Notes under the pieces: model-generated
Databases searched by the model: none
The model's input: the letters and a program-made list of their open reading frames with translations, nothing else
What the model was told of the DNA's origin: nothing
Part shown: positions 1 through 64,000 of the stretch, one piece after another
How positions within the stretch are numbered: position 1 is the stretch's first letter
Layout of the letters: every line of letters begins with the position of its first letter
Position numbers and translations under genes: made by a program
Sequence record: NC_049850.1
Reading direction: 5' to 3' (one strand)
DNA: 64,000 nucleotides

Positions 1-68
1 TATGGCGTTTCTCCCGCTGAACTGGAGGAACTGCTGTTTAAGGCACTGGGCGACTAACTGAGGGGTGT

Positions 69-257
69 ATGATGACCGTCAAGAAAAGCAAGCTTTGGAG
101 TTTGCGCCGCGACCCGAAAACGGGCGTGCTCGATTGGAAACTGGAACAGGCAGTGACCGACGACAGGGCGGCCGAGTGGCTGATTGAATACGCGATGCAC
201 GAACCGAAAATCGAGTTTCGCGTAAGCCCTAAGAAACCGGCCAAACCCGCCAAATGA
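69..257 (+). CDS. hypothetical protein (62 aa)
   Basis: ORF track; AGGGG RBS before ATG; no family recognised. Confidence 0.65.
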   Translation: MMTVKKSKLWSLRRDPKTGVLDWKLEQAVTDDRAAEWLIEYAMHEPKIEFRVSPKKPAKPAK

Positions 258-263
258 GGGGAC

Positions 264-497
264 GTGATGAAAACTACCTACATCGGACAGACTAAGGTAA
301 TCGTTCGCGGTGCGCGTTACTTCCGGTTGACGGACGCGAGCGCGGAAGCGGCAACCAGTGCGGAATGGGCGGACGGCGTTCTAGCGCGCCCCGCCGTCAT
401 CTACCCGAACGGCCGTAACTCGCACGAAGTAGCAGGGGAGATTCTGGAACGCGCAGAAGACACGCTAATCGATTACCTGCTAGTCGTAGGCCAGTAA
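264..497 (+). CDS. hypothetical protein (77 aa)
   Basis: GAGGGG RBS; directly follows previous gene. Confidence 0.7.
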   Translation: MMKTTYIGQTKVIVRGARYFRLTDASAEAATSAEWADGVLARPAVIYPNGRNSHEVAGEILERAEDTLIDYLLVVGQ

Positions 498-655
498 TTA
501 CACGCTTACACGTAGAAACGCACGAATCCACGCGATTTTGTGCGTTTTCTCGCATGTAATTGCGTTACACGCTCGCCCGTAAGGGGCTAACGTGTAATTA
601 ATTACGTGTAAGTGTGGCGCTGACACAACAGTCTGTAATTAATTACAGATTGTGC

Positions 656-684
656 TTGCGCTCGTCCGCGCAATCCTCTATAGT
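656..684 (+). promoter_or_regulatory. sigma70-type promoter TTGCGC-N17-TATAGT, preceded by palindrome TCTGTAATTAATTACAGA
   Basis: read directly from sequence; precedes gene at 727. Confidence 0.6.
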
Positions 685-726
685 TGAGTCACTGGATAAC
701 GCAACACAACTAAAGGAGTAAGGATC

Positions 727-882
727 ATGGCAAAGACGAACCAAACGGGCTGGCGCGTCGCACTCGAAACGCGCTTTGGTCGCGGTAACGTGCGGGTGTC
801 GGGCGAGTGGGTAGAGGTGAAGGGCGAGAGCCGGGGCGGTAACATCGTGTGGCACAAGGCGGGGCGCGTCGATGCACTCTAA
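727..882 (+). CDS. hypothetical protein (51 aa, MAKTNQTGW...; below ORF-track cutoff)
   Basis: AAGGAG/AAGGA RBS, ATG 727, TAA 880-882. Confidence 0.65.
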   Translation: MAKTNQTGWRVALETRFGRGNVRVSGEWVEVKGESRGGNIVWHKAGRVDAL

Positions 883-1001
883 ACCGCGTGTCCGACGAGC
901 CGACTACGGCTATGCAGTGTGTTTTGATGGTGTACAAATGACGTTCCGCACATGGGAACGCGCTGTTAGCTACGCGGGTCGATTGACACGCGCAGTAAAG
1001 T

Positions 1002-1024
1002 AAAGGGGCCGCAAGGCCCCTTTT
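1002..1024. terminator. bidirectional intrinsic terminator AAAGGGGCC-GCAA-GGCCCCTTTT
   Basis: GC hairpin flanked by A and T tracts between convergent genes. Confidence 0.8.
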
Positions 1025-1040
1025 GTCGTTCTGCTGTCGC

Positions 1041-1358
1041 TTACCAGTCGTGCAGTGTGGGCGCGTCCGGCCCGTCGATCTTCATCGGGGTTCCGGTCAG
1101 CTTCAACGCATGATCGAATTCAGCGAGTATCGCCATGACCGACGACAGCGGCGGATAGTCGTCATCCAGCAAGTTACCATTCTTGTCTGAGAACGAAGCA
1201 CTGCCCATACCCATGCAGAACGAAGCCGCACGGTTAGGGCCGCGCAGCACGCGCCGGGCTTCACGCTCTATCATGGTCAACGCGTGTTCCGTAGCCTGAG
1301 CTAACAGGCCGTCGATGACAGCCATACCAGACTTCACAACAGGGCTTGCCTTATACAT
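1041..1358 (-). CDS. hypothetical protein (105 aa, MYKASPVVKSG...)
   Basis: AAGGGGAA RBS; start moved from 1469 to 1358. Confidence 0.65.
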   Translation of the reverse strand: MYKASPVVKSGMAVIDGLLAQATEHALTMIEREARRVLRGPNRAASFCMGMGSASFSDKNGNLLDDDYPPLSSVMAILAEFDHALKLTGTPMKIDGPDAPTLHDW

Positions 1359-1500
1359 GGTGTTCCCCTTCGATGCCCGCGCGAACGCGGTATTTTTCAC
1401 GTGCACGGGCCGCGCGTGCGTCCTGTACCGTATTCCACAGGACGACGAGCGCGACGGCACCCGCGCCATAAACGATAAATGTCGCGACGATTTGCGCCAT
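1351..1500 (-). CDS. small membrane protein (49 aa, one predicted TM helix)
   Basis: MAQIVATFIVYGAGAVALVVLW hydrophobic stretch. Confidence 0.45.
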   Translation of the reverse strand: MAQIVATFIVYGAGAVALVVLWNTVQDARAARAREKYRVRAGIEGEHHV

Positions 1501-1517
1501 GTTAGACGATCCTGTAA

Positions 1518-1658
1518 TTAGATGCCGAGCACGGCACGGGCCGCCAATATGACGCGCAACGAGCCCGTTACGTGCCATCCTGCCGGGTCTTTCGCTTCAA
1601 CGCGCGACGCGTCCGCGTTCGTGCGGTACGTGTAGCCGTTCAATTCAAACTCCGTCAT
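1518..1658 (-). CDS. hypothetical protein (46 aa, MTEFELNGYTY...)
   Basis: AAGGGG RBS; translated by hand. Confidence 0.55.
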   Translation of the reverse strand: MTEFELNGYTYRTNADASRVEAKDPAGWHVTGSLRVILAARAVLGI

Positions 1659-1668
1659 TTGATGCCCC

Positions 1669-1851
1669 TTAGTCTGCGTTTTCATCGTCGCCCGTCACGT
1701 CGTCCAGCTTCTTTTGAAGGGCCGCGATTTGCTTCTGGATAGACGCCTTCAATCCCTTACCAGCCATGAGACCGGCCAGCCCGCCTATGTAGCTGCGCGG
1801 ATCGTTTTCCAGCTTCTCAATGGCATCAATCAGTTCGTTGATGGTCATCAC
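1669..1851 (-). CDS. hypothetical protein (60 aa)
   Basis: first gene after dyad promoter 1881-1935; AAGGGG RBS. Confidence 0.7.
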   Translation of the reverse strand: MMTINELIDAIEKLENDPRSYIGGLAGLMAGKGLKASIQKQIAALQKKLDDVTGDDENAD

Positions 1852-1880
1852 TGCCCCTTGCTTGTTGAATCGATGAGTGA

Positions 1881-1935
1881 ATCATACACGATAAATAAGC
1901 CCGTCAACAATACCCGACCTATACTCGGGGTTATT
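1881..1935. promoter_or_regulatory. 27-bp dyad (1909-1935) between a leftward TTGACG..TATGAT promoter (spacer only 15) and a probable rightward promoter (TATGAT 1958-1963)
   Basis: AATACCCGACCTATACTCGGGGTTATT; genes diverge from here. Confidence 0.6.
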
Positions 1936-1993
1936 ATGCATGCGGGCCCGCGTGTGCTATGATTCGTACATCAATCAACTAAGCGAGTCAGAC

Positions 1994-2206
1994 ATGATCC
2001 TTGCAATGGTCAACGCAGCACGTCGCCGGGGCGGTAACGCTCAGGCAGTAGTGGCGAACGCGTATGAACGCGCATGCGAGTGGGTTGCGGATTGTGGCGG
2101 CGACGTGCGGGAATGGTTCGTGTATGAGGTGCGATGCGTGACCGATTTCGACGGCGCGGATCGTGAGACGTGCGATTGGCTCGCGCAACAATTACAGGAA
2201 GTGTGA
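1994..2206 (+). CDS. hypothetical protein (70 aa)
   Basis: in-frame ATG 1994 downstream of rightward -10. Confidence 0.55.
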   Translation: MILAMVNAARRRGGNAQAVVANAYERACEWVADCGGDVREWFVYEVRCVTDFDGADRETCDWLAQQLQEV

Positions 2207-2313
2207 ATGATCGTCGTTAAGGTAGTGTTGTGTGCATGGGTCGGATACTGCGCCTGTGCGATGGCTCGCGATATCTGGCGTGAGTACATGCCGCGTCGCC
2301 CGGAGGTTTAATC

Positions 2314-2601
2314 ATGGCGCGATCAATGGTAGGAACAGCAGCGAAGGGCAAGGGCGAACCTGCACGCCCGGCCACGCCGACCGAATGGGAAGTGTTCTGT
2401 AAAGTCTGGCGCGATCACTTCGGGGATACGAGCCCGACGCGCGCCGCGTTCGACCTGTGGCAATTGTCGCGTAAGCGTGCACTCGGGCAGGCGGCGCGAC
2501 TCCATAGCCAATGGGCGGGAATGTGTCCGGCAGGATCGGGCCGCGCCTACAATCATTCGCTGTATGCGAGCGCGATTACCGACCTATACAAGGATGAATA
2601 G
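2314..2601 (+). CDS. hypothetical protein (95 aa)
   Basis: GGAGG RBS. Confidence 0.65.
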   Translation: MARSMVGTAAKGKGEPARPATPTEWEVFCKVWRDHFGDTSPTRAAFDLWQLSRKRALGQAARLHSQWAGMCPAGSGRAYNHSLYASAITDLYKDE

Positions 2602-2602
2602 C

Positions 2603-2779
2603 ATGCAGGTTAAGATACAGCCGACGACCGGGGGCCGCGTTCGTGTCGTCATCGCGAGCGGCTATCGTGCGGGCGCATTCGTGTGTCACGCCTCATCCGA
2701 TTTCCCTGTCGTCTGGCCCGACGTAGACGCGGCTAAGACATGGTGCGCGATGACGGGCTATGAGGTAGTGGCACCATGA
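2603..2779 (+). CDS. hypothetical protein (58 aa, MQVKIQ...)
   Basis: AAGGA RBS; ATGA overlap with next gene. Confidence 0.6.
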   Translation: MQVKIQPTTGGRVRVVIASGYRAGAFVCHASSDFPVVWPDVDAAKTWCAMTGYEVVAP

Positions 2780-3006
2780 CCGCGCGCCCGTCTAAGCCGG
2801 TCTCCGTCCGCGTGAAGCGGAATATCTGGGGCAATTGGAACGCGTATGAAGGCGTGCACCACGTGCGCGAGCTAGGCGTGTCCGAATTCATGGCCCGCGA
2901 ATGGCTGCACGAACGCATGTCACGCGGGGATTGCGTGCTGTCTCCATCGTCGGACGTGAACCAGACGGAGTTAGACGAGCATAGGCGGCGCGTGTACGGA
3001 TCATGA
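2776..3006 (+). CDS. hypothetical protein (76 aa), similar to N-terminus of 7290-7991
   Basis: GAGG RBS; KRNIWGNWNAYEG motif. Confidence 0.7.
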   Translation: MTARPSKPVSVRVKRNIWGNWNAYEGVHHVRELGVSEFMAREWLHERMSRGDCVLSPSSDVNQTELDEHRRRVYGS

Positions 3007-3007
3007 G

Positions 3008-3030
3008 AAAAGGGGGCCTAGGCCCCCTTT
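3008..3030. terminator. bidirectional intrinsic terminator AAAAGGGGGCC-TA-GGCCCCCTTT
   Basis: hairpin between convergent genes. Confidence 0.8.
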
Positions 3031-3048
3031 CGTTCGTCTACAAGCCCG

Positions 3049-3243
3049 CTACAGACCTATTGCGATAGCGTGTGCGGCCGCCCGCTTGTCATCGTCGCGT
3101 GTCCACACGTCCGGGCCCGTGTTGCGATAGATCGTGTTATAGGTGTCGAGCCCGAATTTATCGCCCATGTACCGGAATACGATCAATTCGCCCAGATCGC
3201 CCGCCCGTTCATACACGGGCTTTGCTTTCACCTTAGCTTGCAT
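3049..3243 (-). CDS. hypothetical protein (64 aa)
   Basis: AAGGGG RBS. Confidence 0.7.
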   Translation of the reverse strand: MQAKVKAKPVYERAGDLGELIVFRYMGDKFGLDTYNTIYRNTGPDVWTRDDDKRAAAHAIAIGL

Positions 3244-3252
3244 ATAGCCCCC

Positions 3253-3462
3253 TTATCGAGCCCATGCGGCACGGGCCCGGGCCATCACTTCCGCTTCGTC
3301 GTAACCCATGACCGGGGCAATCCCGACACGTGCGCATGCTGCACGCAACGCCTTGCGCTGTGCGCCCAGCGTGCTGCACATAGCGGGCACGACGTGCCCC
3401 GCGTTCGTGAGTGCGATGCGGGTTTGTGCAATGTTCAGCGTGTTCGTTTCGATGCGGGCCAT
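3253..3462 (-). CDS. hypothetical protein (69 aa)
   Basis: first gene after promoter 3497-3554; leader AACCCGAAGGGGAACGCC-ATG. Confidence 0.7.
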   Translation of the reverse strand: MARIETNTLNIAQTRIALTNAGHVVPAMCSTLGAQRKALRAACARVGIAPVMGYDEAEVMARARAAWAR

Positions 3463-3496
3463 GGCGTTCCCCTTCGGGTTTGTTGAACATGCCCAA

Positions 3497-3554
3497 ATGA
3501 TAAAGGCCCCGATTGGGGCCTGTCAACAATACCTTAGTGAAATGCTGGGGTTAT
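3497..3554 (-). promoter_or_regulatory. early promoter TTGACA-N18-TATCAT with palindromic spacer and upstream dyad
   Basis: spacer GGCCCCAATCGGGGCC. Confidence 0.8.
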
Positions 3555-3727
3555 ACGCGTTCGACGTATTGCCCCGAACGATAGGAGCGCGTAGAGGAAA
3601 CGCGCCCCTCGAATTCCAGATCGAACGTTACGATTCCGTTCGCGTCATAGACGAACAGGACAAGGCCCCGCGCACCGTCGATTTTCAGCGTATCGCCCGC
3701 TTGCACGTCCCGCGCTCTTACTTGCAT
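3551..3727 (-). CDS. hypothetical protein (58 aa, MQVRARDVQAGDTL..., possibly KOW/SH3-like)
   Basis: GAGGTG RBS; stop lies inside dyad; translated by hand. Confidence 0.6.
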   Translation of the reverse strand: MQVRARDVQAGDTLKIDGARGLVLFVYDANGIVTFDLEFEGRVSSTRSYRSGQYVERV

Positions 3728-3773
3728 GGTGTATCACCTCTAGGTGAATGCGGGGCCGGGCGGCCCCGCATGG

Positions 3774-4418
3774 TTAGATATACTGGCGTTGCTTGTAGCT
3801 CAGGGGGCTAGGATACTTCGGGGCCGGGTCGAGCAGCCAAGCGCGGATTTGATCGGCGCAAGACTTGCGGAACGCAGACCGGAAATTACGCGTGCGCAGC
3901 AGCGTAACGCATGCCGGGTATTGATCGCCCATCGCATCACGCAGAGCCGCCACACGTTCGACCGTGCACCCGATTTCGGCCGCAACCGCCGCATCGGCCG
4001 CCGCTTGCTCTGCTGCCTTGCGCGCTGCTTCCGATTCGCGCTGGGCTTGTGCTTCCGCCGCCCGCTTTGCTTTCCATGCTTCGTGCGCTGCGATCACATC
4101 GGGCGTTGCGTCCGGCTTCGATCCGTAGCACGGATATGACCAGCCCCGAGTCGTCGCAAAGAGAATGTCTTCGCGACAGCCCTTTTCAGGGTTCCAGACG
4201 GCCATATACCAATCGGAATCATCGTATCCGTTACGTTCGTAATCGAACAGGCAGAGACCTACATGCGACAGGCTAATGGTGCACGAACCATCCTCTTTCA
4301 GCGCGCCGCCATTGTACATATACGAGTGTGCTTCGGCCGCGTCCGGATACCACGGGGTATAGTCGCCGTCCGCGCTGTACACCTTCCCGCCCTTTGCCTC
4401 AAGATTGATGATTGCCAT
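3774..4418 (-). CDS. hypothetical protein (214 aa)
   Basis: first gene after promoter 4454-4510; GGGGAA RBS. Confidence 0.85.
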   Translation of the reverse strand: MAIINLEAKGGKVYSADGDYTPWYPDAAEAHSYMYNGGALKEDGSCTISLSHVGLCLFDYERNGYDDSDWYMAVWNPEKGCREDILFATTRGWSYPCYGSKPDATPDVIAAHEAWKAKRAAEAQAQRESEAARKAAEQAAADAAVAAEIGCTVERVAALRDAMGDQYPACVTLLRTRNFRSAFRKSCADQIRAWLLDPAPKYPSPLSYKQRQYI

Positions 4419-4453
4419 TTCGTTCCCCGTCTGGGTTTGTTGAGCATGTACAA

Positions 4454-4510
4454 ATGATAGCGGCCCCGATCGGGGCCGTCAACAATAACCCTTCACTTTA
4501 TGGGGTTATT
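4454..4510 (-). promoter_or_regulatory. early promoter TTGACG-N17-TATCAT with perfect palindrome GGCCCCGATCGGGGCC and 27-bp dyad 4484-4510
   Basis: read directly. Confidence 0.85.
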
Positions 4511-4713
4511 CAGTAGGCGAGCAGATCGCGCAGCGCGTCGCGGTTTTTCGACATATGGTCGATGATCGCGAGCCGTTCGCGTAACCCGATATTGCGGAAC
4601 GCGGGGCACCCGTCGAGCAGATCGCCCAGCAAACCGTCCCGATATTCGAGTGCCTTTTCCATGGTGTCGAATTGCTTGCCCCGCGTTACATAGACCCTCT
4701 TTTCTTCGATCAC
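4510..4713 (-). CDS. hypothetical protein (67 aa)
   Basis: GTG start with AGGGGA RBS. Confidence 0.6.
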   Translation of the reverse strand: MIEEKRVYVTRGKQFDTMEKALEYRDGLLGDLLDGCPAFRNIGLRERLAIIDHMSKNRDALRDLLAY

Positions 4714-4950
4714 GATAAATCCCCTGTGTTATGCGAGCCAGACAGCCAGCGATGCGACGCTGGAAAGCGTGGTGCGGGCCGAACGGTGCGCCTTGTGCCA
4801 CGCAGCGCGAGCCGTGCGCGCCGGGTGCGCCCAGTTAGCGCGATCCGCGTAGAGTGCGCACGCCAGCTTATAGCGTTCGTCGCGCAATTGTTCGATAGTG
4901 TGCATGATGGTGTTTCCGTGTGAAGGGGCGCACTGCGCCCCCTGTCTGGT

Positions 4951-5169
4951 TTAGCTGCGATCCATGATGAAGCGCGAGACAGCGCGGGGCGTGTTCAGAC
5001 GAACCGTTTCGTACTCCGTCCGGACAGCCGCGCCGTTATAGACGCGCACGGGGTCTTGCACTTCGATAGAACCGTCCTGCATGGATGCGACCGTGTAGCC
5101 GTCACGTTCCAGAATTGCCACGTAGGGCTTCATTGCGTGGAACAGTTCGATTGCGTTAGCTTGTGCCAT
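4951..5169 (-). CDS. hypothetical protein (72 aa)
   Basis: first gene after promoter 5206-5262. Confidence 0.75.
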   Translation of the reverse strand: MAQANAIELFHAMKPYVAILERDGYTVASMQDGSIEVQDPVRVYNGAAVRTEYETVRLNTPRAVSRFIMDRS

Positions 5170-5205
5170 GGTGCTGACTCCGTGCGCTGCGTTGAAAGTG
5201 ATTCC

Positions 5206-5262
5206 ATTATGGGGCGTGTTCGACGCCCCGTCAACAGTACCCGACTAAAACGCGGGGTCTTT
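5206..5262 (-). promoter_or_regulatory. early promoter TTGACG-N17-CATAAT with dyad
   Basis: spacer GGGCGT-CGAAC-ACGCCC; leader TCACTTTCAACGCA. Confidence 0.8.
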
Positions 5263-5425
5263 AAACCGCTACCAGTTCATCCGCCCGGAAGTGCCCGCGC
5301 ACGCCGTAGCGGTTTTCGCAGACGATGAATTCACCCTCGAAGCCGATCACGTGGATCGTTGCGGCATTGACGCCCGTAAGGATGCGAGCGCGAACAGCTT
5401 GGTTGAGTGCGAATGCGTGTTTCAT
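5261..5425 (-). CDS. hypothetical protein (54 aa, MKHAFALNQ...)
   Basis: own promoter TTGACG-N17-CATAAT at 5459-5487. Confidence 0.6.
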   Translation of the reverse strand: MKHAFALNQAVRARILTGVNAATIHVIGFEGEFIVCENRYGVRGHFRADELVAV

Positions 5426-5500
5426 TTCGTTGTCCTGATTGATTGAGGTATGGGCTAGATTATGACGGGGCTTTCTCACCCCGTCAACACCTATTTTTGA

Positions 5501-5779
5501 TTATTCTGCGTCCGTGTCCGCTTGTTTGACGAGGTAGCCCCAGCCTTTGTAATCCGGATCGGTTTCCGCACGATAGAACCCTTCCGCAGCCAGTGCCGAC
5601 AGGTGCCCGGCCCATTGGTTCGCGTTCATCACGTCGCGCACGCTGTCATACGCTGCATGCAGTTCGATTGCGCCGTTTTTGTGTTCGCGTGCTTCGATCA
5701 TGAGTGCCAGCTTTGCGCATAGTGCCAGATTGCCCGCGCGCTTTGCGATCTTGAGGCAGTGACGAGCGACTTTCGACAT
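5501..5779 (-). CDS. hypothetical protein (92 aa, MSKVARH...)
   Basis: GGAG RBS; promoter TTGCGC-N18-TACTAT with dyad at 5828-5882. Confidence 0.7.
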   Translation of the reverse strand: MSKVARHCLKIAKRAGNLALCAKLALMIEAREHKNGAIELHAAYDSVRDVMNANQWAGHLSALAAEGFYRAETDPDYKGWGYLVKQADTDAE

Positions 5780-5947
5780 GATGAACTCCGGTTTCTGGTT
5801 AGCGGTTCGTCGTGAACCAATGAACGTATAGTAACACGCGAAAAGGGGCGTGCGCAATACCCCTACAGAAAATAGGGTTATTGCGTCACGCCCCTTAAAC
5901 GGAGTCGTTATTCTGTGCCAGTCTAGGCCCGGCTCTTACCCGGAAAG

Positions 5948-6241
5948 TCAGCCATTTTTCGCCCCTTTCTCTACGTAATCGAGCCCTACCACGCAGCACG
6001 TCCGCGCGTCAACGATGCTATCGTCTTCGGCAAACGTGAATGCCGGGTGATCCGTATGCGGGTTGATCGTAACACCCGTAACCGTGTTGATGACTTCCCC
6101 GCCCCGGAATTTGTTGCCGCTGCGCTTGATGACGCGACGGCCGATAACTGCCGTGTAGTCGTCCGGATCGTCGCCCCATTCCGGGGTAATCTGGATTGCG
6201 CTGTACTTGCGCAGCAGCACACGTGTTTTCTTGTAGGCCAT
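5948..6241 (-). CDS. hypothetical protein (97 aa)
   Basis: AAGGGG RBS after stop of upstream gene. Confidence 0.7.
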   Translation of the reverse strand: MAYKKTRVLLRKYSAIQITPEWGDDPDDYTAVIGRRVIKRSGNKFRGGEVINTVTGVTINPHTDHPAFTFAEDDSIVDARTCCVVGLDYVEKGAKNG

Positions 6242-6250
6242 GCGCCGCCC

Positions 6251-6667
6251 TTACGCGTAGACGATGCGCCCGAGCGCCGCCGCCTGCATGATAACATCGG
6301 CCGTATCAGCATCGATGTGCGCCGTATCGCCTTCACGAATCGCGTGCAGGATCGCTGCCGCATAGTGCGGGGCCGCTTGCGCGTGGTCTGCCTTATCGGT
6401 CATGTCCCCGAGCAGCACCCGGCGCATGCCTTCCGCGATTTCGGCCGTCCCGATTTCGCACGTGCTCAGGGGTGTATCGCCGTCCCCGAACTCGTCCACG
6501 CGCACGCGATCCGGATACGTGATTTCGTGCTCGTCGGGTTCGGTGCGCTTCGTCACGTCGAATTCGCCCCAGTTCGGGGAGTAGCCCGTAATCGCCATGT
6601 CGATGACTTCACGGCAGAATTGCGCGCTCACGTCGAGCGTAAGCGGAATCAAGTGGCTTTTGGTCAT
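6251..6667 (-). CDS. hypothetical phage protein (138 aa) ending IDADTADVIMQAAALGRIVYA
   Basis: GGAG RBS; C-terminal motif recalls a widespread phage early-gene family (not verified). Confidence 0.75.
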   Translation of the reverse strand: MTKSHLIPLTLDVSAQFCREVIDMAITGYSPNWGEFDVTKRTEPDEHEITYPDRVRVDEFGDGDTPLSTCEIGTAEIAEGMRRVLLGDMTDKADHAQAAPHYAAAILHAIREGDTAHIDADTADVIMQAAALGRIVYA

Positions 6668-6701
6668 GGTGTACTCCGGTTCGTTGCGTGGTATATGGTT
6701 G

Positions 6702-6953
6702 TTACTGCGTGTCGCTGTCGTCGTGTTCCGTGCCGTCGTCGCCCGCGCTGTCGTCGTCGGCAAACTGCCCGAGCACGTAATCATTCGCGAGCCCGATAAT
6801 CCGGTCTTCCGCGTCTTCCGCATCCATGCCGTGCAGTTCGTCGGCCGTGAACAGGATAACCGCGTAGCCCCGCGCCTTCAGACCGCGCAGCATCGCGATT
6901 TCTTCGGGCGTCAGGTCGTTTTGTGCTGCGTTCGTGTTCGTTGCGTCGGTCAT
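6702..6953 (-). CDS. acidic hypothetical protein (83 aa, MTDATN...)
   Basis: GGAG RBS. Confidence 0.7.
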   Translation of the reverse strand: MTDATNTNAAQNDLTPEEIAMLRGLKARGYAVILFTADELHGMDAEDAEDRIIGLANDYVLGQFADDDSAGDDGTEHDDSDTQ

Positions 6954-7005
6954 GATGTACTCCGTTATGTAATCGATGGGGGCCGCGCTAGGCCCCTTGG
7001 TTTGG

Positions 7006-7203
7006 TTACTGTGCCGCTTTCTTCGCCTTGTCTGCGGCCCGTGCACGTCGGCAATGTTCGCATTGCTCGCCCGGCTGTGCCGCATCAAAGAACGGGCCCG
7101 ACACAAGGCCGTTAAGCGTGTCGCGCTTTTGATAGCCGCGCGCATAGCAAAGCGTCATCGTTGCGCCATTCTTGAATTTAGCTACCACGTGAAGCTTTGC
7201 CAT
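7006..7203 (-). CDS. hypothetical protein (65 aa, CEHC)
   Basis: first gene after promoter 7238-7294. Confidence 0.65.
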   Translation of the reverse strand: MAKLHVVAKFKNGATMTLCYARGYQKRDTLNGLVSGPFFDAAQPGEQCEHCRRARAADKAKKAAQ

Positions 7204-7237
7204 TTTGCGCCCCTGCGTTTCGTTGATCGATGGCTCT

Positions 7238-7294
7238 ATTCTGGGGCCCGCGTTTCGGGCTGTCAACAATACCCGACTAAAACGCGGGGTTATT
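7238..7294 (-). promoter_or_regulatory. early promoter TTGACA-N17-CAGAAT with dyad 7268-7294
   Basis: read directly. Confidence 0.8.
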
Positions 7295-7991
7295 TGGTCG
7301 GATGCCGGTCGATACAGGCTTGCGCTGCCTCGTCTACCGTGTCGAACAGGCCCGAATCCTCAACCCAGAATCGCGCGCTGTAACGATAGTTGTCGCCGAT
7401 AGGCTGAATCGCGAATCCCAGTTCACTGCACTGCGTAATCAGGCTCTGTGTATGCTGTTCGGCATCGCGCTTGCGTTGCACGTCGAAATGCGCGCGCATC
7501 AGTTCCCGAACGAGCCCGGTTCGCGCGCTGTCCATCGTCTGAAACGGGCCCGCGATGTTACGCTGTGCCGTTACGTCGAACACGTAGAAAGGCGCGTCGC
7601 GGCCGTCGCCCTGTAGCGTGCCATCGTCGGCCGTGCCGTCGATTACCAGACAGTTACCGTCGGCCGTGTAGCCGGTGCGCGCTTCGTCCAGTTCGCGAGC
7701 CTTTGCGCTCGCGCGCTTAACGGCCGCCCATGCGGTCGGGGCGGGGGCTGCTGCATCTTCCGTCTTCGCGACCGGTTCGGCATCCACGCGCGGCTGATGG
7801 TAGCGGCTGACAGCTTCCGCAACCTGTGCGGCGTCGATTTCCGACGCGGCGGACACCACGTGACCCTGTTCGATCAATTCGGCCATATAGCAGCAGACAG
7901 CCATTTCGCTATCGCCTTGCGGATGCGCGGTGCGGCCGATGTAGACGATCCAGTTACCGTGCATGTTCTTGCGTGCGCGAATCAGGGACAT
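7290..7991 (-). CDS. multi-domain hypothetical protein (233 aa)
   Basis: GGAG RBS; promoter TTGACG-N17-CAGAAT at 8027-8055. Confidence 0.8.
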   Translation of the reverse strand: MSLIRARKNMHGNWIVYIGRTAHPQGDSEMAVCCYMAELIEQGHVVSAASEIDAAQVAEAVSRYHQPRVDAEPVAKTEDAAAPAPTAWAAVKRASAKARELDEARTGYTADGNCLVIDGTADDGTLQGDGRDAPFYVFDVTAQRNIAGPFQTMDSARTGLVRELMRAHFDVQRKRDAEQHTQSLITQCSELGFAIQPIGDNYRYSARFWVEDSGLFDTVDEAAQACIDRHPTK

Positions 7992-8081
7992 GATGCTAAC
8001 TCCGTGTGTTGTGTGTCGATGTGTGTATTCTGGGGCCTATAGTCGGCCCCGTCAACTATTCCCGAGTAAATCACTCAGGTA

Positions 8082-8297
8082 TCACATAGTGCGTTGCCGT
8101 GTGTAGAGCACGCGGTTAATGTCGTCGCGGATGCACACACGATAGGGGCCGTCGCGTTCCACTATGTAGGCCCGCCACTTGTGAATTACGATCGTCCGCG
8201 CGCATCCATAGGTAATCATCTTGTGTTCACCTTCGTCCGCGATCATTTGCGCGTCCTCTTCCGCCAGCTTGGCGGGGCCGTCGTCGTTCGTGCTCAC
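8082..8297 (-). CDS. hypothetical protein (71 aa, GTG start)
   Basis: 3' part of ORF 8082-8576; GGGGG RBS. Confidence 0.5.
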   Translation of the reverse strand: MSTNDDGPAKLAEEDAQMIADEGEHKMITYGCARTIVIHKWRAYIVERDGPYRVCIRDDINRVLYTRQRTM

Positions 8298-8308
8298 GGT
8301 CGCCCCCG

Positions 8309-8746
8309 CTAGATGAGTGTCTGAGGATCGACGCCGTGCGCCGCGCCTATGCGCACGCGTGCGGCCCGGCTCGCCTCGTATTCCACGCGACAGAACTCGC
8401 TGAACTCGCGACCGACGAGGCGCGCGGCTATCGCCTCGTCCTGCCGTTCCTCGTATGCGGCGCGTTCGGGGCTTGCCGCATACTCTGCCTGAGCGGCGGC
8501 CCGTGCTTCTGTAGCGTGTTCGGCCTGCACGCGGTTCAATTCGATCCGTGCGCGTTCCGTGTTCAGCGTCAGGCACGAAAGCGCGTAGAACAGGCTTTCC
8601 CCGGTCTCCGTCACGTCAACGCGCCACGTGCTCAGGTAGCCCGTGCGCCCGCAACAATCGCACTTGGTGACTGTTCCGGTCGGGCCAATGATTCGAAACC
8701 CCGTTTCCGCGATGGTGCGTGCGCGTTCTGCCTTTTCGTCGTCCAT
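8309..8746 (-). CDS. hypothetical protein (145 aa) with CDCC...C putative metal site
   Basis: AAGGGGAA RBS. Confidence 0.75.
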   Translation of the reverse strand: MDDEKAERARTIAETGFRIIGPTGTVTKCDCCGRTGYLSTWRVDVTETGESLFYALSCLTLNTERARIELNRVQAEHATEARAAAQAEYAASPERAAYEERQDEAIAARLVGREFSEFCRVEYEASRAARVRIGAAHGVDPQTLI

Positions 8747-8832
8747 AGCAATTCCCCTTTCCTGTGATTGGTGAGTGTGTCAATCTCAGTATAGGATGCA
8801 CGCGCGAAAAGCAAAGGCGCACGTGATCCCGG

Positions 8833-9090
8833 CTAACCCTTATTCGTCATAACATGGAAATACAGGATTCCCCCAATGTCGGCACGCGGTGCGCGCGACT
8901 CGTAACGGCGTGTGAAGTGATTGTAATAAGTGCCTGAGACCACACGCGACTGATTGCTGTACATGCGAGCCAGACCAGCATCAACTAGGGCACGCGCCGC
9001 CTGTGCCTGACGTGCGCCCGTGACAGGCACGCTATCGGCGTCGCCACGCGCGTCTAACAGGGCTTGCATTGTCTTCGTGATCTTAACCAT
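8833..9090 (-). CDS. hypothetical protein (85 aa)
   Basis: AAGGA RBS. Confidence 0.65.
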   Translation of the reverse strand: MVKITKTMQALLDARGDADSVPVTGARQAQAARALVDAGLARMYSNQSRVVSGTYYNHFTRRYESRAPRADIGGILYFHVMTNKG

Positions 9091-9092
9091 GA

Positions 9093-9320
9093 TCAATCCT
9101 TGTCCTGTGGCGCAAGCGGGCTGATTACTCGCCCCTCTTTTCCTGCCCGATACCCGCGTTTCAACCCTTGCACAAATCCCGAAACACAGGCACGAATGAC
9201 GTGCATTCCAACATACACGGCGTTAGCACCTTCGCCCGCGATGCCCGCGCCGTTTGCGAGCATGCAGACGACGACAACTAGGGCGGCCCGACGCGCCCAC
9301 TTACCCACGCCCGGCTTCAC
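9093..9320 (-). CDS. putative membrane protein (75 aa, GTG start)
   Basis: GTGA overlap with upstream stop; hydrophobic AALVVVVCML. Confidence 0.5.
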   Translation of the reverse strand: MKPGVGKWARRAALVVVVCMLANGAGIAGEGANAVYVGMHVIRACVSGFVQGLKRGYRAGKEGRVISPLAPQDKD

Positions 9321-9496
9321 AGCGTGATATCCGGAAACACGCCCGGGCGCGCGGCCCGAACCTGCACAGCGGAACCGGGGAACATGACACGGCCAAGCCA
9401 TGCGCCTGCCTCGTCGCCCGAGGCACAGCGGACAAGGCGCGTGCGCACCACGTTAGAGCCGTCGCGAATCACACAAAACCAGATAGCCTTTTCCAT
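9317..9496 (-). CDS. hypothetical protein (59 aa, MEKAIWFCVIR...)
   Basis: AAGGGGAA RBS; translated by hand. Confidence 0.6.
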   Translation of the reverse strand: MEKAIWFCVIRDGSNVVRTRLVRCASGDEAGAWLGRVMFPGSAVQVRAARPGVFPDITL

Positions 9497-9520
9497 GGTG
9501 TTTCCCCTTACGCGTAGGTG

Positions 9521-9709
9521 TCAATCTGGCGTTGCGCGAATTCCAGCGCATCCGCCCATGTCGGGATAGACGAGAAAGACCACGTTTGCACGCGGATTCG
9601 ACGGCGCGGTAAAGGCGCACGACGTGCAAACGTGAATTTGCGGGCCCGGGCGTCGCGCGTCACTTTGCAGCCACTGGCCCTTTTCGCGAAGCACCTTATC
9701 CTTGTCCAT
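9521..9709 (-). CDS. hypothetical protein (62 aa, MDKDKV...)
   Basis: promoter TTGACG-N17-TAGGAT with dyad at 9745-9803; AGGG RBS. Confidence 0.5.
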   Translation of the reverse strand: MDKDKVLREKGQWLQSDARRPGPQIHVCTSCAFTAPSNPRANVVFLVYPDMGGCAGIRATPD

Positions 9710-10134
9710 TTCCCTACCCCTTACCATTCGTTGACAGTAACGATATCCTAGTCCACGCAATCCGCCACGTCAACAATAACCCCTCGTTTCAGTCGGGTTT
9801 ATTTCCGCACCGAAACCCACACAATCCGGGGTTATTCCCGTGCCCGGCTAACCACTCGCAGCACGCTACTTTCTCCATTAAAAACGCGCGCTACAGCCCC
9901 TTAAACGGGCCGCCTGTAGTTTCCCCTACCCATCAGTCAATCACGCGCACCGGGCCGCCTGAGCGCGTTCTCTGCGTCTATGCGTTCGTCAGGAATGCAG
10001 CGCAATGCGGGGCCCGGGCCCGGGCCATTGATCGGGAATCCTGACGATCCGGGCTCGCGCGATTAGATGATTCGCACTACCGACGAATGCGGTACTTGAC
10101 GCGCTGCCCCGTCTGTGCCGTGTGCGATGCCCCG

Positions 10135-10380
10135 CCCCATCCGGTTTTCGTTAGCACAACTAATCGCGCTCGTCAACTATACCCCCTCCCCCCATCCGGT
10201 TTTTAGCACCCCCTCCCCCTGCCTGTGCTAGTAAGGTATCCTCCCAAAACCCCGTTTTCGGGCCCGGGGTTTTTCGTGAAATAAACAGGGGTCTAATTCG
10301 CGTGCGTAAGGTATCCCCCGGATGCGGGGTGCGGGGCCCGGGGTTTGTGCTCGGGGAAACAGGGGGTCTAATTCGTGTGG
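10135..10380. repeat. non-coding tandem repeats (about 75-bp unit x2) and four C-tracts
   Basis: GTAAGGTATCC, GGCCCGGGGTTT and AACAGGGG(G)TCTAATTCG each occur twice about 75 bp apart; CCCCATCCGGTTTT x2. Confidence 0.75.
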
Positions 10381-10453
10381 GTGACGCGCGTATAAACGCA
10401 AAAAGGGGAACCCCTATCATGCAGGTTCCCCTATCTGGCGTGCGTGCTGCGTT

Positions 10454-10750
10454 CTAGTCTGCTGCGCCTGCGTCTACGTGGTGCGATTCCACAAGCGTAT
10501 GCCCGTGTTCTACTGCATAGGCGCGTACCCGCTCGATTACGTGTTCAACGATCCAGCGTTCGGGGCCCTGTATCGTGAGCGTAACCCGGTTAGCCCATTG
10601 CTTAGAACGGACGTGCGCACCGGCCGCCCGGGCTTCTGCATGTACGTGATTCACGAACTGTGCACGCGCGACCGCAAAATCGGATTCTACGGAACACGTG
10701 CGATAGTACATGGTTGCGCTGTATGTAGCACTTATCTTCACGTCGATCAT
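10454..10750 (-). CDS. hypothetical protein (98 aa)
   Basis: GAGG RBS; followed by hairpin near 10401-10432. Confidence 0.65.
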   Translation of the reverse strand: MIDVKISATYSATMYYRTCSVESDFAVARAQFVNHVHAEARAAGAHVRSKQWANRVTLTIQGPERWIVEHVIERVRAYAVEHGHTLVESHHVDAGAAD

Positions 10751-10765
10751 GTGGGCCTCTACCTG

Positions 10766-10957
10766 TTAGCGGGTGAGTGCGCCCAGCCCGTGCACGACGA
10801 ACAGCATAAACAGCGTGCCACACACGATAGAGCCCATAATCACGGTCACGGGGCTGGATTTGTGGGCTTGTTGCGAACGCGGGTGCGGGGCCTGCGTGTA
10901 TGCGTGCTTGTAGCCCTTACGGGCGCGTGTCCGGATCGTGTTGAGTTCGTCTTTCAT
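10766..10957 (-). CDS. putative membrane protein (63 aa, C-terminal TM)
   Basis: AGGA RBS; promoter TTGACG-N17-CATAAT with dyad at 10997-11053. Confidence 0.7.
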   Translation of the reverse strand: MKDELNTIRTRARKGYKHAYTQAPHPRSQQAHKSSPVTVIMGSIVCGTLFMLFVVHGLGALTR

Positions 10958-11035
10958 GGTGCGTCCTGTGGGGCTGGGTTGTTAGTTGATGTGGTGATTA
11001 TGGGGGCGGCCCGCGCCCCCGTCAACAATACCCCT

Positions 11036-12043
11036 TCAGTGCGCTGGGTTATTCGCGACGAACGCAAGGGCCTGTGCTTCTGCGGCCTGCACGCGTTTAT
11101 ACTCGGCTTCGCTGACAGCCCGGCCCCCGATCCGGATACGCGCCGGAAACTGGTTGAAAATCTCACCCCGAACACTCGTATTGATGATGATACGCTGGTT
11201 GATTACCACGCGTTGACCGGCGGGCGTGCGGCCCGTCAACAGGAATTCGTAACCCGTGATCGATTGGAAAGCCGGGTCTTTCAGGGCCCCGGCCTTAATC
11301 ATCACCTTGTGTTCTACGCTTTCTTGTACTTGCTTTGCGTACTTTTCCGCGTGCTCGCGCATCCACTCGGCATTAATCGAGCCGTCGCCGTTCGTGCAGT
11401 GGCGCAGCACCGTATCGTAAAAACGCGACCATTCCTTGTCGTGACGAATGCCCCTGAGCACATAGCCAAACTTGGCGACGGCAGCAGCGTGGCGGGCCTT
11501 CACATAATCTTCAAACTGTGCGACGAGCGCCGGGCCCTGTGCATCGAGTGCGGCGCGCACCACTTCCGACAGGACGGGGGCGGACATGGTGCGTTCCACG
11601 TGCGCGCGTTGTGCGGTTGCGGCCCGCGTCTCGCGCTTCGCGATACGAGCTTTTGCGGCCTTCAACGCGGCTTCAACCTCAATCCATTCCGCAAACAGGT
11701 GCACGGCCGTGCGTGCGACAGCGTGTCGGCCAGCGAGTGCGACAGCCGCCCGGTGCATGCGCTTCACGCTCGGCAGGTTCGACGCATCATAATACAGGTC
11801 TTGCAATTCGTCGGGGCGCGGGAACGCGAGCGCCAGATAGGGGGCGCGCACCGCCCATTCCATCATCGTTTCATAGACGGTCGTGAGTTCCGCGCGCATT
11901 TCCTTGTAATCGACGGCGCGCATGCTATCGGTGCCGCAAAGCTGGGCGATACGCGAGTCGAACGCGTTGATAGCACGTGCATTGTGCGGACGATCCGACA
12001 GCAGAATGCGGGCGAGCGTGGCACGCGTGTTTTGCAGTTCCAT
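11036..12043 (-). CDS. hypothetical protein (335 aa, MELQNTRA...)
   Basis: GGAAGGGGAA RBS; promoter TTGACG-N17-TACTAT with dyad at 12080-12136. Confidence 0.85.
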   Translation of the reverse strand: MELQNTRATLARILLSDRPHNARAINAFDSRIAQLCGTDSMRAVDYKEMRAELTTVYETMMEWAVRAPYLALAFPRPDELQDLYYDASNLPSVKRMHRAAVALAGRHAVARTAVHLFAEWIEVEAALKAAKARIAKRETRAATAQRAHVERTMSAPVLSEVVRAALDAQGPALVAQFEDYVKARHAAAVAKFGYVLRGIRHDKEWSRFYDTVLRHCTNGDGSINAEWMREHAEKYAKQVQESVEHKVMIKAGALKDPAFQSITGYEFLLTGRTPAGQRVVINQRIIINTSVRGEIFNQFPARIRIGGRAVSEAEYKRVQAAEAQALAFVANNPAH

Positions 12044-12131
12044 GGTCTTTCCCCTTCCGGGTTCGTTGAGCATGTACAAATAGTAACAGCCCCAATCGGG
12101 GCCGTCAACAATACTTGAGTGAAGCGCGGGG

Positions 12132-12488
12132 TTATTCGCCCCGCTCGTATTCCGCGCACGCTTCGGCGTGCTCTACCGGGTGCATGCGTTCCAGTGCTTC
12201 ATCGCGTTGACCGGCCGCCAGCAGGTTTTTAAATACCCGCTTGAGTGCCGCGCTTCGCGCCTCGTCCGGATCGACAGGGGGCAGCGTTGACGCCTGAGCG
12301 TCGAATTGTGCGCGCCGCCCCCATTCACGGGCTTGCATAAGCGCCATGTCGGCTGCGCGTACCGCGTTCGGGGCTTCGGCCGTATACGACATTGCGGCGT
12401 GGCTCACGTGCCAGACCCCGGCCCGGGGCCGGAACATGAAGCCCATGGCCCGGGCTACGCGGATCATTTCATTCTGTGCGTCGGTCAT
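12132..12488 (-). CDS. hypothetical protein (118 aa)
   Basis: GAGGAA RBS; stop inside dyad. Confidence 0.75.
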   Translation of the reverse strand: MTDAQNEMIRVARAMGFMFRPRAGVWHVSHAAMSYTAEAPNAVRAADMALMQAREWGRRAQFDAQASTLPPVDPDEARSAALKRVFKNLLAAGQRDEALERMHPVEHAEACAEYERGE

Positions 12489-12534
12489 GCTTTCCTCTAC
12501 CGTTCGTCAGGGGGCCGTCAGGCCCCCGTTCCCC

Positions 12535-13038
12535 TTACGCTGCGCGGGACAGCAGACCGGACAGCAGACCCGAGCGCGGGGCCGTGCGGCGGTTCTGGGT
12601 GCGCGCCAGCGCACGCTTGACCATGCGCCGGGCCGTGCGCGACAGTGCGGCCGGTTCCGGTTGCGTTTCCTGTGCGTCCTTCACTTCGACGGCCGGGGCT
12701 TCGTCGGCGTCGGCCTTCGTGCTCACGTCGTCGGCGTTGTCGGCCGCCACTTCGACGGACGGGGCCGGGGCCGGTGCCTGTTCCGCCTTCACTTCGACGG
12801 ACGGGGCTTCGTCGGACGCGAAGTTTTCCGGACGGCTCACGCTGAACGTGACGCCCGAGCCCGCGACCGTGAACGTGTGCGATTCGTCGTCGGTCACGGT
12901 CGAGGTTGCGGCTTCACGTGCGACGGCGCGCGACAGGCCCAGCGCCATCATTGCCTTGACAGCCGATTCCTTCGACGTGAACGCTTCGACGTTGCCGTTT
13001 GCAGCCGTGCGGATCGCGATGATGTTTGCCTTTGCCAT
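12535..13038 (-). CDS. hypothetical protein (167 aa) with acidic Ala/Pro linker and Arg-rich tail
   Basis: GGAG RBS; promoter TTGACG-N17-TACAAT at 13107-13163. Confidence 0.75.
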   Translation of the reverse strand: MAKANIIAIRTAANGNVEAFTSKESAVKAMMALGLSRAVAREAATSTVTDDESHTFTVAGSGVTFSVSRPENFASDEAPSVEVKAEQAPAPAPSVEVAADNADDVSTKADADEAPAVEVKDAQETQPEPAALSRTARRMVKRALARTQNRRTAPRSGLLSGLLSRAA

Positions 13039-13185
13039 TTTCAAATCTCCGGTTGGTGAGAGTGTGCTACGTGGTTAAGTGGGTGTTGCGTGATTCGTTA
13101 AGACAGATTGTAGGGGACTAAATTCGCTTCGTCAACTAATCCCCTTCAATTTGTGGGGTCTTTTTCGCAGACCCCAGCGCGTTCG

Positions 13186-13437
13186 TTATTGCCAGCAGCG
13201 CGACGGCGTGCCCGACACGTACATCGTGAGCGTGTTATCGCTGAACGCACGCGAAAACTTGTAGGCCACGTCACCCAGCAGGGCCGAACCGGTAGCCCGA
13301 ATGCTCAACATTTCGTTGAAGCCTTCAGCATCGGCCCCGATCATTTCGTGTGCCGACACGCAAACGAGCACGTTAATGCGGCCGTTTTCGTCAACGCTCG
13401 TAGCCGTCCCGTTCGGCAGGGTAATCAGTTCACGCAT
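13186..13437 (-). CDS. hypothetical protein (83 aa)
   Basis: AAGGA RBS; promoter TTGACG-N17-TACAAT with dyad at 13477-13533. Confidence 0.7.
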   Translation of the reverse strand: MRELITLPNGTATSVDENGRINVLVCVSAHEMIGADAEGFNEMLSIRATGSALLGDVAYKFSRAFSDNTLTMYVSGTPSRCWQ

Positions 13438-13560
13438 TTTCATTCCTTGTTTGTGACGCGTTAATCGATGAAACAGATTGTAGGGCAATCATTTTGCAGC
13501 GTCAACAATAACCCTACAATCTGCGGGGTCTTTATCGGCAGACCCCGGGGCCGGTGCGCC

Positions 13561-14160
13561 TTAGATAGCGCGGATGACTTGATAGCCCAGTTTCGACAGG
13601 CGATCGATGCCCCCGACCGCGTACAGGCTCGTATAGTGCCCGTCGCCGTTTTCCGCTCGTACCCAGTTCGCAAACTGCATGCCCAGCTTTTCCGCCTTGT
13701 CGCGCCACTCTGCATGGAATTTGCGCATGCGCTCGGCGTCCGCGCCCTGAGCCATCAGGGCCTTGTGAACCTTGAGGTAGGACGCGTGCATGCGTTCGGT
13801 GGACGTGGTGCGGCTGCTATGGTCGTACAAGGTAACGCCGTCGATAACCATACCGCGAATGCACGCCGTAAACTTGTCGTAGCCGCCCCCGCTTGCCCGG
13901 CCCTGTTGGCATTGCATCGCGTCAAACGAGCGGGCGTGTTCCGGCTTGCCGTACACGAACGTCTCGCCTTTCTTCAGGCCCCCGACCGCGCGCATGCTCC
14001 GGAACGTGGCATCGTCCGACGTGTGGAACGCGTCAACCGTAACGGTTCCGCTATCAGCGTAATGTGCATGGATGGTTGCCACGTGGACACCCCGACGATT
14101 GAGGATGACCCATGCGCTAACGCTGCGGCCTGCTGCGGTGTCTCGTACTTGCTTCGCCAT
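13561..14160 (-). CDS. hypothetical protein (199 aa, MAKQVRD...)
   Basis: GGAG RBS; promoter TTGACG-N17-CATAAT with dyad at 14210-14266. Confidence 0.8.
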   Translation of the reverse strand: MAKQVRDTAAGRSVSAWVILNRRGVHVATIHAHYADSGTVTVDAFHTSDDATFRSMRAVGGLKKGETFVYGKPEHARSFDAMQCQQGRASGGGYDKFTACIRGMVIDGVTLYDHSSRTTSTERMHASYLKVHKALMAQGADAERMRKFHAEWRDKAEKLGMQFANWVRAENGDGHYTSLYAVGGIDRLSKLGYQVIRAI

Positions 14161-14271
14161 GATCCTAACTCCGTTTGATTTGTGTTGCGTTGTGTGAATC
14201 GATGTATGAATTATGCCCGCGTCTTTTTGGCCCGTCAACAGTACCCGAGTATTTTAGTCGGGTATTGTGAC

Positions 14272-14295
14272 AAAAAGAAGGGGCCCATAGGCCCC
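14272..14295 (-). terminator. intrinsic terminator GGGGCC-TATG-GGCCCC-TTCTTTTT
   Basis: immediately upstream of next promoter dyad. Confidence 0.75.
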
Positions 14296-14301
14296 AGCGC
14301 A

Positions 14302-14832
14302 TCAGACGATTACACCCCGATCCGTGATCGCGTAGCATTCGCGCACGTCGTTACCCAGAAACCCGACGACGAACGTAACGCGGTCGGTATCCTGCCCCTC
14401 ACGTTCACAGTAAAGGGTGCACCGCATTTCCCGGCCGTCGCGCGTCCACGAACCGCACGACGCGACACGCCAGCCCCGCATATAGTAGGATTCGCGCGCC
14501 TCGTCCGCGCGTTCGGTGCGCGTATCCTCGTCATACTCGAATTCCGCGTCATACGTATCAGCGAGATATTCGCGGGCTTCTTTCTCCGTCGCGTGCACCG
14601 TCCAATCGGTACGGTCGAGATAGCCCGGGGCCGTCATCCGCGCCAGCCATCCGTCGCGCGGCTCGATTACCTCGTCGGCGTCATAGGGCTTCCCCTCCAG
14701 ATAGTTCGCGAACGCTTCGACGTGCGTTCCGACCGTGCGCCCGATAACGTCGGCCGGGACAATCTCCGTCCCGTGCTCGGTGTCGATGCTGAAATATTGG
14801 CCGAATTCGACATGCGGAATCATGTGTGACAT
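14302..14832 (-). CDS. hypothetical phage protein (176 aa) with GWLARMTAPGYLDRTDW motif
   Basis: GAGGGG RBS; promoter TTGACG-N17-TACAAT with dyad at 14875-14931. Confidence 0.8.
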   Translation of the reverse strand: MSHMIPHVEFGQYFSIDTEHGTEIVPADVIGRTVGTHVEAFANYLEGKPYDADEVIEPRDGWLARMTAPGYLDRTDWTVHATEKEAREYLADTYDAEFEYDEDTRTERADEARESYYMRGWRVASCGSWTRDGREMRCTLYCEREGQDTDRVTFVVGFLGNDVRECYAITDRGVIV

Positions 14833-14897
14833 GGTGCGCCCCTCTAGGCTTGGTGTTGCGTTGAAAGTGAGTCTATTGTATGCGGGCCCTGTCAGCA

Positions 14898-14963
14898 CGT
14901 CAACAGTACCCGAGTATTTTAGTCGGGTACTGATGCCAAAGAAAAGGGGCCTAGGCCCCTTCC
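14898..14963 (-). repeat. terminator+dyad+-35 cassette, near-identical to 17404-17470
   Basis: CGTCAACAGTACC(C/T)GAGTATTTTAGTCGGGTA..GCCAAAGAAAAGGGGCCTAGGCCCCTTCCC in both; dyad part also at 14233-14266. Confidence 0.85.
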
Positions 14964-14964
14964 C

Positions 14965-15771
14965 TCAATTAACGGCAGTCGGTCGCGTGATAACCGTCTG
15001 TTTCAGGTCGTTATAGAGTTTGTGCTCTTTGACTGCGGCCCGGACGTGCACGCGGTCGCCTTCCGCGCGGAACAGTCGGCAATTGCCCTTGTGAACAACC
15101 GTAGCCCCCGACACGTCGCGCATGATCGTAAGGTAGCAGGGGCCAAACGAACCGAACGCGGCCCCCGTGTCGAGTGTGATGATTTTTTGAATGGTCATTT
15201 CGAATTCACGACGTTCCCCGACGGTGCCAAGGTATGCCGCGTTTTGCACCTGCTCGGCGCGGGCGCGAAGGCGCAAGACGGATGCTTGCGCGGCTTCTGC
15301 CTGTGGCCCTGTCAGGTAACCCCATTGTTCAAGCTTGCCAGCAAGCGACGACAGAAACTCGTTGTCCGCGAATTCATCGAGCATTCCAGCGAGCCCCGGA
15401 TATTCGGCGTCGAATGCTGCGCGCTTGTCAGCCTTCGCGGCTTCGCGTTCGGCGTCGCGGGCCGCATGTTCGGCCGCGCGCTTTTCCTGTGCCTTGGCTT
15501 GGCGCTTGGTTGCGGACGCAACCAGCTTTGCGAGTCGTTCGCCCGTGTAGACTTTCGTCAGGGCCGGGGTGCCTTGACCCGAACCCCCGCACTCGTAACA
15601 CGTGTAACCCGTGTATGCCCATGCGTTCGAACGCCCGGCCCCGCCGCAACGATGGCACTTGCGGGGTTTGTAGAACGAGCCCGAGCCCTTAGCCGGGTCA
15701 TAGTTCGTCGGAATCAGGCCCGCGTATGCCGTGCCGTCGCGGTAGAAAAGAGCGGGCTTTGCTTGTTCCAT
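14965..15771 (-). CDS. DnaJ-type Cys-rich zinc finger plus probable C-terminal OB-fold protein (268 aa)
   Basis: CHRCGGAG and CYECGGSG repeats; C-terminal YLGTVGERREF...VKEHKLYNDLKQTVITRP pattern; promoter 15803-15859. Confidence 0.7.
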   Translation of the reverse strand: MEQAKPALFYRDGTAYAGLIPTNYDPAKGSGSFYKPRKCHRCGGAGRSNAWAYTGYTCYECGGSGQGTPALTKVYTGERLAKLVASATKRQAKAQEKRAAEHAARDAEREAAKADKRAAFDAEYPGLAGMLDEFADNEFLSSLAGKLEQWGYLTGPQAEAAQASVLRLRARAEQVQNAAYLGTVGERREFEMTIQKIITLDTGAAFGSFGPCYLTIMRDVSGATVVHKGNCRLFRAEGDRVHVRAAVKEHKLYNDLKQTVITRPTAVN

Positions 15772-15857
15772 CGTTGCACCTGTTTGGTTAGTCGATGGAC
15801 AAATAATAACGGGCCCCGAAAGGCCCGTCAACAATACCCGACTAAATCGCGTGGTCT

Positions 15858-16547
15858 TTACAGCACATCCTTAAATTCGTCGTTCAGTCGCTTACGCTGG
15901 GCGCGCAGTTTCTCAATATGGTTACGCGTTTCTTCGCGCCAGATACCGGGGGCATTGCGCACGATCCAAAGGTCGCGCACACGCTGTTCCGTTTCTTCGA
16001 TATCGGATTCGAGCCGTCGGGCCGCTTGCCATTTCGCGTCGTATTCCCGTTCGTCTTCCGCGTAGACGCACGCATGCGAATCGGCGTCCGCTGCGGCAGC
16101 GCGGTCACTGTCATAGACAGTCGTGAACACGACGTGTCCATCGTTGTCTGACGTGGTGTAACCCGCGAGATAACGGCCGTGCGTCAGGCGCACAAAGAAC
16201 GGACGCGCTACCTCCGTCCCGTCTTCGTCCGTGAACCATCCTTTGTGGCTGGCGTAATTGCGTCCCGAGCGCGGGTTTTCCGTTTCGTCCAGATAACACA
16301 CGCGGCCGGGCAGCGCGTCATCGTCAAACGTCGAATAGATATCGATATTGCGGCCGTATTCCGTGTTGTAGCCCGCGCTCAGGCCCGAGTCGTTCGACAG
16401 GAAATTTCCGAACCGGGCCGAACGCCAATCGATGAGTCGGCCGCCCTTCCCCGCGTTCACCTTGGCATTGTGGGATTCCACGTAGTCGCGAAGGTATGCG
16501 AGCCGCTTCGGTGCGCCAATGCGAAGGTTGCGATAGGTCGTGTTCAT
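15858..16547 (-). CDS. hypothetical protein (229 aa) with C-terminal coiled coil
   Basis: promoter TTGACG-N16-TACAAT with dyad at 16593-16648. Confidence 0.8.
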   Translation of the reverse strand: MNTTYRNLRIGAPKRLAYLRDYVESHNAKVNAGKGGRLIDWRSARFGNFLSNDSGLSAGYNTEYGRNIDIYSTFDDDALPGRVCYLDETENPRSGRNYASHKGWFTDEDGTEVARPFFVRLTHGRYLAGYTTSDNDGHVVFTTVYDSDRAAAADADSHACVYAEDEREYDAKWQAARRLESDIEETEQRVRDLWIVRNAPGIWREETRNHIEKLRAQRKRLNDEFKDVL

Positions 16548-16681
16548 AATCGAATCCGTTTAGTTAATCCCGCGTCGCGCGGTATGAAAAGGATTGTACG
16601 CGTCTTATTCCCTGCGTCAACAATAACCCCGCGCAATGAGGGGTTATTGTTGAAGCACTCCGTAGAGTGCGGGCCACGCCC

Positions 16682-16879
16682 TTAGCTCAGGCGGTACGGT
16701 TGCGGACGCAAAATCAGGTGCGCGCCGAACGCCATAGCCAGATAGCCCGGGCCATACAGCAGAGCCTTAGCGGCCCCGAAAACGAGCGGCTGGGCCTGCA
16801 CAAAGCACGTCGAGTAAACCGCGAACCCGACGACGATCAACAGCAGATTGAGCATGTTCTCACGAATCCAGTATTTCAT
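16682..16879 (-). CDS. small membrane protein (65 aa, two TM segments)
   Basis: AAGGGGAA RBS; two hydrophobic stretches. Confidence 0.7.
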   Translation of the reverse strand: MKYWIRENMLNLLLIVVGFAVYSTCFVQAQPLVFGAAKALLYGPGYLAMAFGAHLILRPQPYRLS

Positions 16880-16889
16880 TTCGTTCCCC

Positions 16890-17348
16890 TTAGTTGAAGT
16901 AATCGCGGGCTTGCGCCTTCGCGAAGCGTTCAAGCGATGCATTACCGCGCAGCTTAATTGTTACGTCACTATCGCGCATGCACTCATGTGCGAGCGTGTC
17001 CCGCTTGCCGATCCGTACAACGTCGGATTGTTCAGTGTCGTATTGACCGTAAGCGACGCACGCATCGATGAGAGTGGCCCAATATTCATCAGTTTCGTAT
17101 TCCGGGGCGTCGTCTTCGCGACCGATTACCGACAACACGTCGTGTTCGCGCGGCGTCCCGTGATCGGGGAACGTGACAGACAGCCGCTCAATCCAAAACT
17201 CGTTGTCCGCTAACCCGGCTTCAGAACACGGGGTAATGCGCAGCACGTTTGCATAACCCCAGCCCCGCCGCGCCCTGTCGAGTTCGTAGAAGTAGCCGCC
17301 ATATTCGATGTTGATATCGCCGTGATAAAGAACCTGCGTGCGTTTCAT
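16890..17348 (-). CDS. hypothetical protein (152 aa)
   Basis: promoter TTGACG-N17-CATACT with dyad at 17381-17437. Confidence 0.8.
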   Translation of the reverse strand: MKRTQVLYHGDINIEYGGYFYELDRARRGWGYANVLRITPCSEAGLADNEFWIERLSVTFPDHGTPREHDVLSVIGREDDAPEYETDEYWATLIDACVAYGQYDTEQSDVVRIGKRDTLAHECMRDSDVTIKLRGNASLERFAKAQARDYFN

Positions 17349-17443
17349 GATGTGCCCCGTTAGGCGTTGTCGATGTGTGAAGTATGCCCGGGCCCGTGAG
17401 GCGCGTCAACAGTACCTGAGTATTTTAGTCGGGTATTGGTGCC

Positions 17444-17518
17444 AAAGAAAAGGGGCCTAGGCCCCTTCCCTGTCACTTCCTGCCCGTACCGCTTGCGCGG
17501 GGCGGTCTCACGCCATAC
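17444..17518 (-). ncRNA. candidate small RNA (~75 nt)
   Basis: TTGACA-N17-TACAAT promoter (17525-17553), then CCGC-GCAA-GCGG hairpin and a terminator; only ORF is Met-Ala-stop. Confidence 0.5.
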
Positions 17519-17563
17519 ACTCCCATTGTAGCATAGGCCGCCGCCCCTGTCAAGCCCCGTCCC

Positions 17564-17737
17564 TCAGTCGTCAACCAGACTGAACGCGGGCCGGGTTCGT
17601 ATGTGTGCGGGGGCTTGCTGTGCCGCGTATGCTTCGGCCGCCCGCATGTCGTCTATCGCAGTTTGCAGGTGTTGCTTTTGGGTCTCCAGACTACAAACTT
17701 CCCGCCAGAATTTATAGTTATGCATGTCAATTACCAT
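17564..17737 (-). CDS. hypothetical protein (57 aa, MVIDMHNYKF...)
   Basis: translated by hand; 10-bp inverted repeat TCGTCGGATG/CATCCGACGA upstream. Confidence 0.5.
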   Translation of the reverse strand: MVIDMHNYKFWREVCSLETQKQHLQTAIDDMRAAEAYAAQQAPAHIRTRPAFSLVDD

Positions 17738-17801
17738 ACGCGCTCACTCGTCGGATGAAGGGCCCCCAGTATCCTACATCCGACGAATGCGCGCAAGGGG
17801 G

Positions 17802-18419
17802 TCAGGCCGCTTTTTTCTCGCGCTCCGGGGCCGCCGCTTCGGCCGCCCCCGCCGCCTGCGCTTGTGCCTGCGCCTGCACGTTTCGCGCGTTCACGATCTC
17901 CTGTGCAAGGGACATGAGTTTCCCCGCGATCTCCAGCAATTCCTCCGGGGCGGCCGACGGGGGAACAGTGACGTGCATGTGCGCCGTGTCGAACCGGATG
18001 CCGGGCTTACGGCCGCCGCCCGGCGCGCGTTCGCGCGAGCCCTTGCAGACCGTAACCAGTTCGTTCAGCGTCTTCAGCTTCAGCGGCTCGATTTTCTTGA
18101 TGAGTGCGTCGACGAGCGCTTGCTTTTGCAGATCGCCCGCCCAGCTTCGCACGTCTTCCTCCCCGAGAAAATCGAAAAGCATGATCGCCCCGGCAATGCG
18201 GCGGTTCACGGTTTTCCAGTCGATCCCGGCCGGGGTGTCGCACTTGTAGCCCGCGTCAAAGAAAATCTTTTGAAGCTGGGCGCGGGCCAGACGGCGCGAC
18301 GGGTAGGAATCCAGAATGACCGCGAACCCCACAGCGATTTCGCACTGGAGCGCAACCTGACGGTTGAGCGCCGACTTTGCGATGATTTGCGAGTATGCAC
18401 GAATGTTCGTCTTGTTCAT
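17802..18419 (-). CDS. hypothetical helical protein (205 aa)
   Basis: AGGGGG RBS; terminator 18581-18614 upstream. Confidence 0.8.
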   Translation of the reverse strand: MNKTNIRAYSQIIAKSALNRQVALQCEIAVGFAVILDSYPSRRLARAQLQKIFFDAGYKCDTPAGIDWKTVNRRIAGAIMLFDFLGEEDVRSWAGDLQKQALVDALIKKIEPLKLKTLNELVTVCKGSRERAPGGGRKPGIRFDTAHMHVTVPPSAAPEELLEIAGKLMSLAQEIVNARNVQAQAQAQAAGAAEAAAPEREKKAA

Positions 18420-18625
18420 AAATCCCCCTATCGGTTAAGGGCCTACACATGAGGGGCAGGCTTGCCCCGCACTTTCATGGTAGGACACCCCACAAGAAAA
18501 TCAAGCATATAAGGGTTTTTCTTACTTCTCATATGGTTACAAGTCTGTAAGACCGTATAGGGTCAGGCCCCAATCAGCACAAAAGAAAAGGGGCCCCATA
18601 GGGGGCCCCTTTTTGTACCGGACAG

Positions 18626-18913
18626 TTAAGCCGGTTCGTAATCCATCGAAAACCCGATGATATCGGACGCGAGCAGGACGCGCCGCGTGTTCACGCGATC
18701 CGTGATCGTGTTCCGCTGTCGCGGGTCGGGATTGCTGACGACGACGTTACGGCATTCGTAGAGGATAAACAGCCCGTCTGCGGCATCCGCTTCCGTAGTG
18801 TCGTCGGTGCCTGTCAGGCTGTGTCCGGACGACAGGTGAACGGTTACAACGGCCCCCTCCGGGATACGTGCGATAACCGGATTCGGAATCGTTTCAAGGG
18901 TGATAGCGGTCAT
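18626..18913 (-). CDS. hypothetical protein (95 aa, MTAITLE...)
   Basis: GGAGGA RBS. Confidence 0.7.
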   Translation of the reverse strand: MTAITLETIPNPVIARIPEGAVVTVHLSSGHSLTGTDDTTEADAADGLFILYECRNVVVSNPDPRQRNTITDRVNTRRVLLASDIIGFSMDYEPA

Positions 18914-19318
18914 GGTCTGTTCCTCCCCATTACGCGAGTTTGCCGCGTGCGTCGTGCTTCTCACGGCGTGCCTTGCGTCGCGCCTGTTCACGCGTGCGCA
19001 CCGCGTCGGCATCGCGTGCCGGGGCTTTGCGCGAGATACGTTCGAAATGTGCGTTGCCTTGCATTTGCATGATGGTTCCCTTAGAGAAGGTTTGTTAAGT
19101 AAGTGTGTGTATCATACCGGGTTTAATTTCGTCCGTCAATTAAACCCGTACTAAAATTAGGCTTTTATGCTGCCTGCATGCCGCGCACTTGCCGGATTGC
19201 ATCGCGCACTTGCTCACGTGCGAACGGGAACCGGCGCAGGTTGCGCAGACCGTAATTGATGCCGATAAATTCGATTGCCGTTTCGATATCGCGGAAGGTC
19301 TTCATAGTGAACTCCAAA

Positions 19319-19762
19319 TTAAAAGAAAATGACGGTGCGCGCTTCCTCGTCAAAATCGACGCACATATTCCAATCACGGCCGCGCGACGTGACCATATCG
19401 CATGCGTCAGTCAGCCGCGCGCCCAGACCCCCGGCTTTCAGTTCCGCGCGATCCCAGAAACCCGTGCCGTGACCCTGACTCGTCAAATACAGGTCATGCC
19501 CGAAAGACGCGAAGGGCCATTCGTGCGCACGCGCGCCCCCGAAGTCTTGCGCGCAGCGGTCGCCATAACCGGGGCGCGTAACCGCATCGATGCAATCCGC
19601 ATGATACGCGAGCAGGAACGCACGAACGCCCTTTTCCACGTGTGCGCGCCCTTCCGGAGTCGCTTCGTAGTCGCTCGATTCGTCGGGGCTGTCGGCCCAG
19701 ATAGCCGCGATGATGTAATGCCGAACGATGATATCGATTTGCGCGTCGCTGAAGTGTTGCAT
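19319..19762 (-). CDS. hypothetical phage protein (147 aa) with GHDLYLTSQGHGTGFWDR motif
   Basis: GAGG RBS; promoter TTGACG-N18-TACAAT with dyad at 19804-19861; motif recalls a widespread phage family (not verified). Confidence 0.85.
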   Translation of the reverse strand: MQHFSDAQIDIIVRHYIIAAIWADSPDESSDYEATPEGRAHVEKGVRAFLLAYHADCIDAVTRPGYGDRCAQDFGGARAHEWPFASFGHDLYLTSQGHGTGFWDRAELKAGGLGARLTDACDMVTSRGRDWNMCVDFDEEARTVIFF

Positions 19763-19856
19763 GGTTGCCTCTAGGCGGTTAGTGCTGCGTTGAAAGTGAT
19801 GCTATTGTATGCGGCCCGTTCTAGAGCCGTCAACAATAACCCACTAATTCGAGGGG

Positions 19857-20138
19857 TTATTCTTCGACCCACAAGCTAGGATCGCACGACGTTTCAATCC
19901 GGAAGTGCGACGCATCGCGATAACGGCGCACAAACAGGCGGCCGTGCTGCGCGTAGGTCATGCCTTCAGTCAGCCATGAAACATGGTGCAAATCGCCCGG
20001 CATCGGGGATTTGAGCGGCCCTGCGTGCGTGACACGAACGGGCGTGAATTCGTCAGGGAACAGCCGCGCATCGTAGCGCGTGCGCCGATAGTAGAGGGTC
20101 TTACCATCCACGTAATCCTGAAAGCATGCGGGTTTCAT
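19857..20138 (-). CDS. hypothetical protein (93 aa)
   Basis: AAGGGG RBS; stop inside dyad. Confidence 0.7.
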   Translation of the reverse strand: MKPACFQDYVDGKTLYYRRTRYDARLFPDEFTPVRVTHAGPLKSPMPGDLHHVSWLTEGMTYAQHGRLFVRRYRDASHFRIETSCDPSLWVEE

Positions 20139-20148
20139 GGTCGGCCCC

Positions 20149-20298
20149 TTACTCGGCATCGTACAGTGCGCACGCGTCGGCATAGCTAACGCCTTCGCAT
20201 TCCATGATCGTTTCGATCATGCGTTCGCGCTCGTCGGCTGCTGCCTCGTCGCGCATGTCGTCCATACCGTTCCGCCCCATCATTCCTACTTGTGCCAT
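20149..20298 (-). CDS. small acidic protein (49 aa)
   Basis: leader AACGAACCCGAAGGGGAACGAA-ATG; promoter 20335-20392. Confidence 0.7.
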   Translation of the reverse strand: MAQVGMMGRNGMDDMRDEAAADERERMIETIMECEGVSYADACALYDAE

Positions 20299-20334
20299 TT
20301 CGTTCCCCTTCGGGTTCGTTGAATCGATGGACAA

Positions 20335-20392
20335 ATAGTAACAGCCCCTTAGAGGGGCCGTCAACAATAACCACAAATAATTTGTGGTTATT
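20335..20392 (-). promoter_or_regulatory. early promoter TTGACG-N18-TACTAT with near-perfect 27-bp dyad AATAACCACAAA-TAA-TTTGTGGTTATT
   Basis: read directly. Confidence 0.85.
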
Positions 20393-20636
20393 CGGTGCGG
20401 AACAGGTGCGCGGGCGCGTCGTGCTCGTACCAGTAACGGGCATCGCGTAGCGTGTCATGACTGCCGACCGCGCGGCCGTCGATGCTGACGAGCCATCGAT
20501 TACGCGTAAGCGTCACCATACGCGCATGGGGCGGCCCGTCCGGGCTGTAGTTATCGCGTACCTGTACCAGTGCGCCGGACGGCGTGCAGGCCGCATACAG
20601 CCCGGCCTCTACACGTTTCAGGGGCGGCCGGTTCAT
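20388..20636 (-). CDS. hypothetical protein (82 aa)
   Basis: ATGA overlap with upstream stop; stop inside dyad. Confidence 0.65.
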   Translation of the reverse strand: MNRPPLKRVEAGLYAACTPSGALVQVRDNYSPDGPPHARMVTLTRNRWLVSIDGRAVGSHDTLRDARYWYEHDAPAHLFRTE

Positions 20637-21127
20637 TCCGGTTTCCACGTCGAATAGGCGGCGGTGCGCGCAACGAATTGCGCGATAGCCGCGTCGATCC
20701 GGGCGCACAGCTTCGCGTGGTGCGTTTCGTTGAGGGTCTGCCGACGCTTGCCCCCGGCTATCATGCGCACCCCAGCATGCACCACATACATGGCACCGGC
20801 CGGGCTTTCGACACGCCAGCTAGGCACGTTTCCGACGGTTGCCGTCTGTTCCACTTTCCAGCCCGCAACGTCGGGCCGGGCGGCGGCCGTAGCCGGGTCT
20901 GCGGCCCGCGCGCTCGCGATGGCCGGGGCCGTGCCCTTGTTCACGCGTGCCGACAGGTGCGCGACGTATGCGCGGAACGCATCGCCAATCGTGAACCCTG
21001 CGGGCAGTTCCGGAATCTCGCGCAGCAACGAATCGAACCCCCGCGCCCCTTTCTCGTAATCGAACCCGAGCACGGCCGCGAGCGCATCGCGGGCCGTCGG
21101 CGTCATTTGGTCATAAAGCTTTTTCAT
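20633..21127 (-). CDS. hypothetical protein (164 aa)
   Basis: AAGGGA RBS. Confidence 0.75.
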   Translation of the reverse strand: MKKLYDQMTPTARDALAAVLGFDYEKGARGFDSLLREIPELPAGFTIGDAFRAYVAHLSARVNKGTAPAIASARAADPATAAARPDVAGWKVEQTATVGNVPSWRVESPAGAMYVVHAGVRMIAGGKRRQTLNETHHAKLCARIDAAIAQFVARTAAYSTWKPE

Positions 21128-21140
21128 GGTGTCAAATCCC

Positions 21141-21335
21141 TTAACGGATCATGCGATGTTGGACGGTCACGAATGCTTGCCGGATCGCCCCGGCTTCGGT
21201 TTCCCACTCGTTAGCGGGCATCGGAAAACACGGATGCGACGCGAGCCACAGACCGGACGGCATGCACACGATATCGAACCCGAACGCGGCTACCACTTCC
21301 GCCTGAGACATGGTGTTAAGATCGCGTTGCATCAC
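21141..21335 (-). CDS. hypothetical protein (64 aa)
   Basis: overlapping stop/start. Confidence 0.6.
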   Translation of the reverse strand: MMQRDLNTMSQAEVVAAFGFDIVCMPSGLWLASHPCFPMPANEWETEAGAIRQAFVTVQHRMIR

Positions 21336-21832
21336 GCCCCCTTGGCTTTGCGCGGTGCCCGGCCTGCGAGCATATACACGGTTTCGCGGTACTTGGCGCG
21401 GGCCTTTTTCAGTTCGTTCAGTGCGAACGATTCGGACAAAAGCGGCTCGCCTTCGTCTGCGTTCACTGCCGACAGGATAAGCGCGCCTGCACGGTGTTCA
21501 AGCCTTACGCGAACGCCCGCGCGTTCCACCTGTTCCACGTAGCCGCACGTCAGCGCGTACAGCGTAAGCGAGCCGTCCGCGTTTTTAAGCAATACGTCGG
21601 GGCGCACGCGTTGCACGCGTTGTTTGCCATGACGGCGCGCGAGCCACACGCGATAATGCCCCTCGTCGGTGCGGCCGTCGATATAGCGACGCGCGGCGTC
21701 GAGCGTCATAAACTCCCCATGCGTGACGCCTACAACAGTTCGCGCGTCGCCGTGCATGACGACAAAACCCTCGCGCGTGCTGCCGGTCAAAACGTCGTCA
21801 ACGATAAAGAAACAGTTATGGATTTCGATCAT
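21332..21832 (-). CDS. hypothetical protein (166 aa)
   Basis: AAGGG RBS; promoter TTGACA-N17-TAGAAT with dyad at 21878-21934. Confidence 0.75.
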   Translation of the reverse strand: MIEIHNCFFIVDDVLTGSTREGFVVMHGDARTVVGVTHGEFMTLDAARRYIDGRTDEGHYRVWLARRHGKQRVQRVRPDVLLKNADGSLTLYALTCGYVEQVERAGVRVRLEHRAGALILSAVNADEGEPLLSESFALNELKKARAKYRETVYMLAGRAPRKAKGA

Positions 21833-21929
21833 GGTCAGCCCCTTTAGGCCGGTCTTTACTGCGTTGAAAGTGATTCTATTCTATGGGGCCTGCTGCCCCG
21901 TGTCAACAATAACCCCAGACTTTACTGGG

Positions 21930-22286
21930 TTATTCGTTGTCCATCATCCCGAGCCGGGCCCGGATCATTGACAGGCGTTCCGATACGGGCACGGCACGGC
22001 CGCCGCCCAGACGAACCCATCCCGCGCCAGACGGGCACGCGTCAATGTCATGCACCCCGGAATAAGCGGCGCAAATGTCGGCCGCACTGTTAGCCTGTAG
22101 CAGCGTATAACCGGCCGTGCGCGCGTGCTGCGCAGCATCCCGGCCTGACTCCCACACGCGAGCATGCGCCCGGCCCGTCTTCTGTTCACCCTCCCCTACA
22201 AACTGCGCGGGGCCCTGCGCGACGACACGCAGACGATAGCGCGTCGCGCCTTCGTGTTTCTGACGCATCACATACACTTGTTGCAT
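21930..22286 (-). CDS. hypothetical protein (118 aa)
   Basis: promoter TTGACG-N17-CATACT at 22322-22378; terminator 22384-22412 upstream. Confidence 0.7.
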   Translation of the reverse strand: MQQVYVMRQKHEGATRYRLRVVAQGPAQFVGEGEQKTGRAHARVWESGRDAAQHARTAGYTLLQANSAADICAAYSGVHDIDACPSGAGWVRLGGGRAVPVSERLSMIRARLGMMDNE

Positions 22287-22428
22287 ACCCTTAAAACTCC
22301 CGTTCGTGAATCGATGAGTGCAGTATGTGCGCGTGTGCCCGTACCGTCAACAGTACCAGACTAATTAACTCAGGTATTAGGGCAAAAGAAAAGGGCCCCT
22401 AGGGGCCCTTTTGCGAGTGCGCGACGGA

Positions 22429-22836
22429 TCAACGATAGAGGTATTCCGTCCCCTCAATATCGATGGTCGAATAATCGACGCTCAGATTTTTGGCGGTCGC
22501 GTCCCAATCGATGACGAGATAGGACGGGATTTCGCGCGGCATGTCCCCGATATCGGACACCAATTGTTCACAATACTCCGTGAAGTGGCTGTCACGAATC
22601 AGGCAGCCCGGATACCAATTACCCTCATATTGATGGTCGCCGCCTTCCCCGTTCAGTTCGGTCAGGATTTTTTCAAGCTGCTCCAGTTCGACCGCTTCGT
22701 CCGGGTTTTCGTCCGCCCAATCTGCGGCCCGGTCGTCGTCGCTGTCGTGCGTGTCGCGCTCGTCTTTCAGTTCGTCGTAACGGTCGCAAATGTCTGACAC
22801 GTTGATGATATCGGCGCTCAGGTCAAGATCGGACAT
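22429..22836 (-). CDS. highly acidic, ArdA-like putative antirestriction/DNA-mimic protein (135 aa)
   Basis: about 38 D/E vs 9 K/R by hand count; C-terminal YLVIDWDATAKNLSVDY resembles ArdA YFDYEAFARDL motif; promoter 22871-22927. Confidence 0.6.
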   Translation of the reverse strand: MSDLDLSADIINVSDICDRYDELKDERDTHDSDDDRAADWADENPDEAVELEQLEKILTELNGEGGDHQYEGNWYPGCLIRDSHFTEYCEQLVSDIGDMPREIPSYLVIDWDATAKNLSVDYSTIDIEGTEYLYR

Positions 22837-22956
22837 GGTGTTTACTCTGCTGTTTGGTTAAGGTGTTACCAGTATAGAGGGGAGAATTCCCCGCGTCAAG
22901 AATAACCCCATATAGTATAGGGCTATTTTTGACGGGGCCCGAAAGGGCCCGGGCCG

Positions 22957-23346
22957 TTATTCGGCGTCGTCTTCCTCGTCGGCCGTTTCGGCCGCGTGTT
23001 CCGCGTCGGGCACTTCCGACGTGCGCCCGAGCGATTCAGCCAGTTCGCGGAACCATACGGCGTCGCACCCATCCATGTCCGCATATTCGGCCGCCAGTTC
23101 CGCAAACGTGCCTTCACGCCCAGCGTAAGGCGACGTGTAGAACGATTCCAGCGCACCATCGCGCAAGATCGCCGCTTGAAAATCGGCGTTCGTCAGGAAT
23201 ACGAGCCCGCTATGCGTGTTGAACGCCGCTTGTACCTCTTCGGTGCTGAATTCTTCGGGCAGGCCGCCATCGTTCCATGCTTGCAGGATCGCGATGAGTT
23301 CGTCCCGCTCGCGACGCCCCATGTTTGCCATGTTGGTAAGCGACAT
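22957..23346 (-). CDS. acidic hypothetical protein (129 aa)
   Basis: AAGGA RBS; promoter TTGACA-N17-CACAAT at 23380-23436. Confidence 0.8.
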   Translation of the reverse strand: MSLTNMANMGRRERDELIAILQAWNDGGLPEEFSTEEVQAAFNTHSGLVFLTNADFQAAILRDGALESFYTSPYAGREGTFAELAAEYADMDGCDAVWFRELAESLGRTSEVPDAEHAAETADEEDDAE

Positions 23347-23433
23347 TCGTTTGATTCCTTATTCGTTCAGAGAGATTACATTGTGCCGGGTAGTGTTCTC
23401 TCTGTCAACAATACCCGAGTGCGGCGCGGGGTC

Positions 23434-23808
23434 TTACTTCGTCAACGCGCCCGACAGGCTTTTGACGCATGCGCCGTAAGCGGGCTCGCGTGCATCGTCG
23501 GGGCTCGCGCCCTTGAATGCGGGGCTGCTGTAAATCAGGGCCGCGTTACCCTTCATCAGATCGACAAGCGGACGCGCGACGCCCGCAAACGTGCGTTCGA
23601 TATCGGCCTGCGTTTCCGCGAGCGTCACCCCGCTATCACGTGCGCGAACCGACAAAACCGCAACGTCAGCAACGCCGTTACACGTCTGCGAAATGTTCGC
23701 CTTTTCTTCCGCCGTGAGCGGCGCAGCCTGCGCCGGAACCCCAGCCCCGCACGATGCGGCAGTCGCGAGCGCAGCGAACGCGACTGCGGAAACGGTACGT
23801 TTGAACAT
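23434..23808 (-). CDS. exported protein with Sec-type signal peptide (124 aa)
   Basis: MFKR + hydrophobic core + A-x-A; GGAG RBS; promoter 23848-23905. Confidence 0.7.
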   Translation of the reverse strand: MFKRTVSAVAFAALATAASCGAGVPAQAAPLTAEEKANISQTCNGVADVAVLSVRARDSGVTLAETQADIERTFAGVARPLVDLMKGNAALIYSSPAFKGASPDDAREPAYGACVKSLSGALTK

Positions 23809-23889
23809 GCTTGATTCTCCGGTTATGCGTCTGTTGAAAGTGAGTCTATTGTATGCGGGCCCGTGTAGGCCCGTCAACAATAAACCCCT

Positions 23890-24246
23890 TTACCGTAGGG
23901 TCTTCGCGATCCGACGCGCCCAGCGTCGAGCATAGCCCGCGCGTCGGCATCCGTGCGGATGAGTCGGCCCCGTGCCCTGCCCAAGACAATACAGATAGGC
24001 GCGAAGGGCTGCATTGATGCTTTCCGGGGTTGCACCCAGTTCACGCGCAAGGTTTTTGCGCCTCAGCCTGAGCAACGCCATAAGGCTGTCTGCCTCATAC
24101 GTGTAACGTTCGTGTTTCAGGCCCGCATGCGCCATGATGCACGAATCGATTGAGACACGGGAGCGCGGTTGCATGGCGGCGGCCCAGCCCGGAACCGGGG
24201 CCTTTCTTTGTCGCCAATATTCGGCGTGTTCACCTGTCACGATCAT
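23890..24246 (-). CDS. hypothetical protein (118 aa)
   Basis: ATGA overlap with upstream stop. Confidence 0.6.
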   Translation of the reverse strand: MIVTGEHAEYWRQRKAPVPGWAAAMQPRSRVSIDSCIMAHAGLKHERYTYEADSLMALLRLRRKNLARELGATPESINAALRAYLYCLGQGTGPTHPHGCRRAGYARRWARRIAKTLR

Positions 24247-24539
24247 GACTTGAGTCCCCGCACCAAACGGCAGACACCCATGTACTGACGGCGACAATCG
24301 GCCAGCCACGCGGCCCATGCTTCGGGGTATTCCCGGCCCCAGCCGATATAGAACCCGATCAAATCCTGATCGCGCCTTTGATTGCAGGACAGGGCGTCCG
24401 ACAACGCGAATTTATCCACGTCGAGCCGTTCCAGTTGATCGCGGATCGAATCGACCAACATGCACCCCGAGCCACGCACCCATGCATAAAACTCGAATTC
24501 GTTGATCGTGTCATCAGCAAACTTCACTTCGTTTTCCAT
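24243..24539 (-). CDS. hypothetical protein (98 aa)
   Basis: leader AACGAACCCGAAGGGGAACGAAG-ATG; promoter 24575-24631. Confidence 0.7.
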   Translation of the reverse strand: MENEVKFADDTINEFEFYAWVRGSGCMLVDSIRDQLERLDVDKFALSDALSCNQRRDQDLIGFYIGWGREYPEAWAAWLADCRRQYMGVCRLVRGLKS

Positions 24540-24626
24540 CTTCGTTCCCCTTCGGGTTCGTTGAGCGTGAAACCAGTATAGACGGGCACGCGGCACACGT
24601 CAACAATAACCCCGTGCTCTATAGGG

Positions 24627-25049
24627 TTAAATCAAAATCATTTCCGTGTAACCCAGCGTCCGGGCAATTGCCAGCAGCGCATCATTCCCCGCGCCCTGTT
24701 CGCACGACTCAAACGCGATTGGTGCGCCCGCGTCGTCGCGAATCTCGATACCTGCCGACACTAGGGCCCGGTCGAACGCGAGCCCGAACGATTCACGTCC
24801 CGCGCTTGTCTTCGCCACGCCGTAACCCGACGTGGTAGCGGCCCCGCAACGAACCCACAGCGACGCGTAGAGGTTCGTTGCGGACGTGCTGCGCGATGCC
24901 CAGTAACGCAATTCGCACACGTGTTCAAGCTTACCCGTTACCGGGTTAAGGGCAACGAGGGAAACGGTGCGGATGCGTTCCTTCGTCCCGTCGTGCTGCT
25001 GCGCGTTATCCTGTTCACCCTTAAACGTTACTTGCATACGTTGCCTCAT
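24627..25049 (-). CDS. hypothetical protein (140 aa)
   Basis: ATGA overlap. Confidence 0.7.
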   Translation of the reverse strand: MRQRMQVTFKGEQDNAQQHDGTKERIRTVSLVALNPVTGKLEHVCELRYWASRSTSATNLYASLWVRCGAATTSGYGVAKTSAGRESFGLAFDRALVSAGIEIRDDAGAPIAFESCEQGAGNDALLAIARTLGYTEMILI

Positions 25050-25549
25050 TCCGCCGCATTCTTGCCAAGGTGTTCCGCGAGCGGTTCACCATTTTTCATC
25101 AGCGTAACCGACTCCCCGGCCGTGCGCCCCGTACCCTCGTCGGACGTGATGACCCATGCATCATAGGCTGCATACGCGGCCGTCCGGTCGTCGCCTTCGT
25201 ACACAGTGCCGACGTTACCGACGATGACGAGATAGCCCGTGTTCGTCGGGTTCGCGATGCCTTCAATGACTTCGATAGCTTGCTCGCGCGTGCTGTAGCG
25301 GTGGAACTCGCCCAGCGTTTCCACGTTGCCGGTTTCCCCGTCGATCTTGCGCACCGAAAATTTCGTGATCCCCGACGGGTTCGTTTCTTGCGAAACGAAA
25401 TAGTACGAGCCGAAAATCAGCCAGCCCCGGGCCGGAAGTCGGGTCTTGAAAAACTTCATTGCATCAGCATCGAACCAGTGCCCGTTAGGATTCTTTTCGG
25501 CGTAGTGCGCGCGAATCGTGGACATGGTGACGGTCTTAGCGTTTTTCAT
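25046..25549 (-). CDS. hypothetical phage protein (167 aa) with GHWFDADAMKFFKTR motif
   Basis: AAGGGG RBS; promoter TTGACA-N17-CATAAT with dyad at 25586-25642. Confidence 0.8.
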   Translation of the reverse strand: MKNAKTVTMSTIRAHYAEKNPNGHWFDADAMKFFKTRLPARGWLIFGSYYFVSQETNPSGITKFSVRKIDGETGNVETLGEFHRYSTREQAIEVIEGIANPTNTGYLVIVGNVGTVYEGDDRTAAYAAYDAWVITSDEGTGRTAGESVTLMKNGEPLAEHLGKNAAE

Positions 25550-25819
25550 TTGGTGCCCCTTTAGGCGTCGTGATTGGATGACTGAATTATGCGCGGGCCC
25601 GTCTGGCGTGTCAACAATAACCCCAAAATTTTTATGGGTATTCAGGCAAAGAAAAAGCCCCGGCTGGGGCTTATAGGATGCGGGCCGCCTGTATGGCCGC
25701 CGCTCGCGTTCTGGCCGTCCCGTGAGACTGGCCCCGCACGTCGAAAATTTCCCATAGGCGACGGTCGCCTACGCGCTGAACATAGCCGCGCAGCGTTCCC
25801 CGCTCGTCATAAACGGGAG

Positions 25820-26497
25820 TCACGACCCGCGCTCGTCTAGCACTTCCGCCGCTTGCGTAATCGACAGGTTCGGCACGCCGTCAACCGTCCACGCTTCGAC
25901 TGTCTGCCCGGCAACGCGCGACAGTCTTACGGTTACTTCGATGCCGCGCAACCGGCCCGAGCGCGATGCCCCGGCCGCCGCCGCTACGTCGGCCTTTTCC
26001 GCGAAGCGATCGACCAGCGATTCTGCAAAATCGACCAGTTCACGGGCCGCCGCGAGCGGGATAGCCTTATGCGGTTGCGGGGCCGCGACGCGCGCAACCT
26101 CGTTTTCGGCGTCGCGTTGATGGATGAACGCGCCCCGACCGTCAACATACCAGTTACAGACAATCCAATCACGGGCCCGCGAATAGATCGCGCAGCACGT
26201 GACAGGCACGCCCCCGATATCTGCGGTTTCCGCGTGGTCGTCCTTCGACGTGCGGGCAATCTCGCGCGCGTCTTCCGCGAGTTTCGACACTTCGGCCGAA
26301 ATTTGATCGATGGTCATTACTTGTCCGTTCAACATGGTTTCGAATTCCATTTCATTTTCGAGAAAATACAGTTCGGGGGTGCCCGCGATAAGATGCCGGG
26401 CCGCCCGCGCTTGCTCGGCAGGCCATTCCGGATTATCGGGGAATGCGCGCCGGGCCCGGGCTAGTTCGATCCGCAAGTGTAGCGCGAGCGGTGACAT
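25820..26497 (-). CDS. multi-domain hypothetical protein (225 aa)
   Basis: TAATG overlap with upstream stop. Confidence 0.65.
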   Translation of the reverse strand: MSPLALHLRIELARARRAFPDNPEWPAEQARAARHLIAGTPELYFLENEMEFETMLNGQVMTIDQISAEVSKLAEDAREIARTSKDDHAETADIGGVPVTCCAIYSRARDWIVCNWYVDGRGAFIHQRDAENEVARVAAPQPHKAIPLAAARELVDFAESLVDRFAEKADVAAAAGASRSGRLRGIEVTVRLSRVAGQTVEAWTVDGVPNLSITQAAEVLDERGS

Positions 26498-26982
26498 TAT
26501 GCGACGAGCCGCTTAACGGGTTCAACGCTGCGCGGGTGATAAACCCGGCGCAGTTCAGCCAGCAAGGGCGCGTATTCTTCCGGGGTTGCCAGCTTCAAAT
26601 CGCGGCCCAGACTGCGCGACACTTCCCCATGCTGCCCCGTGTGCATGTAGGACATCACGTTACCCGGGTTGCAGTCTTTCGCGCTGTTACAGAAAAACGC
26701 GATTACGTAACCCTCGCGAAACTTGCGGAACACGACACGCAACGCGGGCGGCGCAAACTTCGCGGCCCCGTAGCGCTGCGCGTCTTCGGACAGGGCGCGC
26801 ACTCCCGAGGGGTCATGTGCATCCCGCGAGCCGTGAACGTCGACCAGATCGCCGCTGCGCTTATCGAATTGAAACGTGATCGGAACGCGGGGGCCAAACC
26901 CGGGCCATTTGCGCGCGAACGCTTCAACGTCTGCGGTCGTGCACTGCACGGTAAAGAATGCCCCATTATCGTATGCTCGCAT
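26497..26982 (-). CDS. two-domain hypothetical protein (161 aa) with SYMHTGQH...ATPEEYAPLLAEL motif
   Basis: GAGG RBS; promoter 27024-27080. Confidence 0.8.
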   Translation of the reverse strand: MRAYDNGAFFTVQCTTADVEAFARKWPGFGPRVPITFQFDKRSGDLVDVHGSRDAHDPSGVRALSEDAQRYGAAKFAPPALRVVFRKFREGYVIAFFCNSAKDCNPGNVMSYMHTGQHGEVSRSLGRDLKLATPEEYAPLLAELRRVYHPRSVEPVKRLVA

Positions 26983-27078
26983 GGTTGCCTCTAGGCTGTT
27001 AGTGCTGCGTTGAAAGTGAAACCAGTATAGGACTGGGCCGCCGCCCCGTCAACAATACCCGACTAAATCGCGGGGTCT

Positions 27079-27450
27079 TTATTCCGTGCCACGCAAGCGA
27101 CGCACAATTTCCGCGTGCGAAAGACCCGACATAAGGCGGTCAATTTCCGCTTGCTCGTCTGCCTGCCGTCGCTCGTCTTCTGCTGCCTGCCTAGCGAGTT
27201 CTGCGCGCCACTCTTTCAGGGCCCGCGCGCCCTTTTCCGTAGTGCGCGGATCAACCGACAGATAGAGCGTGACTTCGCGCCCCTCCCGGTCAACGAAAAC
27301 GGGCGTGCCGCTATTTTTCACCACTACCGTGAAATGCGACTGAACCAGACGGTTTACGGTGTCGGCATCGATAGCACCGCCAAACGATCCGCCCACAACC
27401 TTACGCGTGTTGTCGCTGTAGAGACGCGTGTGATAGCTGATATTGCGCAT
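27079..27450 (-). CDS. hypothetical protein (123 aa)
   Basis: promoter TTGACG-N17-CATACT with dyad at 27484-27540. Confidence 0.75.
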   Translation of the reverse strand: MRNISYHTRLYSDNTRKVVGGSFGGAIDADTVNRLVQSHFTVVVKNSGTPVFVDREGREVTLYLSVDPRTTEKGARALKEWRAELARQAAEDERRQADEQAEIDRLMSGLSHAEIVRRLRGTE

Positions 27451-27527
27451 GTCAAACCCTGTAGGTGCGTTGAAAGTGATACCAGTATGGGGGCGGGCCG
27501 CCGCCCCGTCAACAATACCCGAGTAAA

Positions 27528-27872
27528 TTAATCGGGTTTGTCGTCCTGCACTTGTGCGCCCGGCCGCGCCAGCTTTTCCAGCTTGGCAAGCAACGAAACC
27601 GCGTCCTTAACGTAGCAGGTGCACGCGGGCCGCTTCGCCTCATACTCGGCCACTGCCTGAGCATGCGCCGCCCGGTCTCCGTCCTTCACACGGCCGCCCG
27701 GCCCGCGCTTAGGGCCGCCCCCGAAAATCTGTTGAGCGTGTCGGTTGTGAACGGCAACCGCGCAGCTATAGGCGTGCATCGGATGCCGGATAACCGGGCC
27801 AAAGATCGCGAGCACGTCCCGCGCTAAATCGGCTTGCCCGTCGTCGTATGCTTGATTGTATGCGTCTTGCAT
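27528..27872 (-). CDS. hypothetical protein (114 aa)
   Basis: AAGGGG RBS. Confidence 0.65.
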   Translation of the reverse strand: MQDAYNQAYDDGQADLARDVLAIFGPVIRHPMHAYSCAVAVHNRHAQQIFGGGPKRGPGGRVKDGDRAAHAQAVAEYEAKRPACTCYVKDAVSLLAKLEKLARPGAQVQDDKPD

Positions 27873-27881
27873 GATGCCCCC

Positions 27882-28202
27882 TTATGCGCGGTATATGGAA
27901 ACGAAACCGGGCGTGCGGTCGCGGTCGTCGGCCGCGATGCCGATATGGTAGGCCCCGCGCGCCCCCTCTTTCATACCCTCGCCCACAGCAGCGGACACGG
28001 CGCGACGCGTGATACCGTTATCGATGCGTGCATGCGTGCAACCGTGCGCGACTACCGCGTATTGTACGGCGCGGGCCGCCAGCCAAGCGGCCGGGTGATT
28101 GCCGCTAATCTCGTACAGCAGACGGCCCCGGTACGTGACGCGTGCGGCACGGCCCCCGCGTGTGCCGTGCATTTCGTAGGTTTCAATGGTTGCGGTTTTC
28201 AT
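27882..28202 (-). CDS. hypothetical protein (106 aa), first gene of the leftward early arm
   Basis: AGGGG RBS; TTGTGC-N18-TATAAT promoter 28238-28267. Confidence 0.7.
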   Translation of the reverse strand: MKTATIETYEMHGTRGGRAARVTYRGRLLYEISGNHPAAWLAARAVQYAVVAHGCTHARIDNGITRRAVSAAVGEGMKEGARGAYHIGIAADDRDRTPGFVSIYRA

Positions 28203-28293
28203 GATGCGCCCCTATCGGTTTTGGTTTGGATGCACGCATTATATACAGGCGACGGGTGCGCGCACAATACCCCTAAAAAGTTTTTGGTTTTTG

Positions 28294-28699
28294 TTGACGC
28301 GGGCCCGGAACCGTGTAGAATGGGAACCGGTGAGCAACACGGGCAAACGCAGCCGCGACGCGGTGGGGAACCCGGAGCCCGGCCCCTGCCCGGTCGCGCA
28401 AACGTTTGCGCACGATGCACGGAATACCCGACAAAAACGCTAGGGTACTATTGACGCGACCGCGAATAGGGCGCACAATTCGATTCATGGTGAACGCGAC
28501 GCGGACACCGAACCCGGCCGATTCGGCCAATGTCGAAAAAAGTGAAAAAACTTGTTGACATGCTGCAAATCCGGGTTCATAATGCTTTCCATGGTGACGC
28601 GACAGCGACGCCCCAGCCCCGGACACGGGGTCATCCCGGGGCCCGCGACAGCGACACCCGCGAAAATCGCTTGACGTGCAGGGCCGGGGCCGCTATAGT
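28294..28699 (+). promoter_or_regulatory. four tandem rightward sigma70-type promoters
   Basis: TTGACG-16-TAGAAT (28294-28321), TTGACG-17-CACAAT (28451-28479, dyad 28423-28449), TTGACA-17-CATAAT (28555-28583), TTGACG-17-TATAGT (28671-28699). Confidence 0.75.
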
Positions 28700-28860
28700 G
28701 GCGTCACTGGGCCGAAACGGCTCAGGGCAGGGCGGGGGCCTATCCCGTCTGACGCACTGGAGCCCGTATTGACGATCAAGCACACGACCGCGCACAGCAG
28801 CACCAGCACGACCGTAGCACCCAGCGTCACCCGCGCTCGCGTCTTCTAACGCGACACATA

Positions 28861-28899
28861 GCCTCCCCACGCCCTGAATAAGGGATAGGGAGGCTTTTC
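28861..28899 (+). terminator. probable terminator GCCTCCC...GGGAGGC-TTTT
   Basis: 7-bp outer stem with T tract; long loop. Confidence 0.5.
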
Positions 28900-29001
28900 T
28901 TCGTCCATTTCCCCTTGACATCAAGTTGCTCAATTTTTAGGCAGTCCGAAAATCCCGGCAGGGCAGGGGAGGGCGCTTGCCCAGAAAACCGCCCTTCCCC
29001 A

Positions 29002-29393
29002 CAAAAACTTTTGAGGATTCCGAAATTCTTTCGAAGCACCCTTCCACAAGTTTTTCCTCGGGCAAAAAGTTTCGAAGCCAGTCAAAAACTTTGACCTCTA
29101 AAGCAAAAATAAAAAAGTTTGGACGCATTCAAAGGTTTTGTCAAAAGATTTTGGCGAAATAAAAAGATTTTAGAGAAGCCCATCTAAAAAGTTTCAAACT
29201 ACCAAAATCTTTTGAGTTGCCTCAAAACTTTAAATTTCCCACCTAAAGATTTTCAGTCCGCATCAAAAACTTTTGACGGATTTCAAAAACTTCAATACGC
29301 AGTCAAAATCTTTGGAACGCACCAAAAACTTTTGACGAGTTCAAAAACTTTTGACCGCACCGGTAAGTTTTACCTGTCTCAAAAAGTTTTTGG
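29002..29393. repeat. AT-rich array of about 18-20 near-palindromic units (consensus TCAAAAACTTTTGA), ~20-bp period
   Basis: units start at e.g. 29263, 29283, 29303, 29322, 29341; non-coding. Confidence 0.85.
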
Positions 29394-29497
29394 TGGCGGC
29401 GAAATAATTCGCAACACACTGTTACAATATTTTCGTTGGTACAAATATTTTTCCATGCTATAGTACGCGCACACCAACGGAAATAGGCGTACGAATC

Positions 29498-30469
29498 ATG
29501 AGCGGTATATACAAGATAAGCTTCAACGGCAACAACAAGCGCGACTGCTACATAGGGCAGGCGCAGGATTTCACTGCGCGTATGTACAACCACAGGCACC
29601 ATCTACGCCGGGGGACTCACTTTGCACCCAAGCTACAGCGGGCTTACGACGAGAACGGGCACGAGAACATGCGCGTCGAGATTCTTGAGTTGTGCGAAGT
29701 AGAAGTACTCACCCAGCGCGAGCAGCATTATCTTGATACCATTAAGCCGCGCTACAACCCCACGCTGATTGCATCAGAACCTCCCATGCGCGGAAAAGCG
29801 CATAGCGACGACGCTAAGCAAAGAATCAGCGACGCGGTGCGGAAGTTCAGCCACAAGCAAGAACTGGCGATTGTCAGCAGTCACATAGGGCTTGGATTCA
29901 GCACTACAACCATCGCACTTCAGTTCGGCTGCTCAGAGCCTACAATACGCACAATCCTGCGCAAGCACGGAATCGATACGGGGGCGTCTCGCAGGCCCAA
30001 AGGTAGAGCTAAGAAGGCAGGCCGTAAGGTCAAATTTGACGCGGCTCAGGAGCAGGCCATCGCGCGCAGCTACCAGTCGGGTAAAAGCACTGCTGAGGTG
30101 GCTCAAGAATTTGGCTGCTCCCAACCTACGGTGGTGAAGATGCTGGATAAACTAGGCATTGAGCGCAGGCGTGGCCAGTTCAACGAAACCGAACAACAGG
30201 ACATCGTTCGCCAGTACAAGAATGGCAAGACCACAGAGGACATTGCCGCACAGTATGGATGCAATCACTCCACCATCGGGGACGAGTTGCGCCGGGCTGG
30301 CGTCGAGTTGCGAGGCCGAGGCCGCAAGCGTTTGCTCACGGATAAGCAAGAACGTCAAGCCCTTGCGCTTCGTGACAAAGGCAGGTCAGTCAGTGAAGTG
30401 GCGGCCAAGTTTGGATGCAGTCCGCAGGCAATGCGCAACATTCTCAACAAACACCGGGAGTCCGCATGA
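29498..30469 (+). CDS. free-standing GIY-YIG endonuclease with NUMOD3-like motif and four HTH repeats (323 aa)
   Basis: SGIYKI...CYIGQAQDFTARMYNH...REQHYL...RYN; RGKAHSDDAKQRIS; four FGCS/YGCN HTH units. Confidence 0.9.
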   Translation: MSGIYKISFNGNNKRDCYIGQAQDFTARMYNHRHHLRRGTHFAPKLQRAYDENGHENMRVEILELCEVEVLTQREQHYLDTIKPRYNPTLIASEPPMRGKAHSDDAKQRISDAVRKFSHKQELAIVSSHIGLGFSTTTIALQFGCSEPTIRTILRKHGIDTGASRRPKGRAKKAGRKVKFDAAQEQAIARSYQSGKSTAEVAQEFGCSQPTVVKMLDKLGIERRRGQFNETEQQDIVRQYKNGKTTEDIAAQYGCNHSTIGDELRRAGVELRGRGRKRLLTDKQERQALALRDKGRSVSEVAAKFGCSPQAMRNILNKHRESA

Positions 30470-30765
30470 ACGTTATCATCCACGATCAAGATTTTCTTGA
30501 CTACCCGATCATGGTAGTCGACACCGAGCTTCTGGAGAACACGCTGGACCCTGAGACCACGGCGTTCGAGCGCGCGCAGGAGGCGCTGGCGCGCAAGGAG
30601 GTGGTGCTACTCGTCAAGCCCGAGCACATAGGACGCGTGTTGTCCAAAGTCCACAAACATGTGACAGCCGTCCATAACACGGTACAGCTTGAAGGGGACA
30701 CGGAAGCCCGGCTCCAGCGCGCGCTGGCCTCGGTTGGTCTCGATCTCCATAGCTCCACCTACTGA
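30466..30765 (+). CDS. hypothetical protein (99 aa, MNVIIHDQ...)
   Basis: ATGA overlap with endonuclease stop. Confidence 0.7.
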   Translation: MNVIIHDQDFLDYPIMVVDTELLENTLDPETTAFERAQEALARKEVVLLVKPEHIGRVLSKVHKHVTAVHNTVQLEGDTEARLQRALASVGLDLHSSTY

Positions 30766-30781
30766 CCACGACACCAAAAGA

Positions 30782-30818
30782 AAACCCCACATACCGAAAG
30801 GTATGTGGGGTTTATTTT
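30782..30818. terminator. bidirectional terminator AAACCCCACATACC-GAAA-GGTATGTGGGGTTT
   Basis: 14-bp perfect stem between convergent genes. Confidence 0.85.
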
Positions 30819-30957
30819 CGTCCGCGCAAAACAAAAAACCGAGCGCCGGGCCCGGTTCTTGATCAGTGCATGGACACCCATCTGATGACCATGACCGCGA
30901 CTACTGCGCACGCTACTGCTACTACTGCCAGAATGTCGTCGACGCGAGGCGGCATGT

Positions 30958-31287
30958 TCAGTGCCGGTCGAAGAACACGGGGTCCGTACAACCCTCTTCC
31001 AGCTTCTGTGCCACGTAGGCTTTGCCACGCCGCGTTGCCCCCACCACCTCCATGTTCTTGACTGCACCCTCCTGCACCAATTCGCGTGCGATGCGGGCCA
31101 CGGAACCCACGTCTCCGGCTGTCGCCACCACCATGCGCACTTGAAGCGGCACGGGCCGGAAGGGCGACGAGTATGGCAGATCGACGTTTCCGACGATCAG
31201 ATAGTTGACGATGTGGTCGCGGTAGTTCGTGCCCTTATAGACCGTGCCATCGCGGCCCACTCCGTCAAAACGATTGCTGATCAACAT
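30958..31287 (-). CDS. hypothetical protein (109 aa)
   Basis: AAGGAG RBS; GTAGTAAATA-class promoter upstream. Confidence 0.75.
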   Translation of the reverse strand: MLISNRFDGVGRDGTVYKGTNYRDHIVNYLIVGNVDLPYSSPFRPVPLQVRMVVATAGDVGSVARIARELVQEGAVKNMEVVGATRRGKAYVAQKLEEGCTDPVFFDRH

Positions 31288-31746
31288 GCTGCTCTCCTTC
31301 TCTATTCTCAGGTGAATGGTAGCCAGAATACTAACGTATTTACTACATCACGTCAACGCCAAAATAAAACCCCGGGAAGCCGAAGCCGCCCGGGGTTCTT
31401 ATCTACTTCTCGTCTCGATCAACCGCGCGGACGAATGTCCTGCGGTGACAAGCTGCGTCCGTGAACAGGTCGACGGTCGCTACGGACAATGCCCGCTTTC
31501 ATACGTTCTCCAAGAGGTGCACAGAGTTCAGTTTGAAGAGAGCCCCACGCTCGTTCAGGAGTCGGAACAATCGGTTAAACGCCGATGTTCGTGAGCGCGC
31601 GTCCACGCTCTCCCGCGTTTCAGTGCCGTCAATGACGACCATGAACTCGAACAGCTTATGCATCATGATGGGGCCTCCGTGGTGTTTACATTCTGTACTC
31701 TTTGAGTGGTTGAGGGGAGCTACTAACGAGTTGCAGTGTTACGCGC

Positions 31747-32487
31747 TCAGGCCGTCGCGTCTTCGTTGACCTGATCGATAACCATGCGCAGGTACGCAGG
31801 GTCATACGAGTACAGTTGCTTCCAGTACTCGATGGCTTGCTGCTTGTCGGCGCGGCTGATGCCAGCCTGCACCATCTTGTCGGCAAACGACTTGGGGATC
31901 GGGGCACGCACGATGGATGCGACCATCTTGTTGTCGACGACGACCGCGTTGTCCGATGCGTGGCTCACGACCTGCACCTTCTCCGCGTTGGCGGCGATGG
32001 CAAAGCCGTAGTCCATGTCGCCCGACTGGCTGACGTAGGCCACGAACTCGCCCGGCACAGCCGAGGCCGTCGTGATGTGGCGCAGACCCGGAACGTCGGT
32101 GCGCCGCTTCGTGCTCGCGTGGATCAGTTCGCTCAGGTCTTCGTTGCCGTGGCGTGCCAGATACGTGCCGCCCTTGCCGGTCTTCACTTCCCAGAGGCTG
32201 TCGTCAGCGTCCGAGGTCATGATGTTCGAGGAACCGACAACGCGGTAGCTGGCGCGCAGTTCTTGCGGGTCGACGACGCGGACTTCACGGTTCGCGCGCA
32301 TGAAGCCGACAGCAACGCCTGCGCGGACTTCACGGAACGAGTCTTCGACCGGGGCGGCCTTCGCCTCGAACTTCTCGGTCAGCGACGCACGCAGCGTCTC
32401 TTTGTTGAATTTGCCGGTGAACGCGATGACGACACGCGCCAGCTTCGGGCTCACGAGATCGTAGTCAGTAATCGAAACGGTTTGCAT
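31747..32487 (-). CDS. putative virion structural protein (246 aa)
   Basis: AAGGA RBS; AATTTAA motif upstream; position at end of morphogenesis module. Confidence 0.7.
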   Translation of the reverse strand: MQTVSITDYDLVSPKLARVVIAFTGKFNKETLRASLTEKFEAKAAPVEDSFREVRAGVAVGFMRANREVRVVDPQELRASYRVVGSSNIMTSDADDSLWEVKTGKGGTYLARHGNEDLSELIHASTKRRTDVPGLRHITTASAVPGEFVAYVSQSGDMDYGFAIAANAEKVQVVSHASDNAVVVDNKMVASIVRAPIPKSFADKMVQAGISRADKQQAIEYWKQLYSYDPAYLRMVIDQVNEDATA

Positions 32488-32565
32488 GATGCTATCCTTC
32501 TTGTGAAAGTATGGTGAGATTTTGCGAACCTCTTTGGAGTCCCGAAGAACTCACTGGGTATGCAA

Positions 32566-34296
32566 TTAAATTGCCTCTGGTGCCTTTTGTTTGGCTTCGT
32601 CCTGCTTGGCCACGGCTTCGATTGCTGCGTCCCACGCCTCTGCCGGAATGTCTCCGGAAGCCGCGTAGTCAGCCAGCGCTTCGATCAGGGAGTTGAGCGC
32701 TTCGACGTTCGACTCGGTGCCCGCACTCTTGTTCGTCAGCCCCTGACCGCTTTGGCCCGGGATGTCTATGTCGATCAGGCGAAGCGCGGCGGTCACGGTA
32801 GCGGACTGGCGTGCACCATCGACCCCGAGTTCGTCGATTTCACGCTTCAGCAGTTCGTGCCACTCTTGCTGTGACACCGGAACCCATTCGCACTTGAAGT
32901 ACCCCATGCCGGACTCTGCTTCGTCGAGACCCGCAAGTGCCGAGTGCGCTATTGTCCACAGCCGTTCCGGGCCCAGATATTGTAGGGCCATGAAGAGCAG
33001 GGCACCAACAGGACCCAGCTTCTCGATAGCTTCACGCATCGACGAGGATTGAAGCAGTTCGGCCATGATACGGGCGGCTGCGTCCTGACCACCTGATTGC
33101 TCGACTGCGGCTCGACGCAGTGCCGCGATCTTGCCGTTTGCGTCCGGCATATCGTGCATGATGGCCTTGGCCAGATTGCCTGAGTGAGCGCGAAGATGAC
33201 CTGCGGCGTTTACACGGTCCTCGGAGCCGGGGGCCGTGCCGCCATTGGCGATGAAGGCTTGTGCTTCTCGCGCGAGTCTCGTCATTGCGACGCCTGCGCG
33301 ATCACCACGTGGTGAATACGGTGCGGAAGCCGGGCCCGGCCCGTGAGTTGGGGTCGAGCCAGCAGGACGCGAAGGAGCGATGGTGGGTGCGGGTGTAGCA
33401 GGACGCGGATTCTCACGCTCGCGTTTCGTCTCTTTATCCTGAACGCCCACTCCGTGACCCTGACCGTACTCTTGCGCGTACTTGCTCTTCGGGTGCTCCT
33501 TGACATACCGCTGTCGCATTTCCGGGGTCATGAATTCCCACCACTCGTCCTTCGGATCGTAGGTGTCCGAATGCTGGGAGTTCGGGTGTGTCTCCGTGTA
33601 CTTCTGACGTTGCTCCGGCGTCATGTTCCCCCACCAGTCCTCACCTTTGGCCGTGACCAGAAGGCGTGCTACCGCTTGCATATTCGTACTCCCATTTTCG
33701 TCGTCGGTCTCCAGCCCGGAGCGAACACGCGAGCGCTTTACGGGTTTACGCTTTGGCACACGCGGCTTGTAGTCTGTCTTGGTGGTCTCAGCCAGCGCAA
33801 AGTCGCTGCCGTAGGCGCGCTTGCGGTCTTCGGCAGAGCGCCGCTGCTCCGGAGTCAACGATTTCCATTCCTTCTCCGGCATGTACACATAGGTGCTCTT
33901 GTCCTTCCAGTAGCCGTACGGTGAGAACTGCTGCTTCGAGTTCAACATAGCCTGCGTGTACTTGAACTTCACCTTTCGCTTGGAGCCATCCGTCAACTTG
34001 AACTCGGCACCACTGGGCAATCCATTCTTGTTGTAGAAGACTCGCTTAGGAGTACCGCCCAAAGCCTCGACAAACCAGCCCCGTATCTTGGAGCTAAGCG
34101 TCTCCACGGCCACGGGATCGTGTTCGTCGGACTCCAGTTCAACGTCGCGCTCGTCAGGTTTAGCCCCGGGATGAAATCCCTGCGCGTACTTGGAATGTGG
34201 GTGCTCCTTGAGATATTCGCGCTTCTGAAAATCAGAGAGCGAATCGAACCACGTGGCAGACTCTACCAGACGATGTTTCGCTGTGATAGTCGTCAT
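32566..34296 (-). CDS. hypothetical protein (576 aa) with three W-x5-(Q/M)-x3-Y-x3-HP-x-S repeats; possible internal head protein
   Basis: repeats and three AAxRL-like motifs visible in translation. Confidence 0.75.
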   Translation of the reverse strand: MTTITAKHRLVESATWFDSLSDFQKREYLKEHPHSKYAQGFHPGAKPDERDVELESDEHDPVAVETLSSKIRGWFVEALGGTPKRVFYNKNGLPSGAEFKLTDGSKRKVKFKYTQAMLNSKQQFSPYGYWKDKSTYVYMPEKEWKSLTPEQRRSAEDRKRAYGSDFALAETTKTDYKPRVPKRKPVKRSRVRSGLETDDENGSTNMQAVARLLVTAKGEDWWGNMTPEQRQKYTETHPNSQHSDTYDPKDEWWEFMTPEMRQRYVKEHPKSKYAQEYGQGHGVGVQDKETKRERENPRPATPAPTIAPSRPAGSTPTHGPGPASAPYSPRGDRAGVAMTRLAREAQAFIANGGTAPGSEDRVNAAGHLRAHSGNLAKAIMHDMPDANGKIAALRRAAVEQSGGQDAAARIMAELLQSSSMREAIEKLGPVGALLFMALQYLGPERLWTIAHSALAGLDEAESGMGYFKCEWVPVSQQEWHELLKREIDELGVDGARQSATVTAALRLIDIDIPGQSGQGLTNKSAGTESNVEALNSLIEALADYAASGDIPAEAWDAAIEAVAKQDEAKQKAPEAI

Positions 34297-34353
34297 TGTC
34301 TAATCCTTATGAAAAACAGGGCAACCTAATGCCCCGCTCCTTATTTACGAGGA

Positions 34354-34857
34354 TCAGTCGATTAGGTAATCGAATGCCCACGTGATGTTGAGAGTCACGA
34401 GGTTCGAGGCTGAGCCGTCGAGTTCTACGTCCGCAACCGAAGCGGGCCACAGGCCGACGACGGTGATGGTACGGCTCACTTCCGGCAGATCGTTGTACAC
34501 CACAAGCTGAGCCGTGCACTTGTAGGCGCTTGCAAACGAGCCGCTGTTGTTGAGCCACGAGCGCGTCATTTCGGACCACGCGTAGAACTGCGCACGCGTG
34601 TTCCAGTCGCTCGACTCCATGAACGTGGTGTTGAACGTGTGTTCGAAGGTCTTGCGGCCCGCGTACACGAGTTCGACGCCGTGCAGCGGGACGGTCACGC
34701 GGTCCATCGAGAAGCCGGGGAGCGCGGTGCTCATGCACTTCCACGTGAGGGCGCGCGTGTCGCTCGAACCCGGGATCGCAGGCAGGAACAGGTCAAAGTT
34801 CCACGACTGTGCCGGGTCAGCCACGGCCTGAACGTCATACAGGCTAGAACGTGCCAT
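34354..34857 (-). CDS. tail tube protein (T4 gp19-like, 167 aa)
   Basis: DPAQSWNFDL...YAGRKTF...LWPASVADVELD...LNITWAFDY pattern; downstream of sheath. Confidence 0.8.
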   Translation of the reverse strand: MARSSLYDVQAVADPAQSWNFDLFLPAIPGSSDTRALTWKCMSTALPGFSMDRVTVPLHGVELVYAGRKTFEHTFNTTFMESSDWNTRAQFYAWSEMTRSWLNNSGSFASAYKCTAQLVVYNDLPEVSRTITVVGLWPASVADVELDGSASNLVTLNITWAFDYLID

Positions 34858-34899
34858 AATTGTACTCCATGTTGAATTGGTTAGGTCTGCACGATAAAA

Positions 34900-35253
34900 T
34901 TAACCGCCAGAACCTACGGGCTGCACCGGACGATTCCACAGCGGATCGGGATCAAAACCACCAGACTGCCCAACGGGCAGCGGGGTATCGTCCACGGCAT
35001 CGTCGAACCCGGGGTTCGGTTTCATGTCGTGCTTGATCTGCGTGTTGTTGTACATGCTGTGGTTCAGGTCTTCGGCCACCAGTCGATGCGCTGCCTTTGT
35101 GGGCGCGCGTTTCTCTGGGGCCTCGTCGCTGGCATCGGTTTGCCTTTCGTTGAGATCGTTTTGGTTCTCCGGCCCGTACGAGCGCCCGGGAGCGATTGTG
35201 TCTCCCGGGATCGTAGATGTGGCCAGCAACCGGGCGGCTGCTTCGAGTTTCAT
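34900..35253 (-). CDS. hypothetical protein (117 aa) with two AAxRL motifs
   Basis: between sheath and tube; MKLEAAARLLATS. Confidence 0.7.
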   Translation of the reverse strand: MKLEAAARLLATSTIPGDTIAPGRSYGPENQNDLNERQTDASDEAPEKRAPTKAAHRLVAEDLNHSMYNNTQIKHDMKPNPGFDDAVDDTPLPVGQSGGFDPDPLWNRPVQPVGSGG

Positions 35254-35295
35254 TCGGTGTCCTATTCAAAAACGGGGGCCAAGTGCCCCCGTTGC

Positions 35296-37293
35296 TTAGC
35301 GACCAGCCACCGACGACAGCGCTTCCGTGAACGACACACCCTGCTTGCTGATAACGACCTGCAAGTTGATGATGTGGATCGGGATCACCGGGATGATGAT
35401 GACCGTCACGTTCCGGATACCGCTGTTGAAGTCCTGCGCTGTGTTGTTCGAAGCATCCGACACCACCTTGAAGTCCGAGATACCACGGGCATTCTTGATG
35501 GTTTGCAGATAGTCCGAGCACGACTGCACGATCTGACGACCCGTGAAGTCGTCGTTGGGCTCTTGCAGCGAATACAGCAGGAACTGGTAGAGCGCAACCT
35601 TGATCACGTTCACGATCCGGCGCACCGACAGCCACGACAGCGCGCTCATCTGCGCAGCCAGTGTCTGTTGTTCCCACAGCGCAGTGCCCTGACCCACGAA
35701 CGTCTGCGTGTAGTTGACTTGCGCTTGGAACAGGGCGTCCATCTGGCCTTGGTCGTACGTGTAGCGCGTACCCAGAACGTTGACGATGCCTCGGTTGAGA
35801 CCGGCAATCGAGAACGACGGGTTGGCCACGCGGTCGGTACGGGCGCACAGCGCAGCCGCCCAACCCGAGAACGGCACGTACTGCTGCTTGCCGTTGATCG
35901 TGTCGGCCTCCAAGACATCCGGGCAGAACAGAGCCGAGTACGTCGAGTTCAGGTTCAGTCGCAGGTTGCGATAGTTGATCGCTTGCTGGAACTGTTGCGA
36001 GTTCGACGGAACGTCAAGCAGTGCTACGCAATCGCCACGCTGCTGTGCAAGCGTATCCATTGCCAACTGAACGTCCGGGCTGCTGTGGCCCGAGTTGAGC
36101 AGGATGTTCACCTTGTACAGTTGCTTGTTCGCGAACACGTTCCACGCACCTGCCACTGCGGTCGACAGCGGAGCGGACCCCGAGTTACCACCAGCCATTG
36201 CCTGCGGGCCGGTGCTCGTGATCACGGGCAGGGGCTGCGCCGGGTCCATCAGCGGCACGTACGAGGTGACGCGGATGTACTGCGAGAACGGGTTGATGGC
36301 CTGTTCGAGTTCTGTTTCCAGCCCCGTGCTGTCCGTGTAATCGGTCAGCGAGCACGTGAATTGCTCAACCGGGTACTGGTCGCTGCGACTCTGCAAGAAG
36401 ACCGAGACACCGAATGTCGGGGGCGCGGCTGCTGCCTTCGACGGGTCGGTGATCGGCGGCTGCGTCGTGTCCGGAACAATCGAACCGTCGTCCGTGAACG
36501 TGATGTAGCTGTCGCCAGACTGCCCGACAGTGATCATGTAGCCCATGTTGTTGGCACCTTGCGTGCGGCCGTACACCTTGTAGCCTTGCGCGCCAGCAAC
36601 GGGTTTCCAGTTCAGCACCACCTTGTTGGTGTTGGTGCCACCGGTCGCGATGACGATGGTCTGCGCCGACGACGCGACAGTTTCACCGTTGGGGCCGATG
36701 GTCGACACCTGATACTGGTACGTTCCAGCGGGCAAAATGCCGCCCGTGGTAGCCGACGAGATCGGTAGCGTCGGGTCCGGAGCAACCGGCCATGCCGGAG
36801 CGGCCAATGCGCTGCTGCGGATCGCTACCATGTAGTCGTTCGCGTACGAACCCTGACCTTGACCCGGATAGAACAGGGCGATAGGGCGACGTGCTGTCGG
36901 TGCGTACGTGCTCTTCAGCACGTCCCAACTCGGGATCGTCGGGTCCACGATACCGCCCGTGATCGACACGAGCTTCGTGCTGCCGTCTTGGTCCTCGTAG
37001 GCCATGACTGCCGAATACAGAGCACCCGTGCCCACGACGCGAAGCGCCCAAAGCTGGTTGCCCTCTTTGAAGTAGTCGAGGCCACAGTACACGTCGAACG
37101 AGATACGCGCGTTCGGGTTGCCGTAGGCTGCGAGGTAGTCTTGTGCGTTCGTGTAGAGGACCGGCTTCGTCGTATCACCCTTGTTCGACACGATGATCTG
37201 GGCGGCAACCGAAGTCGACGCCGCAGTGATCACCTGCGACAAGTTGATTTCTTGGACGATGACCTTGGAACCTTGATTTGCGGAAATCGGCAT
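35296..37293 (-). CDS. contractile tail sheath protein (665 aa) with an FN3/Ig-like insertion
   Basis: N-terminal VIVQEINLS, AYGNP, YFKEGNQLWALRV; C-terminal SIAGLNRG, LSVRRIVNVIK, YSLQEPND motifs. Confidence 0.92.
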   Translation of the reverse strand: MPISANQGSKVIVQEINLSQVITAASTSVAAQIIVSNKGDTTKPVLYTNAQDYLAAYGNPNARISFDVYCGLDYFKEGNQLWALRVVGTGALYSAVMAYEDQDGSTKLVSITGGIVDPTIPSWDVLKSTYAPTARRPIALFYPGQGQGSYANDYMVAIRSSALAAPAWPVAPDPTLPISSATTGGILPAGTYQYQVSTIGPNGETVASSAQTIVIATGGTNTNKVVLNWKPVAGAQGYKVYGRTQGANNMGYMITVGQSGDSYITFTDDGSIVPDTTQPPITDPSKAAAAPPTFGVSVFLQSRSDQYPVEQFTCSLTDYTDSTGLETELEQAINPFSQYIRVTSYVPLMDPAQPLPVITSTGPQAMAGGNSGSAPLSTAVAGAWNVFANKQLYKVNILLNSGHSSPDVQLAMDTLAQQRGDCVALLDVPSNSQQFQQAINYRNLRLNLNSTYSALFCPDVLEADTINGKQQYVPFSGWAAALCARTDRVANPSFSIAGLNRGIVNVLGTRYTYDQGQMDALFQAQVNYTQTFVGQGTALWEQQTLAAQMSALSWLSVRRIVNVIKVALYQFLLYSLQEPNDDFTGRQIVQSCSDYLQTIKNARGISDFKVVSDASNNTAQDFNSGIRNVTVIIIPVIPIHIINLQVVISKQGVSFTEALSSVAGR

Positions 37294-37295
37294 GA

Positions 37296-37541
37296 TTACT
37301 CCTTGGTCAGTTGCGGAGCCGCTTTATCAGCGGGCTTCGCGATTTCGATTGCCGGTTCCGGGACCGACACCTGAACGCAACCCGGGTTCAGGGCGCACCA
37401 ACGCGCACACACCGTGTAGCCGTCCGGCAGATCAACATAGCGGCGGGCCATGATGCGCACGGAGCCTGCTGCTTTGCCTGCCGTGTCCACCAAATCCACC
37501 TGCTGCGGAATCCGGCTGATGTTATTCACTTTCGTAGCCAT
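37296..37541 (-). CDS. hypothetical protein (81 aa), probably structural
   Basis: AAGGAG RBS; co-transcribed with sheath. Confidence 0.7.
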   Translation of the reverse strand: MATKVNNISRIPQQVDLVDTAGKAAGSVRIMARRYVDLPDGYTVCARWCALNPGCVQVSVPEPAIEIAKPADKAAPQLTKE

Positions 37542-37572
37542 AAGGGCTCCTTAACTTTTAGCTTGTTCTTCA

Positions 37573-38274
37573 CTAACTGCGATCTGGGAACGCGAGAAAC
37601 TGCGTGCCGCCAAGGCGCTCACCAGCTTGCAACTTCGGCTCGTGCACGACGGGAATGCCGTCGTCGTTCAGCACGTTGATGGTGTTGATGACGCCTATCT
37701 CGCCCAGCACAGGTTCACTCGAATAGCCGTGGATAGTGGCGCTTACCACAACACCAAATGCAGTTTCGGTTTCCGTCACGTTCCCTAGCGATGGCGTAGT
37801 GATGCTCGAATCCAGAGTGACGCCAACACCGAACTTCAGGCGTCCGTATTGAACGCTTGACTTCAGATAGCCACCACGCCGGGCCAGCAACCAACGCCGT
37901 GCGAACGCCATAACCGAGCCTTGTTCTACCGATTGGAACTGGTTCGTGACATACGTGATCTCGATCTCGAAATCCGTGGGGATCACGCGGACCGTTTGTA
38001 CGGTCGACCCCGAGTTCACGTTCACGAACATGCCACGGCGCATCAGGTTGTGCGGGTTGTAGGACTCCGTATTTTCCGAGACCTTCTTGACCTCGAAGAA
38101 AGCATACGGATAACTGAAGTTCTTGTTGCCCTTACCGAACAGGCGTTCCATCACCACTGCCTTGTCATTCGAGTTCACGAACGCGGTCTTGGCGCAGTCG
38201 AACGTCTGCTGGAAGCGCTGCTGGAACCCTGCGAACACGAGGTAGTCGATGGGTTCTATTGTTGTTGATGCCAT
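37573..38274 (-). CDS. putative tail completion/terminator-type protein (233 aa)
   Basis: GGAGG RBS; between capsid and sheath; beta-rich; function inferred from synteny. Confidence 0.5.
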   Translation of the reverse strand: MASTTIEPIDYLVFAGFQQRFQQTFDCAKTAFVNSNDKAVVMERLFGKGNKNFSYPYAFFEVKKVSENTESYNPHNLMRRGMFVNVNSGSTVQTVRVIPTDFEIEITYVTNQFQSVEQGSVMAFARRWLLARRGGYLKSSVQYGRLKFGVGVTLDSSITTPSLGNVTETETAFGVVVSATIHGYSSEPVLGEIGVINTINVLNDDGIPVVHEPKLQAGERLGGTQFLAFPDRS

Positions 38275-38330
38275 GCTGGCCTCCAGATACGACAAAAGCC
38301 CGACGGCTTGAAGACCGACGGGCTTTTGGG

Positions 38331-38684
38331 TTACTTCTGCACCAGAGCGGCCAGAGTCGCTTGGAATTCAGCGGCGTCCGCGTCGGTGGCCGAAGCTTCC
38401 ACGCGGCCTGCCTCGTCGTCCAGACCGAGTTCTGCGCGGTCAGCGCCGAGCGCTGCGAGCACGCGGTTTTCCGGGTTCGCGGCAGCTTCTGCCTTCACAC
38501 GCTCCCGTTCTGCCTGCGCCGTTGCGTAGGCGTGGCCGTTCGAAGCTTCGATGATTGCCAGAGCGCGGGGTGCGTCCGGAGCCGTGCACGCGTCTTGGAA
38601 GAACTTTGCAGCGGTCTTGATGCGACCCTTCTGCATGTTGTCCATAGCCAGTGCAACGAAATCGAGCGAGCGATTGTAGTTCAT
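38331..38684 (-). CDS. hypothetical structural protein (117 aa)
   Basis: AGGAG RBS; directly after capsid gene; terminator-like hairpin 38297-38328. Confidence 0.7.
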   Translation of the reverse strand: MNYNRSLDFVALAMDNMQKGRIKTAAKFFQDACTAPDAPRALAIIEASNGHAYATAQAERERVKAEAAANPENRVLAALGADRAELGLDDEAGRVEASATDADAAEFQATLAALVQK

Positions 38685-38746
38685 TGCGTTCTCCTGAATG
38701 TTGTCCGATGTCTAAGTCAGAACCCGGGCGAACCCGGGCTCAGCGT

Positions 38747-39835
38747 TTAGACGCGCAGGCCAGCAGCCACCGAACGCGAGTTCGCGACCGAGATAGCCAG
38801 CGACTCGAACATCACCCAGCCACGACCCGGCACCTTCTCGATGCTGATGTCGATCGGCTGCGATTGCAGGCCGCCGCGATCCGAGTACGCACCGTGGTTC
38901 AGCGCGTCCGAGATCACGAAGAATTCGCCTTGATCCAGCACCTTGTGCTCGCGGTGACGGTACGCGTCCGACGTGATCGCGCAGCCGTACAGCGTGCCGA
39001 GTTCACCGGTCAGCAGGAGTTCGTGACGCGCAACCGGGTCGATTGCCGTGAAGAAGTCCGAGTTGCCGATGATGTCCTGATACAGGTCCGACGCCATCAG
39101 AACGTGCGGTGCCTTCAGGCCCCAGCGCGTGACGTTCGTCATCACTTGCGCGAACGTGTACGGCGTGAGTTGGCCGCTGATGATCGAGAGCGGGTTGTCC
39201 ACACCGATCAGTGCCTTGACCTGCGAATACCACAGGCGGTCTTCACCGACCATGATTGCTTCGGTCGCTTCGACGTACTTCTCTTGCAGCACGTCACCGG
39301 CCGACTGGTTGAGTTCGTTCTGCGGAATGAACGGTCGCGTGACCAGTTGCAGTTCCGGCGGCGTGAACCACTTGTCGCGCGTGATCTGCGCCTGAATCTT
39401 CGTCGGGCTCGTCGAGTAGACGGCCGTCACGTTCTTCGTGCGCAGCGGGAAGCGAACGATTGCGCCTTGCTCCACGTCGATACGCGTCAGGTACTTCCGT
39501 GCGAAGCCCTGACGGTTACACGTGATGTACAGCGAGTCGGCCATACGCTCGCCCAGCACGCGGTGCGCTTCGCTGTCGTTGAACGCAGCCTGCACCAGTT
39601 CCTTGCTGATCTTCGCGCCTTGCTCTGCCGACGCGAACACTGCGTCGCTGGCGGTTTCACCGCGCGAGCTTGCTGCCAGAAACTCCATCTGGCGGTTCAT
39701 GAGTTCGCGCTTGCTGCCCGCGTTCAGTTCACCGTTGTGGCCGACAGCGCGCTCGTTCGAGCCTTCGAAACGAAATTCGGAAGCTGCGACCATGGGCTTC
39801 TTCGTCGCAGTCACTTGGATTTTGTTGGTACGCAT
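38747..39835 (-). CDS. major capsid protein (HK97-fold expected, 362 aa)
   Basis: size, strongly biased codons, position after protease/scaffold/decoration and before tail genes. Confidence 0.8.
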   Translation of the reverse strand: MRTNKIQVTATKKPMVAASEFRFEGSNERAVGHNGELNAGSKRELMNRQMEFLAASSRGETASDAVFASAEQGAKISKELVQAAFNDSEAHRVLGERMADSLYITCNRQGFARKYLTRIDVEQGAIVRFPLRTKNVTAVYSTSPTKIQAQITRDKWFTPPELQLVTRPFIPQNELNQSAGDVLQEKYVEATEAIMVGEDRLWYSQVKALIGVDNPLSIISGQLTPYTFAQVMTNVTRWGLKAPHVLMASDLYQDIIGNSDFFTAIDPVARHELLLTGELGTLYGCAITSDAYRHREHKVLDQGEFFVISDALNHGAYSDRGGLQSQPIDISIEKVPGRGWVMFESLAISVANSRSVAAGLRV

Positions 39836-39930
39836 ATGTTACTCCGTGTTGGTTGGGAGTCCCCGGCTTCGAGGACTCCTGAATTCATGTCGTTAGGACT
39901 GAATTAAAATTACCGATTGTGCGTCGCTGC

Positions 39931-40641
39931 TTAGTGAGCGTCGAACGACAGGCCGAGGAACGGAATGTCCGAACCCGGAACCGACAGGACGTATGCGCCC
40001 GGAATCGGCGTGCCTGCGGGAGTCGCAGCAGCCGGGTCACCCATCGTGACTTGGCCGCCTGCGCCCATCAGGATCGTGTGTGCGGCGTCGCTGCCAGCGG
40101 CCTGCCAGTTCTGCGAAGCGTCGAACTGCGAGGTGAACACCGTACCGCGCGTGATCACGCCGATCTGGCCGATGTAGTCACCGATGTAGCCGCCCGGCTG
40201 CACGTCACCGAACAGCACGCGACGCTGCACTGCGGTCAGCGCGTACTTGTAGGTGACAGTCACCGTGTTGCCCGGCGTCAGGCCCGTGATCGAATCGACA
40301 GCCAGCGTCGTGCCGGTTGCGGGTGCGTTTGCCGTCACGTCGAACGCGAAGTACTCCGTGTTGCTGATCGGTGCGAGCGACAGTTTGACCTTGCCGGTTG
40401 CCGGGACCAAGAAGGTCTCGACCTTGTTGTACGTCGGTTCCGGGAACGGTGCAGCCGACGTGCCTGCGAATGCGAAGCCACAGAACAGGTCCGTTGCTTG
40501 GCCGGTCGACGGGAACACGCCGTTGGCGGTATTGCCCTTGGCGCGTGCGACCACTTGGCCTTCAGCCGTGAACACCGATTGCGGCGCGACGTTCATTTCC
40601 GTGCTTTGCTCGATCTTGGTAGCGGGCAGGTAAAAAGACAT
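39931..40641 (-). CDS. putative head decoration/cement protein (236 aa)
   Basis: Gly/Ala/Thr-rich beta protein immediately upstream of capsid gene. Confidence 0.55.
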   Translation of the reverse strand: MSFYLPATKIEQSTEMNVAPQSVFTAEGQVVARAKGNTANGVFPSTGQATDLFCGFAFAGTSAAPFPEPTYNKVETFLVPATGKVKLSLAPISNTEYFAFDVTANAPATGTTLAVDSITGLTPGNTVTVTYKYALTAVQRRVLFGDVQPGGYIGDYIGQIGVITRGTVFTSQFDASQNWQAAGSDAAHTILMGAGGQVTMGDPAAATPAGTPIPGAYVLSVPGSDIPFLGLSFDAH

Positions 40642-40732
40642 GTGTTTTCTCCAGTTGAGATTTAGGCAGTAGAACTGACTTTTTCCTTTAGTCGTCAGTT
40701 CTACTGTTCCCTTTTAAATTAGGGAAGGTGGA

Positions 40733-42439
40733 TTACATACCGAACGGCAGTGCAGCTTCACCCGAGAGGATTGCTGCTGCGGTGACCGACATGCCGCCAC
40801 GACGCGAAGCCGTCGTTGCTTGGCGGCGGGGCGATGCGTAGCCCGGGCGTGCCGAGAACAGTGCAGCCTTCACCGAGGTCGGTGCGCGCGAATCTTCTTC
40901 GAACTGGTCAACGAATTCCGGACCGGTGTCGCATGCTGCCGCGTCGGTTTCGTGATCGTCTTCCTCTTCGTCCATGCCTTCGTCATCGCCCAGCATGTTC
41001 AGTGCCGTGACGTGCGAATTGCGGACTTCGACCGGCAGTTCACGCAGTTGCGAGGCAATCGTCAGGATCGCCTTCGCGTAGTCGACGCCTGCGCTTGCGA
41101 ACACGCGACGGATCAGCTTCTCGGCACCGCGCACGCCCGCAGCCGAGAACTCGGCTTCCAGCGATGCACGCAGTTCGTTGCGAACGTCCTTGAAGTAGCC
41201 AGCGCGGTTGATACCGACAGCCGCGATTGCCATACACTGGTCCATCGCCTCGTCTTGCGCTTGCGCTTCGGCACGGAGACCCGCCGTCAGCTTCAGGGCC
41301 TTGGCCTCGACGCGCTTGTTCAGCACGTCAGCCTTGCCCAGATTCACGGTTGCGAGAACGAAGCCCATGCCCTTCAGACCGGCACGCAGACCGTGCTTTT
41401 CCATTTCGCTGGCCGTGACCGATGCGAAGTTGTCCGAAAGATACATCTTGTCGACACCGGCCTTGACTGCTTGGCGCTGCGACAGGTTTGCGATCACGCG
41501 CGGGCCCTTGAGGACGCGCACGTCGGTGCCCACGTTTGCGAACACCACGTCTTCCACGTCGTCGTCCGGCACACCGTCGATGTCGACGATAGGCATTTCT
41601 TCTTCGGCCGGTGCGTTCTGGAGGATTTCGTCGTCCGTCACCGTGTCCAGTGCCGGAGTCGTCACACCCGGTTCGTCTTCAGCGTCTTCGAACGTGTCGA
41701 CATCGGCAACCGCGCCCGGTTCGAGCATCAGCGATTGTTCGGTAGCGCCTGCACCCGGTTCGAGTTCCGCACCCGAATCGGCGTTCGGGAGCACCGGAGC
41801 GGTGCCCGGTTCTGCGCCGTCGGTCGGGGTTTCGCCCGTCGTGATGTAGCCGTCTGCCGGATCGATGTCGTTCGGCATCGTCTGCGTCGACTGCTGGCCG
41901 ACTTCACCGGTCTCGTGGGCACGACGCGAAGCCAAGCCATCGCCTGCGGCCTCGACGCCCGAATCCGTGCTCGTGTCTTCCGACGCGTCCGGATCGTTGT
42001 GGATCGCGGGGCCTGCGGGGGCCTCGTCGTTGCGCAGTTCGTCAGCGATGTTCGGGCTCTGGTCTTCGAAACCGGCCTCGGTCGGAACCTTGGGCTTCGA
42101 TTGCGGTGCCAGCTTGACTTCGCCCGGATGCTTCTTCGGCTTGTCGAGCGCCTTGCCCGGTTCGACCTTCGGGCCGCCTTCGTCAGCAGCAGCCGTGGTC
42201 TTGCCGCCGTTCATGCGGTTTGTCTTTTCCGAGAACTTCGTGTCGTTGTTGAAGTGCGTCGAACCGCCCGGCTCTTCGCCCGGCTCGTGCAGCATTTCAG
42301 CCTTCGTCGAACCGTGACGCAGTTTCACTTCCGAGGTCTCGGCCGCTTTCGTCGTTTCGTTCGGGAAGTGGAGCGAGGTGGAAGCCGCGTTTTCACGAGC
42401 AGCCACGACTTGTTCCTTTTCTTTCGTCAGGATTGCCAT
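40733..42439 (-). CDS. putative prohead scaffold/core protein (568 aa)
   Basis: acidic low-complexity N-half, helical C-half; between protease and capsid genes. Confidence 0.55.
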   Translation of the reverse strand: MAILTKEKEQVVAARENAASTSLHFPNETTKAAETSEVKLRHGSTKAEMLHEPGEEPGGSTHFNNDTKFSEKTNRMNGGKTTAAADEGGPKVEPGKALDKPKKHPGEVKLAPQSKPKVPTEAGFEDQSPNIADELRNDEAPAGPAIHNDPDASEDTSTDSGVEAAGDGLASRRAHETGEVGQQSTQTMPNDIDPADGYITTGETPTDGAEPGTAPVLPNADSGAELEPGAGATEQSLMLEPGAVADVDTFEDAEDEPGVTTPALDTVTDDEILQNAPAEEEMPIVDIDGVPDDDVEDVVFANVGTDVRVLKGPRVIANLSQRQAVKAGVDKMYLSDNFASVTASEMEKHGLRAGLKGMGFVLATVNLGKADVLNKRVEAKALKLTAGLRAEAQAQDEAMDQCMAIAAVGINRAGYFKDVRNELRASLEAEFSAAGVRGAEKLIRRVFASAGVDYAKAILTIASQLRELPVEVRNSHVTALNMLGDDEGMDEEEDDHETDAAACDTGPEFVDQFEEDSRAPTSVKAALFSARPGYASPRRQATTASRRGGMSVTAAAILSGEAALPFGM

Positions 42440-42569
42440 AAAGGTCCTCTGTTATCTAGGTGGGAGTACGATAAAAATGCCGAATGTGCGAAATTCGGTA
42501 AGCATCGTCCTACCCACTCGCACACGGTTACACGGCAGTCGGGAGTGCGAAAAATCCGACTGCGCGGTG

Positions 42570-43463
42570 TTACGTTAAAATTGAGTTCTGCGAATTGTTA
42601 CGCGCCACAGAACCAAAATCCACCACATTGTCCGAGAGTGCGGGTGCCCACGCCGGGTCCTTCACAATCGAACACTCAATCGGCTGAATTCCGTGAGCAT
42701 TCAGGAATGCCAAATGAGTAGAGCCGTCGAAATCGCGATATTTCTTCCAGTTCACGTTTTTCGTGCCCGTGATGTGGCCGCACGTGTGTCGCGTAGAGCA
42801 CGAGGCCCCGCAGTAACCGCACGTGAAATACTCGACAAGAGCACCCATCGAGTAGGTGTTGATTTCCTTCGTCAGCACTTTCTGTGCAACATCCGGATAC
42901 TTGTTCTTATCGATGGCCAGCAACCCCATCACCTTCCAAAGCTTCCCGTCACCGTAGCCGTCGACTTTGTGGAACGACGCATCGAGGATGATGCCGTACG
43001 CACGTTCGTGGACTTCGTTGTCATGTTCTAGGTGGACTGGGCAACCCTTCCACGCCTTATACGACATGCGGTTCGTCGGGGGCGGCAGGAAACGCGCGAG
43101 TTCATCGCGCGGAAACGCGATACCGTTTCGGTTCGGGATATCGGACGGACACACCAGCGTGTTGACGATGATGTAATCCTCGATGCGCGGGCTGATCTTG
43201 TAGGTTTGTGCTGCGAACGGAAGCCACGTTTCGTAGTCCAGACGAGATACCAGTGTCTGGTCCTTCTCTGCGTCCATCGTTTCCTGTGCCACACCAACGT
43301 TGTCACCACGCCCCGTGCGCATCGCCTCGTGTTGCGCTTCACCCTGATCGATCTCGGGCGCGCGTTGCGGATTCAAGTTCTCGATTTCGTGGGGAGTCGT
43401 AGTGGAGTCCGAACGAATCTGTTGGGGCTTCTTGCCCCATGCGCTTGGCATCATTGGTTTCAT
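42570..43463 (-). CDS. prohead (maturation) protease with C-terminal Cys/His zinc-finger-like motif (297 aa)
   Basis: PNRNGIAF, PVHLEH (His), YSMGA (Ser), then CGYCGASCSTRHTCGH; synteny. Confidence 0.8.
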   Translation of the reverse strand: MKPMMPSAWGKKPQQIRSDSTTTPHEIENLNPQRAPEIDQGEAQHEAMRTGRGDNVGVAQETMDAEKDQTLVSRLDYETWLPFAAQTYKISPRIEDYIIVNTLVCPSDIPNRNGIAFPRDELARFLPPPTNRMSYKAWKGCPVHLEHDNEVHERAYGIILDASFHKVDGYGDGKLWKVMGLLAIDKNKYPDVAQKVLTKEINTYSMGALVEYFTCGYCGASCSTRHTCGHITGTKNVNWKKYRDFDGSTHLAFLNAHGIQPIECSIVKDPAWAPALSDNVVDFGSVARNNSQNSILT

Positions 43464-43472
43464 ACAGCCTCC

Positions 43473-43883
43473 TTACTTAGCGGCTGCGTAGAACTCGGTG
43501 CCCGCAGTTGCAAACGTGAGGCGCAGCGCCGAAAACACCGGAATCGTAGCCATCGTGATCGCGCCTGTTCCCGGAACCGTCAACTCACCTGCCGTATCCC
43601 AGACAACAGATTCCTGTACAGCGGGGTCCGGGTCGGTTGCGAGACCGGCGTTCGAGAGTGTGAACGCCACCTTCACCGAACCGCCCTTGGCCTGAAACGC
43701 GAACCCCAGTTGGGGCAATCGCGAATTCGAGGCTAGTTCGGACACCGAAACGTAGGCAACGTCACCGTCTGCTTGCGACGTGGCACCGAACCAACCGATA
43801 ACACCGTCTGGAACCGAAGCCGCGCCAATACCGCTCACACCGTTTCGATACGGTGCGTGATTACCATGCAGTTTGACCGCCAT
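43473..43883 (-). CDS. hypothetical structural protein (136 aa)
   Basis: AAGGAG RBS. Confidence 0.7.
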   Translation of the reverse strand: MAVKLHGNHAPYRNGVSGIGAASVPDGVIGWFGATSQADGDVAYVSVSELASNSRLPQLGFAFQAKGGSVKVAFTLSNAGLATDPDPAVQESVVWDTAGELTVPGTGAITMATIPVFSALRLTFATAGTEFYAAAK

Positions 43884-43893
43884 GATTCACTCC

Positions 43894-44418
43894 TTATGCT
43901 GCGTTGTGCTCGTCGCCTTCAGCAGTGTGTTCGTCAGCCGCTTCGTGCTGTTCTTGTGCCTGCTCGGTGCCTTCCGTGCTCACGTCGTGGGCCGTTTCTG
44001 CCGGGGGTGCGTCAGCAGCTTCGGTTTGTTCCGGAGCGTGCGTTTCTTCCGTCGCGTCTGCGCCAGCGCCCGCGTTCGCAGCCGGGTCCGCGTCTACAGC
44101 TTCGGGAGCCACGGCGTCAGCAGCCGGAGGCGCTTCGACAGGTGCCGGTGCCTCGACGGGGGCGGCCACTGGTGCCGGTGCTTCAGCCTCGATGGAGACC
44201 GGCTCGGCGTCTGCGGCGGCCGGGTGACCCGGGAACGTGGTGGGCATGCGGCTCGGATACGCGAGACCGCCACCGACTTCGTGCGGCTGCATGCCGAAGT
44301 ACTTCAGCGCGAACATGTGGAGGTGATGGAAGTCCTCGGACAGCATGTGGACGCCTTCGGAAACCGCGAAACCTGCGTCGCGCAGGGCTTGTTTGATCTT
44401 TGCGTAGTCAAAGCTCAT
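43894..44418 (-). CDS. hypothetical protein (174 aa) with Ala/Glu/Pro low-complexity tail
   Basis: AAGGGG RBS. Confidence 0.7.
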   Translation of the reverse strand: MSFDYAKIKQALRDAGFAVSEGVHMLSEDFHHLHMFALKYFGMQPHEVGGGLAYPSRMPTTFPGHPAAADAEPVSIEAEAPAPVAAPVEAPAPVEAPPAADAVAPEAVDADPAANAGAGADATEETHAPEQTEAADAPPAETAHDVSTEGTEQAQEQHEAADEHTAEGDEHNAA

Positions 44419-44495
44419 GGGCTTTTCCCCTTAGAAAATGAAAAAACGGCAGACAAGTTTCCCTGTCTGCCGTCATGAAATTGCTGATTGTGTGG

Positions 44496-47400
44496 TCAGC
44501 TTAGCACTCGAACTTTCAATGCTTTCATCTTCTTGAACTGCCCGTTGAGGGTGGCCGCATTTTGCACCGTAACCCCCATTTCCTTCAATTTTCGTGCAGT
44601 TTCGCGTATTTCTGCGATTGTGCCGAACCGGATCAGGCGTGCTGGGTGTACCTTCCACTCAGCCTTTTGCTTCGTTTTCCTCACCGCATTTTTCGTTCCC
44701 GGCTGACCCGAGCCGCGCGGCAACATCAGGTACGCCTTTCCGTTTTCGAACACCGGGTACGGAGTGATCTGCGTGTCGTCGGCGCTGGCCACGTGCTGCG
44801 TCACGTAGAAGTTCGGAAGCTTGGCCGAAGCCGCTGCCTTGATCCGATCCTGCGTGTCCGATTTCGCAACCAACTCATCGTGGAATCCACCGAACCAGCG
44901 TTGGGCCCCAGCCTTCATGAACTTTTTCGGGTGCCCGATACCAGCGTCAGCCCATGCGTTCAGGATCGAGACGAAATGCTTAGGTCCCTTGAGCGCGGCA
45001 CGCGTCGACGCAGGAGCGGCCCGGAAGCCAGCAGCCTGCAACGTCTGGACCACCGTCATGTTTTCCATGTCGCCGTCGTACATCAACCCAGCGTACCCGT
45101 TGTGGTCGACGAGACTCAGCTTCATGGTCAGAGCCTTCTTGCGCTCGCGGTCACGAGTGCGCTGCTCACGTGCCTGTCTACGCAGTTCCTTGACCTTCTG
45201 GGCCTTCGACTGCGCGCGGCTCAGCGTGTATCCAGCAGCCTGTACGTCACCCACGTTCACGAGGCGGAAACCCTTGACCTCGGCCATGCGCTCACGGATC
45301 GTCCTGCCTTCCACCACTTCCTCAACCAAGAACGTGCTGGCTTTGCGCACACGAACCGAGAATCCAGAGTTCAGACGAACCGTCAAATGTTTGGCACGAG
45401 CGCCACACCTGACGATTTCACCTTCCCCGAATTCGGTGTGCACTGCGCGTCCCTTCAATCCGGACAGCGCGGCGTCCACTGCATCATCCAGCGACTCGGC
45501 CCCGTCGTCGGCTGTAGCGTAGTCGTCCTCCACCTGATTCAGGTGATCGTCGATTCGCACCAGCCCAAGTTCGGCCATGGCCACCACGTTCGAACCCGGT
45601 GAGTACGGAACCAGTGACATGAAGCCCACATCCTTCGGTGCCGGTGCCACTGGAATTCGACGCATAGACGGCGCGGTCCCATACTTCTTGACGTACGCCT
45701 GTCGATACTGCTCGTAGTCCTCATCGCGCACACGCTCAAAAGCCGAAAGCGCCTTTGCGTACTCCATCAGGCCCGGCCGATCTTCGCTGACGAACTCCCA
45801 CGTGTTGAACGATAGAATCGAGTCAAGCGACATCTTGATCACCGGCACAGTCGGAAGTTCGGAGTACAGCGGATTGTCCGCGTTCTCGAACTGAGCAACG
45901 CTGATCACCTTCGAGATCAGGCGCGCGGCCTTCGTCACGTCGATGGTCTTGTTGACGGTGAACGAATCGAAGAACACGAACTCCCGACGATCCTCCGACT
46001 TCAGTTCCGGTCGGTTGGCCCGGCTGTTACCCTGTTCGAGAGTACCCGGACTCCACACAACTTCGGATCGGCAGATGCGCGAGACGAACTGGAAGTTGAG
46101 ACCTTCGTTCATCGAGACCTCGACACCCACCATCCAACGGATGCGTGCCATCTTCTCGAAGCGTCGGCCGTGCTCCATCTTGTTCTCGGCCTTATAGAGC
46201 ATCCCGCATTCGCGTAGCTCCGGAGGCGCAAGACGCCAGACTTCCTCAGCCGATATCACGTTGTTCGTGAACACCAGTACCTTGCCGTCAAACGGGCCGT
46301 ACGGTGCCTTCTTTCCGGTCTCCGGATCGATGGCCTCACCACCAAACAGGTGAGCGGCCACACGCTTCAGAATCATCTTGACCTTCGGGCTGTCGCGATC
46401 CGCGCCGTGGAGAAGTTGGGAACCCAAAGGATCGTGACCCGGTGCCATCAGGAACTGCTCAAGCCGGGCCAGATACGGGCGCAGGAGCGACGCCAAGTCG
46501 TTGCCTGCATCTTCGTCGTGCTCGTCGTCGCCTTCCTCTTGCTCTTCTACGTCGGCGCGCATGGCCTTGCGATCATGGCGGCCTAGGAATCGCGACAGTT
46601 CGGAGTTCTCACGAGCCGCCTCTTCGATCTTCTGGATCGTTTCCTCCAGAATCGAGTCGTACACAGCCTGTTGGTTCGGGGTCAATTCGCAGCCCCCGAT
46701 CCATTCGCGCTTCGTCGGTAGGAACGCAGCCCACTCTTTCCGCATCGCGCCCGCAACAACCACACGCTGCTTGATCTTGCGCATGATCTGCTCTTGTGCT
46801 CCGGGCTTCCAGAGCTTGACGCGGCCACCACTCACCTCTTCACCGTACTTGGCGTTGAACTCGTCACGAGTCCCGAACAGTGTGGGGTCCATCGACGCCA
46901 CCTGCATTGCCATGTCGCTCGGGCTATCGTGTGCCATTGTCCCGGATGCCAGCCGAATCTTCGGGATATCGGTGATCAGGCACATGGACGCAAACGTCCG
47001 AGCCGTGTCGTTCTTCACGCGGTGACTCTCGTCGAGACCCGCATAGCAGAAACGGAACTGACGCAGAAAGTCGATGATCGGGTACACGACAACCGGCGTC
47101 GTCCCGTAGCACACGTTGTACTGACGGTAGCGCAGCGCATCGTAGTCACACACGACCACGGTGTTGCGAGGTGCGCTCTCCAGCATCTTCTGCAAGCGCT
47201 CCAGTCCATGCACCCGAATGTTCTCCATCGAGATCGGGATCACATTCATCTGGCCGCCCGTGAAGTACAGCATTTCGTTCACGTAGTTGGCCAGCAGGTG
47301 ACCCGGGCACAGCACAACATACGGCGCGAACCGGTTGTGCAGAATCTCGATCAGGATGTCAGTGATCAGCAACAGCGATTTGCCACCGCCCGCCTGAACC

Positions 47401-49100
47401 GGAAGCAGTGCGAACAACGGGGATTCACGCAGGATGTTCCGAATTTTGAACTGGTGAGGCAACAGCCCAACCTTTCGCAATTCGTCGAGAAGCGGGATCG
47501 CCTCGATCTGCCACTCCGGGTCTTCCCCCTGAGTGATCGCGGCGTTGCGCAGGCGCACGTCCTCAGCGCGCAGTTCCGCCAAGCGCGGCCCGTACTCGGC
47601 TACCATGATCAGCCACGGCATCAACTCGCTCACCGTCTTCACCGAATACTCGGTGTACACGGCTTCGAGGTTCTTGCTGATGGCCGCACGAATGGCCTTG
47701 AAGTAACGGGCGAGCGGACGGAACGCAGAGAACCCGGTCTCCAGAATATGCGCCCAATACACGTCGTCGACGAACTGCGGATCGTATTCGAACGCATCTG
47801 CCGCATACTGGAACCACTCGACCGGATTCGTCATGGTCTTGAGCGTGCCACGCAGCACGGCGTTCTTCACGTCTGCCAGATCGGATTCGGCAGGATTGAA
47901 GGCTTGGGCCGAAGTGACCCCAACCTTTTCTCCCATGGCCACCAGCAACTCAATCTGGCGCACCTGAACACGGCGCTCTTCCATGAGCACGCGGATGTGC
48001 GGAATCTCGGCGGCCCGGTGACGGGTTAGATCGGTGACCTGAAGATGGCCCAGCGATCCTGTGTACGCGTACTTGTTGTTCACCCAGTCGACGAGCACAG
48101 GCACGTTCTTCGGGAGCTTGGCTTTCGGCTCGTGCCCGGCACGATGGGCCTCGGCACCCTCCGTCAGATCGATCAGGGCGTATGCACCATCGGCGCGTGT
48201 GCCCGCCTGCTTGTACCGTTCCTCATAGTCGATGACCTGCGCCAGCGGTATGGATTTCGGGATGAAGTAGGGCTTGCCGTTCGGGCCGATGGACAGCAGG
48301 TGCTCGTTGACGCGTGCGCTCTCTACGTGCGAGGCAGGAAGCGTGTGCGCAATCTTCGAGATCGGGAACGCAGCCACAGGCGTCGTTCCGCGTTCCCCGA
48401 AAGCGTCACCTACCCACTGATGAAGCATCGGGTAGATGTCGATCTCACGCAGCGACGCCCATTCGGTAGTCGTCATCTGCTGAGCCTCGGCTTTCGTGAT
48501 CCGGAAGTCGAGGAATACGACTGCGAGACTGCCCTTCGTGGAGATTCGAAGCCGGTACAGGCATTGACGAATTTGGGCAGCTATAGGCTCCGGAACGTGG
48601 TGAGCCTCGCGCAGCACGCGGTCGACGGGCCACACAAGATCGGGCTGCTCGGGCGTCCGCGCCTCCAACATGGCGCGCAAACGCTCGATGTCAGCCGTGT
48701 GTGCGGTGGTCGCGCGCGGAGGCTCCCCATCACGCGAACGACGAATGAAGTTCTCGAAGAGGAACCGGAAGCCAGACTCAGGAGCCGATACCGGAAACGC
48801 GTAGACTGGCACCGCACACTCGACGTAGCCGAGTTCACGTTGCACCTTGACGCGCAGGTAGTTTGCGTTGACTGCACGTCCCGGAATCTCAACGAGGTGC
48901 ATCTTGCGCTTGCCCTTCCCGAATTCAGGGTCGCGGGCAACGCTAGGAAACAGGGTGTTGGCCCAGAGCTTGGTGACGAACACCGTGGGCGAGCCGGTGT
49001 ACCGCTTCGTGTACATGCACATGAAACGGGACTTCAGAGCCTTGCGATCCAGCGCCAAGTGCTCGGGTACAACGAGGTTGGTTGTTGGTCTGAGTGCCAT
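44496..49100 (-). CDS. large SF2 (SNF2/Swi2-like) helicase-family protein (1534 aa)
   Basis: LLPHQ, QAGGGKS (I), LDESH (II), ASGT (III), MNEGLNFQ (V), EQGNSRANR (VI). Confidence 0.85.
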   Translation of the reverse strand: MALRPTTNLVVPEHLALDRKALKSRFMCMYTKRYTGSPTVFVTKLWANTLFPSVARDPEFGKGKRKMHLVEIPGRAVNANYLRVKVQRELGYVECAVPVYAFPVSAPESGFRFLFENFIRRSRDGEPPRATTAHTADIERLRAMLEARTPEQPDLVWPVDRVLREAHHVPEPIAAQIRQCLYRLRISTKGSLAVVFLDFRITKAEAQQMTTTEWASLREIDIYPMLHQWVGDAFGERGTTPVAAFPISKIAHTLPASHVESARVNEHLLSIGPNGKPYFIPKSIPLAQVIDYEERYKQAGTRADGAYALIDLTEGAEAHRAGHEPKAKLPKNVPVLVDWVNNKYAYTGSLGHLQVTDLTRHRAAEIPHIRVLMEERRVQVRQIELLVAMGEKVGVTSAQAFNPAESDLADVKNAVLRGTLKTMTNPVEWFQYAADAFEYDPQFVDDVYWAHILETGFSAFRPLARYFKAIRAAISKNLEAVYTEYSVKTVSELMPWLIMVAEYGPRLAELRAEDVRLRNAAITQGEDPEWQIEAIPLLDELRKVGLLPHQFKIRNILRESPLFALLPVQAGGGKSLLLITDILIEILHNRFAPYVVLCPGHLLANYVNEMLYFTGGQMNVIPISMENIRVHGLERLQKMLESAPRNTVVVCDYDALRYRQYNVCYGTTPVVVYPIIDFLRQFRFCYAGLDESHRVKNDTARTFASMCLITDIPKIRLASGTMAHDSPSDMAMQVASMDPTLFGTRDEFNAKYGEEVSGGRVKLWKPGAQEQIMRKIKQRVVVAGAMRKEWAAFLPTKREWIGGCELTPNQQAVYDSILEETIQKIEEAARENSELSRFLGRHDRKAMRADVEEQEEGDDEHDEDAGNDLASLLRPYLARLEQFLMAPGHDPLGSQLLHGADRDSPKVKMILKRVAAHLFGGEAIDPETGKKAPYGPFDGKVLVFTNNVISAEEVWRLAPPELRECGMLYKAENKMEHGRRFEKMARIRWMVGVEVSMNEGLNFQFVSRICRSEVVWSPGTLEQGNSRANRPELKSEDRREFVFFDSFTVNKTIDVTKAARLISKVISVAQFENADNPLYSELPTVPVIKMSLDSILSFNTWEFVSEDRPGLMEYAKALSAFERVRDEDYEQYRQAYVKKYGTAPSMRRIPVAPAPKDVGFMSLVPYSPGSNVVAMAELGLVRIDDHLNQVEDDYATADDGAESLDDAVDAALSGLKGRAVHTEFGEGEIVRCGARAKHLTVRLNSGFSVRVRKASTFLVEEVVEGRTIRERMAEVKGFRLVNVGDVQAAGYTLSRAQSKAQKVKELRRQAREQRTRDRERKKALTMKLSLVDHNGYAGLMYDGDMENMTVVQTLQAAGFRAAPASTRAALKGPKHFVSILNAWADAGIGHPKKFMKAGAQRWFGGFHDELVAKSDTQDRIKAAASAKLPNFYVTQHVASADDTQITPYPVFENGKAYLMLPRGSGQPGTKNAVRKTKQKAEWKVHPARLIRFGTIAEIRETARKLKEMGVTVQNAATLNGQFKKMKALKVRVLS

Positions 49101-49192
49101 TCGAGTCCTATCTAAAACGAGAAAGGCCCCGATAACCTTCGCTATCGGGGCTATTCCTGCAAGTCTACCACAGGTCTGATCTATTTACTACA

Positions 49193-49900
49193 TCAGACTG
49201 GGTGCTTTGTTGCGGCCTTGAATCGAATGGCCTTGAAGTGTGGCGTCCACAACACACGCTTTACGAAATCTTCGAGTTCGGCGCGGCTCGGCATGTGGTT
49301 GGTCGGAAGATCAGGGAACGAGTGCACCACGATCTCGTAGCCGATATGCCACGAACGCGGTCCCTTATCGGGCGCTGCCTGCACGTAGACCATGAGCCCC
49401 TGACCTAGATCGCGAACGTGTTTCTGGCCACGCCCAGCCGGGCTAAAACGCGGGTCCGGAGCCTGCCGAATCCACTGGTCGAACGATGGATCGCTGACCT
49501 CGACCAGTGCGTCGACGCAGAGAATGAAGCCGTCGTCCGTCATGTGGACTTCGGTCGTCACCTTCTTTGTCAGCACGTCGTCGAAAAGTCCGACACGATC
49601 CACAAACCTTGCGAGTTCGAGACGACGTTGACGCAATTCGTTTGAGATCGAATCGTTACGCGCCTGATGCACGTTCTGGAACGGATAGACACCACGGTCA
49701 GCGCACATCGTGACGTAGCGCGAGATACATTGCGCCCAGTCCTGTCGTGTGCTGCCCATGGGCTTCAGCTTCTCGACGGCCGCGATCCACACGCTCTTGT
49801 TGTTCGGATTGAGCGAACGCGGGAACACTGTGGGGCTAGGTTCCCGCACCTGCTCTTTCGGGTCAATACCCAAGTGTGAGAGAAACGGGTAGTCCTTCAT
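49193..49900 (-). CDS. hypothetical protein (235 aa, MKDYPFLSH...)
   Basis: ATG one base after upstream TGA; start moved from 50137. Confidence 0.7.
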   Translation of the reverse strand: MKDYPFLSHLGIDPKEQVREPSPTVFPRSLNPNNKSVWIAAVEKLKPMGSTRQDWAQCISRYVTMCADRGVYPFQNVHQARNDSISNELRQRRLELARFVDRVGLFDDVLTKKVTTEVHMTDDGFILCVDALVEVSDPSFDQWIRQAPDPRFSPAGRGQKHVRDLGQGLMVYVQAAPDKGPRSWHIGYEIVVHSFPDLPTNHMPSRAELEDFVKRVLWTPHFKAIRFKAATKHPV

Positions 49901-49901
49901 A

Positions 49902-50354
49902 TCACTGGCCCATGAGGCGACGTGCCGCCGAGATCGCGATGCTGTTGTCCTCGACGGCTGCGGTAACGGAAGCCAGTTGCACGTCATCGCGTTCGAGTTG
50001 CTGTTCGTGGCTCGGTGTGTCGAAGCCGCCGTCATCGTACAGGTCTGCCTGATCGCGCGCGTCACCTGCCCCCATGTTCGGCGCGCTATCGTTGAGGGCA
50101 ACCCGATCCGGGCTCGTGGTGCCGGGATCGTAGTCATCGACCAGCACCTCTTGGTCCTTCGACAGCGGAGCCGCTTGCTGCTCCAGCGGCTGGCCGTTCT
50201 CTTGCTGCCCGAGCATGCGGTAGCTGATGGCTTCCAGCGTCTCGTGGTCGACGCCCACCGATTCAGCCAGCATGTGGAACTGCTGGTCGCTCGGCTGGGG
50301 GTTGATCTGGAGGAAGAGTTCGATCAGCGCTTCCAGAATTTGCGGGTTCTTCAT
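49902..50354 (-). CDS. acidic hypothetical protein (150 aa) with C-terminal ISAARRLM motif
   Basis: AAGGA RBS. Confidence 0.75.
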   Translation of the reverse strand: MKNPQILEALIELFLQINPQPSDQQFHMLAESVGVDHETLEAISYRMLGQQENGQPLEQQAAPLSKDQEVLVDDYDPGTTSPDRVALNDSAPNMGAGDARDQADLYDDGGFDTPSHEQQLERDDVQLASVTAAVEDNSIAISAARRLMGQ

Positions 50355-50363
50355 GTGTAGTCC

Positions 50364-50681
50364 TTAACCGCGACGTGCGCGGTGCAAGTGGTTATGTCGC
50401 TTGTCGTGGCAACCTTGGCAAAGGCTGATGAGATTGGCCGGGGAGTTCGTGCCTCCCGACGACAGGGGCACCAGATGGTGCACCTCGTTTGCCGGTTTCT
50501 TGCACTGCTTTCCTCCGATAAGGGCACGGCACAGACCACCGTCTCTCGCGATGATCTTGGCCCTGATCTCCCACCAACCAGCCTTCGTCTGCATTCCGTT
50601 GACGGTGTTGTAGTTCTCGCGTCGGATTGACCCGACACCAGAACTGCCACGACGTGCGCTCCTGATTCGGCGTGCGAACAT
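50364..50681 (-). CDS. HNH endonuclease (105 aa)
   Basis: RDGGLC...C...EVHHLVPLSSGGTNSPANLISLCQGCHDKRH; TAATG overlap. Confidence 0.9.
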   Translation of the reverse strand: MFARRIRSARRGSSGVGSIRRENYNTVNGMQTKAGWWEIRAKIIARDGGLCRALIGGKQCKKPANEVHHLVPLSSGGTNSPANLISLCQGCHDKRHNHLHRARRG

Positions 50682-51076
50682 TATGCGCTGAAGAAGATGC
50701 GCAGGTCTTTGCCGATGCGCTGGATCACGATGCGGTGCTGGCCCTTGCACGAGAAGTTCGGGCGCGAGAGAACGCCCTTGTGCACCATCATCTTGTACCC
50801 CATCTTGTTCAGGATGTTGATGGTGGCCTGCGCTTCGTCCTCGATTTCGAGCGGATTGCTCTTGTGGAAAAGATGGTTCTTGCCCATCGAGTAGCGCAAG
50901 CGATTGCTGCCGAGAGTGGTGCGCACGTGTTCGAGTTCGTGATCGCGCGCCGTGTCAAACTTACCATCGACCTCGACATCGGCTGCGACAGGAGTTTCGT
51001 GGCCCGGTGCCAAATGCTCGGCGCGAGGTTCGGGTGCTGTCGCGAGCAATCGCTTTGCTGCTTCTACTGCAAACAT
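50681..51076 (-). CDS. hypothetical protein (131 aa) with N-terminal VEAAKRLLATA motif
   Basis: AGGAG RBS. Confidence 0.75.
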   Translation of the reverse strand: MFAVEAAKRLLATAPEPRAEHLAPGHETPVAADVEVDGKFDTARDHELEHVRTTLGSNRLRYSMGKNHLFHKSNPLEIEDEAQATINILNKMGYKMMVHKGVLSRPNFSCKGQHRIVIQRIGKDLRIFFSA

Positions 51077-51138
51077 ATTATCTCCTGAGATTAATGCAGT
51101 TTGGGGGCACTAGGCCCCCGGTACTACTTAAATTGCGG

Positions 51139-52692
51139 TCAGTAGCTGTTGGCCACCACAGCACCACGGGCCACGCCGTAGGCCGGTGAGAATCGACCCC
51201 ACGCGGAAGCCGGGGTGATGGTCACGCCTACTGCGCCGATAGCGCCCTGCGCCAATCGAGTCGGGTCCTGCGAACCGTCACCGCTAGTCTGCCCCTTGAT
51301 GATGAGGTTGATCTTGATGTCACGCAACTCGTTGTCAAGGCGCTGCTGGATGATGCGTTGAGCCTCGTCCAGATAGCGCGTACGGTCAACGTTCAACGAG
51401 ATCGCAGCACCTTGGAACTCGAATGCCTTCTCGCCCTCAGCCAGAAACTGCGATTGGAGCGCCGCCATTTCAGCTTCCAGCAACCAGAACTCACGAATCA
51501 CACCACGAGCATTCGTCATCGTGAAGTTCGTGAACTTGCCGTACGCACCGTTGAACGCGTCCATGCCGCGCCGCAGCCACGTCAGGATCGTGGGGTGCGG
51601 ATACAGCAGGTCAGGCGTCCCATAGAGCGTCGTGCGTGCCTTGTTGATCTTGGCCTTTACGTCCGTGATCGCGGTCATGATGCTGGGGTTGATGATCCAT
51701 AGGTCTGCCGACTCCTGAACCACGTTCGCTGCGTTGTTGCTTGCCCAGTATTTCCAGACCACGGTGTACGGGATCAGGGTGACTGCGAAGTCTGAAGTCG
51801 ACACCACGCCCGAGAACACGTAGCCGTTTGCCGTTCGTTCGTAGTCGGTGATCGGGGTCTGGGCCGCGACTTGATTGCCGTCGATCCAGATTTCCAGAGT
51901 CACGTTGTCGTACGGCTTGTCGACGCAGATGCTGAGTGTCGCAGGCACACCCTTCAACTCGACCTGCGGCTGCGTGCCCAGCGGCACCGTGTTGAGCCCG
52001 ACGACACGCACGTTCTCGAACTGATAGAACCGATTCTGGCCCGGCGTGCCGGTCAGTGGATCAGCGCCTATGCCGATGTCCTGCGGAAGTTCCAGCGTGT
52101 AGCGAAGCTGATACTTCTGGCCTTCCAGCGACGGGGGAACCGTTGTCGGAATCGAGACCACGGACTGGGCGACCACCATGTGCGACAGGCCGTCGCTCTG
52201 GACCGTGTACGAGAACGCGTTGCCTGCGGCGTATACGGTGCCGTCTGCGGCCAGCAGTTCCCAGACGACAAAGCCGCCAGTAGGATCGGTCTCGGCAGGG
52301 AACGTATAGACGGAGGTTGCGATAGCCGCGTTCCCGGCCTCGATGGTGTCCACGAGGTCGGTGAATGCTTCAGGATTCTCCGTCGTGTACGGAACGAACG
52401 ACGGGTCTTTGGCAGTGATCGCGCACACCACAACGAACGTGCGTGCCTGTGTCGTGACCGTGAGGTTGACACCGTAGCTAACACCGTCTCGGCCACCCTG
52501 CGTCAGCAGCACAACCTTCGGGTTAGTCGGGTCCGACGTTAGCGTGGCGGTCAGTGCCGGGTTCGTGCCCGGTTCCGGTGTGCCGACCAACACGTTGGTC
52601 AACGTCTCGCCCGGGTCCAGCAGGGACGAAATGTCGACGTTGATCGACGTGTCGGTTTCGGGCACCTTGAAGAATACAAAGCGCCCGTCCAT
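51139..52692 (-). CDS. putative neck/head-tail adaptor with N-terminal Ig-like domains (517 aa)
   Basis: beta-rich N-part, helical C-terminal adaptor-like part; function inferred. Confidence 0.5.
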   Translation of the reverse strand: MDGRFVFFKVPETDTSINVDISSLLDPGETLTNVLVGTPEPGTNPALTATLTSDPTNPKVVLLTQGGRDGVSYGVNLTVTTQARTFVVVCAITAKDPSFVPYTTENPEAFTDLVDTIEAGNAAIATSVYTFPAETDPTGGFVVWELLAADGTVYAAGNAFSYTVQSDGLSHMVVAQSVVSIPTTVPPSLEGQKYQLRYTLELPQDIGIGADPLTGTPGQNRFYQFENVRVVGLNTVPLGTQPQVELKGVPATLSICVDKPYDNVTLEIWIDGNQVAAQTPITDYERTANGYVFSGVVSTSDFAVTLIPYTVVWKYWASNNAANVVQESADLWIINPSIMTAITDVKAKINKARTTLYGTPDLLYPHPTILTWLRRGMDAFNGAYGKFTNFTMTNARGVIREFWLLEAEMAALQSQFLAEGEKAFEFQGAAISLNVDRTRYLDEAQRIIQQRLDNELRDIKINLIIKGQTSGDGSQDPTRLAQGAIGAVGVTITPASAWGRFSPAYGVARGAVVANSY

Positions 52693-53067
52693 TTAAGCAC
52701 CTGTCGCGAGACGTTGTGCTGCCGTGATGGTGGGGGCCGAGTACAGGTTCGGGCCCGCGCCCGTGTCTTCATCCGGGTCCTGCACTTCTTCGACGTTCGT
52801 GTCGATCTTCGGCGGTGCATCGGCCGTATCGATTTCGTGCTCCGGCTTCGCGGCCTCGGCGTCGTCACCGTGGAGCGATGATGCGTAGAGGCGGTTAGCC
52901 GCGTTGAGTTCGATGGTTGCAGTTGCGTTCGTCATGATTTGCTTCTCCGTTTTGCAGGCTGTGCACCAGCCGTTGGGACCACCGCATTTAGTGCGTAGGC
53001 CATCCGGACGCGGGCGCACGTGCCCATGACCCGAGTTCGGGTTGTTGATGTCAAAATCGAAACTCAT
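52693..53067 (-). CDS. hypothetical protein (124 aa) with two AAxRL motifs
   Basis: IELNAANRLYAS and ITAAQRLATGA. Confidence 0.7.
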   Translation of the reverse strand: MSFDFDINNPNSGHGHVRPRPDGLRTKCGGPNGWCTACKTEKQIMTNATATIELNAANRLYASSLHGDDAEAAKPEHEIDTADAPPKIDTNVEEVQDPDEDTGAGPNLYSAPTITAAQRLATGA

Positions 53068-53073
53068 TTTCGA

Positions 53074-53910
53074 TTACTTCAGTGCGGGCGGCAGGTCGCT
53101 ACCCAAGGGTGAATCGAACCCTTCGTCAGCCAGCATCGAGGCTGCGGCTTCGCAAACCTGCTGAACGTCCTGAAGGGGCGTGGTGCGTTCGAGGCTGTCA
53201 GGCGCACAGAACTCTTGGTTGATCTGCACGAAGTAGCCGGAGCCCAGAACCCATTGCAGCGACACGTACAGTGTTGGTACACGTCGGCCGTCATCGGCCT
53301 GCGCGCCGCTCAGCATCGTATACGACGTGAATACGAGGGAGCCAGAAGCATCCACGTTCACGTACAGGAACTGTTCGGTCCCGGCACACCGCACGTGGTT
53401 CTCCAGTTCTTGGGCCAGCGCCTGACGCACGTGATCGAAGGCTTCTGGCACATGCTGATGCGCAACGGCCGACAGGAATTCGAGCACCCGACGAATCTGG
53501 TCTTTGCCCTTGGCCTTCAGTTCGGCCAGCACCTGCTGCACACGAGCCGCCACCTCACCGCGTCGATCCGGGAACTGGAGCGCCACCTGAGCTTCAACGG
53601 CTTCGAGCGCTCGATACTGGTCGTAGATTTCCTCGGCAGTACCGTACTGCGCATCCAGCTTCTTGACGTGCGGGACGACCACGCGCTTGATAGTCGCGTC
53701 GACCGAGGCTCCGCGCAGACTGGCTGTTACGTTCTCCTTCGGTTTCGTGAGGTAGGCCACTGCCTGTTGCTGGACTCGAATCAGGTTCTCGGACTCGGAC
53801 ACGTCGTCCCGAAGCTTGTCCAGATAACGCGACACGTCATCCAGATAGCGAAACTTCGGTAGCTCCAGCGTGCACGCGCGCGGCTCCTGATAGGTCTTTG
53901 GCTTTGCCAA
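53074..53910 (-). CDS. hypothetical protein (278 aa)
   Basis: abuts upstream stop; AGGAG RBS. Confidence 0.7.
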   Translation of the reverse strand: MAKPKTYQEPRACTLELPKFRYLDDVSRYLDKLRDDVSESENLIRVQQQAVAYLTKPKENVTASLRGASVDATIKRVVVPHVKKLDAQYGTAEEIYDQYRALEAVEAQVALQFPDRRGEVAARVQQVLAELKAKGKDQIRRVLEFLSAVAHQHVPEAFDHVRQALAQELENHVRCAGTEQFLYVNVDASGSLVFTSYTMLSGAQADDGRRVPTLYVSLQWVLGSGYFVQINQEFCAPDSLERTTPLQDVQQVCEAAASMLADEGFDSPLGSDLPPALK

Positions 53911-55146
53911 TTACGTTCTCCTGATACCTGTTACGTTGTCCCGTGCCATCAGCGTGGTCGGAGGCTTGGTCTGGGTGCGGGCACGGCGTGGTAGCAACCG
54001 GAAAATTTCCTGTGGCTGCGTTACCCGCACCATGGCCTCCCACCCCAAGATGTTGCGCTCACGCGTGTTCCACGGGTTGGTGTTCTGCACTATCAGGGCC
54101 TTACCGAACTGGCGCTCGACGATGATGTCCTCGGTGTCGGCACGCGGGCAGTTCGGGCTCATGATGATGTTGAATGGCTCGTCTTTCTCCAGAAGTGCCG
54201 TGTTATTGCCAGACGGTCGCTTCGGAAATTCAAAGTACACCGATTCTGCGCTAAGCCCGAACTGTAGTTCAAGGTGTGTGAATCGTGTAAAGCCAGAGGC
54301 CCCCAGAATGTGTTGACGCCCATCACAGAACTGCATGAAGTGCTGGGCGCTACGGATCGGCACGCTGTCGACCGTGAAGCGAGCCGGTGTCGGCTCCGTA
54401 TCGTTCCAGACGCGCAGCGCGTCAACGAGTATGGCACCGCGCGGCAGCACTACCCTCACGTCAAAGCCAGTTGCGTCGACCGCCAGCGGCCGTGCCAGCG
54501 TGTCCATAACGCCGCCGTCACGCACCTGCACGTCGGTACACGTCAACACCTGCCGGTGACCACGGAACGGGGTGTACCCGCCAATGTAGCCAGAGCCAAA
54601 GCAGATCGGGCACGAGTTGTCGGAATGCCCCATCATACCGGCGTCGAGATCACCGATGGCTTCTTCGACAGTCTCAGCCTGCACCGGCCCGTTGTCACCA
54701 AACCCGTTTCCGTTGATCAGGTCTGCGAACGGTATGTCGTCAAGATTCTCTGCGTTGTCCGGATGCACTGCAACGTCAAAGACGCCTTGGTATTTGTTGT
54801 CCGGCGCGTTCGGGCTTGACTGACCCTCCGGGACCTTGCGGTTCTGGTTGTAGGCAGTGACGTTGAATTCCAGCGCGCCACTGATCATCTGGTTGATGGC
54901 ACCGATACTGGCCTTGCCCTCTTCGTTGAGCAGGCCGTTGATGCGTTTGCGCCGGGCCTGACACGTGCACGGGCGACCATTCGTGAGTTTCGTGTACAGG
55001 ATAGACTCGATACCCTGCGGCCGGAATGCGTTATAGTAACGCTGTTGCATGACCGGCAGGATTTCTTGAATCGCCTTTTCCGCCACGTCGGCTGCGCGAG
55101 AGTTCGCGGCCAAGATGCGGTTGTTGTTTGATTCGCGTACGGGCAT
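53911..55146 (-). CDS. putative neck/head-closure protein (T4 gp14-like, 411 aa) with PCTC and CPICFGSG motifs
   Basis: AGGAGG RBS; AATTTTAT motif upstream; function inferred from pattern and synteny. Confidence 0.55.
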   Translation of the reverse strand: MPVRESNNNRILAANSRAADVAEKAIQEILPVMQQRYYNAFRPQGIESILYTKLTNGRPCTCQARRKRINGLLNEEGKASIGAINQMISGALEFNVTAYNQNRKVPEGQSSPNAPDNKYQGVFDVAVHPDNAENLDDIPFADLINGNGFGDNGPVQAETVEEAIGDLDAGMMGHSDNSCPICFGSGYIGGYTPFRGHRQVLTCTDVQVRDGGVMDTLARPLAVDATGFDVRVVLPRGAILVDALRVWNDTEPTPARFTVDSVPIRSAQHFMQFCDGRQHILGASGFTRFTHLELQFGLSAESVYFEFPKRPSGNNTALLEKDEPFNIIMSPNCPRADTEDIIVERQFGKALIVQNTNPWNTRERNILGWEAMVRVTQPQEIFRLLPRRARTQTKPPTTLMARDNVTGIRRT

Positions 55147-55221
55147 AAGCCCTCCTAAACTATCACTACTGCATAAAATTGCGAGATCAAAACGGCAATA
55201 AGGGGCGCAAGGCCCCAAGTT

Positions 55222-55584
55222 TTACAGCTTGTACATGAGTGACGACGCACAATGCACGCCGTACCGCAAATCCGGCATCACGGTCTTCGTGCTATGCACC
55301 TTCACGTTCTTCGGATCGAGCATCCGGTCGACGGTGATGAACCCGTCCATGTTGATGGTGATTCGGTGCCCACGGCGTCGATGGTTGAAGTCGACGGACC
55401 GTGCGTACCAGCGCGTCTCCCACAATTCTTTGTGTTCTTCAGCCGTCTTCTTGAGTGCGTCTACGCAAAGCTCCCAGTTGCGGTTGCGCTTGGCATGTCG
55501 CGTATCAGGTTCTGCGTGATGTTCCCAGAAGAAGTGGGGCTTCGAGCCTTCGTGGACGGTGTGCGAGCGGGCCGGACGCGTCAT
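55222..55584 (-). CDS. hypothetical protein (120 aa)
   Basis: ATGA overlap with deaminase stop. Confidence 0.6.
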   Translation of the reverse strand: MTRPARSHTVHEGSKPHFFWEHHAEPDTRHAKRNRNWELCVDALKKTAEEHKELWETRWYARSVDFNHRRRGHRITINMDGFITVDRMLDPKNVKVHSTKTVMPDLRYGVHCASSLMYKL

Positions 55585-56030
55585 TCGCCCACCTTCCGGA
55601 CGATAACGCCCGATGCTTGCAGGAGAGGAAGGCCGTTCGACCGCTCGTATACATGCTGGTACACGACCTCTCGAATCTTGGCCCGGATCGTGTGGAGTGC
55701 GCACGGAATGCACGGCCCGTGCGTCGTGTACATGCGAGCGCCTTCCGCGCTTGCGGTCGATCCCGAGAACTTGGACAGTGCGTTGAACTCAGCGTGCATC
55801 ACCGTCGGCTTCGTCACCATTTCGAGGCGAGCCACACCGTGTGCACACTCGGTGACTGCGTGAAACCGCGTATCGTTGTCGTGGCCCGGAGGTGTTCCGT
55901 TCCAACCCAGCGTGATCATGTCGTCCGGCGTCACAATCGCGCAACCGACTCCGTGTTTCGGGTCCACCGACATGGATGCCGCCGAACTCGCGATCTCCAT
56001 GTAAAGCATGTCTTCGTTCTCTCGTCGCAT
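55581..56030 (-). CDS. dCMP deaminase (149 aa)
   Basis: VGCAIV...GWNGTPPG, HAEFNAL and PCIPC zinc motifs. Confidence 0.9.
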   Translation of the reverse strand: MRRENEDMLYMEIASSAASMSVDPKHGVGCAIVTPDDMITLGWNGTPPGHDNDTRFHAVTECAHGVARLEMVTKPTVMHAEFNALSKFSGSTASAEGARMYTTHGPCIPCALHTIRAKIREVVYQHVYERSNGLPLLQASGVIVRKVGE

Positions 56031-56079
56031 CTAAATCCTCTGTAAGTGATGTAGCTAAACATTCTACATCACCTGCAAA

Positions 56080-56295
56080 TTATTTACTACCGTTTTCTTT
56101 CGAATCCAGTAGCCGCTCGGCCGCGTGCAGTTCCACACCCCCAGTCATCTTGTGGTAGATGTAGTTCTGCAATGCGTATTTGTTGTCGGGGTGGGATTTC
56201 TTGGCAGCGTCCCCTGCCTTGTCCCACTTCTTCTCCAGCGACTCCTTGCTGCCCTTCCCTTCCTTAACGTCGTGTTTGATCATGTTGTTCGGCAT
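56080..56295 (-). CDS. small basic protein (71 aa) with C-terminal VELHAAERLLDS motif
   Basis: GGAG RBS. Confidence 0.7.
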   Translation of the reverse strand: MPNNMIKHDVKEGKGSKESLEKKWDKAGDAAKKSHPDNKYALQNYIYHKMTGGVELHAAERLLDSKENGSK

Positions 56296-56313
56296 TTCAG
56301 TCTCCGCGTTGAA

Positions 56314-56871
56314 TTACACCTGCGAGTGTTGTTCGGTGTTTTGCTGATCTTGTTCGATTTCGTGCGAATTGTAGCGAGGCGTGAGATTTCGGAAGAAGTT
56401 GATCGTCTTCATCGAAGGATCGTCGTTGAGCAATGCCTTGACGCCAACGTGCAAAGGCTGCACATCGCTTACCTCGTCGACCCAAACTGCCTGCGCCGTT
56501 TCCCAGTTCAGCGCAGGCTCGAATTCGTGCGGCACGATTGCCAGAAAGTTCTGGTAGCTCATGCCGGGGCCCCGGAATACGAGAAGCGGCATCAACTTGA
56601 CGGGGCCTCGATACCCTGCTTCTTCCTGCACCTCGCGGCGCACTGCCTGTGACACGTTCTCACCGTGGTCGACAGCGCCTCCCCATGTACCCCAGCAGTT
56701 CGGGTCGGACACGCCCTCGGAACGCAAAGGCATCAGGAATCGCCCGGTGTCAGCCGCCATGATCAGGCACCCGGCACACACCTTACCCCAGTAGTTTGGA
56801 TCGCTGGTCACGAGCGGCGGCAACCACTCGGTATCGCGGATATCGGTCAACAATCTGTACGCTGCTTCCAT
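56314..56871 (-). CDS. Nudix hydrolase (185 aa)
   Basis: Nudix box GGAVDHGENVSQAVRREVQEEAG; N-terminal MEAAYRLL. Confidence 0.9.
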   Translation of the reverse strand: MEAAYRLLTDIRDTEWLPPLVTSDPNYWGKVCAGCLIMAADTGRFLMPLRSEGVSDPNCWGTWGGAVDHGENVSQAVRREVQEEAGYRGPVKLMPLLVFRGPGMSYQNFLAIVPHEFEPALNWETAQAVWVDEVSDVQPLHVGVKALLNDDPSMKTINFFRNLTPRYNSHEIEQDQQNTEQHSQV

Positions 56872-56946
56872 TCTGATCTCCTTGTCTATGGCATGAAATT
56901 AGCCTCCGGGTATAACAAAAAGGCCCGCACTAGGCGAGCCTTCTAC

Positions 56947-57906
56947 TTACTTGAACACGTCGCTGCTGCTGTAGTGTTCGGGCACTTCCACGTCGTCATC
57001 GGGGATCACCACCTGCGTGTGCGCATGCAGTTGGTCCCGTGCCTCGGCTGCCGCAGCGTGCGCTTCCGGATCGCGCGCCGTCTCGAACACGCGTTGTTGC
57101 GCGGCTTCGGCCTCGGCCTCGAACAGTGTCTCGGTCGGGGACAGGAGAACCGGGGCCGTGAGCGCCGACAGGGCTTCCAGACGGTCGTGCAGTTCGATGT
57201 ACTCGTCTTGCAGTTCCTTGCGCCCGAACAGCGTGGCACGGATGTGCTCTTCCGGTGCTCGGAAGTTCGGGCCCTTGAGGACCTTGCCATGCTCGTTCTT
57301 CGTGACCGTGCCGTCCGGGTTCAGCTTCGTGAAGTTCGAGCCCATGATGCAGTGCAGAACCTCTTCCAGCGGAATGCCAAACTTCAGGGCCTCGCTTCGG
57401 TTGTACACGTTCATGTCCCCGAGCCAGTCCGCGATCATGACGAGTGCTTCCTCGTCGATGTTCTGCATCACGTTCTCGTGGAACAGGCGTTCCGGGTCTT
57501 CGTACACGGTGTTGGCGTCGAGCGCGATGGTGGGCTGCATCGCCTTCTGCATCAGGGCCACGAGATTCGAGATTCGAGCACCCGGAACACCAACCTTCTC
57601 GGACAGCGCGACCAGTTGCTCGTGCGTCGGCTTCTGCTTTTTCTTCACCCACTCGCGGAACACCAAGAACGCGAGAATTTCGCGGCCTTCGTGCATTTCC
57701 TCTTCCAGCGTCTTCAGGAACCCGGTGATGCGCTCGACCGGCGATTCGCCCAGTCCGTTCAGCGTGGGCTCCCGGTTGACCGGCAGGCCGTACATGCGGT
57801 TCATCTTCAGAACAGCCCACGGGAAGAAGTGGCCGATCTCAAGACCGGAGGCCGCGAAGTCACGCGCGGCCGAGCCGACAACGTGGTTGTATTCCTTCAA
57901 ATCCAA
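56947..57906 (-). CDS. all-alpha NTP pyrophosphohydrolase (MazG/PRA-PH-like, possible dUTPase, 319 aa)
   Basis: LEEEMHE...ADWLGDM...IMGSNFTKL..DG...NEHGKVLKGPNF signature; TTG start with AAGGAG. Confidence 0.8.
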   Translation of the reverse strand: MDLKEYNHVVGSAARDFAASGLEIGHFFPWAVLKMNRMYGLPVNREPTLNGLGESPVERITGFLKTLEEEMHEGREILAFLVFREWVKKKQKPTHEQLVALSEKVGVPGARISNLVALMQKAMQPTIALDANTVYEDPERLFHENVMQNIDEEALVMIADWLGDMNVYNRSEALKFGIPLEEVLHCIMGSNFTKLNPDGTVTKNEHGKVLKGPNFRAPEEHIRATLFGRKELQDEYIELHDRLEALSALTAPVLLSPTETLFEAEAEAAQQRVFETARDPEAHAAAAEARDQLHAHTQVVIPDDDVEVPEHYSSSDVFK

Positions 57907-57921
57907 AACAACTCTCCTTGG

Positions 57922-58716
57922 TTAGCGCGTATGCGAACGATACGGATACGGCGCGATCTTGTTGATGATGTCTGCTGCGCGCTCGCCGAAACGGTAATTG
58001 GCAGCGGCTTGTGGGCTCGCGAACTCGATACCGTCGACAACGGTTTCGGGATCACGTGCGTCTTCGAGTTCAGGCTCCGGAGCCTGACCGGCACCGTCAT
58101 TGTTGTCCGGCACGCTGATCCCCGTGAGAACCGGACCATTGCCCGCACCATCGCGCAGGTACACGTCGACGTTCGGGTTCAGGCCGCCAAGCTGGCCGAG
58201 GTAGGTGGCCTTGCCTTCCGGTGCTTCAGGGACGCCCGGAGCCGAGATCGTGAGGACGCCGCCCGCGTCGGTGACATTGATGTTCGAGCCGATGGTCGGT
58301 GCCGATGTGCCGTGTTGCAGCGTGTGCTTCGGGAACGTGATCGGGCCATACGAGGCACCCGGGTCGACGCGCGGCCTGCGGTTGCGTTCCTCCATAGCAT
58401 CGCGCTCGATATCGGCAAGCACGCCGTCGAGATCGATACCCATGGCCTTAGCAGCTTCCGGCAGTTTCATGCCAGCGACGACGGATGCCGGTGCTTCAGG
58501 CAGCAACGAATCGATGTCGCCCCCTGTAATCGCGTTCAGCACGTCGTTGATATTGTCGGCCTCGATGGCCATAGCGCGGATCGCGCGCGACAGGTGAAGG
58601 GCGGCACGCAGTCCGTGAACGTACTCGACGGGGGCACCCTTCTTGGCGGCCTCCAGCGAGTCGATGACGCGATCCAACGTCGGAACATCGCACCCCTTCT
58701 GATAAACGTCAGTCAC
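57922..58716 (-). CDS. hypothetical protein (264 aa)
   Basis: GTG start overlapping end of upstream gene. Confidence 0.65.
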   Translation of the reverse strand: MTDVYQKGCDVPTLDRVIDSLEAAKKGAPVEYVHGLRAALHLSRAIRAMAIEADNINDVLNAITGGDIDSLLPEAPASVVAGMKLPEAAKAMGIDLDGVLADIERDAMEERNRRPRVDPGASYGPITFPKHTLQHGTSAPTIGSNINVTDAGGVLTISAPGVPEAPEGKATYLGQLGGLNPNVDVYLRDGAGNGPVLTGISVPDNNDGAGQAPEPELEDARDPETVVDGIEFASPQAAANYRFGERAADIINKIAPYPYRSHTR

Positions 58717-58993
58717 TCTTCTTCTCCTTCTTGGATTTGGGCTCGGATACGATTACCTCGAATTCGAGTTCACCGGCCTCCGAGCGTTGGGCCAGCAACT
58801 CCAGATGTGCCGCGAGCTTGCGCAGGGCCTTCGCGCTCGAAGGCAGGCTGATGCCCTGAAAGCCCATCTTCCAGACATCCGGCTCCTTAGCCGTCGTGTA
58901 CTGCTGGCGCACCGAGATCAGCTTCTGCCCCTCATACTCGATGGGGTTGATGTAGATCGCCTTGTTCTCACGTACCTTGAACCGCTTACCCAT
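58709..58993 (-). CDS. PC4/p15-like ssDNA-binding protein (94 aa)
   Basis: YEGQKLISVRQQY...WKMGFQGISL matches PC4 pattern. Confidence 0.65.
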   Translation of the reverse strand: MGKRFKVRENKAIYINPIEYEGQKLISVRQQYTTAKEPDVWKMGFQGISLPSSAKALRKLAAHLELLAQRSEAGELEFEVIVSEPKSKKEKKSD

Positions 58994-59417
58994 GCACAAC
59001 CGCCGTCATGAAAAGGCGATGGCGCGCGAGTTCGTCGGCACCGAGTTGCTTGAGCGCGTTGACCATGGGTTCGCGCTGCTCCGGGTACACGTCATCGCAC
59101 AGGATGGTCCATGCGGCACCGTCGAACCAGCTAAGGTAGAACGGATCGTCTGGACTCTTGAGGTGATCCTCCACGCGTGCCTTGAGCGTGTGCACGTCGA
59201 TGACCGCGATGTACCGCGTAGTCTTGTTCCCAGAGGCGATGCGCCATTCACGATAGCGACGCCACGCATGCTTCCACTGGCGGTGGACTGACGCGGGCGC
59301 GATGATCATGATCGGGCCGTCCGTGTTTCGCGGATGGTGGTTCTCGATGGCGTGGATGACCTGTGCGATGCGGTCGATACGATCGTTGCTCAGGTCCAAC
59401 ATTACTTCTTTACTCAA
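58986..59417 (-). CDS. hypothetical protein (143 aa)
   Basis: TTG start with GGAG. Confidence 0.65.
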   Translation of the reverse strand: MSKEVMLDLSNDRIDRIAQVIHAIENHHPRNTDGPIMIIAPASVHRQWKHAWRRYREWRIASGNKTTRYIAVIDVHTLKARVEDHLKSPDDPFYLSWFDGAAWTILCDDVYPEQREPMVNALKQLGADELARHRLFMTAVVHG

Positions 59418-59426
59418 AACGCTCTC

Positions 59427-59645
59427 CTAGTCCAGAAACCGGTGGGTCGGGCCATTGTCGTCGATGAACGTCAGGCCATGTTGATCTGCGAGATCATACG
59501 CGTATGCCTTGGCCGCGTCAAGGTCTTCGTATTCCCACGCGTTCCGTGAGGCACGCCGGTAATCGTCGAACTCGTAGCTCCACGCGAGCACCAGATACAG
59601 AATCTTGGGGTCCTTGCGGCTGTAAATCAGAATCCACTGTTGCAT
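59427..59645 (-). CDS. hypothetical protein (72 aa)
   Basis: AAGGAGG RBS. Confidence 0.7.
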   Translation of the reverse strand: MQQWILIYSRKDPKILYLVLAWSYEFDDYRRASRNAWEYEDLDAAKAYAYDLADQHGLTFIDDNGPTHRFLD

Positions 59646-59654
59646 GTGGCCTCC

Positions 59655-60197
59655 TTACTTCTTGGGGCGCGGACGCGCCGGGGTCTTGGTGTAGACGATG
59701 CGCGTGCGTTCGGGCTTGCGTCCGTTAGCGGTGTCACTGGCCTTCGAATACATCTTGCGGGGCACGTCAATCCAGCCGTTCTCGGAAGTGCTGGACGCCT
59801 CAACCTGATAGATTGTGGTGAACGAGGGCGCGAAGTTCTCGTGCCAGTAGCGCGTGAGCATGTTCGCGATAATGTGGCCCACGCGATCCTGAAGCTTTTC
59901 ACCGTCCTTCTCATACTGGATGCGGCCCCAGCCACGCAGGCGCAGCATGCCTTCCTCGGATGCCGGATCGTCTGCCACCATGTTCCCGTCTGCGTCCATG
60001 ATGAAGCCACAGTTGTAGACGAACGGCGGTCGGTATAGATCGAGCGCGCGGCTCGTCAACTCACCGACTTGCGGCTCGGTGTGTTCGGCTGAACGCCGCA
60101 GGCCCTCAGCAACAGCAGCGTCCCAGATTTCCTGTTCGTCGGGGGCACGGCCATTGAGGGCGATGAAACCACCACGGAAGCTTGCGAGTGTCGGCAT
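59655..60197 (-). CDS. hypothetical protein (180 aa, MPTLASF...)
   Basis: AAGGAG RBS; start moved from 60311. Confidence 0.7.
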   Translation of the reverse strand: MPTLASFRGGFIALNGRAPDEQEIWDAAVAEGLRRSAEHTEPQVGELTSRALDLYRPPFVYNCGFIMDADGNMVADDPASEEGMLRLRGWGRIQYEKDGEKLQDRVGHIIANMLTRYWHENFAPSFTTIYQVEASSTSENGWIDVPRKMYSKASDTANGRKPERTRIVYTKTPARPRPKK

Positions 60198-60208
60198 GGG
60201 TTGCTCCT

Positions 60209-60373
60209 TTAAGCGAGAAGTGCGAGAAGTGCGACGGGGATCATGATCAGCGTGGTCACGATCTCGATGGGCGTTGATTTGTCGGCCCAGTTCGCACGTG
60301 CCATCTTGCACAGATGGATACGCGTGTTCAGCGCCATGAACGTGATCGCAGCAACCTTGAGCGTGTAAAGCAT
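60209..60373 (-). CDS. small two-TM membrane protein (54 aa)
   Basis: translated by hand: MLYTLKVAAITFMAL...IVTTLIMIPVALLALLA. Confidence 0.45.
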   Translation of the reverse strand: MLYTLKVAAITFMALNTRIHLCKMARANWADKSTPIEIVTTLIMIPVALLALLA

Positions 60374-60461
60374 TTCATCCCCTATACGTTAATCGATAAC
60401 AGGAGTATCGCACGCATCGTTTCCGCTGTCAAACGAAAAACGGACCCGAAGGTCCGTTTTC

Positions 60462-60764
60462 TTAATCTCGGATGTTGAAGTCGAGCGCGCGGTCGTACAC
60501 GAGGGTGCTGTACGGCAAGCCGATGACCACGCCGTTTACAATGCGTACGCAAAACAGGTCAGCCGTACCCTCACCATCGATGTAGCCGTTGCCGTCGACC
60601 AGCATGTACAGGTCTTCCGGGCTGTTGTCCAGCCGCGTCGAGAACACAGTTCCGTAGCCCTTCTGCGAAAGGGCCTCGGGCTCGCGCGGGGCCTTTGTGA
60701 ACTTGATGTTTTCTTGATTGACACCAGCGAATTTGCGGGCCTGTGCTTTCTTTCCACCGCTCAT
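60462..60764 (-). CDS. hypothetical protein (100 aa)
   Basis: ATGA overlap; GGAGG RBS. Confidence 0.7.
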   Translation of the reverse strand: MSGGKKAQARKFAGVNQENIKFTKAPREPEALSQKGYGTVFSTRLDNSPEDLYMLVDGNGYIDGEGTADLFCVRIVNGVVIGLPYSTLVYDRALDFNIRD

Positions 60765-61414
60765 TGCTTTTCCTCCAGTTGTTTGAACTCCAGACGCGGA
60801 AGCGCGTCACGCACCGCACTCTTTTCGTTCGTGATCGTGGCGATCAGTGTTTCACGCATGCCGGGCGTCGACGCCAGTTGGTGCACGCGCTCCATGTGCG
60901 GCATGATCTCGGTCTTGAATGCAGGGTGCAAGCGCATGGTCTCGAAGTGATCATGCGGAATCATACCCTGCGTCATGATGTAGTTCTCGGCGCGACGCAT
61001 GAGCGTGAACTTCCACTCGTCTGCCTGTGCAGCCTGAAATGCCTCGGCGTCCGGCAGGTGCGCATATTTGCGCAGCGGCGTGATGCGCTTAATGCACTCG
61101 TGAATGAACGCGATCTCAGCCTCGCAGGCTGCGACGTTGGCATCGTTGATCTCGGACATTGCCGTGATCTCTTCAAGATCGGCGCGGGCTTCCAAACGCT
61201 CCCACTCGTGCTCGGCGTTGTTGATCTGCGCTTGCGCCTTCAACTGCTTTGCGAGCGTGCGCTTGGCCCCGGCCTTGGACATAGCGAGAGCGGCCTCACG
61301 GTCCTGTCGAAGATCGTGAAGTAGCGCGTACGCAGCATCTGCTGTGTGGCAGGCACCGACCATGAAATACGCGATCTGAAAATCATGGTTTTGTCGATTA
61401 GTTTTGTATTGCAT
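60761..61414 (-). CDS. coiled-coil hypothetical protein (217 aa, MQYKTNRQ...)
   Basis: AGGA RBS; divergent from propeller gene. Confidence 0.7.
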   Translation of the reverse strand: MQYKTNRQNHDFQIAYFMVGACHTADAAYALLHDLRQDREAALAMSKAGAKRTLAKQLKAQAQINNAEHEWERLEARADLEEITAMSEINDANVAACEAEIAFIHECIKRITPLRKYAHLPDAEAFQAAQADEWKFTLMRRAENYIMTQGMIPHDHFETMRLHPAFKTEIMPHMERVHQLASTPGMRETLIATITNEKSAVRDALPRLEFKQLEEKQ

Positions 61415-61453
61415 AAGTCCTAATTTTAGAGTATCACACAACAGGAGAAAAAC

Positions 61454-62395
61454 ATGCTGCTCTTCAACCCACTCTGGAACAACATAAACAAACCGTGGGG
61501 CGTTGGGCGTGCCGTGTTCGGTGGTGGTTCAAGTTCTGCATTCAACGGCACGAACGTCATCCGCCAGTACACGTTTGCGACCAACACGTGGGCATCGTCC
61601 ACGACCCTGACATTCGCCCCATACTACGTGGCCGCAGGCGGCAACGAGACTGAAGCGATCTTCGGCGGCGGTCAGGTCACAACTCCGTCGCCGGGCCCAA
61701 CCAACACCACCAACAAGTACAACTACAACGCAAACGTCTGTGCAGTTGGAACTAACTTGGCCCGAACGCGGTCGAACGCGGCGGGTACAGCAGACGCCAA
61801 CAACGCTTACTTCTTGGGCGGGGCTGGTGTCACGATCACCGAACTGTACAACTTCTCGTCGGACACCGTTAGCGATGGCGGCGCTATCAACAACCCTCCC
61901 TACAAGCAAGGGGCCGCAGCCGGTAATGACACGCAAGCTGCTATTCTTGGGGCCGACAGCGGAGCGGGTGCCAACAACGTTACAATCTACAACTACGCTG
62001 CTGGCTCTACGAGCCCGGGCCCCAGCCTCGCAAACGGCTTGCAGAGCAGCAGCGCCTGCGGGCTCCCAAGCATGGGCCTGTACGGCGGGGGTTACGATAA
62101 CACGGCCGCTGCGCGTACTGCTGCCACGTGGAAGTACACGTACGGTGCGGGCACCCTAGTTTCTGGGACCGCTCTTAGCGTACCGCGTAACCTGCTGGCC
62201 GCCACTAACTCCGACAAGACCGGAGTGTTCGGCGGTGGTATCGGTGATGCCAACGGATCGTATTACTCCACGGTCGACCTGTACGCGTTTGCCACAGACA
62301 CGGTAACAGCAGGCGCGAGTCTTGGGACCCCCACAAACGACTTGGCTGCGGCCTCGTCTCCTAACGGTGGACTCACGCCCCCGACAACGCCTTAA
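61454..62395 (+). CDS. Kelch-like six-bladed beta-propeller protein (313 aa)
   Basis: six ~45-aa repeats with hydrophobic-GG, Y-x-(F/Y) and G-x-x-L; AGGAG RBS. Confidence 0.75.
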   Translation: MLLFNPLWNNINKPWGVGRAVFGGGSSSAFNGTNVIRQYTFATNTWASSTTLTFAPYYVAAGGNETEAIFGGGQVTTPSPGPTNTTNKYNYNANVCAVGTNLARTRSNAAGTADANNAYFLGGAGVTITELYNFSSDTVSDGGAINNPPYKQGAAAGNDTQAAILGADSGAGANNVTIYNYAAGSTSPGPSLANGLQSSSACGLPSMGLYGGGYDNTAAARTAATWKYTYGAGTLVSGTALSVPRNLLAATNSDKTGVFGGGIGDANGSYYSTVDLYAFATDTVTAGASLGTPTNDLAAASSPNGGLTPPTTP

Positions 62396-62646
62396 TGCCT
62401 GTTGCTATAGAGGTAGGGGAATGCGATGGACTTCCACGCACCCCTTTCCAGCGGAGACGAGAACTCAAACTCCGGATCACCCACGGCTCCGCGCACGGCC
62501 GCCAGAATGATGTCACCACACTGGGAGCCGGAAGCACGCAGCATCAGCAGGTTGCTGATAAACGGGCCCCACAGTTCCGCAGGCGCGTGCGAATAGCCCG
62601 GCTTGAGCGGTGCTTCGCTTTCCGTGAATACCTGATCTGCAATCAT
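62392..62646 (-). CDS. hypothetical protein (84 aa)
   Basis: GGGAG RBS; terminator 62667-62692 upstream. Confidence 0.55.
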   Translation of the reverse strand: MIADQVFTESEAPLKPGYSHAPAELWGPFISNLLMLRASGSQCGDIILAAVRGAVGDPEFEFSSPLERGAWKSIAFPYLYSNRH

Positions 62647-62708
62647 GTCGACTCCCATAAACAAAGAACCCCCAGTCTAGCTGGGGGTTTTTCATTTGTC
62701 AACCGCTT

Positions 62709-63452
62709 TTACAGCGACGCGTCGAGATAGCCGTACTCGTACCCGATCCCCGCCAAAGTGAGCGAGAACCCCATCGAGAAACGAAATGCCACGTATTTGG
62801 CGGTTCGTTCAATGTCGGGATAGCGGTCTTCCTTCAGCGGGGCCGGAGGCCCCTTATAGACACGCGTACGGTGGAAGTCACCGATGCTGATGGCGCTCAC
62901 GGTCAGGGCTTCGGTCGGGTCAAGAACCTCGTTCTCTAGCGTCTCGTTGAGGGTGATGCGCTGAATGCCGCAGTCGAAGTTGGAAATCAGATCGAGAAGA
63001 TCGTCATTCTGTGCCACGACCGCATAGGTGTTTGGGGTCGTGAGACGCGACGCCAGATCACGCGAAGTCGCTTCGACGATTGGGGTGCGCCCCTGACGGA
63101 TCAGGTTCATGGCCATGCGCTCGACGCCAATGCGTAACGAATTGACCAAACCCGTGATCCTTTCGCGGGTCTTGGTCTCGTCGTCACTGTACAGAAACGC
63201 CGGACACACGCTGATGTGAACAGTCTTGGTTTCGCTGGTTTCAGCGACCTGCTCGACCTGCGTCGGGCTTAGGGCACGATACGCGCCGGGCGTTGCGATC
63301 ACGGGTGCTCCGGATGGACGGAACAGCGAAAGAATCTTCGACGACGCTACGTTAGCAGCGATCTCGTCACAGAGGATTTCCGCAACGTGTTCATACTTCT
63401 GCTTGTGTAGTAGTTCAACTACTTGGTCTACGGTACTGGGACTCAATGTCAC
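62709..63452 (-). CDS. hypothetical protein (about 247 aa)
   Basis: AGGAG RBS; start GTG 63452 or TTG 63446. Confidence 0.7.
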   Translation of the reverse strand: MTLSPSTVDQVVELLHKQKYEHVAEILCDEIAANVASSKILSLFRPSGAPVIATPGAYRALSPTQVEQVAETSETKTVHISVCPAFLYSDDETKTRERITGLVNSLRIGVERMAMNLIRQGRTPIVEATSRDLASRLTTPNTYAVVAQNDDLLDLISNFDCGIQRITLNETLENEVLDPTEALTVSAISIGDFHRTRVYKGPPAPLKEDRYPDIERTAKYVAFRFSMGFSLTLAGIGYEYGYLDASL

Positions 63453-63496
63453 TCCTGATGTAGAAAGGGGCCCGGTTTCCCGAGCCCCGTTACGTT

Positions 63497-64000
63497 TTAC
63501 AGCACGATCAGGTCAGTGTTGTGCGCATAAGGCTGCGCAAACCGCTTTGCCAGTTCGGCCCCGGCTTCGGCCGCCGCACGCACCTCACTGAACGTCTGCT
63601 CGTTGAACAGCTTGCCGTCTTCGTAGACGGTGCGCAGGATGTTTTCCCGGGCCCCGAGTTCCGACGACTGAATGACTTCGAGGATGCCGCTCTCGTTGCG
63701 GACCACCGCTAGGTGCCCCTTGAGCGACTTCTTCGACGACGCAGTGATCGGGTCCTTCATAATCCCGGTCCATGCCTCGCGGCCATTCGTGACAGCACTT
63801 GCCTTCTGGGCGTGACCCAGTACGTCCCGGTTGGTAGCTTGAAGCAGTGCGCCACCCATGCCGAATGCTACGTTCTCGGCGCTGAATCCGTGGAGTTCGA
63901 GGGCCCGCAGGATCGCGATGATCGAATCACGGTTCACACCGTCACCCTGAATCACACGCACGCTCGGGTGGAGCACCTTGAAGCCCTTGCTGTTGACGTT
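63497..64000 (-). CDS. nadV: nicotinamide phosphoribosyltransferase (NAMPT), C-terminal part; gene runs off window
   Basis: LHPSVRVIQGDGVN...ENVAFGMGGALLQ..NRD...KDPIT..SKKS.KG signature. Confidence 0.9.
   Translation of the reverse strand, partial: NVNSKGFKVLHPSVRVIQGDGVNRDSIIAILRALELHGFSAENVAFGMGGALLQATNRDVLGHAQKASAVTNGREAWTGIMKDPITASSKKSLKGHLAVVRNESGILEVIQSSELGARENILRTVYEDGKLFNEQTFSEVRAAAEAGAELAKRFAQPYAHNTDLIVL

Follow-up and report, generated by a model that had tools for sequence, protein, structure and literature searches.

The window analysed here comprises the first 64 kb of the genome (263,735 bp) of the jumbo Burkholderia phage BcepSaruman. In its left arm the genes 013 to 069 (3049-28202) lie on the minus strand, and the left-arm proteins are ORFans. 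The setting has 59-67% GC (A+T of the window about 41%). Sigma-70-like promoters are in excess, with 29 found between 12 and 29 kb versus 6.2 expected. About 30 copies of a standard expression cassette, each some 120 bp long, are present in this ORFan-rich arm, usually one per small gene, and the 5' module of the cassette is an inverted repeat, the dyad. Owing to the orientation of genes 013-069 most cassettes are read on the minus strand; those at 28266 and 28423 are read on the plus strand. The sites are as follows, given with the -35 and -10 boxes and the gene served.

1909..1935, minus strand: dyad (AATAACCCCGAGTATAGGTCGGGTATT) common to divergent promoters; minus-strand promoter -35 TTGACG 1902-1907, -10 1881-1886, gene 007; plus-strand promoter TGc-TATGAT 1955-1963, gene 008
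3528..3554, minus strand: dyad; -35 TTGACA 3521-3526, -10 3497-3502, gene 014; spacer hairpin GGCCCCAATCGGGGCC
4484..4510, minus strand: dyad; -35 4477-4482, -10 4454-4459, gene 016; distal arm in contact with the gene 017 stop codon
5236..5262, minus strand: dyad with AAAGACC-type distal arm; -35 5229-5234, -10 5206-5211, gene 019
5856..5882, minus strand: dyad within a longer GC-rich palindrome (GGGGCGTGACGC...GCGCACGCCCC plus TTTTCG), gene 021; promoter without consensus -35, extended -10 TGt-TACTAT; dyad centre inverted in BcepSauron
7268..7294, minus strand: dyad; -35 7261-7266, -10 7238-7243, gene 025
8057..8083, minus strand: dyad variant GATACCTGAG...CTCGGGAATA; -35 8050-8055, -10 8027-8032, gene 026
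9775..9801, minus strand: dyad, 29 bp by its arms (9775-9803); -35 9768-9773, -10 9745-9750, gene 032
10178..10204, minus strand: weak dyad-like site, doubtful member; adjoins TTGACG, no clear -10
11027..11053, minus strand: dyad; -35 11020-11025, -10 10997-11002, gene 034
12110..12136, minus strand: dyad with degenerate proximal arm; -35 12103-12108, -10 12080-12085, gene 035; BcepSaruman/BcepSauron replacement junction at 12113
13137..13163, minus strand: dyad; -35 13130-13135, -10 13107-13112, gene 037
13507..13533, minus strand: dyad; -35 13500-13505, -10 13477-13482, gene 038
14240..14266, minus strand: dyad (AATACCCGACTAAAATACTCGGGTACT), gene 039; preceded by canonical terminator GGGGCCTATGGGCCCC+TTCTTTTTG
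14905..14931, minus strand: dyad, gene 040; preceded by canonical terminator; junction of an extra gene module of BcepSauron at 14892-14908
15833..15859, minus strand: dyad; -35 15826-15831, -10 15803-15808, gene 041; spacer hairpin of -16.4 kcal/mol
16622..16648, minus strand: dyad (AATAACCCC-N9-GGGGTTATT); -35 16615-16620, -10 16593-16598, gene 042
17411..17437, minus strand: dyad, gene 044; preceded by canonical terminator
19141..19167, minus strand: weak dyad (TAAAAGCC...GGGTTTA); -35 19134-19139, -10 19111-19116, gene 048
19835..19861, minus strand: dyad; -35 19828-19833, -10 19804-19809, gene 050
20366..20392, minus strand: dyad, perfect palindrome with 13-bp arms; -35 20359-20364, -10 20335-20340, gene 052; spacer hairpin of -17 kcal/mol
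21908..21934, minus strand: dyad; -35 21901-21906, -10 21878-21883, gene 056
22352..22378, minus strand: dyad, gene 057; preceded by canonical terminator
22901..22927, minus strand: dyad, gene 058; TTGACG on both sides (22894-22899 minus, 22929-22934 plus), -10 on the minus side only (22871-22876)
23410..23436, minus strand: dyad; -35 23403-23408, -10 23380-23385, gene 059
23879..23905, minus strand: dyad; -35 23872-23877, -10 23848-23853, gene 060
24605..24631, minus strand: dyad; -35 24598-24603, -10 24575-24580, gene 062
25616..25642, minus strand: dyad, gene 064; preceded by canonical terminator GCCCCAGCCGGGGC+TTTTTCTTTG
27054..27080, minus strand: dyad; -35 27047-27052, -10 27024-27029, gene 066
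27514..27540, minus strand: dyad; -35 27507-27512, -10 27484-27489, gene 067
28266..28292, unstranded: dyad between divergent promoters; plus-strand promoter TTGACG 28294-28299, TAGAAT ending at 28321; minus-strand promoter without consensus -35, TATAAT 28238-28243, gene 069; BcepSaruman/BcepSauron replacement junction at 28254
28423..28449, plus strand: dyad; -35 TTGACG 28451-28456, -10 ending at 28479; no annotated gene downstream

The order within the cassette is dyad, G, TTGACR, spacer, TAnnnT, CA start, A/C-rich leader (CATCGATTCAAC), Shine-Dalgarno site and ATG. The dyad abuts the sigma-70-type -35 box at fixed spacing and spans positions -63 to -37; the preceding gene has its stop codon within or next to the distal arm, often as a TAA inside the dyad. 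The proximal arm and the -35 box form an invariant block, GGGTATTGTTGACG. The spacer is 17 nt long, GC-rich and often hairpin-forming, and the -10 box (TAnnnT or CATAAT) is followed by 5 nt and the CA start. As the promoters are near-consensus sigma-70 promoters and no phage RNA polymerase is annotated in BcepSaruman, we infer that they are early.

Scanning all 263,735 bp of the genome with a PWM (threshold 10) delivered 32 dyad sites, all within 1,902-28,457 and about 30 of them firm, the weak members being 10178 and 19141. Sites in the left arm score 14-49; outside it the scan gave no convincing match, only two with scores of 10.8-11.9. The preliminary description, which had reported about 30 promoters with a 27-bp dyad abutting the -35 box, is thus borne out, and a dyad of the form given there is present at all 16 coordinates that it cited, with 29 bp by the arms at 9775. 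Its remark that nearly every transcription unit begins with a dyad is about right, the promoters at 5487 and 17553 being without one. The dyads at 1909 and 28266 do lie between divergent promoters, with the qualification that in each pair the second promoter lacks a consensus -35 box, for which the extended -10 (TGc-TATGAT) compensates at 1909. Enrichment and fixed length were likewise confirmed: the strict pattern AATANCCC-N{9,15}-GGGNTATT has 7 matches versus 0.00 expected, all with N11 (27 bp) though 25-31 bp were permitted, and the pattern of dyad plus promoter has 9 versus 0.00. Nearly all dyads measure 27 bp, and in BcepSaruman as in BcepSauron the candidates for a distal arm upstream of the proximal one are confined to 26-28 bp.

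Three of the six indels or replacements between BcepSaruman and BcepSauron have their junctions at the boundary of dyad and -35 box, the block of proximal arm and -35 box being the site of gene-module exchange. The phage contig L290, a more distant relative, carries homologous genes in shuffled order. Comparable units are the PeSL (promoter-early stem-loop) cassettes of the T4-like phages RB49/phi1, PST/T4 and nt-1/KVP40 (Arbiol et al. 2010, PMC2839356; Comeau et al. 2014, PMC4122927). [quoted passage not shown] Shared features are repeats of about 100 bp that combine an AT-rich stretch holding the upstream stop codon with a near-consensus sigma-70 promoter, a stem-loop, a Shine-Dalgarno site and a start codon; a hyperplastic region in which each ORFan has its own unit; a stem-loop just upstream of the -35 box (in nt-1 A3-4G3-loop-C3T3-4) or in the spacer; and the location of units at the junctions of indels and replacements that distinguish close relatives. 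The promoter excess, the stop codon in the distal arm, the ORFans, the junctions and the shuffled order in L290 support this assignment, and judged by its sequence the BcepSaruman unit is PeSL-like in every computationally testable feature. The earlier claim of an element unlike any described system therefore fails, since architecture, ORFan-rich setting and exchange junctions of the cassette as a whole match PeSL cassettes (PMC2839356, PMC4122927). BcepSaruman differs in being an RSL1-like jumbo phage of a GC-rich betaproteobacterial host, not a T4-like phage, and in having a cassette with two palindromic modules: a weak, AT-flanked upstream dyad of fixed length, which looks unlike an effective terminator, and a GC-rich spacer hairpin or separate canonical terminator.

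Tentatively, with a probability of roughly one in three (0.35), the dyad may be a two-half-site, operator-like element that acts as DNA instead of terminating RNA. Such a role is favoured by the contrast between two conserved arms (1.0-2.0 bits per position; C6, C7, G21, G22 and a TpA step are among the best-conserved bases) and a variable centre, and by the length of 27+/-1 bp versus a dyad-to-ATG distance varying from 61 to 105 nt. The same is suggested by arms that are conserved yet fully complementary in only 9 of 47 distinct dyads, by dyads at the divergent pairs, where there is nothing to terminate, by the lack of a dyad at other sigma-70-like promoters of the phage with the same leader (e.g. 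245547, 255311, 262082), and by the persistence in L290 and unrelated metagenome contigs of a 27-bp copy that shares the right half (TTTAGTCGGGTATT). Between BcepSaruman and BcepSauron the arms change about half as often (0.03-0.04 changes per site) as centre, spacer or leader (0.06-0.07), which also favours an operator-like role, the counts being small (6-8 changes per arm class).

Alternatively, the dyad could fold in the transcript of the upstream gene as a stem-loop attenuator or insulator, the classical PeSL role, with a U-rich tail UUAUUGUU (the TTATTGTT tail of the dyad) that would cause partial termination or stabilise the upstream RNA, and keep read-through from accumulating along 30 co-directional units. 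An inverted repeat with A-rich and T-rich flanks is the skeleton of a bidirectional intrinsic terminator (A-tract, GC stem, loop, GC stem, T-tract; here AAnAnCC...GGnTnTT); the degenerate dyad pattern retrieves mostly classical terminators of this shape genome-wide, and a relaxed skeleton pattern many real terminators from bacterial genomes. In PST and nt-1 the PeSL stem-loops lie just upstream of -35, and one stem-loop of RB49 terminated as well as rrnB T1 (PMC2839356, PMC4122927). Freshwater phage contigs contain arrays of ACCCT-loop-AGGGT + yTTTG + TTGACA, but their loops vary in length, and a hairpin needs no fixed length. Some dyads fold well (20366, -11.5; 22901, -12.1; 14905, -12.5 kcal/mol), and at 22901 a compensatory double change, T-A to C-G, separates BcepSaruman from BcepSauron. 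Most hairpins, however, are weak (median about -7 kcal/mol, 5 of 32 weaker than -2), with stems of 2-5 G-C pairs, loops of 9-13 nt, a broken T-tract (TTATT or TACT) and arms often unpaired. No covariation was found at dyad columns 10-13 (p = 0.15-0.41), and G.U-type mismatches are no commoner than A.C-type (29 vs 30, tally of the pair table). A good terminator is contradicted by these findings, which, with a permissive terminator scan passed by 2 of about 31 dyads and failed by 29, favour a role at the DNA level. Spacer hairpins and separate canonical terminators pass the same scan; where a true terminator lies 5-14 nt upstream of the dyad (5 cassettes) or the spacer hairpin is strong (about 10), the dyad is redundant as a terminator. 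No upstream transcript reaches the dyads at 1909 and 28266. The stem-loop is considered unlikely.

Next in likelihood after the operator, though doubtful, is a UP-like or architectural element. UP elements occur at strong bacterial and phage early promoters (rrnB P1, T4 early promoters). With three A/T-rich blocks, whose centres near -39, -50 and -61 are spaced by about one helical turn and which are separated by CCC/GGG, the dyad would favour contacts of the alpha C-terminal domain or upstream DNA wrapping and raise polymerase recruitment at early promoters in the GC-rich setting, with no need of a dedicated regulator. The dyad has the position of UP elements (-38 to -60, A/T-rich, upstream of near-consensus early promoters), and its centre is 64% A+T, well above the window, columns 13-16 being nearly always A or T. 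Homologous cassettes of L290 have at the dyad position a non-palindromic module, AAAAAGTCTAAAAAAGT, with two phased A-tracts abutting the -35 box, which match the proximal UP consensus AAAAAARNR, reportedly from Estrem et al. in 1999; this may point to a generic role, or else to concerted evolution of the cassettes as the source of their uniformity. An AT-rich region upstream of -35 is also described for PeSLs (PMC2839356). Against this, positions -46 to -41 or so, the proximal UP subsite, are G-rich in the dyad, whose best-conserved bases lie in CCC/GGG blocks and TpA steps, not A-tracts; alpha binding requires no palindrome, and the other sigma-70-like promoters of BcepSaruman manage without a dyad. 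Ranked level with the stem-loop, and improbable, is a dyad that does nothing by itself, being the 5' edge inherited with a cassette that spread by duplication; it would be homogenised by recombination or gene conversion and matter only as homology for module shuffling. Cassettes are uniform within a genome and different between relatives even for homologous genes, their subfamilies are mosaic (dyad, spacer and leader types re-assort), the exchange junctions lie at the conserved block, and the loop inversion at 5856 indicates that arms recombine. The bimodal conservation, however, is unlike hitch-hiking outward from the -35 box, the length is kept despite substitution-saturated centres and leader indels, and the arms evolve more slowly than spacer or leader.

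In the operator-like reading, half-sites kept at constant spacing from the -35 box would be bound by a putative dimeric protein of phage or host, which would contact or mask the alpha C-terminal domain or sigma region 4 of RNA polymerase and so switch the left-arm promoters as one regulon, apart from the dyad-less sigma-70-type promoters of the phage. The earlier proposal of an operator or UP-like element is supported by the conserved arms, the fixed -35 spacing, the divergent pairs and the absence of the dyad from other sigma-70-like promoters of the genome. Its weaker side is the missing regulator, which counts against an operator: in Pfam searches the only matches among 65 left-arm proteins were DUF7447 and HTH_Crp_2, the latter non-significant (E = 0.0066), and the annotation of the entire BcepSaruman genome contains no transcription factor. 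The A-tract module of L290, near-consensus promoters that need no activator, several forms of the distal arm (AATAACC, AATACCC, AAAGACC) and two palindrome archetypes with hybrids between them also count against it. Global operators abutting the -35 box are represented by the KorB class I operators of RK2/IncP and the p4 sites of phage phi29, where a dimer bound upstream of -35 contacts RNA polymerase and switches a regulon. Neither a KorB-like or p4-like protein nor another protein binding the dyad was identified in BcepSaruman and there is no sequence similarity, so the resemblance would be one of function only: a palindrome at a fixed place upstream of -35 at many promoters of one mobile element. 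The p4 site (5'-CTTTTT-15 bp-AAAATG-3') is likewise 27 bp end to end, with A/T-rich arms.

Bases 1-64,000 of the genome of Burkholderia phage BcepSaruman (MK552140.1) are identical to the window. BcepSaruman, a jumbo myophage that infects B. cenocepacia, belongs to the genus Sarumanvirus and has a genome of 263,735 bp. Based on tail sheath identity its nearest relatives are BcepSauron (99%), RSL1 (64%), BCSR5 (58%) and Motura (52%); a 2026 preprint (10.64898/2026.10.21.760668) added phiMatilda to the group and placed the group far from the nucleus-forming phiKZ-like phages. The minus strand between 3049 and 28202 carries genes 013-069, which encode small 'hypothetical proteins'. Comparison of 65 left-arm proteins with Pfam gave two matches, one to a DUF and one non-significant to an HTH, and the PHROG matches were all to families of unknown function. 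Rfam and tRNA scans of the left arm delivered nothing above threshold. The annotation of the whole genome lists no RNA polymerase of the phage, no sigma factor and no transcription regulator. The left arm is presumably the early region, and its promoters would be used by the host polymerase.

According to the preliminary description about 30 promoters of the left arm share an inverted repeat (dyad) of 27 bp which abuts the -35 box. A dyad was found at every coordinate cited there, and the unit of 27-bp dyad, G and TTGACR-N17-TAnnnT was confirmed; it reads on the gene strand, which is minus for most sites. Alignment of the sites on the -35 and -10 boxes gave the order of the cassette.

Elements of the left-arm cassette, in 5' to 3' order

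-63 to -37: dyad, the 5' module of the cassette
-35 region: G at -36, then TTGACR
Spacer: 17 nt, GC-rich, often a palindrome, e.g. GGCCCCGATCGGGGCC
-10 box: TAnnnT or CATAAT
Start: conserved CA after 5 nt; expected start 7 nt past the -10 box
Leader: G-poor and A/C-rich (CATCGATTCAAC, CACTTTCAACGC)
3' end: GGGG or GGAG, then ATG

Between 12 and 29 kb there are 29 promoter-like sites against 6.2 expected, and TTGACR-N17-TAnnnT occurs at about 28 dyads. The claim of a fixed length also held: a strict two-arm pattern which allowed 25-31 bp gave seven matches against 0.00 expected, all seven of 27 bp, and the pattern of dyad plus promoter gave nine against 0.00. Upstream of the end of the proximal arm (the half beside the -35 box), candidates for the distal arm lie at only 26-28 bp, in BcepSaruman and BcepSauron alike, while the distance from dyad to start codon varies from 61 to 105 nt. 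A position weight matrix derived from the clear sites detected 32 sites in the whole genome, about 30 of them firm, all at 1.9-28.5 kb of 263.7 kb; the only two matches outside the left arm were barely above the scan threshold.

About half of the sites have the upstream stop codon, usually TAA, in or at the AATAA of the distal arm. The stop codon was rejected as the reason for the conservation of this arm, which is equally conserved where the stop is elsewhere. Five cassettes (14240, 14905, 17411, 22352 and 25616) have a canonical terminator (GGGGCCTAGGCCCC and TTTTCTTTG) a few nucleotides upstream of the dyad, and in about ten others the spacer forms a hairpin (-12 to -17 kcal/mol) and the -10 region behind it is T-rich; the two sets barely overlap. 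Three promoters have no consensus -35 box (5856; 28266, minus; 1909, plus). This was considered as a sign of activation and dropped, because an extended -10 (TGn) in two of the three explains enough.

The grammar of the cassette allows prediction of transcription starts, correction of several annotated gene starts and a choice of graded, compact promoters for use in Burkholderia. On this basis the start of gene 008, annotated at 1940, is probably misplaced and belongs at the in-frame ATG at 1994. The starts of genes 052 (annotated at 20334) and 066 (26949) are likewise probably misplaced and belong near 20300 and at 26982, respectively, as in the BcepSauron annotation.

Two further stretches of the arm carry promoters with no annotated ORF behind them. 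On the minus strand a strong promoter, TTGACA-N17-TGc-TACAAT, lies at 17553-17525, and the canonical terminator preceding dyad 17411 follows about 75-80 nt later; promoter and terminator together predict an unannotated short transcript without ORF (17440-17553). On the plus strand, four sigma-70-like promoters lie in tandem within 28294-28760 (first hexamers at 28294, 28451, 28555 and 28671), each followed by about 100 nt without annotated ORF. At least two of these stretches have CATGGTGA(A/C)...GCGAC in common, the first has a looser version of the motif, GGTGAGC...CGCGACGCGG, and they may be small RNA genes. In an unannotated gap of 740 bp (9710-10453), G-runs recur (GGGGGAGGGGG, CCGGATGGGG), and the site at 10178 resembles a dyad but is doubtful.

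The closest described counterparts are the promoter-early stem-loop (PeSL) cassettes of T4-like phages, which begin with an AT-rich region that contains the upstream stop codon and continue with a near-consensus sigma-70 promoter, a Shine-Dalgarno sequence and a start codon (PMC2839356, PMC4122927). The PeSL stem-loop lies upstream of the -35 box, within the spacer or over the -10 box; in phages nt-1 and PST it is just upstream of the promoter, and that of nt-1 has the form A3-4G3-loop-C3T3-4 (PMC2839356, PMC4122927). PeSLs are clustered in ORFan-rich hyperplastic regions, at indels between sister phages (PMC2839356, PMC4122927). Stem-loops that act as effective terminators in reporter assays, and mini-circles excised through recombination of flanking cassettes, also characterise PeSLs. 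Every computable PeSL feature that was tested was found in the BcepSaruman cassette. It has a near-consensus sigma-70-type promoter (-35 box, about 17 nt, -10 box), a stem-loop-forming sequence in or next to the promoter (the dyad, in all cassettes), and an AT-rich stretch upstream of the -35 box with the upstream stop codon at about half of the sites. The cassettes are confined to a hyperplastic region rich in ORFans, with roughly one for each small gene, and are found at indel and replacement junctions between close relatives. Unlike the T4-like phages, BcepSaruman is an RSL1-like jumbo phage of Burkholderia, and its cassette has an extra module, the conserved dyad of fixed length, which is distinct from the terminator-like hairpins.

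The left arms of BcepSaruman and BcepSauron differ by six indels or replacements, and in three of the six a junction falls at the proximal arm or the -35 box, so that the cassette serves as a joint of exchange.

Exchange events at cassettes, BcepSaruman coordinates

14892-14908: an extra module of promoter, gene 041 and dyad in BcepSauron; one chimeric cassette in BcepSaruman, with the crossover within GTTGACG and the spacer
12113: gene 036 together with its dyad replaced; junction at the proximal arm and -35 box
28254: stretch from the spacer through gene 069 replaced; junction immediately past the dyad

As far as found, promoter/stem-loop cassettes which drive gene shuffling are reported in the literature only for T4-like phages. 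The PeSL type of cassette is now extended to jumbo phages of another, unrelated lineage whose host is GC-rich, and direct comparative evidence for this extension comes from the exchange junctions at the cassette and from the shuffled gene order in a relative (contig L290, see below). Two other differences between the phages lie near dyad 5856. The 11-bp centre of this dyad (5856-5882) is inverted relative to BcepSauron 5932-5958 (TATTTTCTGTA versus TACAGAAAATA); since a longer GC-rich inverted repeat encloses the dyad, recombination between the arms probably flipped the loop. Next to it, 5918-5950 on the minus strand retains only 10 codons (ATGGCTGACTTTCCGGGTAAGAGCCGGGCCTAG) of a gene whose intact form in BcepSauron, gene 022, measures about 330 bp; this deletion was not mediated by a cassette.

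The function of the dyad was assessed from its pattern of conservation, its folding and its counterparts in other elements. Conserved bases are A1 A2. A4. C6 C7 and G21 G22. T24 A25. T27, with 1.0-2.0 bits per position, and the centre is 64% A+T with low information. There are two palindrome archetypes, AATAACCCC-N9-GGGGTTATT and AATACCCGACT-N5-AGTCGGGTATT; left/right hybrids of the two are frequent and still total 27 bp. Between BcepSaruman and BcepSauron the changes per site, all from small counts, are 0.01 in the -35 box, 0.02 in the -10 box, 0.03-0.04 in the dyad arms and 0.06-0.07 in centre, spacer and leader. Like the operator of a dimeric regulator, the dyad has two inverted half-sites with fixed spacing and a fixed position relative to the promoter. 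We rank first the reading that it is an operator-like element of two half-sites, read as DNA, with a probability of roughly 0.35; this accounts for a palindrome with base-specific arms at fixed spacing that is tied to promoters and restricted to a single regulon. The leader CATCGATTAA occurs also at other sigma-70-like promoters, e.g. at 245.5, 255.3, 259.8 and 262.1 kb. On the minus strand of 243-262 kb such promoters recur every 4-5 kb at the head of longer multi-gene operons, none with a dyad; hence the dyad marks the left-arm units, and promoters of this type do not require it.

An UP-like or architectural element, ranked second and somewhat doubtful, would account for the position, the phasing of A/T and the A-tracts of L290. 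An UP element has A-tracts at a proximal (-46 to -38) and a distal (-57 to -47) subsite; the A/T blocks of the dyad are phased, but -45 to -41 is G-rich, whereas L290 has A-tracts there, and the conserved CC/GG blocks are left unexplained. An attenuator hairpin has the precedent of the PeSLs; it fails most structural tests in BcepSaruman and, ranked third, appears unlikely. RNA folding of the 27-mers gave a median near -7 kcal/mol, with five weaker than -2 and a sixth (17411) at -2.6. An intrinsic terminator has a GC-rich stem of at least 5 bp, a loop of 3-8 nt and a U-rich tail, and only 1909 and 21908 among the dyads passed even a permissive terminator scan, which the spacer hairpins and the separate terminators did pass. 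By computation the spacer hairpins thus look terminator-like, and on present evidence the dyad mostly is not a terminator hairpin. Pairing at columns 10-13 of the centre does not exceed that obtained after permuting the right halves between sites (p = 0.15-0.41), the covariation of columns 8-9 comes only from the two archetypes, and compensatory changes are single cases, short of what a selected RNA or DNA hairpin would show. The 7-nt arms are perfectly complementary in only 9 of the 47 distinct dyads of the two phages. G.U-type and A.C-type mismatches are equally common in the pair table (29 versus 30), and hence there is no sign of selection on the transcribed strand. Dyads 1909 and 28266 lie between divergent promoters, with no incoming transcript.

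Several described systems were compared with the cassette and rejected. GTTGACG does not match the core GTTRRRY of an integron attC-like site, and no integrase is annotated; the LysR-type T-N11-A and CatR-type AGACC-N5-GGTAT boxes have similar half-sites at the wrong spacing; by eye there is no match to the Fis or IHF consensus; and an N4-type hairpin promoter differs in the form of the hairpin and in the presence here of a sigma-70 promoter.

Contig L290 (k141_817683 of ENA ERZ27257060, 95.9 kb), from a relative more distant than BcepSauron, encodes a gene 016 homologue of 71% identity. Eleven or more left-arm genes have homologues in its first 20,645 bp, rearranged in order and every one behind a promoter cassette of its own. 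In at least 13 of its cassettes the module abutting the -35 box is AAAAAGTCTAAAAAAGT, two A-tracts one turn apart, non-palindromic and with the upstream TAA inside; one cassette (18703-18729) has a 27-bp dyad, AATACCCACAAAATTTAGTCGGGTATT. A second promoter class of this contig has GGTCTG immediately 5' of TATAAT. A 4.6-kb contig (L295) with a gene 016 homologue of 67% identity has dyads of the AATACCTGAC...GTCAGG type. The contigs L293 (Logan SRR28250616) and L294 (JGI 3300009709) are plasmid-like, with two KorA, ParA, ParB, DUF4942 and a gene 016 homologue; they carry arrays of TTGACG-N17-CATAAT with the CATCGACAACGC leader, as in BcepSaruman, and a fixed module CGTTACAnGT-A before each. The promoter chassis thus looks common to phages and plasmids of probable Burkholderiales. 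Freshwater-lake phage contigs of 40-49% GC (L137, L144, L148, L156 and others), which have no protein similarity to BcepSaruman, contain arrays of ACCCT-loop-AGGGT, yTTTG and TTGACA-N17-TATAAT, one unit per small ORF and with variable loop length; a few units are an exact 27-bp AATACCCC-N11-GGGTTATT-G-TTGACA.

In IMG/VR, a 14-mer and the complete two-arm pattern gave only BcepSauron and chance matches, and no new relatives came from protein searches with gene 035 in metagenomes and gene 026 in IMG/VR. [quoted passage not shown] A degenerate pattern matched mostly classical terminators in bacterial genomes, together with one conserved Bacillaceae sequence (at least 120 matches); the 80 titles listed of these at least 120 matches include no Burkholderia record, which is uninformative on a host operator.

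The comparison of L290, L293/L294 and the freshwater phages points to a slot upstream of the -35 box whose module is highly uniform within an element and differs between elements. This fits element-specific recognition as well as a generic AT-rich slot under concerted evolution. The reading as a passive boundary of the cassette, with recombination maintaining its uniformity, is ranked last and is as improbable as the attenuator. A more specific form of the operator-like reading is put forward only tentatively: the dyad would be the operator of a dimeric DNA-binding protein, either of the phage (possibly an ORFan, or a protein delivered with the virion) or a Burkholderia host factor, which would jointly activate or shut off about 30 early promoters of the host polymerase. 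Related phages would have exchanged the module in the operator position (27-bp dyad, A-tract repeat or CGTTACAnGT) and retained the promoter/leader chassis. No cognate DNA-binding protein was recognised among the left-arm proteins with Pfam or in the genome annotation. An operator would imply a global early regulon in a phage group without known transcription factor; together with module swapping, it would amount to a plug-in regulon system serving Burkholderiales mobile elements.

The AT-rich gap in front of a GIY-YIG gene (28203-29497) has no annotation. On its plus strand, at 28990-29400, the A/T palindrome yCAAAAAsTTTTGr is repeated in tandem about 19 times at a period of about 19-20 bp; TRF called five of the copies (29259-29355). 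The array looks iteron-like and could be an origin or a partition site, or an array for protein binding. Its motif also forms the centre of dyad 28266 (CTAAAAAGTTTTTGG).

Follow-up and report, generated by a model that had tools for sequence, protein, structure and literature searches.

The closest described counterparts of the locus analyzed here are promoter-early stem-loops (PeSLs), which were defined in the T4-type coliphages RB49 and phi1 as a sigma70 early promoter combined with a stem-loop (Arbiol et al. 2010, PMC2839356). PeSLs have also been described in the phage pairs T4/PST and KVP40/nt-1 (Comeau et al. 2014, PMC4122927), and a promoter-like motif with an inverted repeat, found before most left-arm open reading frames (ORFs) of the haloarchaeal virus HGTV-1, is likened to them in passages of PMC3950731 that cite this system. 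Our window, a 64,000-nt stretch comprising bases 1-64000 of the Burkholderia jumbo phage BcepSaruman, contains a block at 1.9-28.3 kb that is probably an early-gene array of ~30 PeSL-type cassettes, between which recombination has added or deleted at least one gene unit.

The array of composite cassettes lies on the minus strand at the left genome end, from 1906 to ~28270. A preliminary description of this DNA had placed it at 4419-27540; the repeats reported there were recovered, but the array proved wider. Cassettes are ~90-130 nt long across the array and stand ahead of single genes or groups of two to four, and their cargo genes are small and lack a Pfam match (19 of 20 proteins scanned had no Pfam family). 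The parts follow a constant order of upstream dyad, -35 box, spacer, -10 box, conserved transcript start, ribosome-binding site (RBS), and ATG. The dyad has 9+9-nt arms, abuts the -35 box, and usually holds the TAA of the gene before; as the preliminary description had noticed, the upstream stop codon often falls here, and in no fewer than 15 of 27 cassettes it lies in or beside the 5' arm. The predicted promoter combines a TTGACG -35 box, a 17 ± 1 nt spacer, and a TAnAAT-like -10 box. The spacer is GC-rich and in roughly two thirds of the cassettes makes up a hairpin of its own, while the RBS often sits inside another, small one. The promoter and terminator activities of these elements are predictions from sequence alone.

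Two families of 5' leaders had been recognized earlier, and both were found again. Leader A (TCACTTTCAACR) has seven matches, at 5190, 14859, 19788, 21862, 23832, 27008, and 27468; shuffles averaged 0.53 matches, and seven were reached in 0 of 100. It marks the cassettes c5234 (5170-5262), c14903 (14833-14965), c19833 (19763-19861), c21906 (21833-21934), c23877 (23809-23905), c27052 (26983-27080), and c27512 (27451-27540). The leader copies of c19833 and c27052 (19759-19799 and 26979-27019) are 98% identical across 41 nt (40/41) up to the ATG, as had been claimed, and c27052 and c27512, which flank gene 067, have a 28-nt exact repeat in common. Leader B has five copies, before the starts at 3462, 4418, 12043, 20298, and 24539, and belongs to c3526 (3463-3554), with a weak dyad containing a TAA stop, a TTGACA box, a GC hairpin in the spacer, and TATCAT; c4482 (4419-4510), with a AATAACCCC/GGGTTATT dyad that includes the stop codon and a spacer hairpin of -16 kcal/mol; c12108 (12044-12136); c20364 (20299-20392), which also has CATCGATTCAAC and two strong hairpins (z -5.4); and c24603 (24540-24631). 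Leaders A and B are subtypes of one common architecture. Its organizing feature, absent from the preliminary description, is that every block is a predicted sigma70-type promoter.

The remaining cassettes vary this plan. The leftmost, c1906 (1849-1934, -35 box at 1906), precedes a gene start at 1848 and has a dyad, an atypical 15-nt spacer, and a CATCGATTCAAC leader. Cassette c5487 (5426-5502) consists of a promoter and spacer hairpin without an upstream dyad, and c7266 (7204-7294), with a CATCGAT leader, has a chimeric dyad whose 5' arm is of type 1 and whose 3' arm is of type 2. The dyad is weak in the variant c19139 (19071-19167) and a perfect 11 bp in c16620 (16548-16654). In c15831 (15772-15859) a spacer hairpin runs into a T-rich -10 region that scores as terminator-like. 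Long-form cassettes are c14238 (14161-14300), with a rho-independent terminator, a type-2 dyad, and a promoter; c17409 (17349-17471), with terminator and dyad; c22350 (22287-22403) and c25614 (25550-25672), each with terminator, dyad, and promoter; and the leader A cassette c14903, which shares with c14238 a 32-nt exact repeat that flanks gene 040. The earlier claim of a duplicated terminator-plus-dyad block at 14898-14963 and 17404-17470 was borne out (63 of 66 positions identical), and the duplication belongs to a longer 108-nt repeat of 81% identity. The array is completed by c8055 (7992-8083), c9773 (9710-9801), c11025 (10958-11053), c13135 (13039-13163), c13505 (13438-13533), c22899 (22837-22950), and c23408 (23347-23436).

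The stretch from 8.6 to 28.5 kb contains 29 promoter-like sites (25 on the gene strand), whereas shuffles gave 8.0 ± 2.7. A stringent promoter pattern matched 29 times in BcepSaruman, with 25 of these matches in 5-28 kb, and 30 times in the sister phage BcepSauron, vs. 2 for a reversed-pattern control; the predicted promoters all lie 35-150 nt upstream of a start codon. Conservation extends past the -10 box into the transcript start, CAYnnnTCAAC, whose subtypes are leaders A, B, and CATCGAT. The motif CATCGA occurs within 16 nt after the -10 box at 12 of 79 promoter-like sites (0.67 expected), and CAAC is found in the leader of 19 of 29 cassettes (~10% expected). Strong early promoters of phage T5, which depend on host polymerase, have a comparable downstream region, in which conservation continues beyond the -10 box over the first 15-20 initially transcribed bases and which has a demonstrated role in promoter escape, but their consensus differs from that of BcepSaruman.

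The cassettes fold more stably than shuffled sequence. Mean folding energy of the spacers is -8.5 kcal/mol, compared with -4.0 in shuffles (sd of the mean 0.38) and with -2.5 kcal/mol at promoter-like sites elsewhere in the genome (difference p = 6e-6). The upstream 37 nt fold at -8.2 vs. -5.0 (sd 0.41) in shuffles and are poorer in G+C (45%) than the genome (about 59%), and whole cassettes reach z -1.7 to -5.4 in 11 of 12 cases. Paired cells make up 73.7% of the dyad vs. 68.8 ± 1.8 in shuffles (1/500), pairing has a clear optimum at slide 0, and AU/CG and CG/GC swaps occur at three pairs. Many dyads are imperfect, with inner pairs unpaired in 10-14 of 27 cassettes. Because five cassettes keep the dyad despite a canonical terminator just upstream, the dyad is perhaps no terminator at all.

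This retention directly after a terminator would also suit an operator, in which the dyad, and perhaps CAYnnnTCAAC too, is bound by a protein dimer of phage or host origin that turns the early promoters off or on, rather than forming a hairpin. The 9+9+9 geometry of the dyad and its distance to the -35 box are fixed across 27 cassettes, its outer arms (ATA...TAT) are conserved as sequence beyond pairing, and the leader TCAAC is an inverted copy of GTTGA in the -35 box. However, the arms fall into two or three families with compensating inner changes, which a single protein should not tolerate, several dyads are chimeric or weak, and no candidate regulator was found, so that we regard an operator as quite improbable. 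It would be compatible with our main explanation.

Near-identical stretches in many copies between unrelated genes could also be left by small mobile elements, similar to MITEs or REPs, that insert copies of themselves at intergenic sites. Yet the blocks are surrounded by neither target-site duplications nor terminal inverted repeats, every copy is co-oriented with the genes and lies exactly between stop and start codons, the parts of the cassettes are independently mosaic, and none of the 20 proteins scanned resembles a transposase, leaving this origin with hardly any likelihood. When the 61 block proteins were compared all against all with BLASTP, no two matched at E <= 1e-3. Genes that follow near-identical blocks are therefore unrelated, as the preliminary description had held, and for the same lack of paralogs its suggestion that cassettes are amplified finds no support.

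We compared the block with the BcepSauron genome and with assembled contigs of relatives (metagenome relative X1 and runs X2-X4). Six gene-content differences separate BcepSaruman from BcepSauron inside the block (events A-F). In event E, BcepSauron has a complete additional unit of promoter, gene 041, and dyad with a cassette on either side, where BcepSaruman has a single chimeric promoter, in c14903, probably left by loss of a Sauron_041-type unit; X1 also has ~600 extra nt here. The left part of the BcepSaruman promoter matches the upstream BcepSauron copy (32/39) and its right part the downstream copy (59/61). The switch, in the promoter of gene 040, is confined to 14 columns at the -35 box and spacer, the signature of homologous crossover rather than illegitimate joining. 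Events D and F are gene replacements with one breakpoint each inside a shared TATTGTTGAC. Slot D (12114-12534) holds gene 036 in BcepSaruman, 123 nt in BcepSauron and X2-X4, and 399 other nt in X1, giving three different contents among three relatives; similarity to BcepSauron and X1 stops at 12113 in c12108, in a shared TATTG beside the -35 box. In BcepSauron an unrelated gene takes the place of gene 069, its leader, and its -10 box (slot F, 27877-28290), and the two genomes are similar again from the dyad/-35 junction near 28254-28270. Events A, B, and C have no connection with cassettes. Joints with 22-33-nt sides in the relatives' contigs proved to be cross-matches between cassettes.

The cassettes themselves also appear mixed. 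Their upstream, spacer, and leader parts vary almost without linkage (rho about 0.18), and some pairs are 0.91 alike upstream and 0.50 downstream, with the opposite in other pairs. Exact stretches of 10-32 nt are common to cassettes. The slot D promoter of BcepSauron is identical (30/30) to a paralogous promoter 8.6 kb off, which its BcepSaruman ortholog is not, and c23877 has 62/67 identity with the gene 040 promoter of BcepSauron, 9 kb off.

An alternative account gives the cassettes a regulatory role only: they would be early promoters insulated by hairpins, with no particular part in recombination. Their similarity would reflect functional constraint, and breakpoints at cassettes would be the survivors of selection for intact genes and promoters. 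Half of the local events and most of those genome-wide have no cassette at their ends: among 28 events between the two sister phages, only 5-6 touch any promoter and ~22 do not. Most genome-wide indels lie outside the block, and many are homing-endonuclease genes. An indel at 238378 also stops exactly at a -35 box, without a second promoter copy. The density of indels is ~2.6-fold higher in the block (6 in 26 kb vs. 22 in 237 kb elsewhere), but the region at 208-234 kb, which is free of dyad cassettes, has 9 indels in 26 kb and is thus at least equally plastic. Steps in divergence fit the cassette positions weakly, being best of 41 shifts with 8.75% of random boundary sets equal. Still, constraint alone would not explain the switch between BcepSauron copies within 14 columns, the loops and unconstrained positions identical in distant cassettes (exact matches of 32, 30, and 28 nt), or an orthologous promoter identical to a paralog but not to its own ortholog, and we consider a purely regulatory role unlikely.

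We favor an early-gene array with recombining cassettes. Small genes of unknown function would be expressed from composite promoter/stem-loop cassettes, with host RNA polymerase presumably firing each unit directly after infection and the hairpins attenuating read-through out of the preceding unit. The cassettes have the 10-32-nt exact stretches in common, and the phage encodes a RecA-like recombinase (4e-13) and an Mre11-type nuclease. Recombination between cassettes has deleted or added no fewer than one entire gene unit, leaving a chimeric promoter predicted to work, and has also turned the cassettes into mosaics. Breakpoints at gene/promoter borders are also expected as a residue of selection. 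The preliminary description had proposed that the blocks act as recombination boundaries to which breakpoints between relatives should map. This holds for three of the six local differences, one whole-unit indel bounded fully by cassettes and two replacements bounded at one end, and fails for the other three. It had also taken colinear gene content in relatives to speak against such a role; gene order is colinear apart from the indel and replacement events. Cassette recombination is one among several routes of gene turnover in BcepSaruman and does not dominate, and of the turnover that separates the two sequenced sisters, exchange at cassettes explains only the smaller part.

A bolder version, which we regard as speculative and doubtful, is that the promoters are embedded in alternative DNA or RNA hairpins that form in vivo, making the cassettes plug-and-play slots and the hairpins recombination hot spots. 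It is suggested by one cassette-type hairpin loop that is exactly inverted between the sister phages (the 11-nt loop of the long terminator hairpin at 5836-5895) and by some cassettes in which the -35 flank and the -10 box pair with each other over the spacer hairpin. If true, each slot would supply stop codon, terminator, promoter, leader, and RBS to any incoming ORF, the hairpins might switch early transcription in response to supercoiling or read-through, and the array would be a double-hairpin variant beyond described PeSLs.

Under our favored reading, the cassettes that regulate genes also provide safe points of crossover for swaps of orphan genes, which is the PeSL idea. The locus also offers a practical map of ~30 likely early promoters and unit boundaries for annotation, engineering, and trimming of the phage, and points to early genes of unknown function as candidates for host takeover or anti-defence.

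The likeness to T4-type PeSLs drawn in the preliminary description is apt, and cassette anatomy agrees with the published definition. As in RB49 and phi1 (PMC2839356), a sigma70-type early promoter (here with -35 and -10 boxes at 16-18-nt spacing) has a stem-loop within or adjoining it, mostly between -35 and -10 and, by the published definition, often with runs of G ahead of runs of C; the stop codon of the preceding gene lies in a stretch of lower GC before the -35 box, and the RBS and ATG stand at the 3' end. Orphan genes follow the cassettes, which are concentrated in plastic regions, although plasticity is only modestly raised here. Where one phage has a gene with a cassette on each side, its sister has a single chimeric cassette; ORFan192 is the published example and event E ours, with events D and F as one-ended cases. 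PeSLs are further characterized by experimentally demonstrated promoter strength and terminator or attenuator activity, which are predicted for BcepSaruman, and by mini-circles that arise through exchange between adjacent cassettes. Unlike those phages, BcepSaruman is not T4-like (genus Sarumanvirus, nearest phiRSL1, tail sheath closest to phiRSL1, BCSR5, and Motura) and has a genome of 59% G+C. Most of its cassettes have two hairpins, a dyad abutting the -35 box and one in the spacer, the first 10-15 transcribed bases are conserved, and all cassettes fall within one 26-kb co-oriented block. The same differences separate it from T4/PST and KVP40/nt-1, where composite promoter-terminator motifs are likewise exchange points between unrelated genes of close phage pairs (PMC4122927), and only about half of the local differences in BcepSaruman are at cassettes. 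In HGTV-1, likewise a tailed virus with a large genome, a repeated promoter-plus-dyad motif precedes numerous small ORFs at one genome end, but its promoter is an archaeal TATA-box, and the passages of PMC3950731 that mention it report no sister-genome indel analysis. Because the departure from the published definition concerns the carrier, a T4-type myovirus there, and not the cassette, we consider the array PeSL-like in a new lineage. A known phage strategy thus appears to be present in a different lineage, which carries the PeSL idea over to a jumbo phage of Burkholderia cenocepacia that is unrelated and rich in G+C.

The preliminary description listed reused leaders of two families, A and B, and near-identical intergenic blocks, and all of these repeats were present in the window of BcepSaruman (hereafter Saruman). 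We found ~30 intergenic blocks at 1906-28270, on the minus strand, that were built on one plan, with the promoter apparently their organising principle. From 5' to 3', each block comprised a dyad (two 9-nt arms around a 9-nt loop), a G followed by TTGAC(G/A), a GC-rich spacer (17 ± 1 nt), a -10 box that reads (T/C)A(T/C)(A/T)(A/C)T, then a conserved transcript start, a G-rich ribosome-binding site (RBS), and an ATG. We call these blocks cassettes and name them by their -35 position (e.g., c12108). At least 15 cassettes had the upstream gene's stop codon within the 5' dyad arm or next to it. A consensus scan of 8.6-28.5 kb returned 29 promoter-like sites compared to 8.0 ± 2.7 in shuffled sequence, and 25 of the 29 were on the gene strand.

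Leaders A and B are, on sequence comparison, sub-types of a general CAYnnnTCAAC motif, which begins 4-6 nt downstream of the -10 box. Of the 79 promoter-like sites genome-wide, 12 had CATCGA no more than 16 nt from the -10 box, against 0.67 expected, and some of these lie far outside the array; CAAC was found in 19 of the 29 cassettes compared to ~10% expected. Possible roles for the motif include promoter escape, a 5'-end signal, and a regulator site.

Two start codons can be revisited with this layout in hand. For Saruman_052 the annotated start, TTG 20334, looks wrong, since it falls within the -10 region of the gene's promoter; ATG 20298 agrees with both the cassette and Sauron's annotation. 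The annotated start of Saruman_066 (place 26949-26982) also looks wrong: ATG 26982, used in Sauron and directly after a copy of leader A, is the probable start. A separate near-consensus promoter (TTGACA, 17 nt, TACAAT with TG) was seen at 17444-17553 on the minus strand, with the canonical terminator of c17409 ~75 nt downstream and no ORF in between, and this stretch may be a small RNA unit.

Both hairpins of the cassette folded more stably than shuffled sequence. Spacers averaged -8.5 kcal/mol vs. -4.0 in shuffles (SD of the mean, 0.38) and -2.5 kcal/mol at the 50 promoter-like sites in the rest of the genome (P = 6e-6), while the 37 nt upstream of the promoter folded at -8.2 vs. -5.0 kcal/mol. 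When 27 dyads were aligned without gaps, pairing positions 7-15 with 25-33 was better than every slid register, and 73.7% of cells were paired vs. 68.8 ± 1.8 in shuffles, with 1 of 500 shuffles reaching as high. AU-to-CG or CG-to-GC swaps occurred at three pairs, but they mostly set apart two or three arm families, and we regard the alignment as suggesting dyad pairing with moderate strength. Inner positions were unpaired in 10-14 of the 27 dyads, several of which appear chimeric, with a type-1 5' arm joined to a type-2 3' arm (e.g., c7266). For 11 of 12 whole cassettes, the fold had a z-score between -1.7 and -5.4. Where cassettes contain TACAATAG, the TATTG ahead of the -35 box base-pairs with CAATA in the -10 box, which places the entire promoter inside a single long hairpin (c19833 and c23877). 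Three spacer hairpins with a following TTAyTATTTGT scored as intrinsic terminators, and five long-form cassettes carried a canonical GC hairpin and T-run directly upstream of the dyad.

Saruman (MK552140.1; 263,735 bp; genus Sarumanvirus) is 100% identical to the window at the same coordinates, which are its bases 1-64000, and its sister phage BcepSauron (Sauron) is ~96% identical across shared parts. A stringent pattern matched the cassette 29 times in Saruman and 30 times in Sauron, with 2 matches for a reversed control. Because the same pattern gave 0, 1, and 1 matches in phiRSL1, BCSR5, and Motura, which are more distant relatives by tail sheath, this form of cassette is specific to the lineage of Sarumanvirus. 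In IMG/VR, a 16-mer scan returned only Sauron and isolated chance matches, and when one cassette was run as a distant BLAST query against phage records, Saruman and Sauron were the only matches. A promoter-plus-flank pattern gave at least 120 isolated chance matches and zero arrays in metagenome contigs (none of these loci was used), and similar cassettes were absent from unrelated phage contigs that encode homologs of the gene 040 N-terminal half. Public reads contained at least two further Sarumanvirus-like phages, one of them in an activated-sludge metagenome at ~94% identity with contigs up to 83 kb.

The annotated genes at 1041-28202 encode small hypothetical proteins, nearly all on the minus strand; in the rest of the genome, small genes form long operons packed stop-to-start. 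Pfam assigned no family to 19 of the 20 largest array proteins and a DUF to the other, and gave no match for two proteins that the Sauron annotation lists as RNA polymerase/sigma. In Matilda, a related phage, terminal-segment genes were highest at the first time point sampled, a timing that is compatible with an early block in Saruman but is no evidence for it. At the right edge of the array (28254-29500), where the leftward early block diverges from the rest of the genome, rightward promoter-like sites at 28294, 28451, 28555, and 28671 point into ~1.2 kb without genes, within which lies a palindrome array near 29320-29395. Another gene-free stretch of 744 bp (9710-10453) contained repeated ACGCGAATTAGACCCC... 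units, G-runs, and a lone TTGACG, and was among the least conserved parts between Saruman and Sauron (~90% identity).

Several features pointed to exchange among the cassettes. Their upstream, spacer, and leader parts were nearly unlinked (rho ~0.18). For example, c14903 and c17409 had a similarity of 0.91 upstream and 0.50 downstream, and c19833 and c27052 had 0.12 in the spacer and 0.88 in the leader. The longest exact inter-cassette matches were 32, 30, and 28 nt; the two copies of the 32-nt repeat (c14238/c14903) flank gene 040 and are 665 bp apart, and those of the 28-nt repeat (c27052/c27512) flank gene 067 and are 460 bp apart. The Sauron gene-040 promoter was identical to c23877, 9 kb away, at 62 of 67 positions. 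Genes for a RecA-type recombinase and an Mre11-type nuclease are also present in Saruman. Joints with 22-33-nt sides in run contigs were discarded as cross-matches of paralogous cassettes, with loose ends matching other Saruman cassettes.

Over 1-29 kb, Saruman and Sauron were colinear with six gene-content differences (A-F), three of which touched a cassette. The clearest was event E at Saruman 14889, where Sauron has an extra 622-bp unit (promoter, CATCGAT leader, unrelated gene 041, and stop-in-dyad) with cassettes at both ends. Left of the -35, the Saruman promoter matched the upstream Sauron copy at 32/39 and the downstream copy at 13/39; right of the spacer, it matched the downstream copy at 59/61 and the upstream copy at 22/62. 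The switch falls within 14 columns around TGTTGACG. A relative from the public runs (X1; a 19.9-kb contig, ~94% identity) also has ~600 extra nt at this place, so the simplest history is that the Saruman line lost the unit through a crossover between two promoters.

Events D and F had a cassette at one end. At D (Saruman 12114-12494), 123 nt in Sauron stand in place of gene 036; similarity restarts exactly at the TATTG ahead of the c12108 -35 box, and the other end lies just beyond the hairpin after the gene 037 stop codon. The Sauron promoter in this slot matched another gene's promoter 8.6 kb away at 30/30, whereas its Saruman ortholog differs. X1 holds a third content of 399 nt with the same breakpoint at 12113, and the Sauron form was present in X2-X4, three small runs all from one 2023 study. 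At F (Saruman 27877-28253), Sauron has an unrelated gene instead of gene 069 and the -10 box and leader that belong to it; the ends lie at the dyad/-35 junction and at the RBS of the next gene.

No cassette was involved in a 298-bp deletion within a gene that left an 11-codon stump (A, Saruman 5923), in the absence of gene 032 from Sauron (B, Saruman 9499-9710 vs. Sauron 9875), or in an additional Sauron gene within an operon (C, Saruman 10763). The B junction fell where two adjacent coding sequences resemble each other, in their first 13 nt (ATGGAnAAGGnTA), and such short homology at gene starts can be another route that removes exactly one gene. Separately, the 11-nt loop of a long terminator hairpin at 5836-5895 (minus strand; Sauron 5911-5970) was an exact reverse complement between the phages (TATTTTCTGTA vs. 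TACAGAAAATA), a hairpin-loop flip like those made by template switching at a DNA hairpin. A similar flip was rejected for the c27512 spacer (10/19 matches to the reverse complement, 15/19 direct).

Genome-wide, only 5-6 of 28 indel or replacement events ended at any promoter-like site. Five were homing-endonuclease genes (HNH, GIY-YIG, and others) present in one phage (Saruman 89448-90324, 133421-134590, and 137421-138997; Sauron 116123-117261 and 126675-127230), which move by a route other than cassettes. The array accounted for 6 events (26 kb) and the remaining genome for 22 (237 kb), with 9 at 208-234 kb, a region without dyad cassettes. Per-unit identity ranged from 76% to 100%, and in a likelihood test divergence steps fit cassette positions above all 40 shifted versions; still, 8.75% of random boundary sets fit equally and gene borders confound the test, which we take as weak support. 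Given the event counts, these densities, and the divergence fit, cassette exchange is real yet makes up a minority of gene turnover. The proposal that cassettes act as recombination boundaries that shuffle, excise, or amplify single genes stood in part: the alignments demonstrate one event and make two more plausible, but the mechanism is not general. Putative excision of gene units between cassettes is plausible. Amplification found no support, with no paralogs among all 61 array proteins compared.

Promoter-early stem-loops (PeSLs) were defined in T4-type phages as sigma70-like early promoters with the upstream stop codon in an A+T-rich stretch before the -35, a stem-loop mostly between -35 and -10, and an RBS and start codon at the 3' end (Arbiol et al., PMC2839356). 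They are gathered ahead of orphan genes in plastic regions and mediate indels, after which chimeric PeSLs remain (PMC2839356). Every sequence-level feature of this definition was found in the Saruman array; the carrier is not T4-type. An archaeal virus has likewise been proposed to carry a PeSL-like motif (cited in PMC3950731). The array itself is real and well defined, and we infer that it is an early promoter/stem-loop array of the PeSL type, carried by a new phage lineage; the double-hairpin layout and the conserved transcript start are its local peculiarities.

Follow-up and report, generated by a model that had tools for sequence, protein, structure and literature searches.

Bacteriophage T7 carries three tandem strong early promoters, A1, A2, and A3, which are recognized by the RNA polymerase of the host. 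The promoter map of this phage is reportedly that of Dunn and Studier, and the entry of its genome driven by transcription is said to have been studied by Molineux and colleagues. The A1–A3 promoters fire at the onset of infection, are located about 0.5 kb from the first-entering end of the genome, and transcribe the early operon, which is 7 kb long and consists of protein genes. At the T7 primary origin promoters 1.1A and 1.1B are followed by AT-rich DNA, and the T4 origins oriF and oriG are also transcription-dependent. Another group is formed by short phage regulatory RNAs synthesized from strong promoters, including lambda oop, P22 sar, and HK022 put. In T4-type phages composite terminator/early-promoter cassettes, designated as PeSL, were described (PMC2839356, PMC4122927).

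The promoter battery considered here belongs to the Burkholderia jumbo phage BcepSaruman (MK552140, 263,735 bp), and the window, the whole stretch of 64,000 nucleotides that was analysed, corresponds to bases 1–64,000 of this genome with 100% identity and the same coordinates. Like T7 A1–A3, the battery consists of at least three strong host-polymerase promoters in one orientation, about 100–150 bp apart and with no gene between them, and it is presumably fired early as well. Unlike the T7 promoters it lies 28 kb from the deposited end, faces away from the early genes, and meets a terminator after 0.2–0.6 kb. Several strong host-type promoters of the same orientation are present, but they neither lie at an end of the deposited record nor read into early protein genes. 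As a whole, the battery varies a design already known from the tandem early promoters of T7.

Genomic setting and the early-arm cassettes

The battery is situated within an unannotated 1,295-bp gap (28203–29497). To the left of the gap there are about 69 small hypothetical genes, all on the minus strand, which form the leftward early arm; to the right there are the plus-strand genes gp070 (a GIY-YIG homing endonuclease) and gp071, followed by minus-strand tail genes. The early arm makes up 10.7% of the genome, and the battery stands at the border between the arm and the rest, facing the remaining 235 kb. Its placement "near the genome end" in the first-pass annotation is loose, since 28 kb (10.7%) of the deposited record lie to the left of the site. 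No tRNA or tmRNA was found within the 64-kb window. In the preprint on phage Matilda (bioRxiv 10.64898/2026.10.21.760668) these phages are grouped beside Ralstonia phage RSL1 and unusual invertible terminal segments are reported, and promoters are not mentioned there.

According to the window scan, the left 28 kb contain about 31 promoters of one shared architecture, on the minus strand throughout. Each cassette is composed, in this order, of an 8-bp A/T-and-CCC stem-loop, TATTG, TTGACG, a 17-nt spacer, TAnAAT, a start region CAY...TCAACG, and a 30–40-nt leader with a ribosome-binding site that precedes the gene, and the consensus of 31 copies (minus strand, 1–28.3 kb) reads AATAACCC, loop, GGGTTATTG, TTGACG. 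The 14-base junction motif of the cassette occurs 20 times in the 263.7-kb genome, always at 1.9–28.3 kb; 19 of the 20 copies are on the minus strand, and the sole plus-strand copy is promoter 1 of the battery. A stem-loop directly upstream of an early promoter, repeated many times over the early region, was thus found, and by this architecture the early-arm cassettes are classed as the PeSL type of composite terminator/early promoter. The likeness to the PeSLs of T4-type phages (PMC2839356, PMC4122927) comprises the stem-loop joined to a host-type early promoter, the about 31 repeats between small early genes, and gene replacement at the cassettes. Elsewhere in the BcepSaruman genome the orientation of sigma-70-like promoters is always that of the genes, and because of this genome-wide agreement the phage evidently relies on the host polymerase.

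An instance of gene replacement is found at gp069 (27882–28202), the first gene of the early arm. In phage Sauron it is replaced by unrelated sequence with a 225-nt gene, and in a metagenomic relative (X1) 281 nt stand in place of 380. The exchanged segment is bounded precisely by the divergent control region on one side and by the next cassette on the other, which is the pattern expected for cassette-mediated swapping.

The four promoters and their conservation

Promoter anatomy, cassette ancestry, conservation, and predicted folds can be read directly from the DNA. Four sigma-70-type promoters on the plus strand were found in a consensus scan, with 9–11 of 12 matches, and all four possess a -35 element close to TTGACA, a spacer of 16–18 nt, and a -10 element close to TATAAT in which the second base is A and the sixth is T. 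The scan yields 8 sites in 5 kb versus 2.0 ± 1.4 in shuffled sequences. The four same-strand sites within 405 bp represent the densest promoter cluster of the 263.7-kb genome, and no four clustered sites appeared in any of 40 Markov-simulated genomes, where the maximum was 2–3. The first-pass annotation, in which four near-consensus promoters in about 400 bp were proposed to fire in the direction opposite to the early arm, is therefore borne out in number, quality, and direction, the early-arm promoters being all on the other strand.

Most of the evidence on conservation comes from L150, a 59-kb contig (JGI 3300076526) found via gp068, the homologue of which is 60% identical in protein. The contig shows about 70–75% nucleotide identity in the shared genes; synteny extends over the whole region between the tail sheath and the early arm, and a gap of 1.2 kb is found at the equivalent place. 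All four promoters are present there in the same order, with scores of 12, 10, 11, and 10 of 12, and their spacing is 153/103/108 bp versus 157/104/116 bp in BcepSaruman. In the alignment the signal blocks are overall 73–96% identical, while the stretches between them reach only 49–57%. Because the conservation is a mosaic of this kind, selection on the signals rather than slow drift is indicated, which argues against dead cassettes.

At its left side the battery is back-to-back with the gp069 promoter (28238–28267, minus strand), which has a -35 element TTGTGC (28267–28262), an 18-nt spacer, and a -10 element TATAAT (28243–28238), followed by a cassette-type leader and the gp069 ribosome-binding site; in L150 a gp069 promoter of equal layout has TAGAAT as its -10 element. 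The divergent pair has in common an A/T-rich dyad (28266–28293; 71% identity to L150), which is the counterpart of the cassette hairpin and is UP-like for promoter 1, and its layout AATACCCC...GG...TTG can be aligned to the consensus of the hairpins that stand upstream in the 31 cassettes of the early arm. The resemblance of this dyad to the unit of the array at 29.0–29.4 kb, which had been pointed out before, is real in BcepSaruman, where the dyad at 28274 agrees with 29381–29394 in 14 of 14 bases, but it is absent in L150. Promoter 1 (28294–28321, plus strand) consists of TTGACG, a 16-nt spacer, and TAGAAT (10/12), with a predicted start at about 28329, and its L150 counterpart scores 12/12. 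Promoter 2 (28451–28479, plus strand; TTGACG, 17 nt, CACAAT; 9/12; predicted start at about 28487) is preceded by a full remnant of the cassette hairpin (28423–28450) and shows a 34-nt match to the cassette at 14233–14266; the corresponding promoter of L150 is TTGACG, 17 nt, TAGAAT.

The two remaining promoters are less similar to the cassettes upstream of the -35 element. A tracts of the UP type bind the alpha subunit of RNA polymerase, and an UP-element-like tract with two phased A tracts (28529–28554, plus strand) covers about -55 to -41 of promoter 3, being identical to L150 in 25 of 26 bases (96%). Promoter 3 itself (28555–28583, plus strand) has TTGACA, a 17-nt spacer, and CATAAT (11/12) and a predicted start at about 28591; its core is 79% and its first 29 transcribed nucleotides are 86% identical to L150. 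Promoter 4 (28671–28699, plus strand; TTGACG, 17 nt, TATAGT; 10/12) is predicted to start at about 28706, and L150 shows 100% identity over the -10 element and the start region of this promoter.

As these likenesses show, the four promoters derive from the recurrent terminator-promoter cassette of the early arm. Promoters 1 and 2 retain a remnant of the stem-loop, as in PeSLs, and only fragments of it are seen at promoters 3 and 4. Unlike PeSLs, which serve as gene separators, the four promoters stand in a row without genes and are oriented on the opposite strand; the stem-loop has been lost at promoters 3 and 4, and A tracts take its place at promoter 3. The leader, ribosome-binding site, and gene that follow a typical cassette are missing, for no frame-conserved ORF is found after promoters 1–3, and a ribosome-binding site, with a frame of 26 codons, is present behind promoter 4 alone. 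No paralogues of the battery or of its transcribed sequence were found elsewhere in the genome.

Between promoters 1 and 2 there is a perfect 16-bp palindrome (28396–28411; GCGCAAAC/GTTTGCGC), a candidate protein-binding site, which is unique in the phage genome and invariant in L150, within a block of 90% identity. The exact 16-mer is frequent in Burkholderiales, and in Janthinobacterium, Collimonas, and Herbaspirillum it closely precedes sugar-binding-protein/ABC-transporter operons; with at most one mismatch, 4–7 copies are present per Burkholderiaceae genome versus 0–1 for the reversed control. Its core AAACGTTT is, as we assume, typical of LacI-family operators, and the palindrome could be a captured host operator. 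Since other copies are found in mixed contexts, and one at a gene 3' end resembles a terminator stem, this reading stays a lead.

In the sister phage Sauron the region 28425–30250 is identical to BcepSaruman except for one base, while the flanks are diverged by about 3.5%, and the identical block includes the homing-endonuclease gene. For these reasons the identity probably reflects a recent exchange rather than constraint, and it fits recent homing with co-conversion. Two further close relatives are represented by contigs from public runs, X1 from an activated-sludge metagenome and X2 from another sample, which match 28254–29054 at about 95–97% identity; gp069 is replaced, and the array and the endonuclease part are without a match. 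No match was obtained in the raw-read run X4. Among 31 IMG/VR loci found via the tail sheath, no counterpart of the battery region was present near the sheath except in Sauron, and in RSL1 the gene order near the tail sheath is different. The scan of IMG/VR with a 14-mer of the cassette returned chance matches only.

The protein P0004 of L150 is recorded on 570 contigs, the longest of 229.7 kb. Some of them are in assemblies labelled Vibrio, Enterococcus, and Staphylococcus, probably by cross-sample carry-over, and the L150 phage may belong to the Matilda-like group.

Predicted transcripts, coding potential, and the downstream array

As there are four starts, no internal terminator, and one shared 3' hairpin, the expected products are nested RNAs with a common 3' end; no hairpin with a U tract was found between the promoters. 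Their predicted lengths are about 573, 415, 311, and 195 nt, with the common end at 28896–28902. The RNA of promoter 4 is predicted to begin with two adjacent hairpins (28707–28750, plus strand; -25.0 kcal/mol, z = -2.7), and the same fold is obtained in L150 (-26.9 kcal/mol), where hairpin 1 has the same shape in spite of a different sequence and hairpin 2 is identical in 25 of 26 bases (96%). A 20-mer of hairpin 2 was matched in IMG/VR only in Sauron, and its five matches in metagenomes include three in unrelated high-GC contigs, one of them inside a bacterial coding sequence, and two that do not align to the battery region. The 12-mer CGCGACAGCGAC occurs twice, at 28598 and 28644, and both the repeat and the two hairpins named in the first-pass annotation are indeed present. 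The G-run motif GGCAGGG is located in hairpin 2 (28726) and again at 28957.

The unit is closed by a compound hairpin (28860–28895) and a U tract (28896–28902), together spanning 28860–28902 on the plus strand (-22.5 kcal/mol, z = -3.55). The hairpin followed by UUUUCUU has the form of an intrinsic terminator in BcepSaruman and confirms the terminator suspected earlier at 28861–28899. In L150 (74% identity) the hairpin is kept and the U tract is weak. A compensatory change in the inner stem of this hairpin, from CCCT/AGGG to CCCC/GGGG in L150, gives anecdotal support to the structure, as the covariation rests on two deep lineages. Since L150 keeps the hairpin without a good U tract, a conserved terminator function is uncertain; with such a poor U tract the transcripts may there mostly enter the array and gp071, by which the main role would shift to that of a leader. 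Rfam gave no match in 28266–28900 at E-values up to 10 (26–31 kb scanned).

The claim of gene-free DNA with at most a 26-aa TTG frame holds in so far as there is no ordinary gene, and the frame exists, one base away from its original placement. It is a plus-strand element (28759–28849) with GGAG at 28759–28762, a 6-nt spacer, TTG at 28769, 26 codons, and TAA at 28847–28849, the frame proper being 28769–28849. The description as gene-free is nevertheless too strict, for the ribosome-binding site, the spacing, the TTG start, and the stop are kept in L150, where the frame has 27 aa. Identity to L150 is 79% from the ribosome-binding site to the TTG and 85% at the frame end, the conserved parts of the peptide being the MTI start and the P.[VI]..AR.F end. 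In the middle the DNA identity falls to 50%, and the alignment contains offsetting -1 and +4 indels. The G+C content at first codon positions is atypical for coding DNA. Because the middle of the 26-codon frame is not conserved, coding is possible but unproven. The distance from the TAA to the hairpin is 9–10 nt in both lineages.

Other frames were rejected. Leaderless micro-ORFs at the predicted starts of promoters 1–3 (37, 23, and 27 aa) are not kept in L150: the frames that begin with ATG or GTG at these starts are broken there by 1-nt indels, and one stop is lost in X1, so that the stretches of promoters 1–3 are regarded as non-coding. CAT or CAC at the start site is a general feature of the cassette. 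An 80-aa frame from 28530 (beginning with MSKKVKKLVD) has its first 24 residues in common with L150, the rest being frameshifted, and the conservation there is better explained by the UP-like tract together with promoter 3. The proposal of nested non-coding RNAs is consequently tenable as to the nesting, which follows from the anatomy, and as to the stretches of promoters 1–3, but the core shared by all the RNAs contains the 26-codon TTG frame.

Behind the terminator, a block at 28903–28999 (plus strand; 71% identity to L150) contains TTGACATC.AGTTGC and then a G-rich long hairpin, which opens the palindrome array. The array (29.0–29.4 kb) is unique, about 400 bp long, has 28–46% G+C, and begins about 100 bp past the terminator, so that promoters are found upstream of an AT-rich repeat region as at origins of the transcription-dependent type. 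L150 shows the same order of elements, from the promoters and the hairpin over the conserved block and the long hairpin to the array. By comparison of the two sequences, the position of the array is kept, while the apparent recognition sequence has changed. The array units of L150 (8270–8660) are longer inverted repeats (AAAAAGTTCACCC, short gap, GGTGAAGTTTT) and those of BcepSaruman are 13-bp palindromes; the G-rich long hairpins at the array start (28949–28999 and, on the minus strand of L150, 8640–8690) also differ in sequence.

A gp071-proximal promoter is predicted at the end of the array in both lineages, at 29436 in the window and at 8261 in L150. In L150 there is no endonuclease and gp071 (57% protein identity) follows directly after the array, which indicates that gp070 (29498–30469) is an insertion between the 29436 promoter and gp071. 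After gp071 there is a strong bidirectional terminator. The genome-wide cumulative GC skew has no turn at 29 kb, the skew here following gene orientation, and a sustained G excess was not found in the transcribed strand of the battery. The minimum of the cumulative skew is at about 101 kb and the maximum at about 234 kb, and both coincide with switches of gene and promoter orientation.

Possible roles of the battery

With a probability of roughly one half, the battery would be a dedicated early unit whose product, a short RNA and/or a micro-peptide, is made in bulk from four stacked promoters. It would be transcribed rightward and early by the sigma-70 RNA polymerase of the host, from four cassette-derived promoters that share a single short target stretch and of which two are preceded by A/T-rich UP-like sequence. 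The promoter-4 RNA would be the shared core of the nested set; its two stable 5' hairpins would probably protect the 5' end and would be followed by the ribosome-binding site, the 26-codon TTG frame, and, 10 nt later, the terminator. The output, an RNA and/or a tiny peptide, would appear in very large amounts right after infection, and transcripts escaping the terminator would cross the palindrome array toward gp071. Transcription, its timing, translation, and the role of the product are what we infer from these elements. Outside the early arm, early transcription is probably heaviest at the battery, which has no ordinary protein product.

As a more specific and rather doubtful suggestion, the promoter-4 RNA could be an undescribed early regulatory RNA of the phage, acting either in cis, as a put-like anti-terminator across the array, or in trans, as a sponge or decoy for a host factor. 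The features which would agree with such a function are the two invariant 5' hairpins, the conserved GGAG-TTG segment, the hairpin end, and the four stacked promoters, and the palindrome between promoters 1 and 2 might couple the output of the RNA to the metabolic state of the host. The predicted transcript is short, structured, terminator-closed, and early like the oop, sar, and put RNAs, and its two adjacent hairpins just past the start recall HK022 put. It differs from them in that neither sequence nor Rfam similarity is seen, no target gene overlaps it on the other strand, and it is served by four promoters rather than by one.

Several other roles should be weighed against the dedicated unit. 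The battery could drive transcription to the AT-rich array, opening it or leaving an RNA primer or R-loop, and thereby activate or prime an origin. As at the T7 primary origin and at T4 oriF and oriG, a gene-free stretch that is AT-rich and bears repeats is directly preceded by tandem promoters; the strong promoters face a unique 400-bp array that begins about 100 bp past the terminator, and the overall layout is kept in L150 although the array units differ. Unlike those origins, a hairpin terminator separates the battery from the array and the GC skew does not turn at 29 kb, its turns being found, in keeping with gene orientation, at about 101 and 234 kb; moreover, the transcribed strand is without the sustained G excess that would favour R-loops, which makes this a possible but not a likely role. 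The four promoters may also be early promoters of gp071 (and of the inserted gp070 in BcepSaruman) with a long leader, a role to which the L150 hairpin without a good U tract would be suited, with the hairpin as an attenuator that is possibly relieved by translation of the 26-codon frame, since its stop is located 10 nt before the stem. That stop-to-stem distance is kept at 9–10 nt, gp071 is the only conserved rightward gene (57%) and stands directly after the array in L150, and the strong bidirectional terminator ends the unit after it; this reading nonetheless appears unlikely, as gp071 has its own predicted promoter in both lineages, a leader of 1.1 kb would be needed that passes through an array presumably bound by protein, and the terminator of BcepSaruman looks efficient. 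The same terminator, 200–570 nt downstream, would halt a DNA-entry motor that, like T7 A1–A3, pulls the genome in after the 28-kb early arm, a role to which the position at the arm border facing the remaining 235 kb would be suited. The densest promoter cluster in the genome might also act as an RNA-polymerase sink that starves host genes; as conserved RNA structures and a ribosome-binding site are needless for a sink, we hold sink and motor alike to be very unlikely.

The least probable explanations deny the battery its own function or assign the locus to the other strand. Gene deletion by recombination between repeated cassettes was shown for tandem PeSLs of T4-type phages (PMC2839356, PMC4122927), and the four promoters might in the same way be functionless leftovers of early-gene cassettes whose genes were deleted. 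Promoters 1 and 2 retain the cassette hairpin, the units of promoters 1–3 look like diverged duplicates, and the neighbouring gp069 is replaced in Sauron and X1. Debris, however, would not retain four intact -35/-10 pairs and the UP-like tract, and order, spacing, and signal blocks have survived a nucleotide divergence of about 30%, whereas the intervening stretches have fallen by drift to about 50%; decay is accordingly judged highly improbable. Finally, a minus-strand frame (28830–28693; 45 aa with a hydrophobic start) could be the real gene, the plus-strand RNAs being antisense to it as in type I toxin-antitoxin systems. Neither lineage has a stop within it (45 and 49 aa), and the stretches IVN, DGIGPRPA, and PVTPL are common to both, but these residues fall exactly in DNA blocks of 100% identity without synonymous change, L150 does not retain the hydrophobic segment, and neither a leftward promoter nor a convincing ribosome-binding site is present upstream, which leaves such a gene barely credible.

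The RSL1-related jumbo phages are poorly understood and their early programme is unmapped, and the battery adjoins the only candidate origin-like array of the genome. The conservation map tells experimenters which bases to mutate, and the battery would supply a compact and very strong promoter module for Burkholderia. Once the product is identified as a regulatory RNA, a micro-protein, a primer for replication, or no more than a leader, it would become clear how phages of this kind begin an infection.
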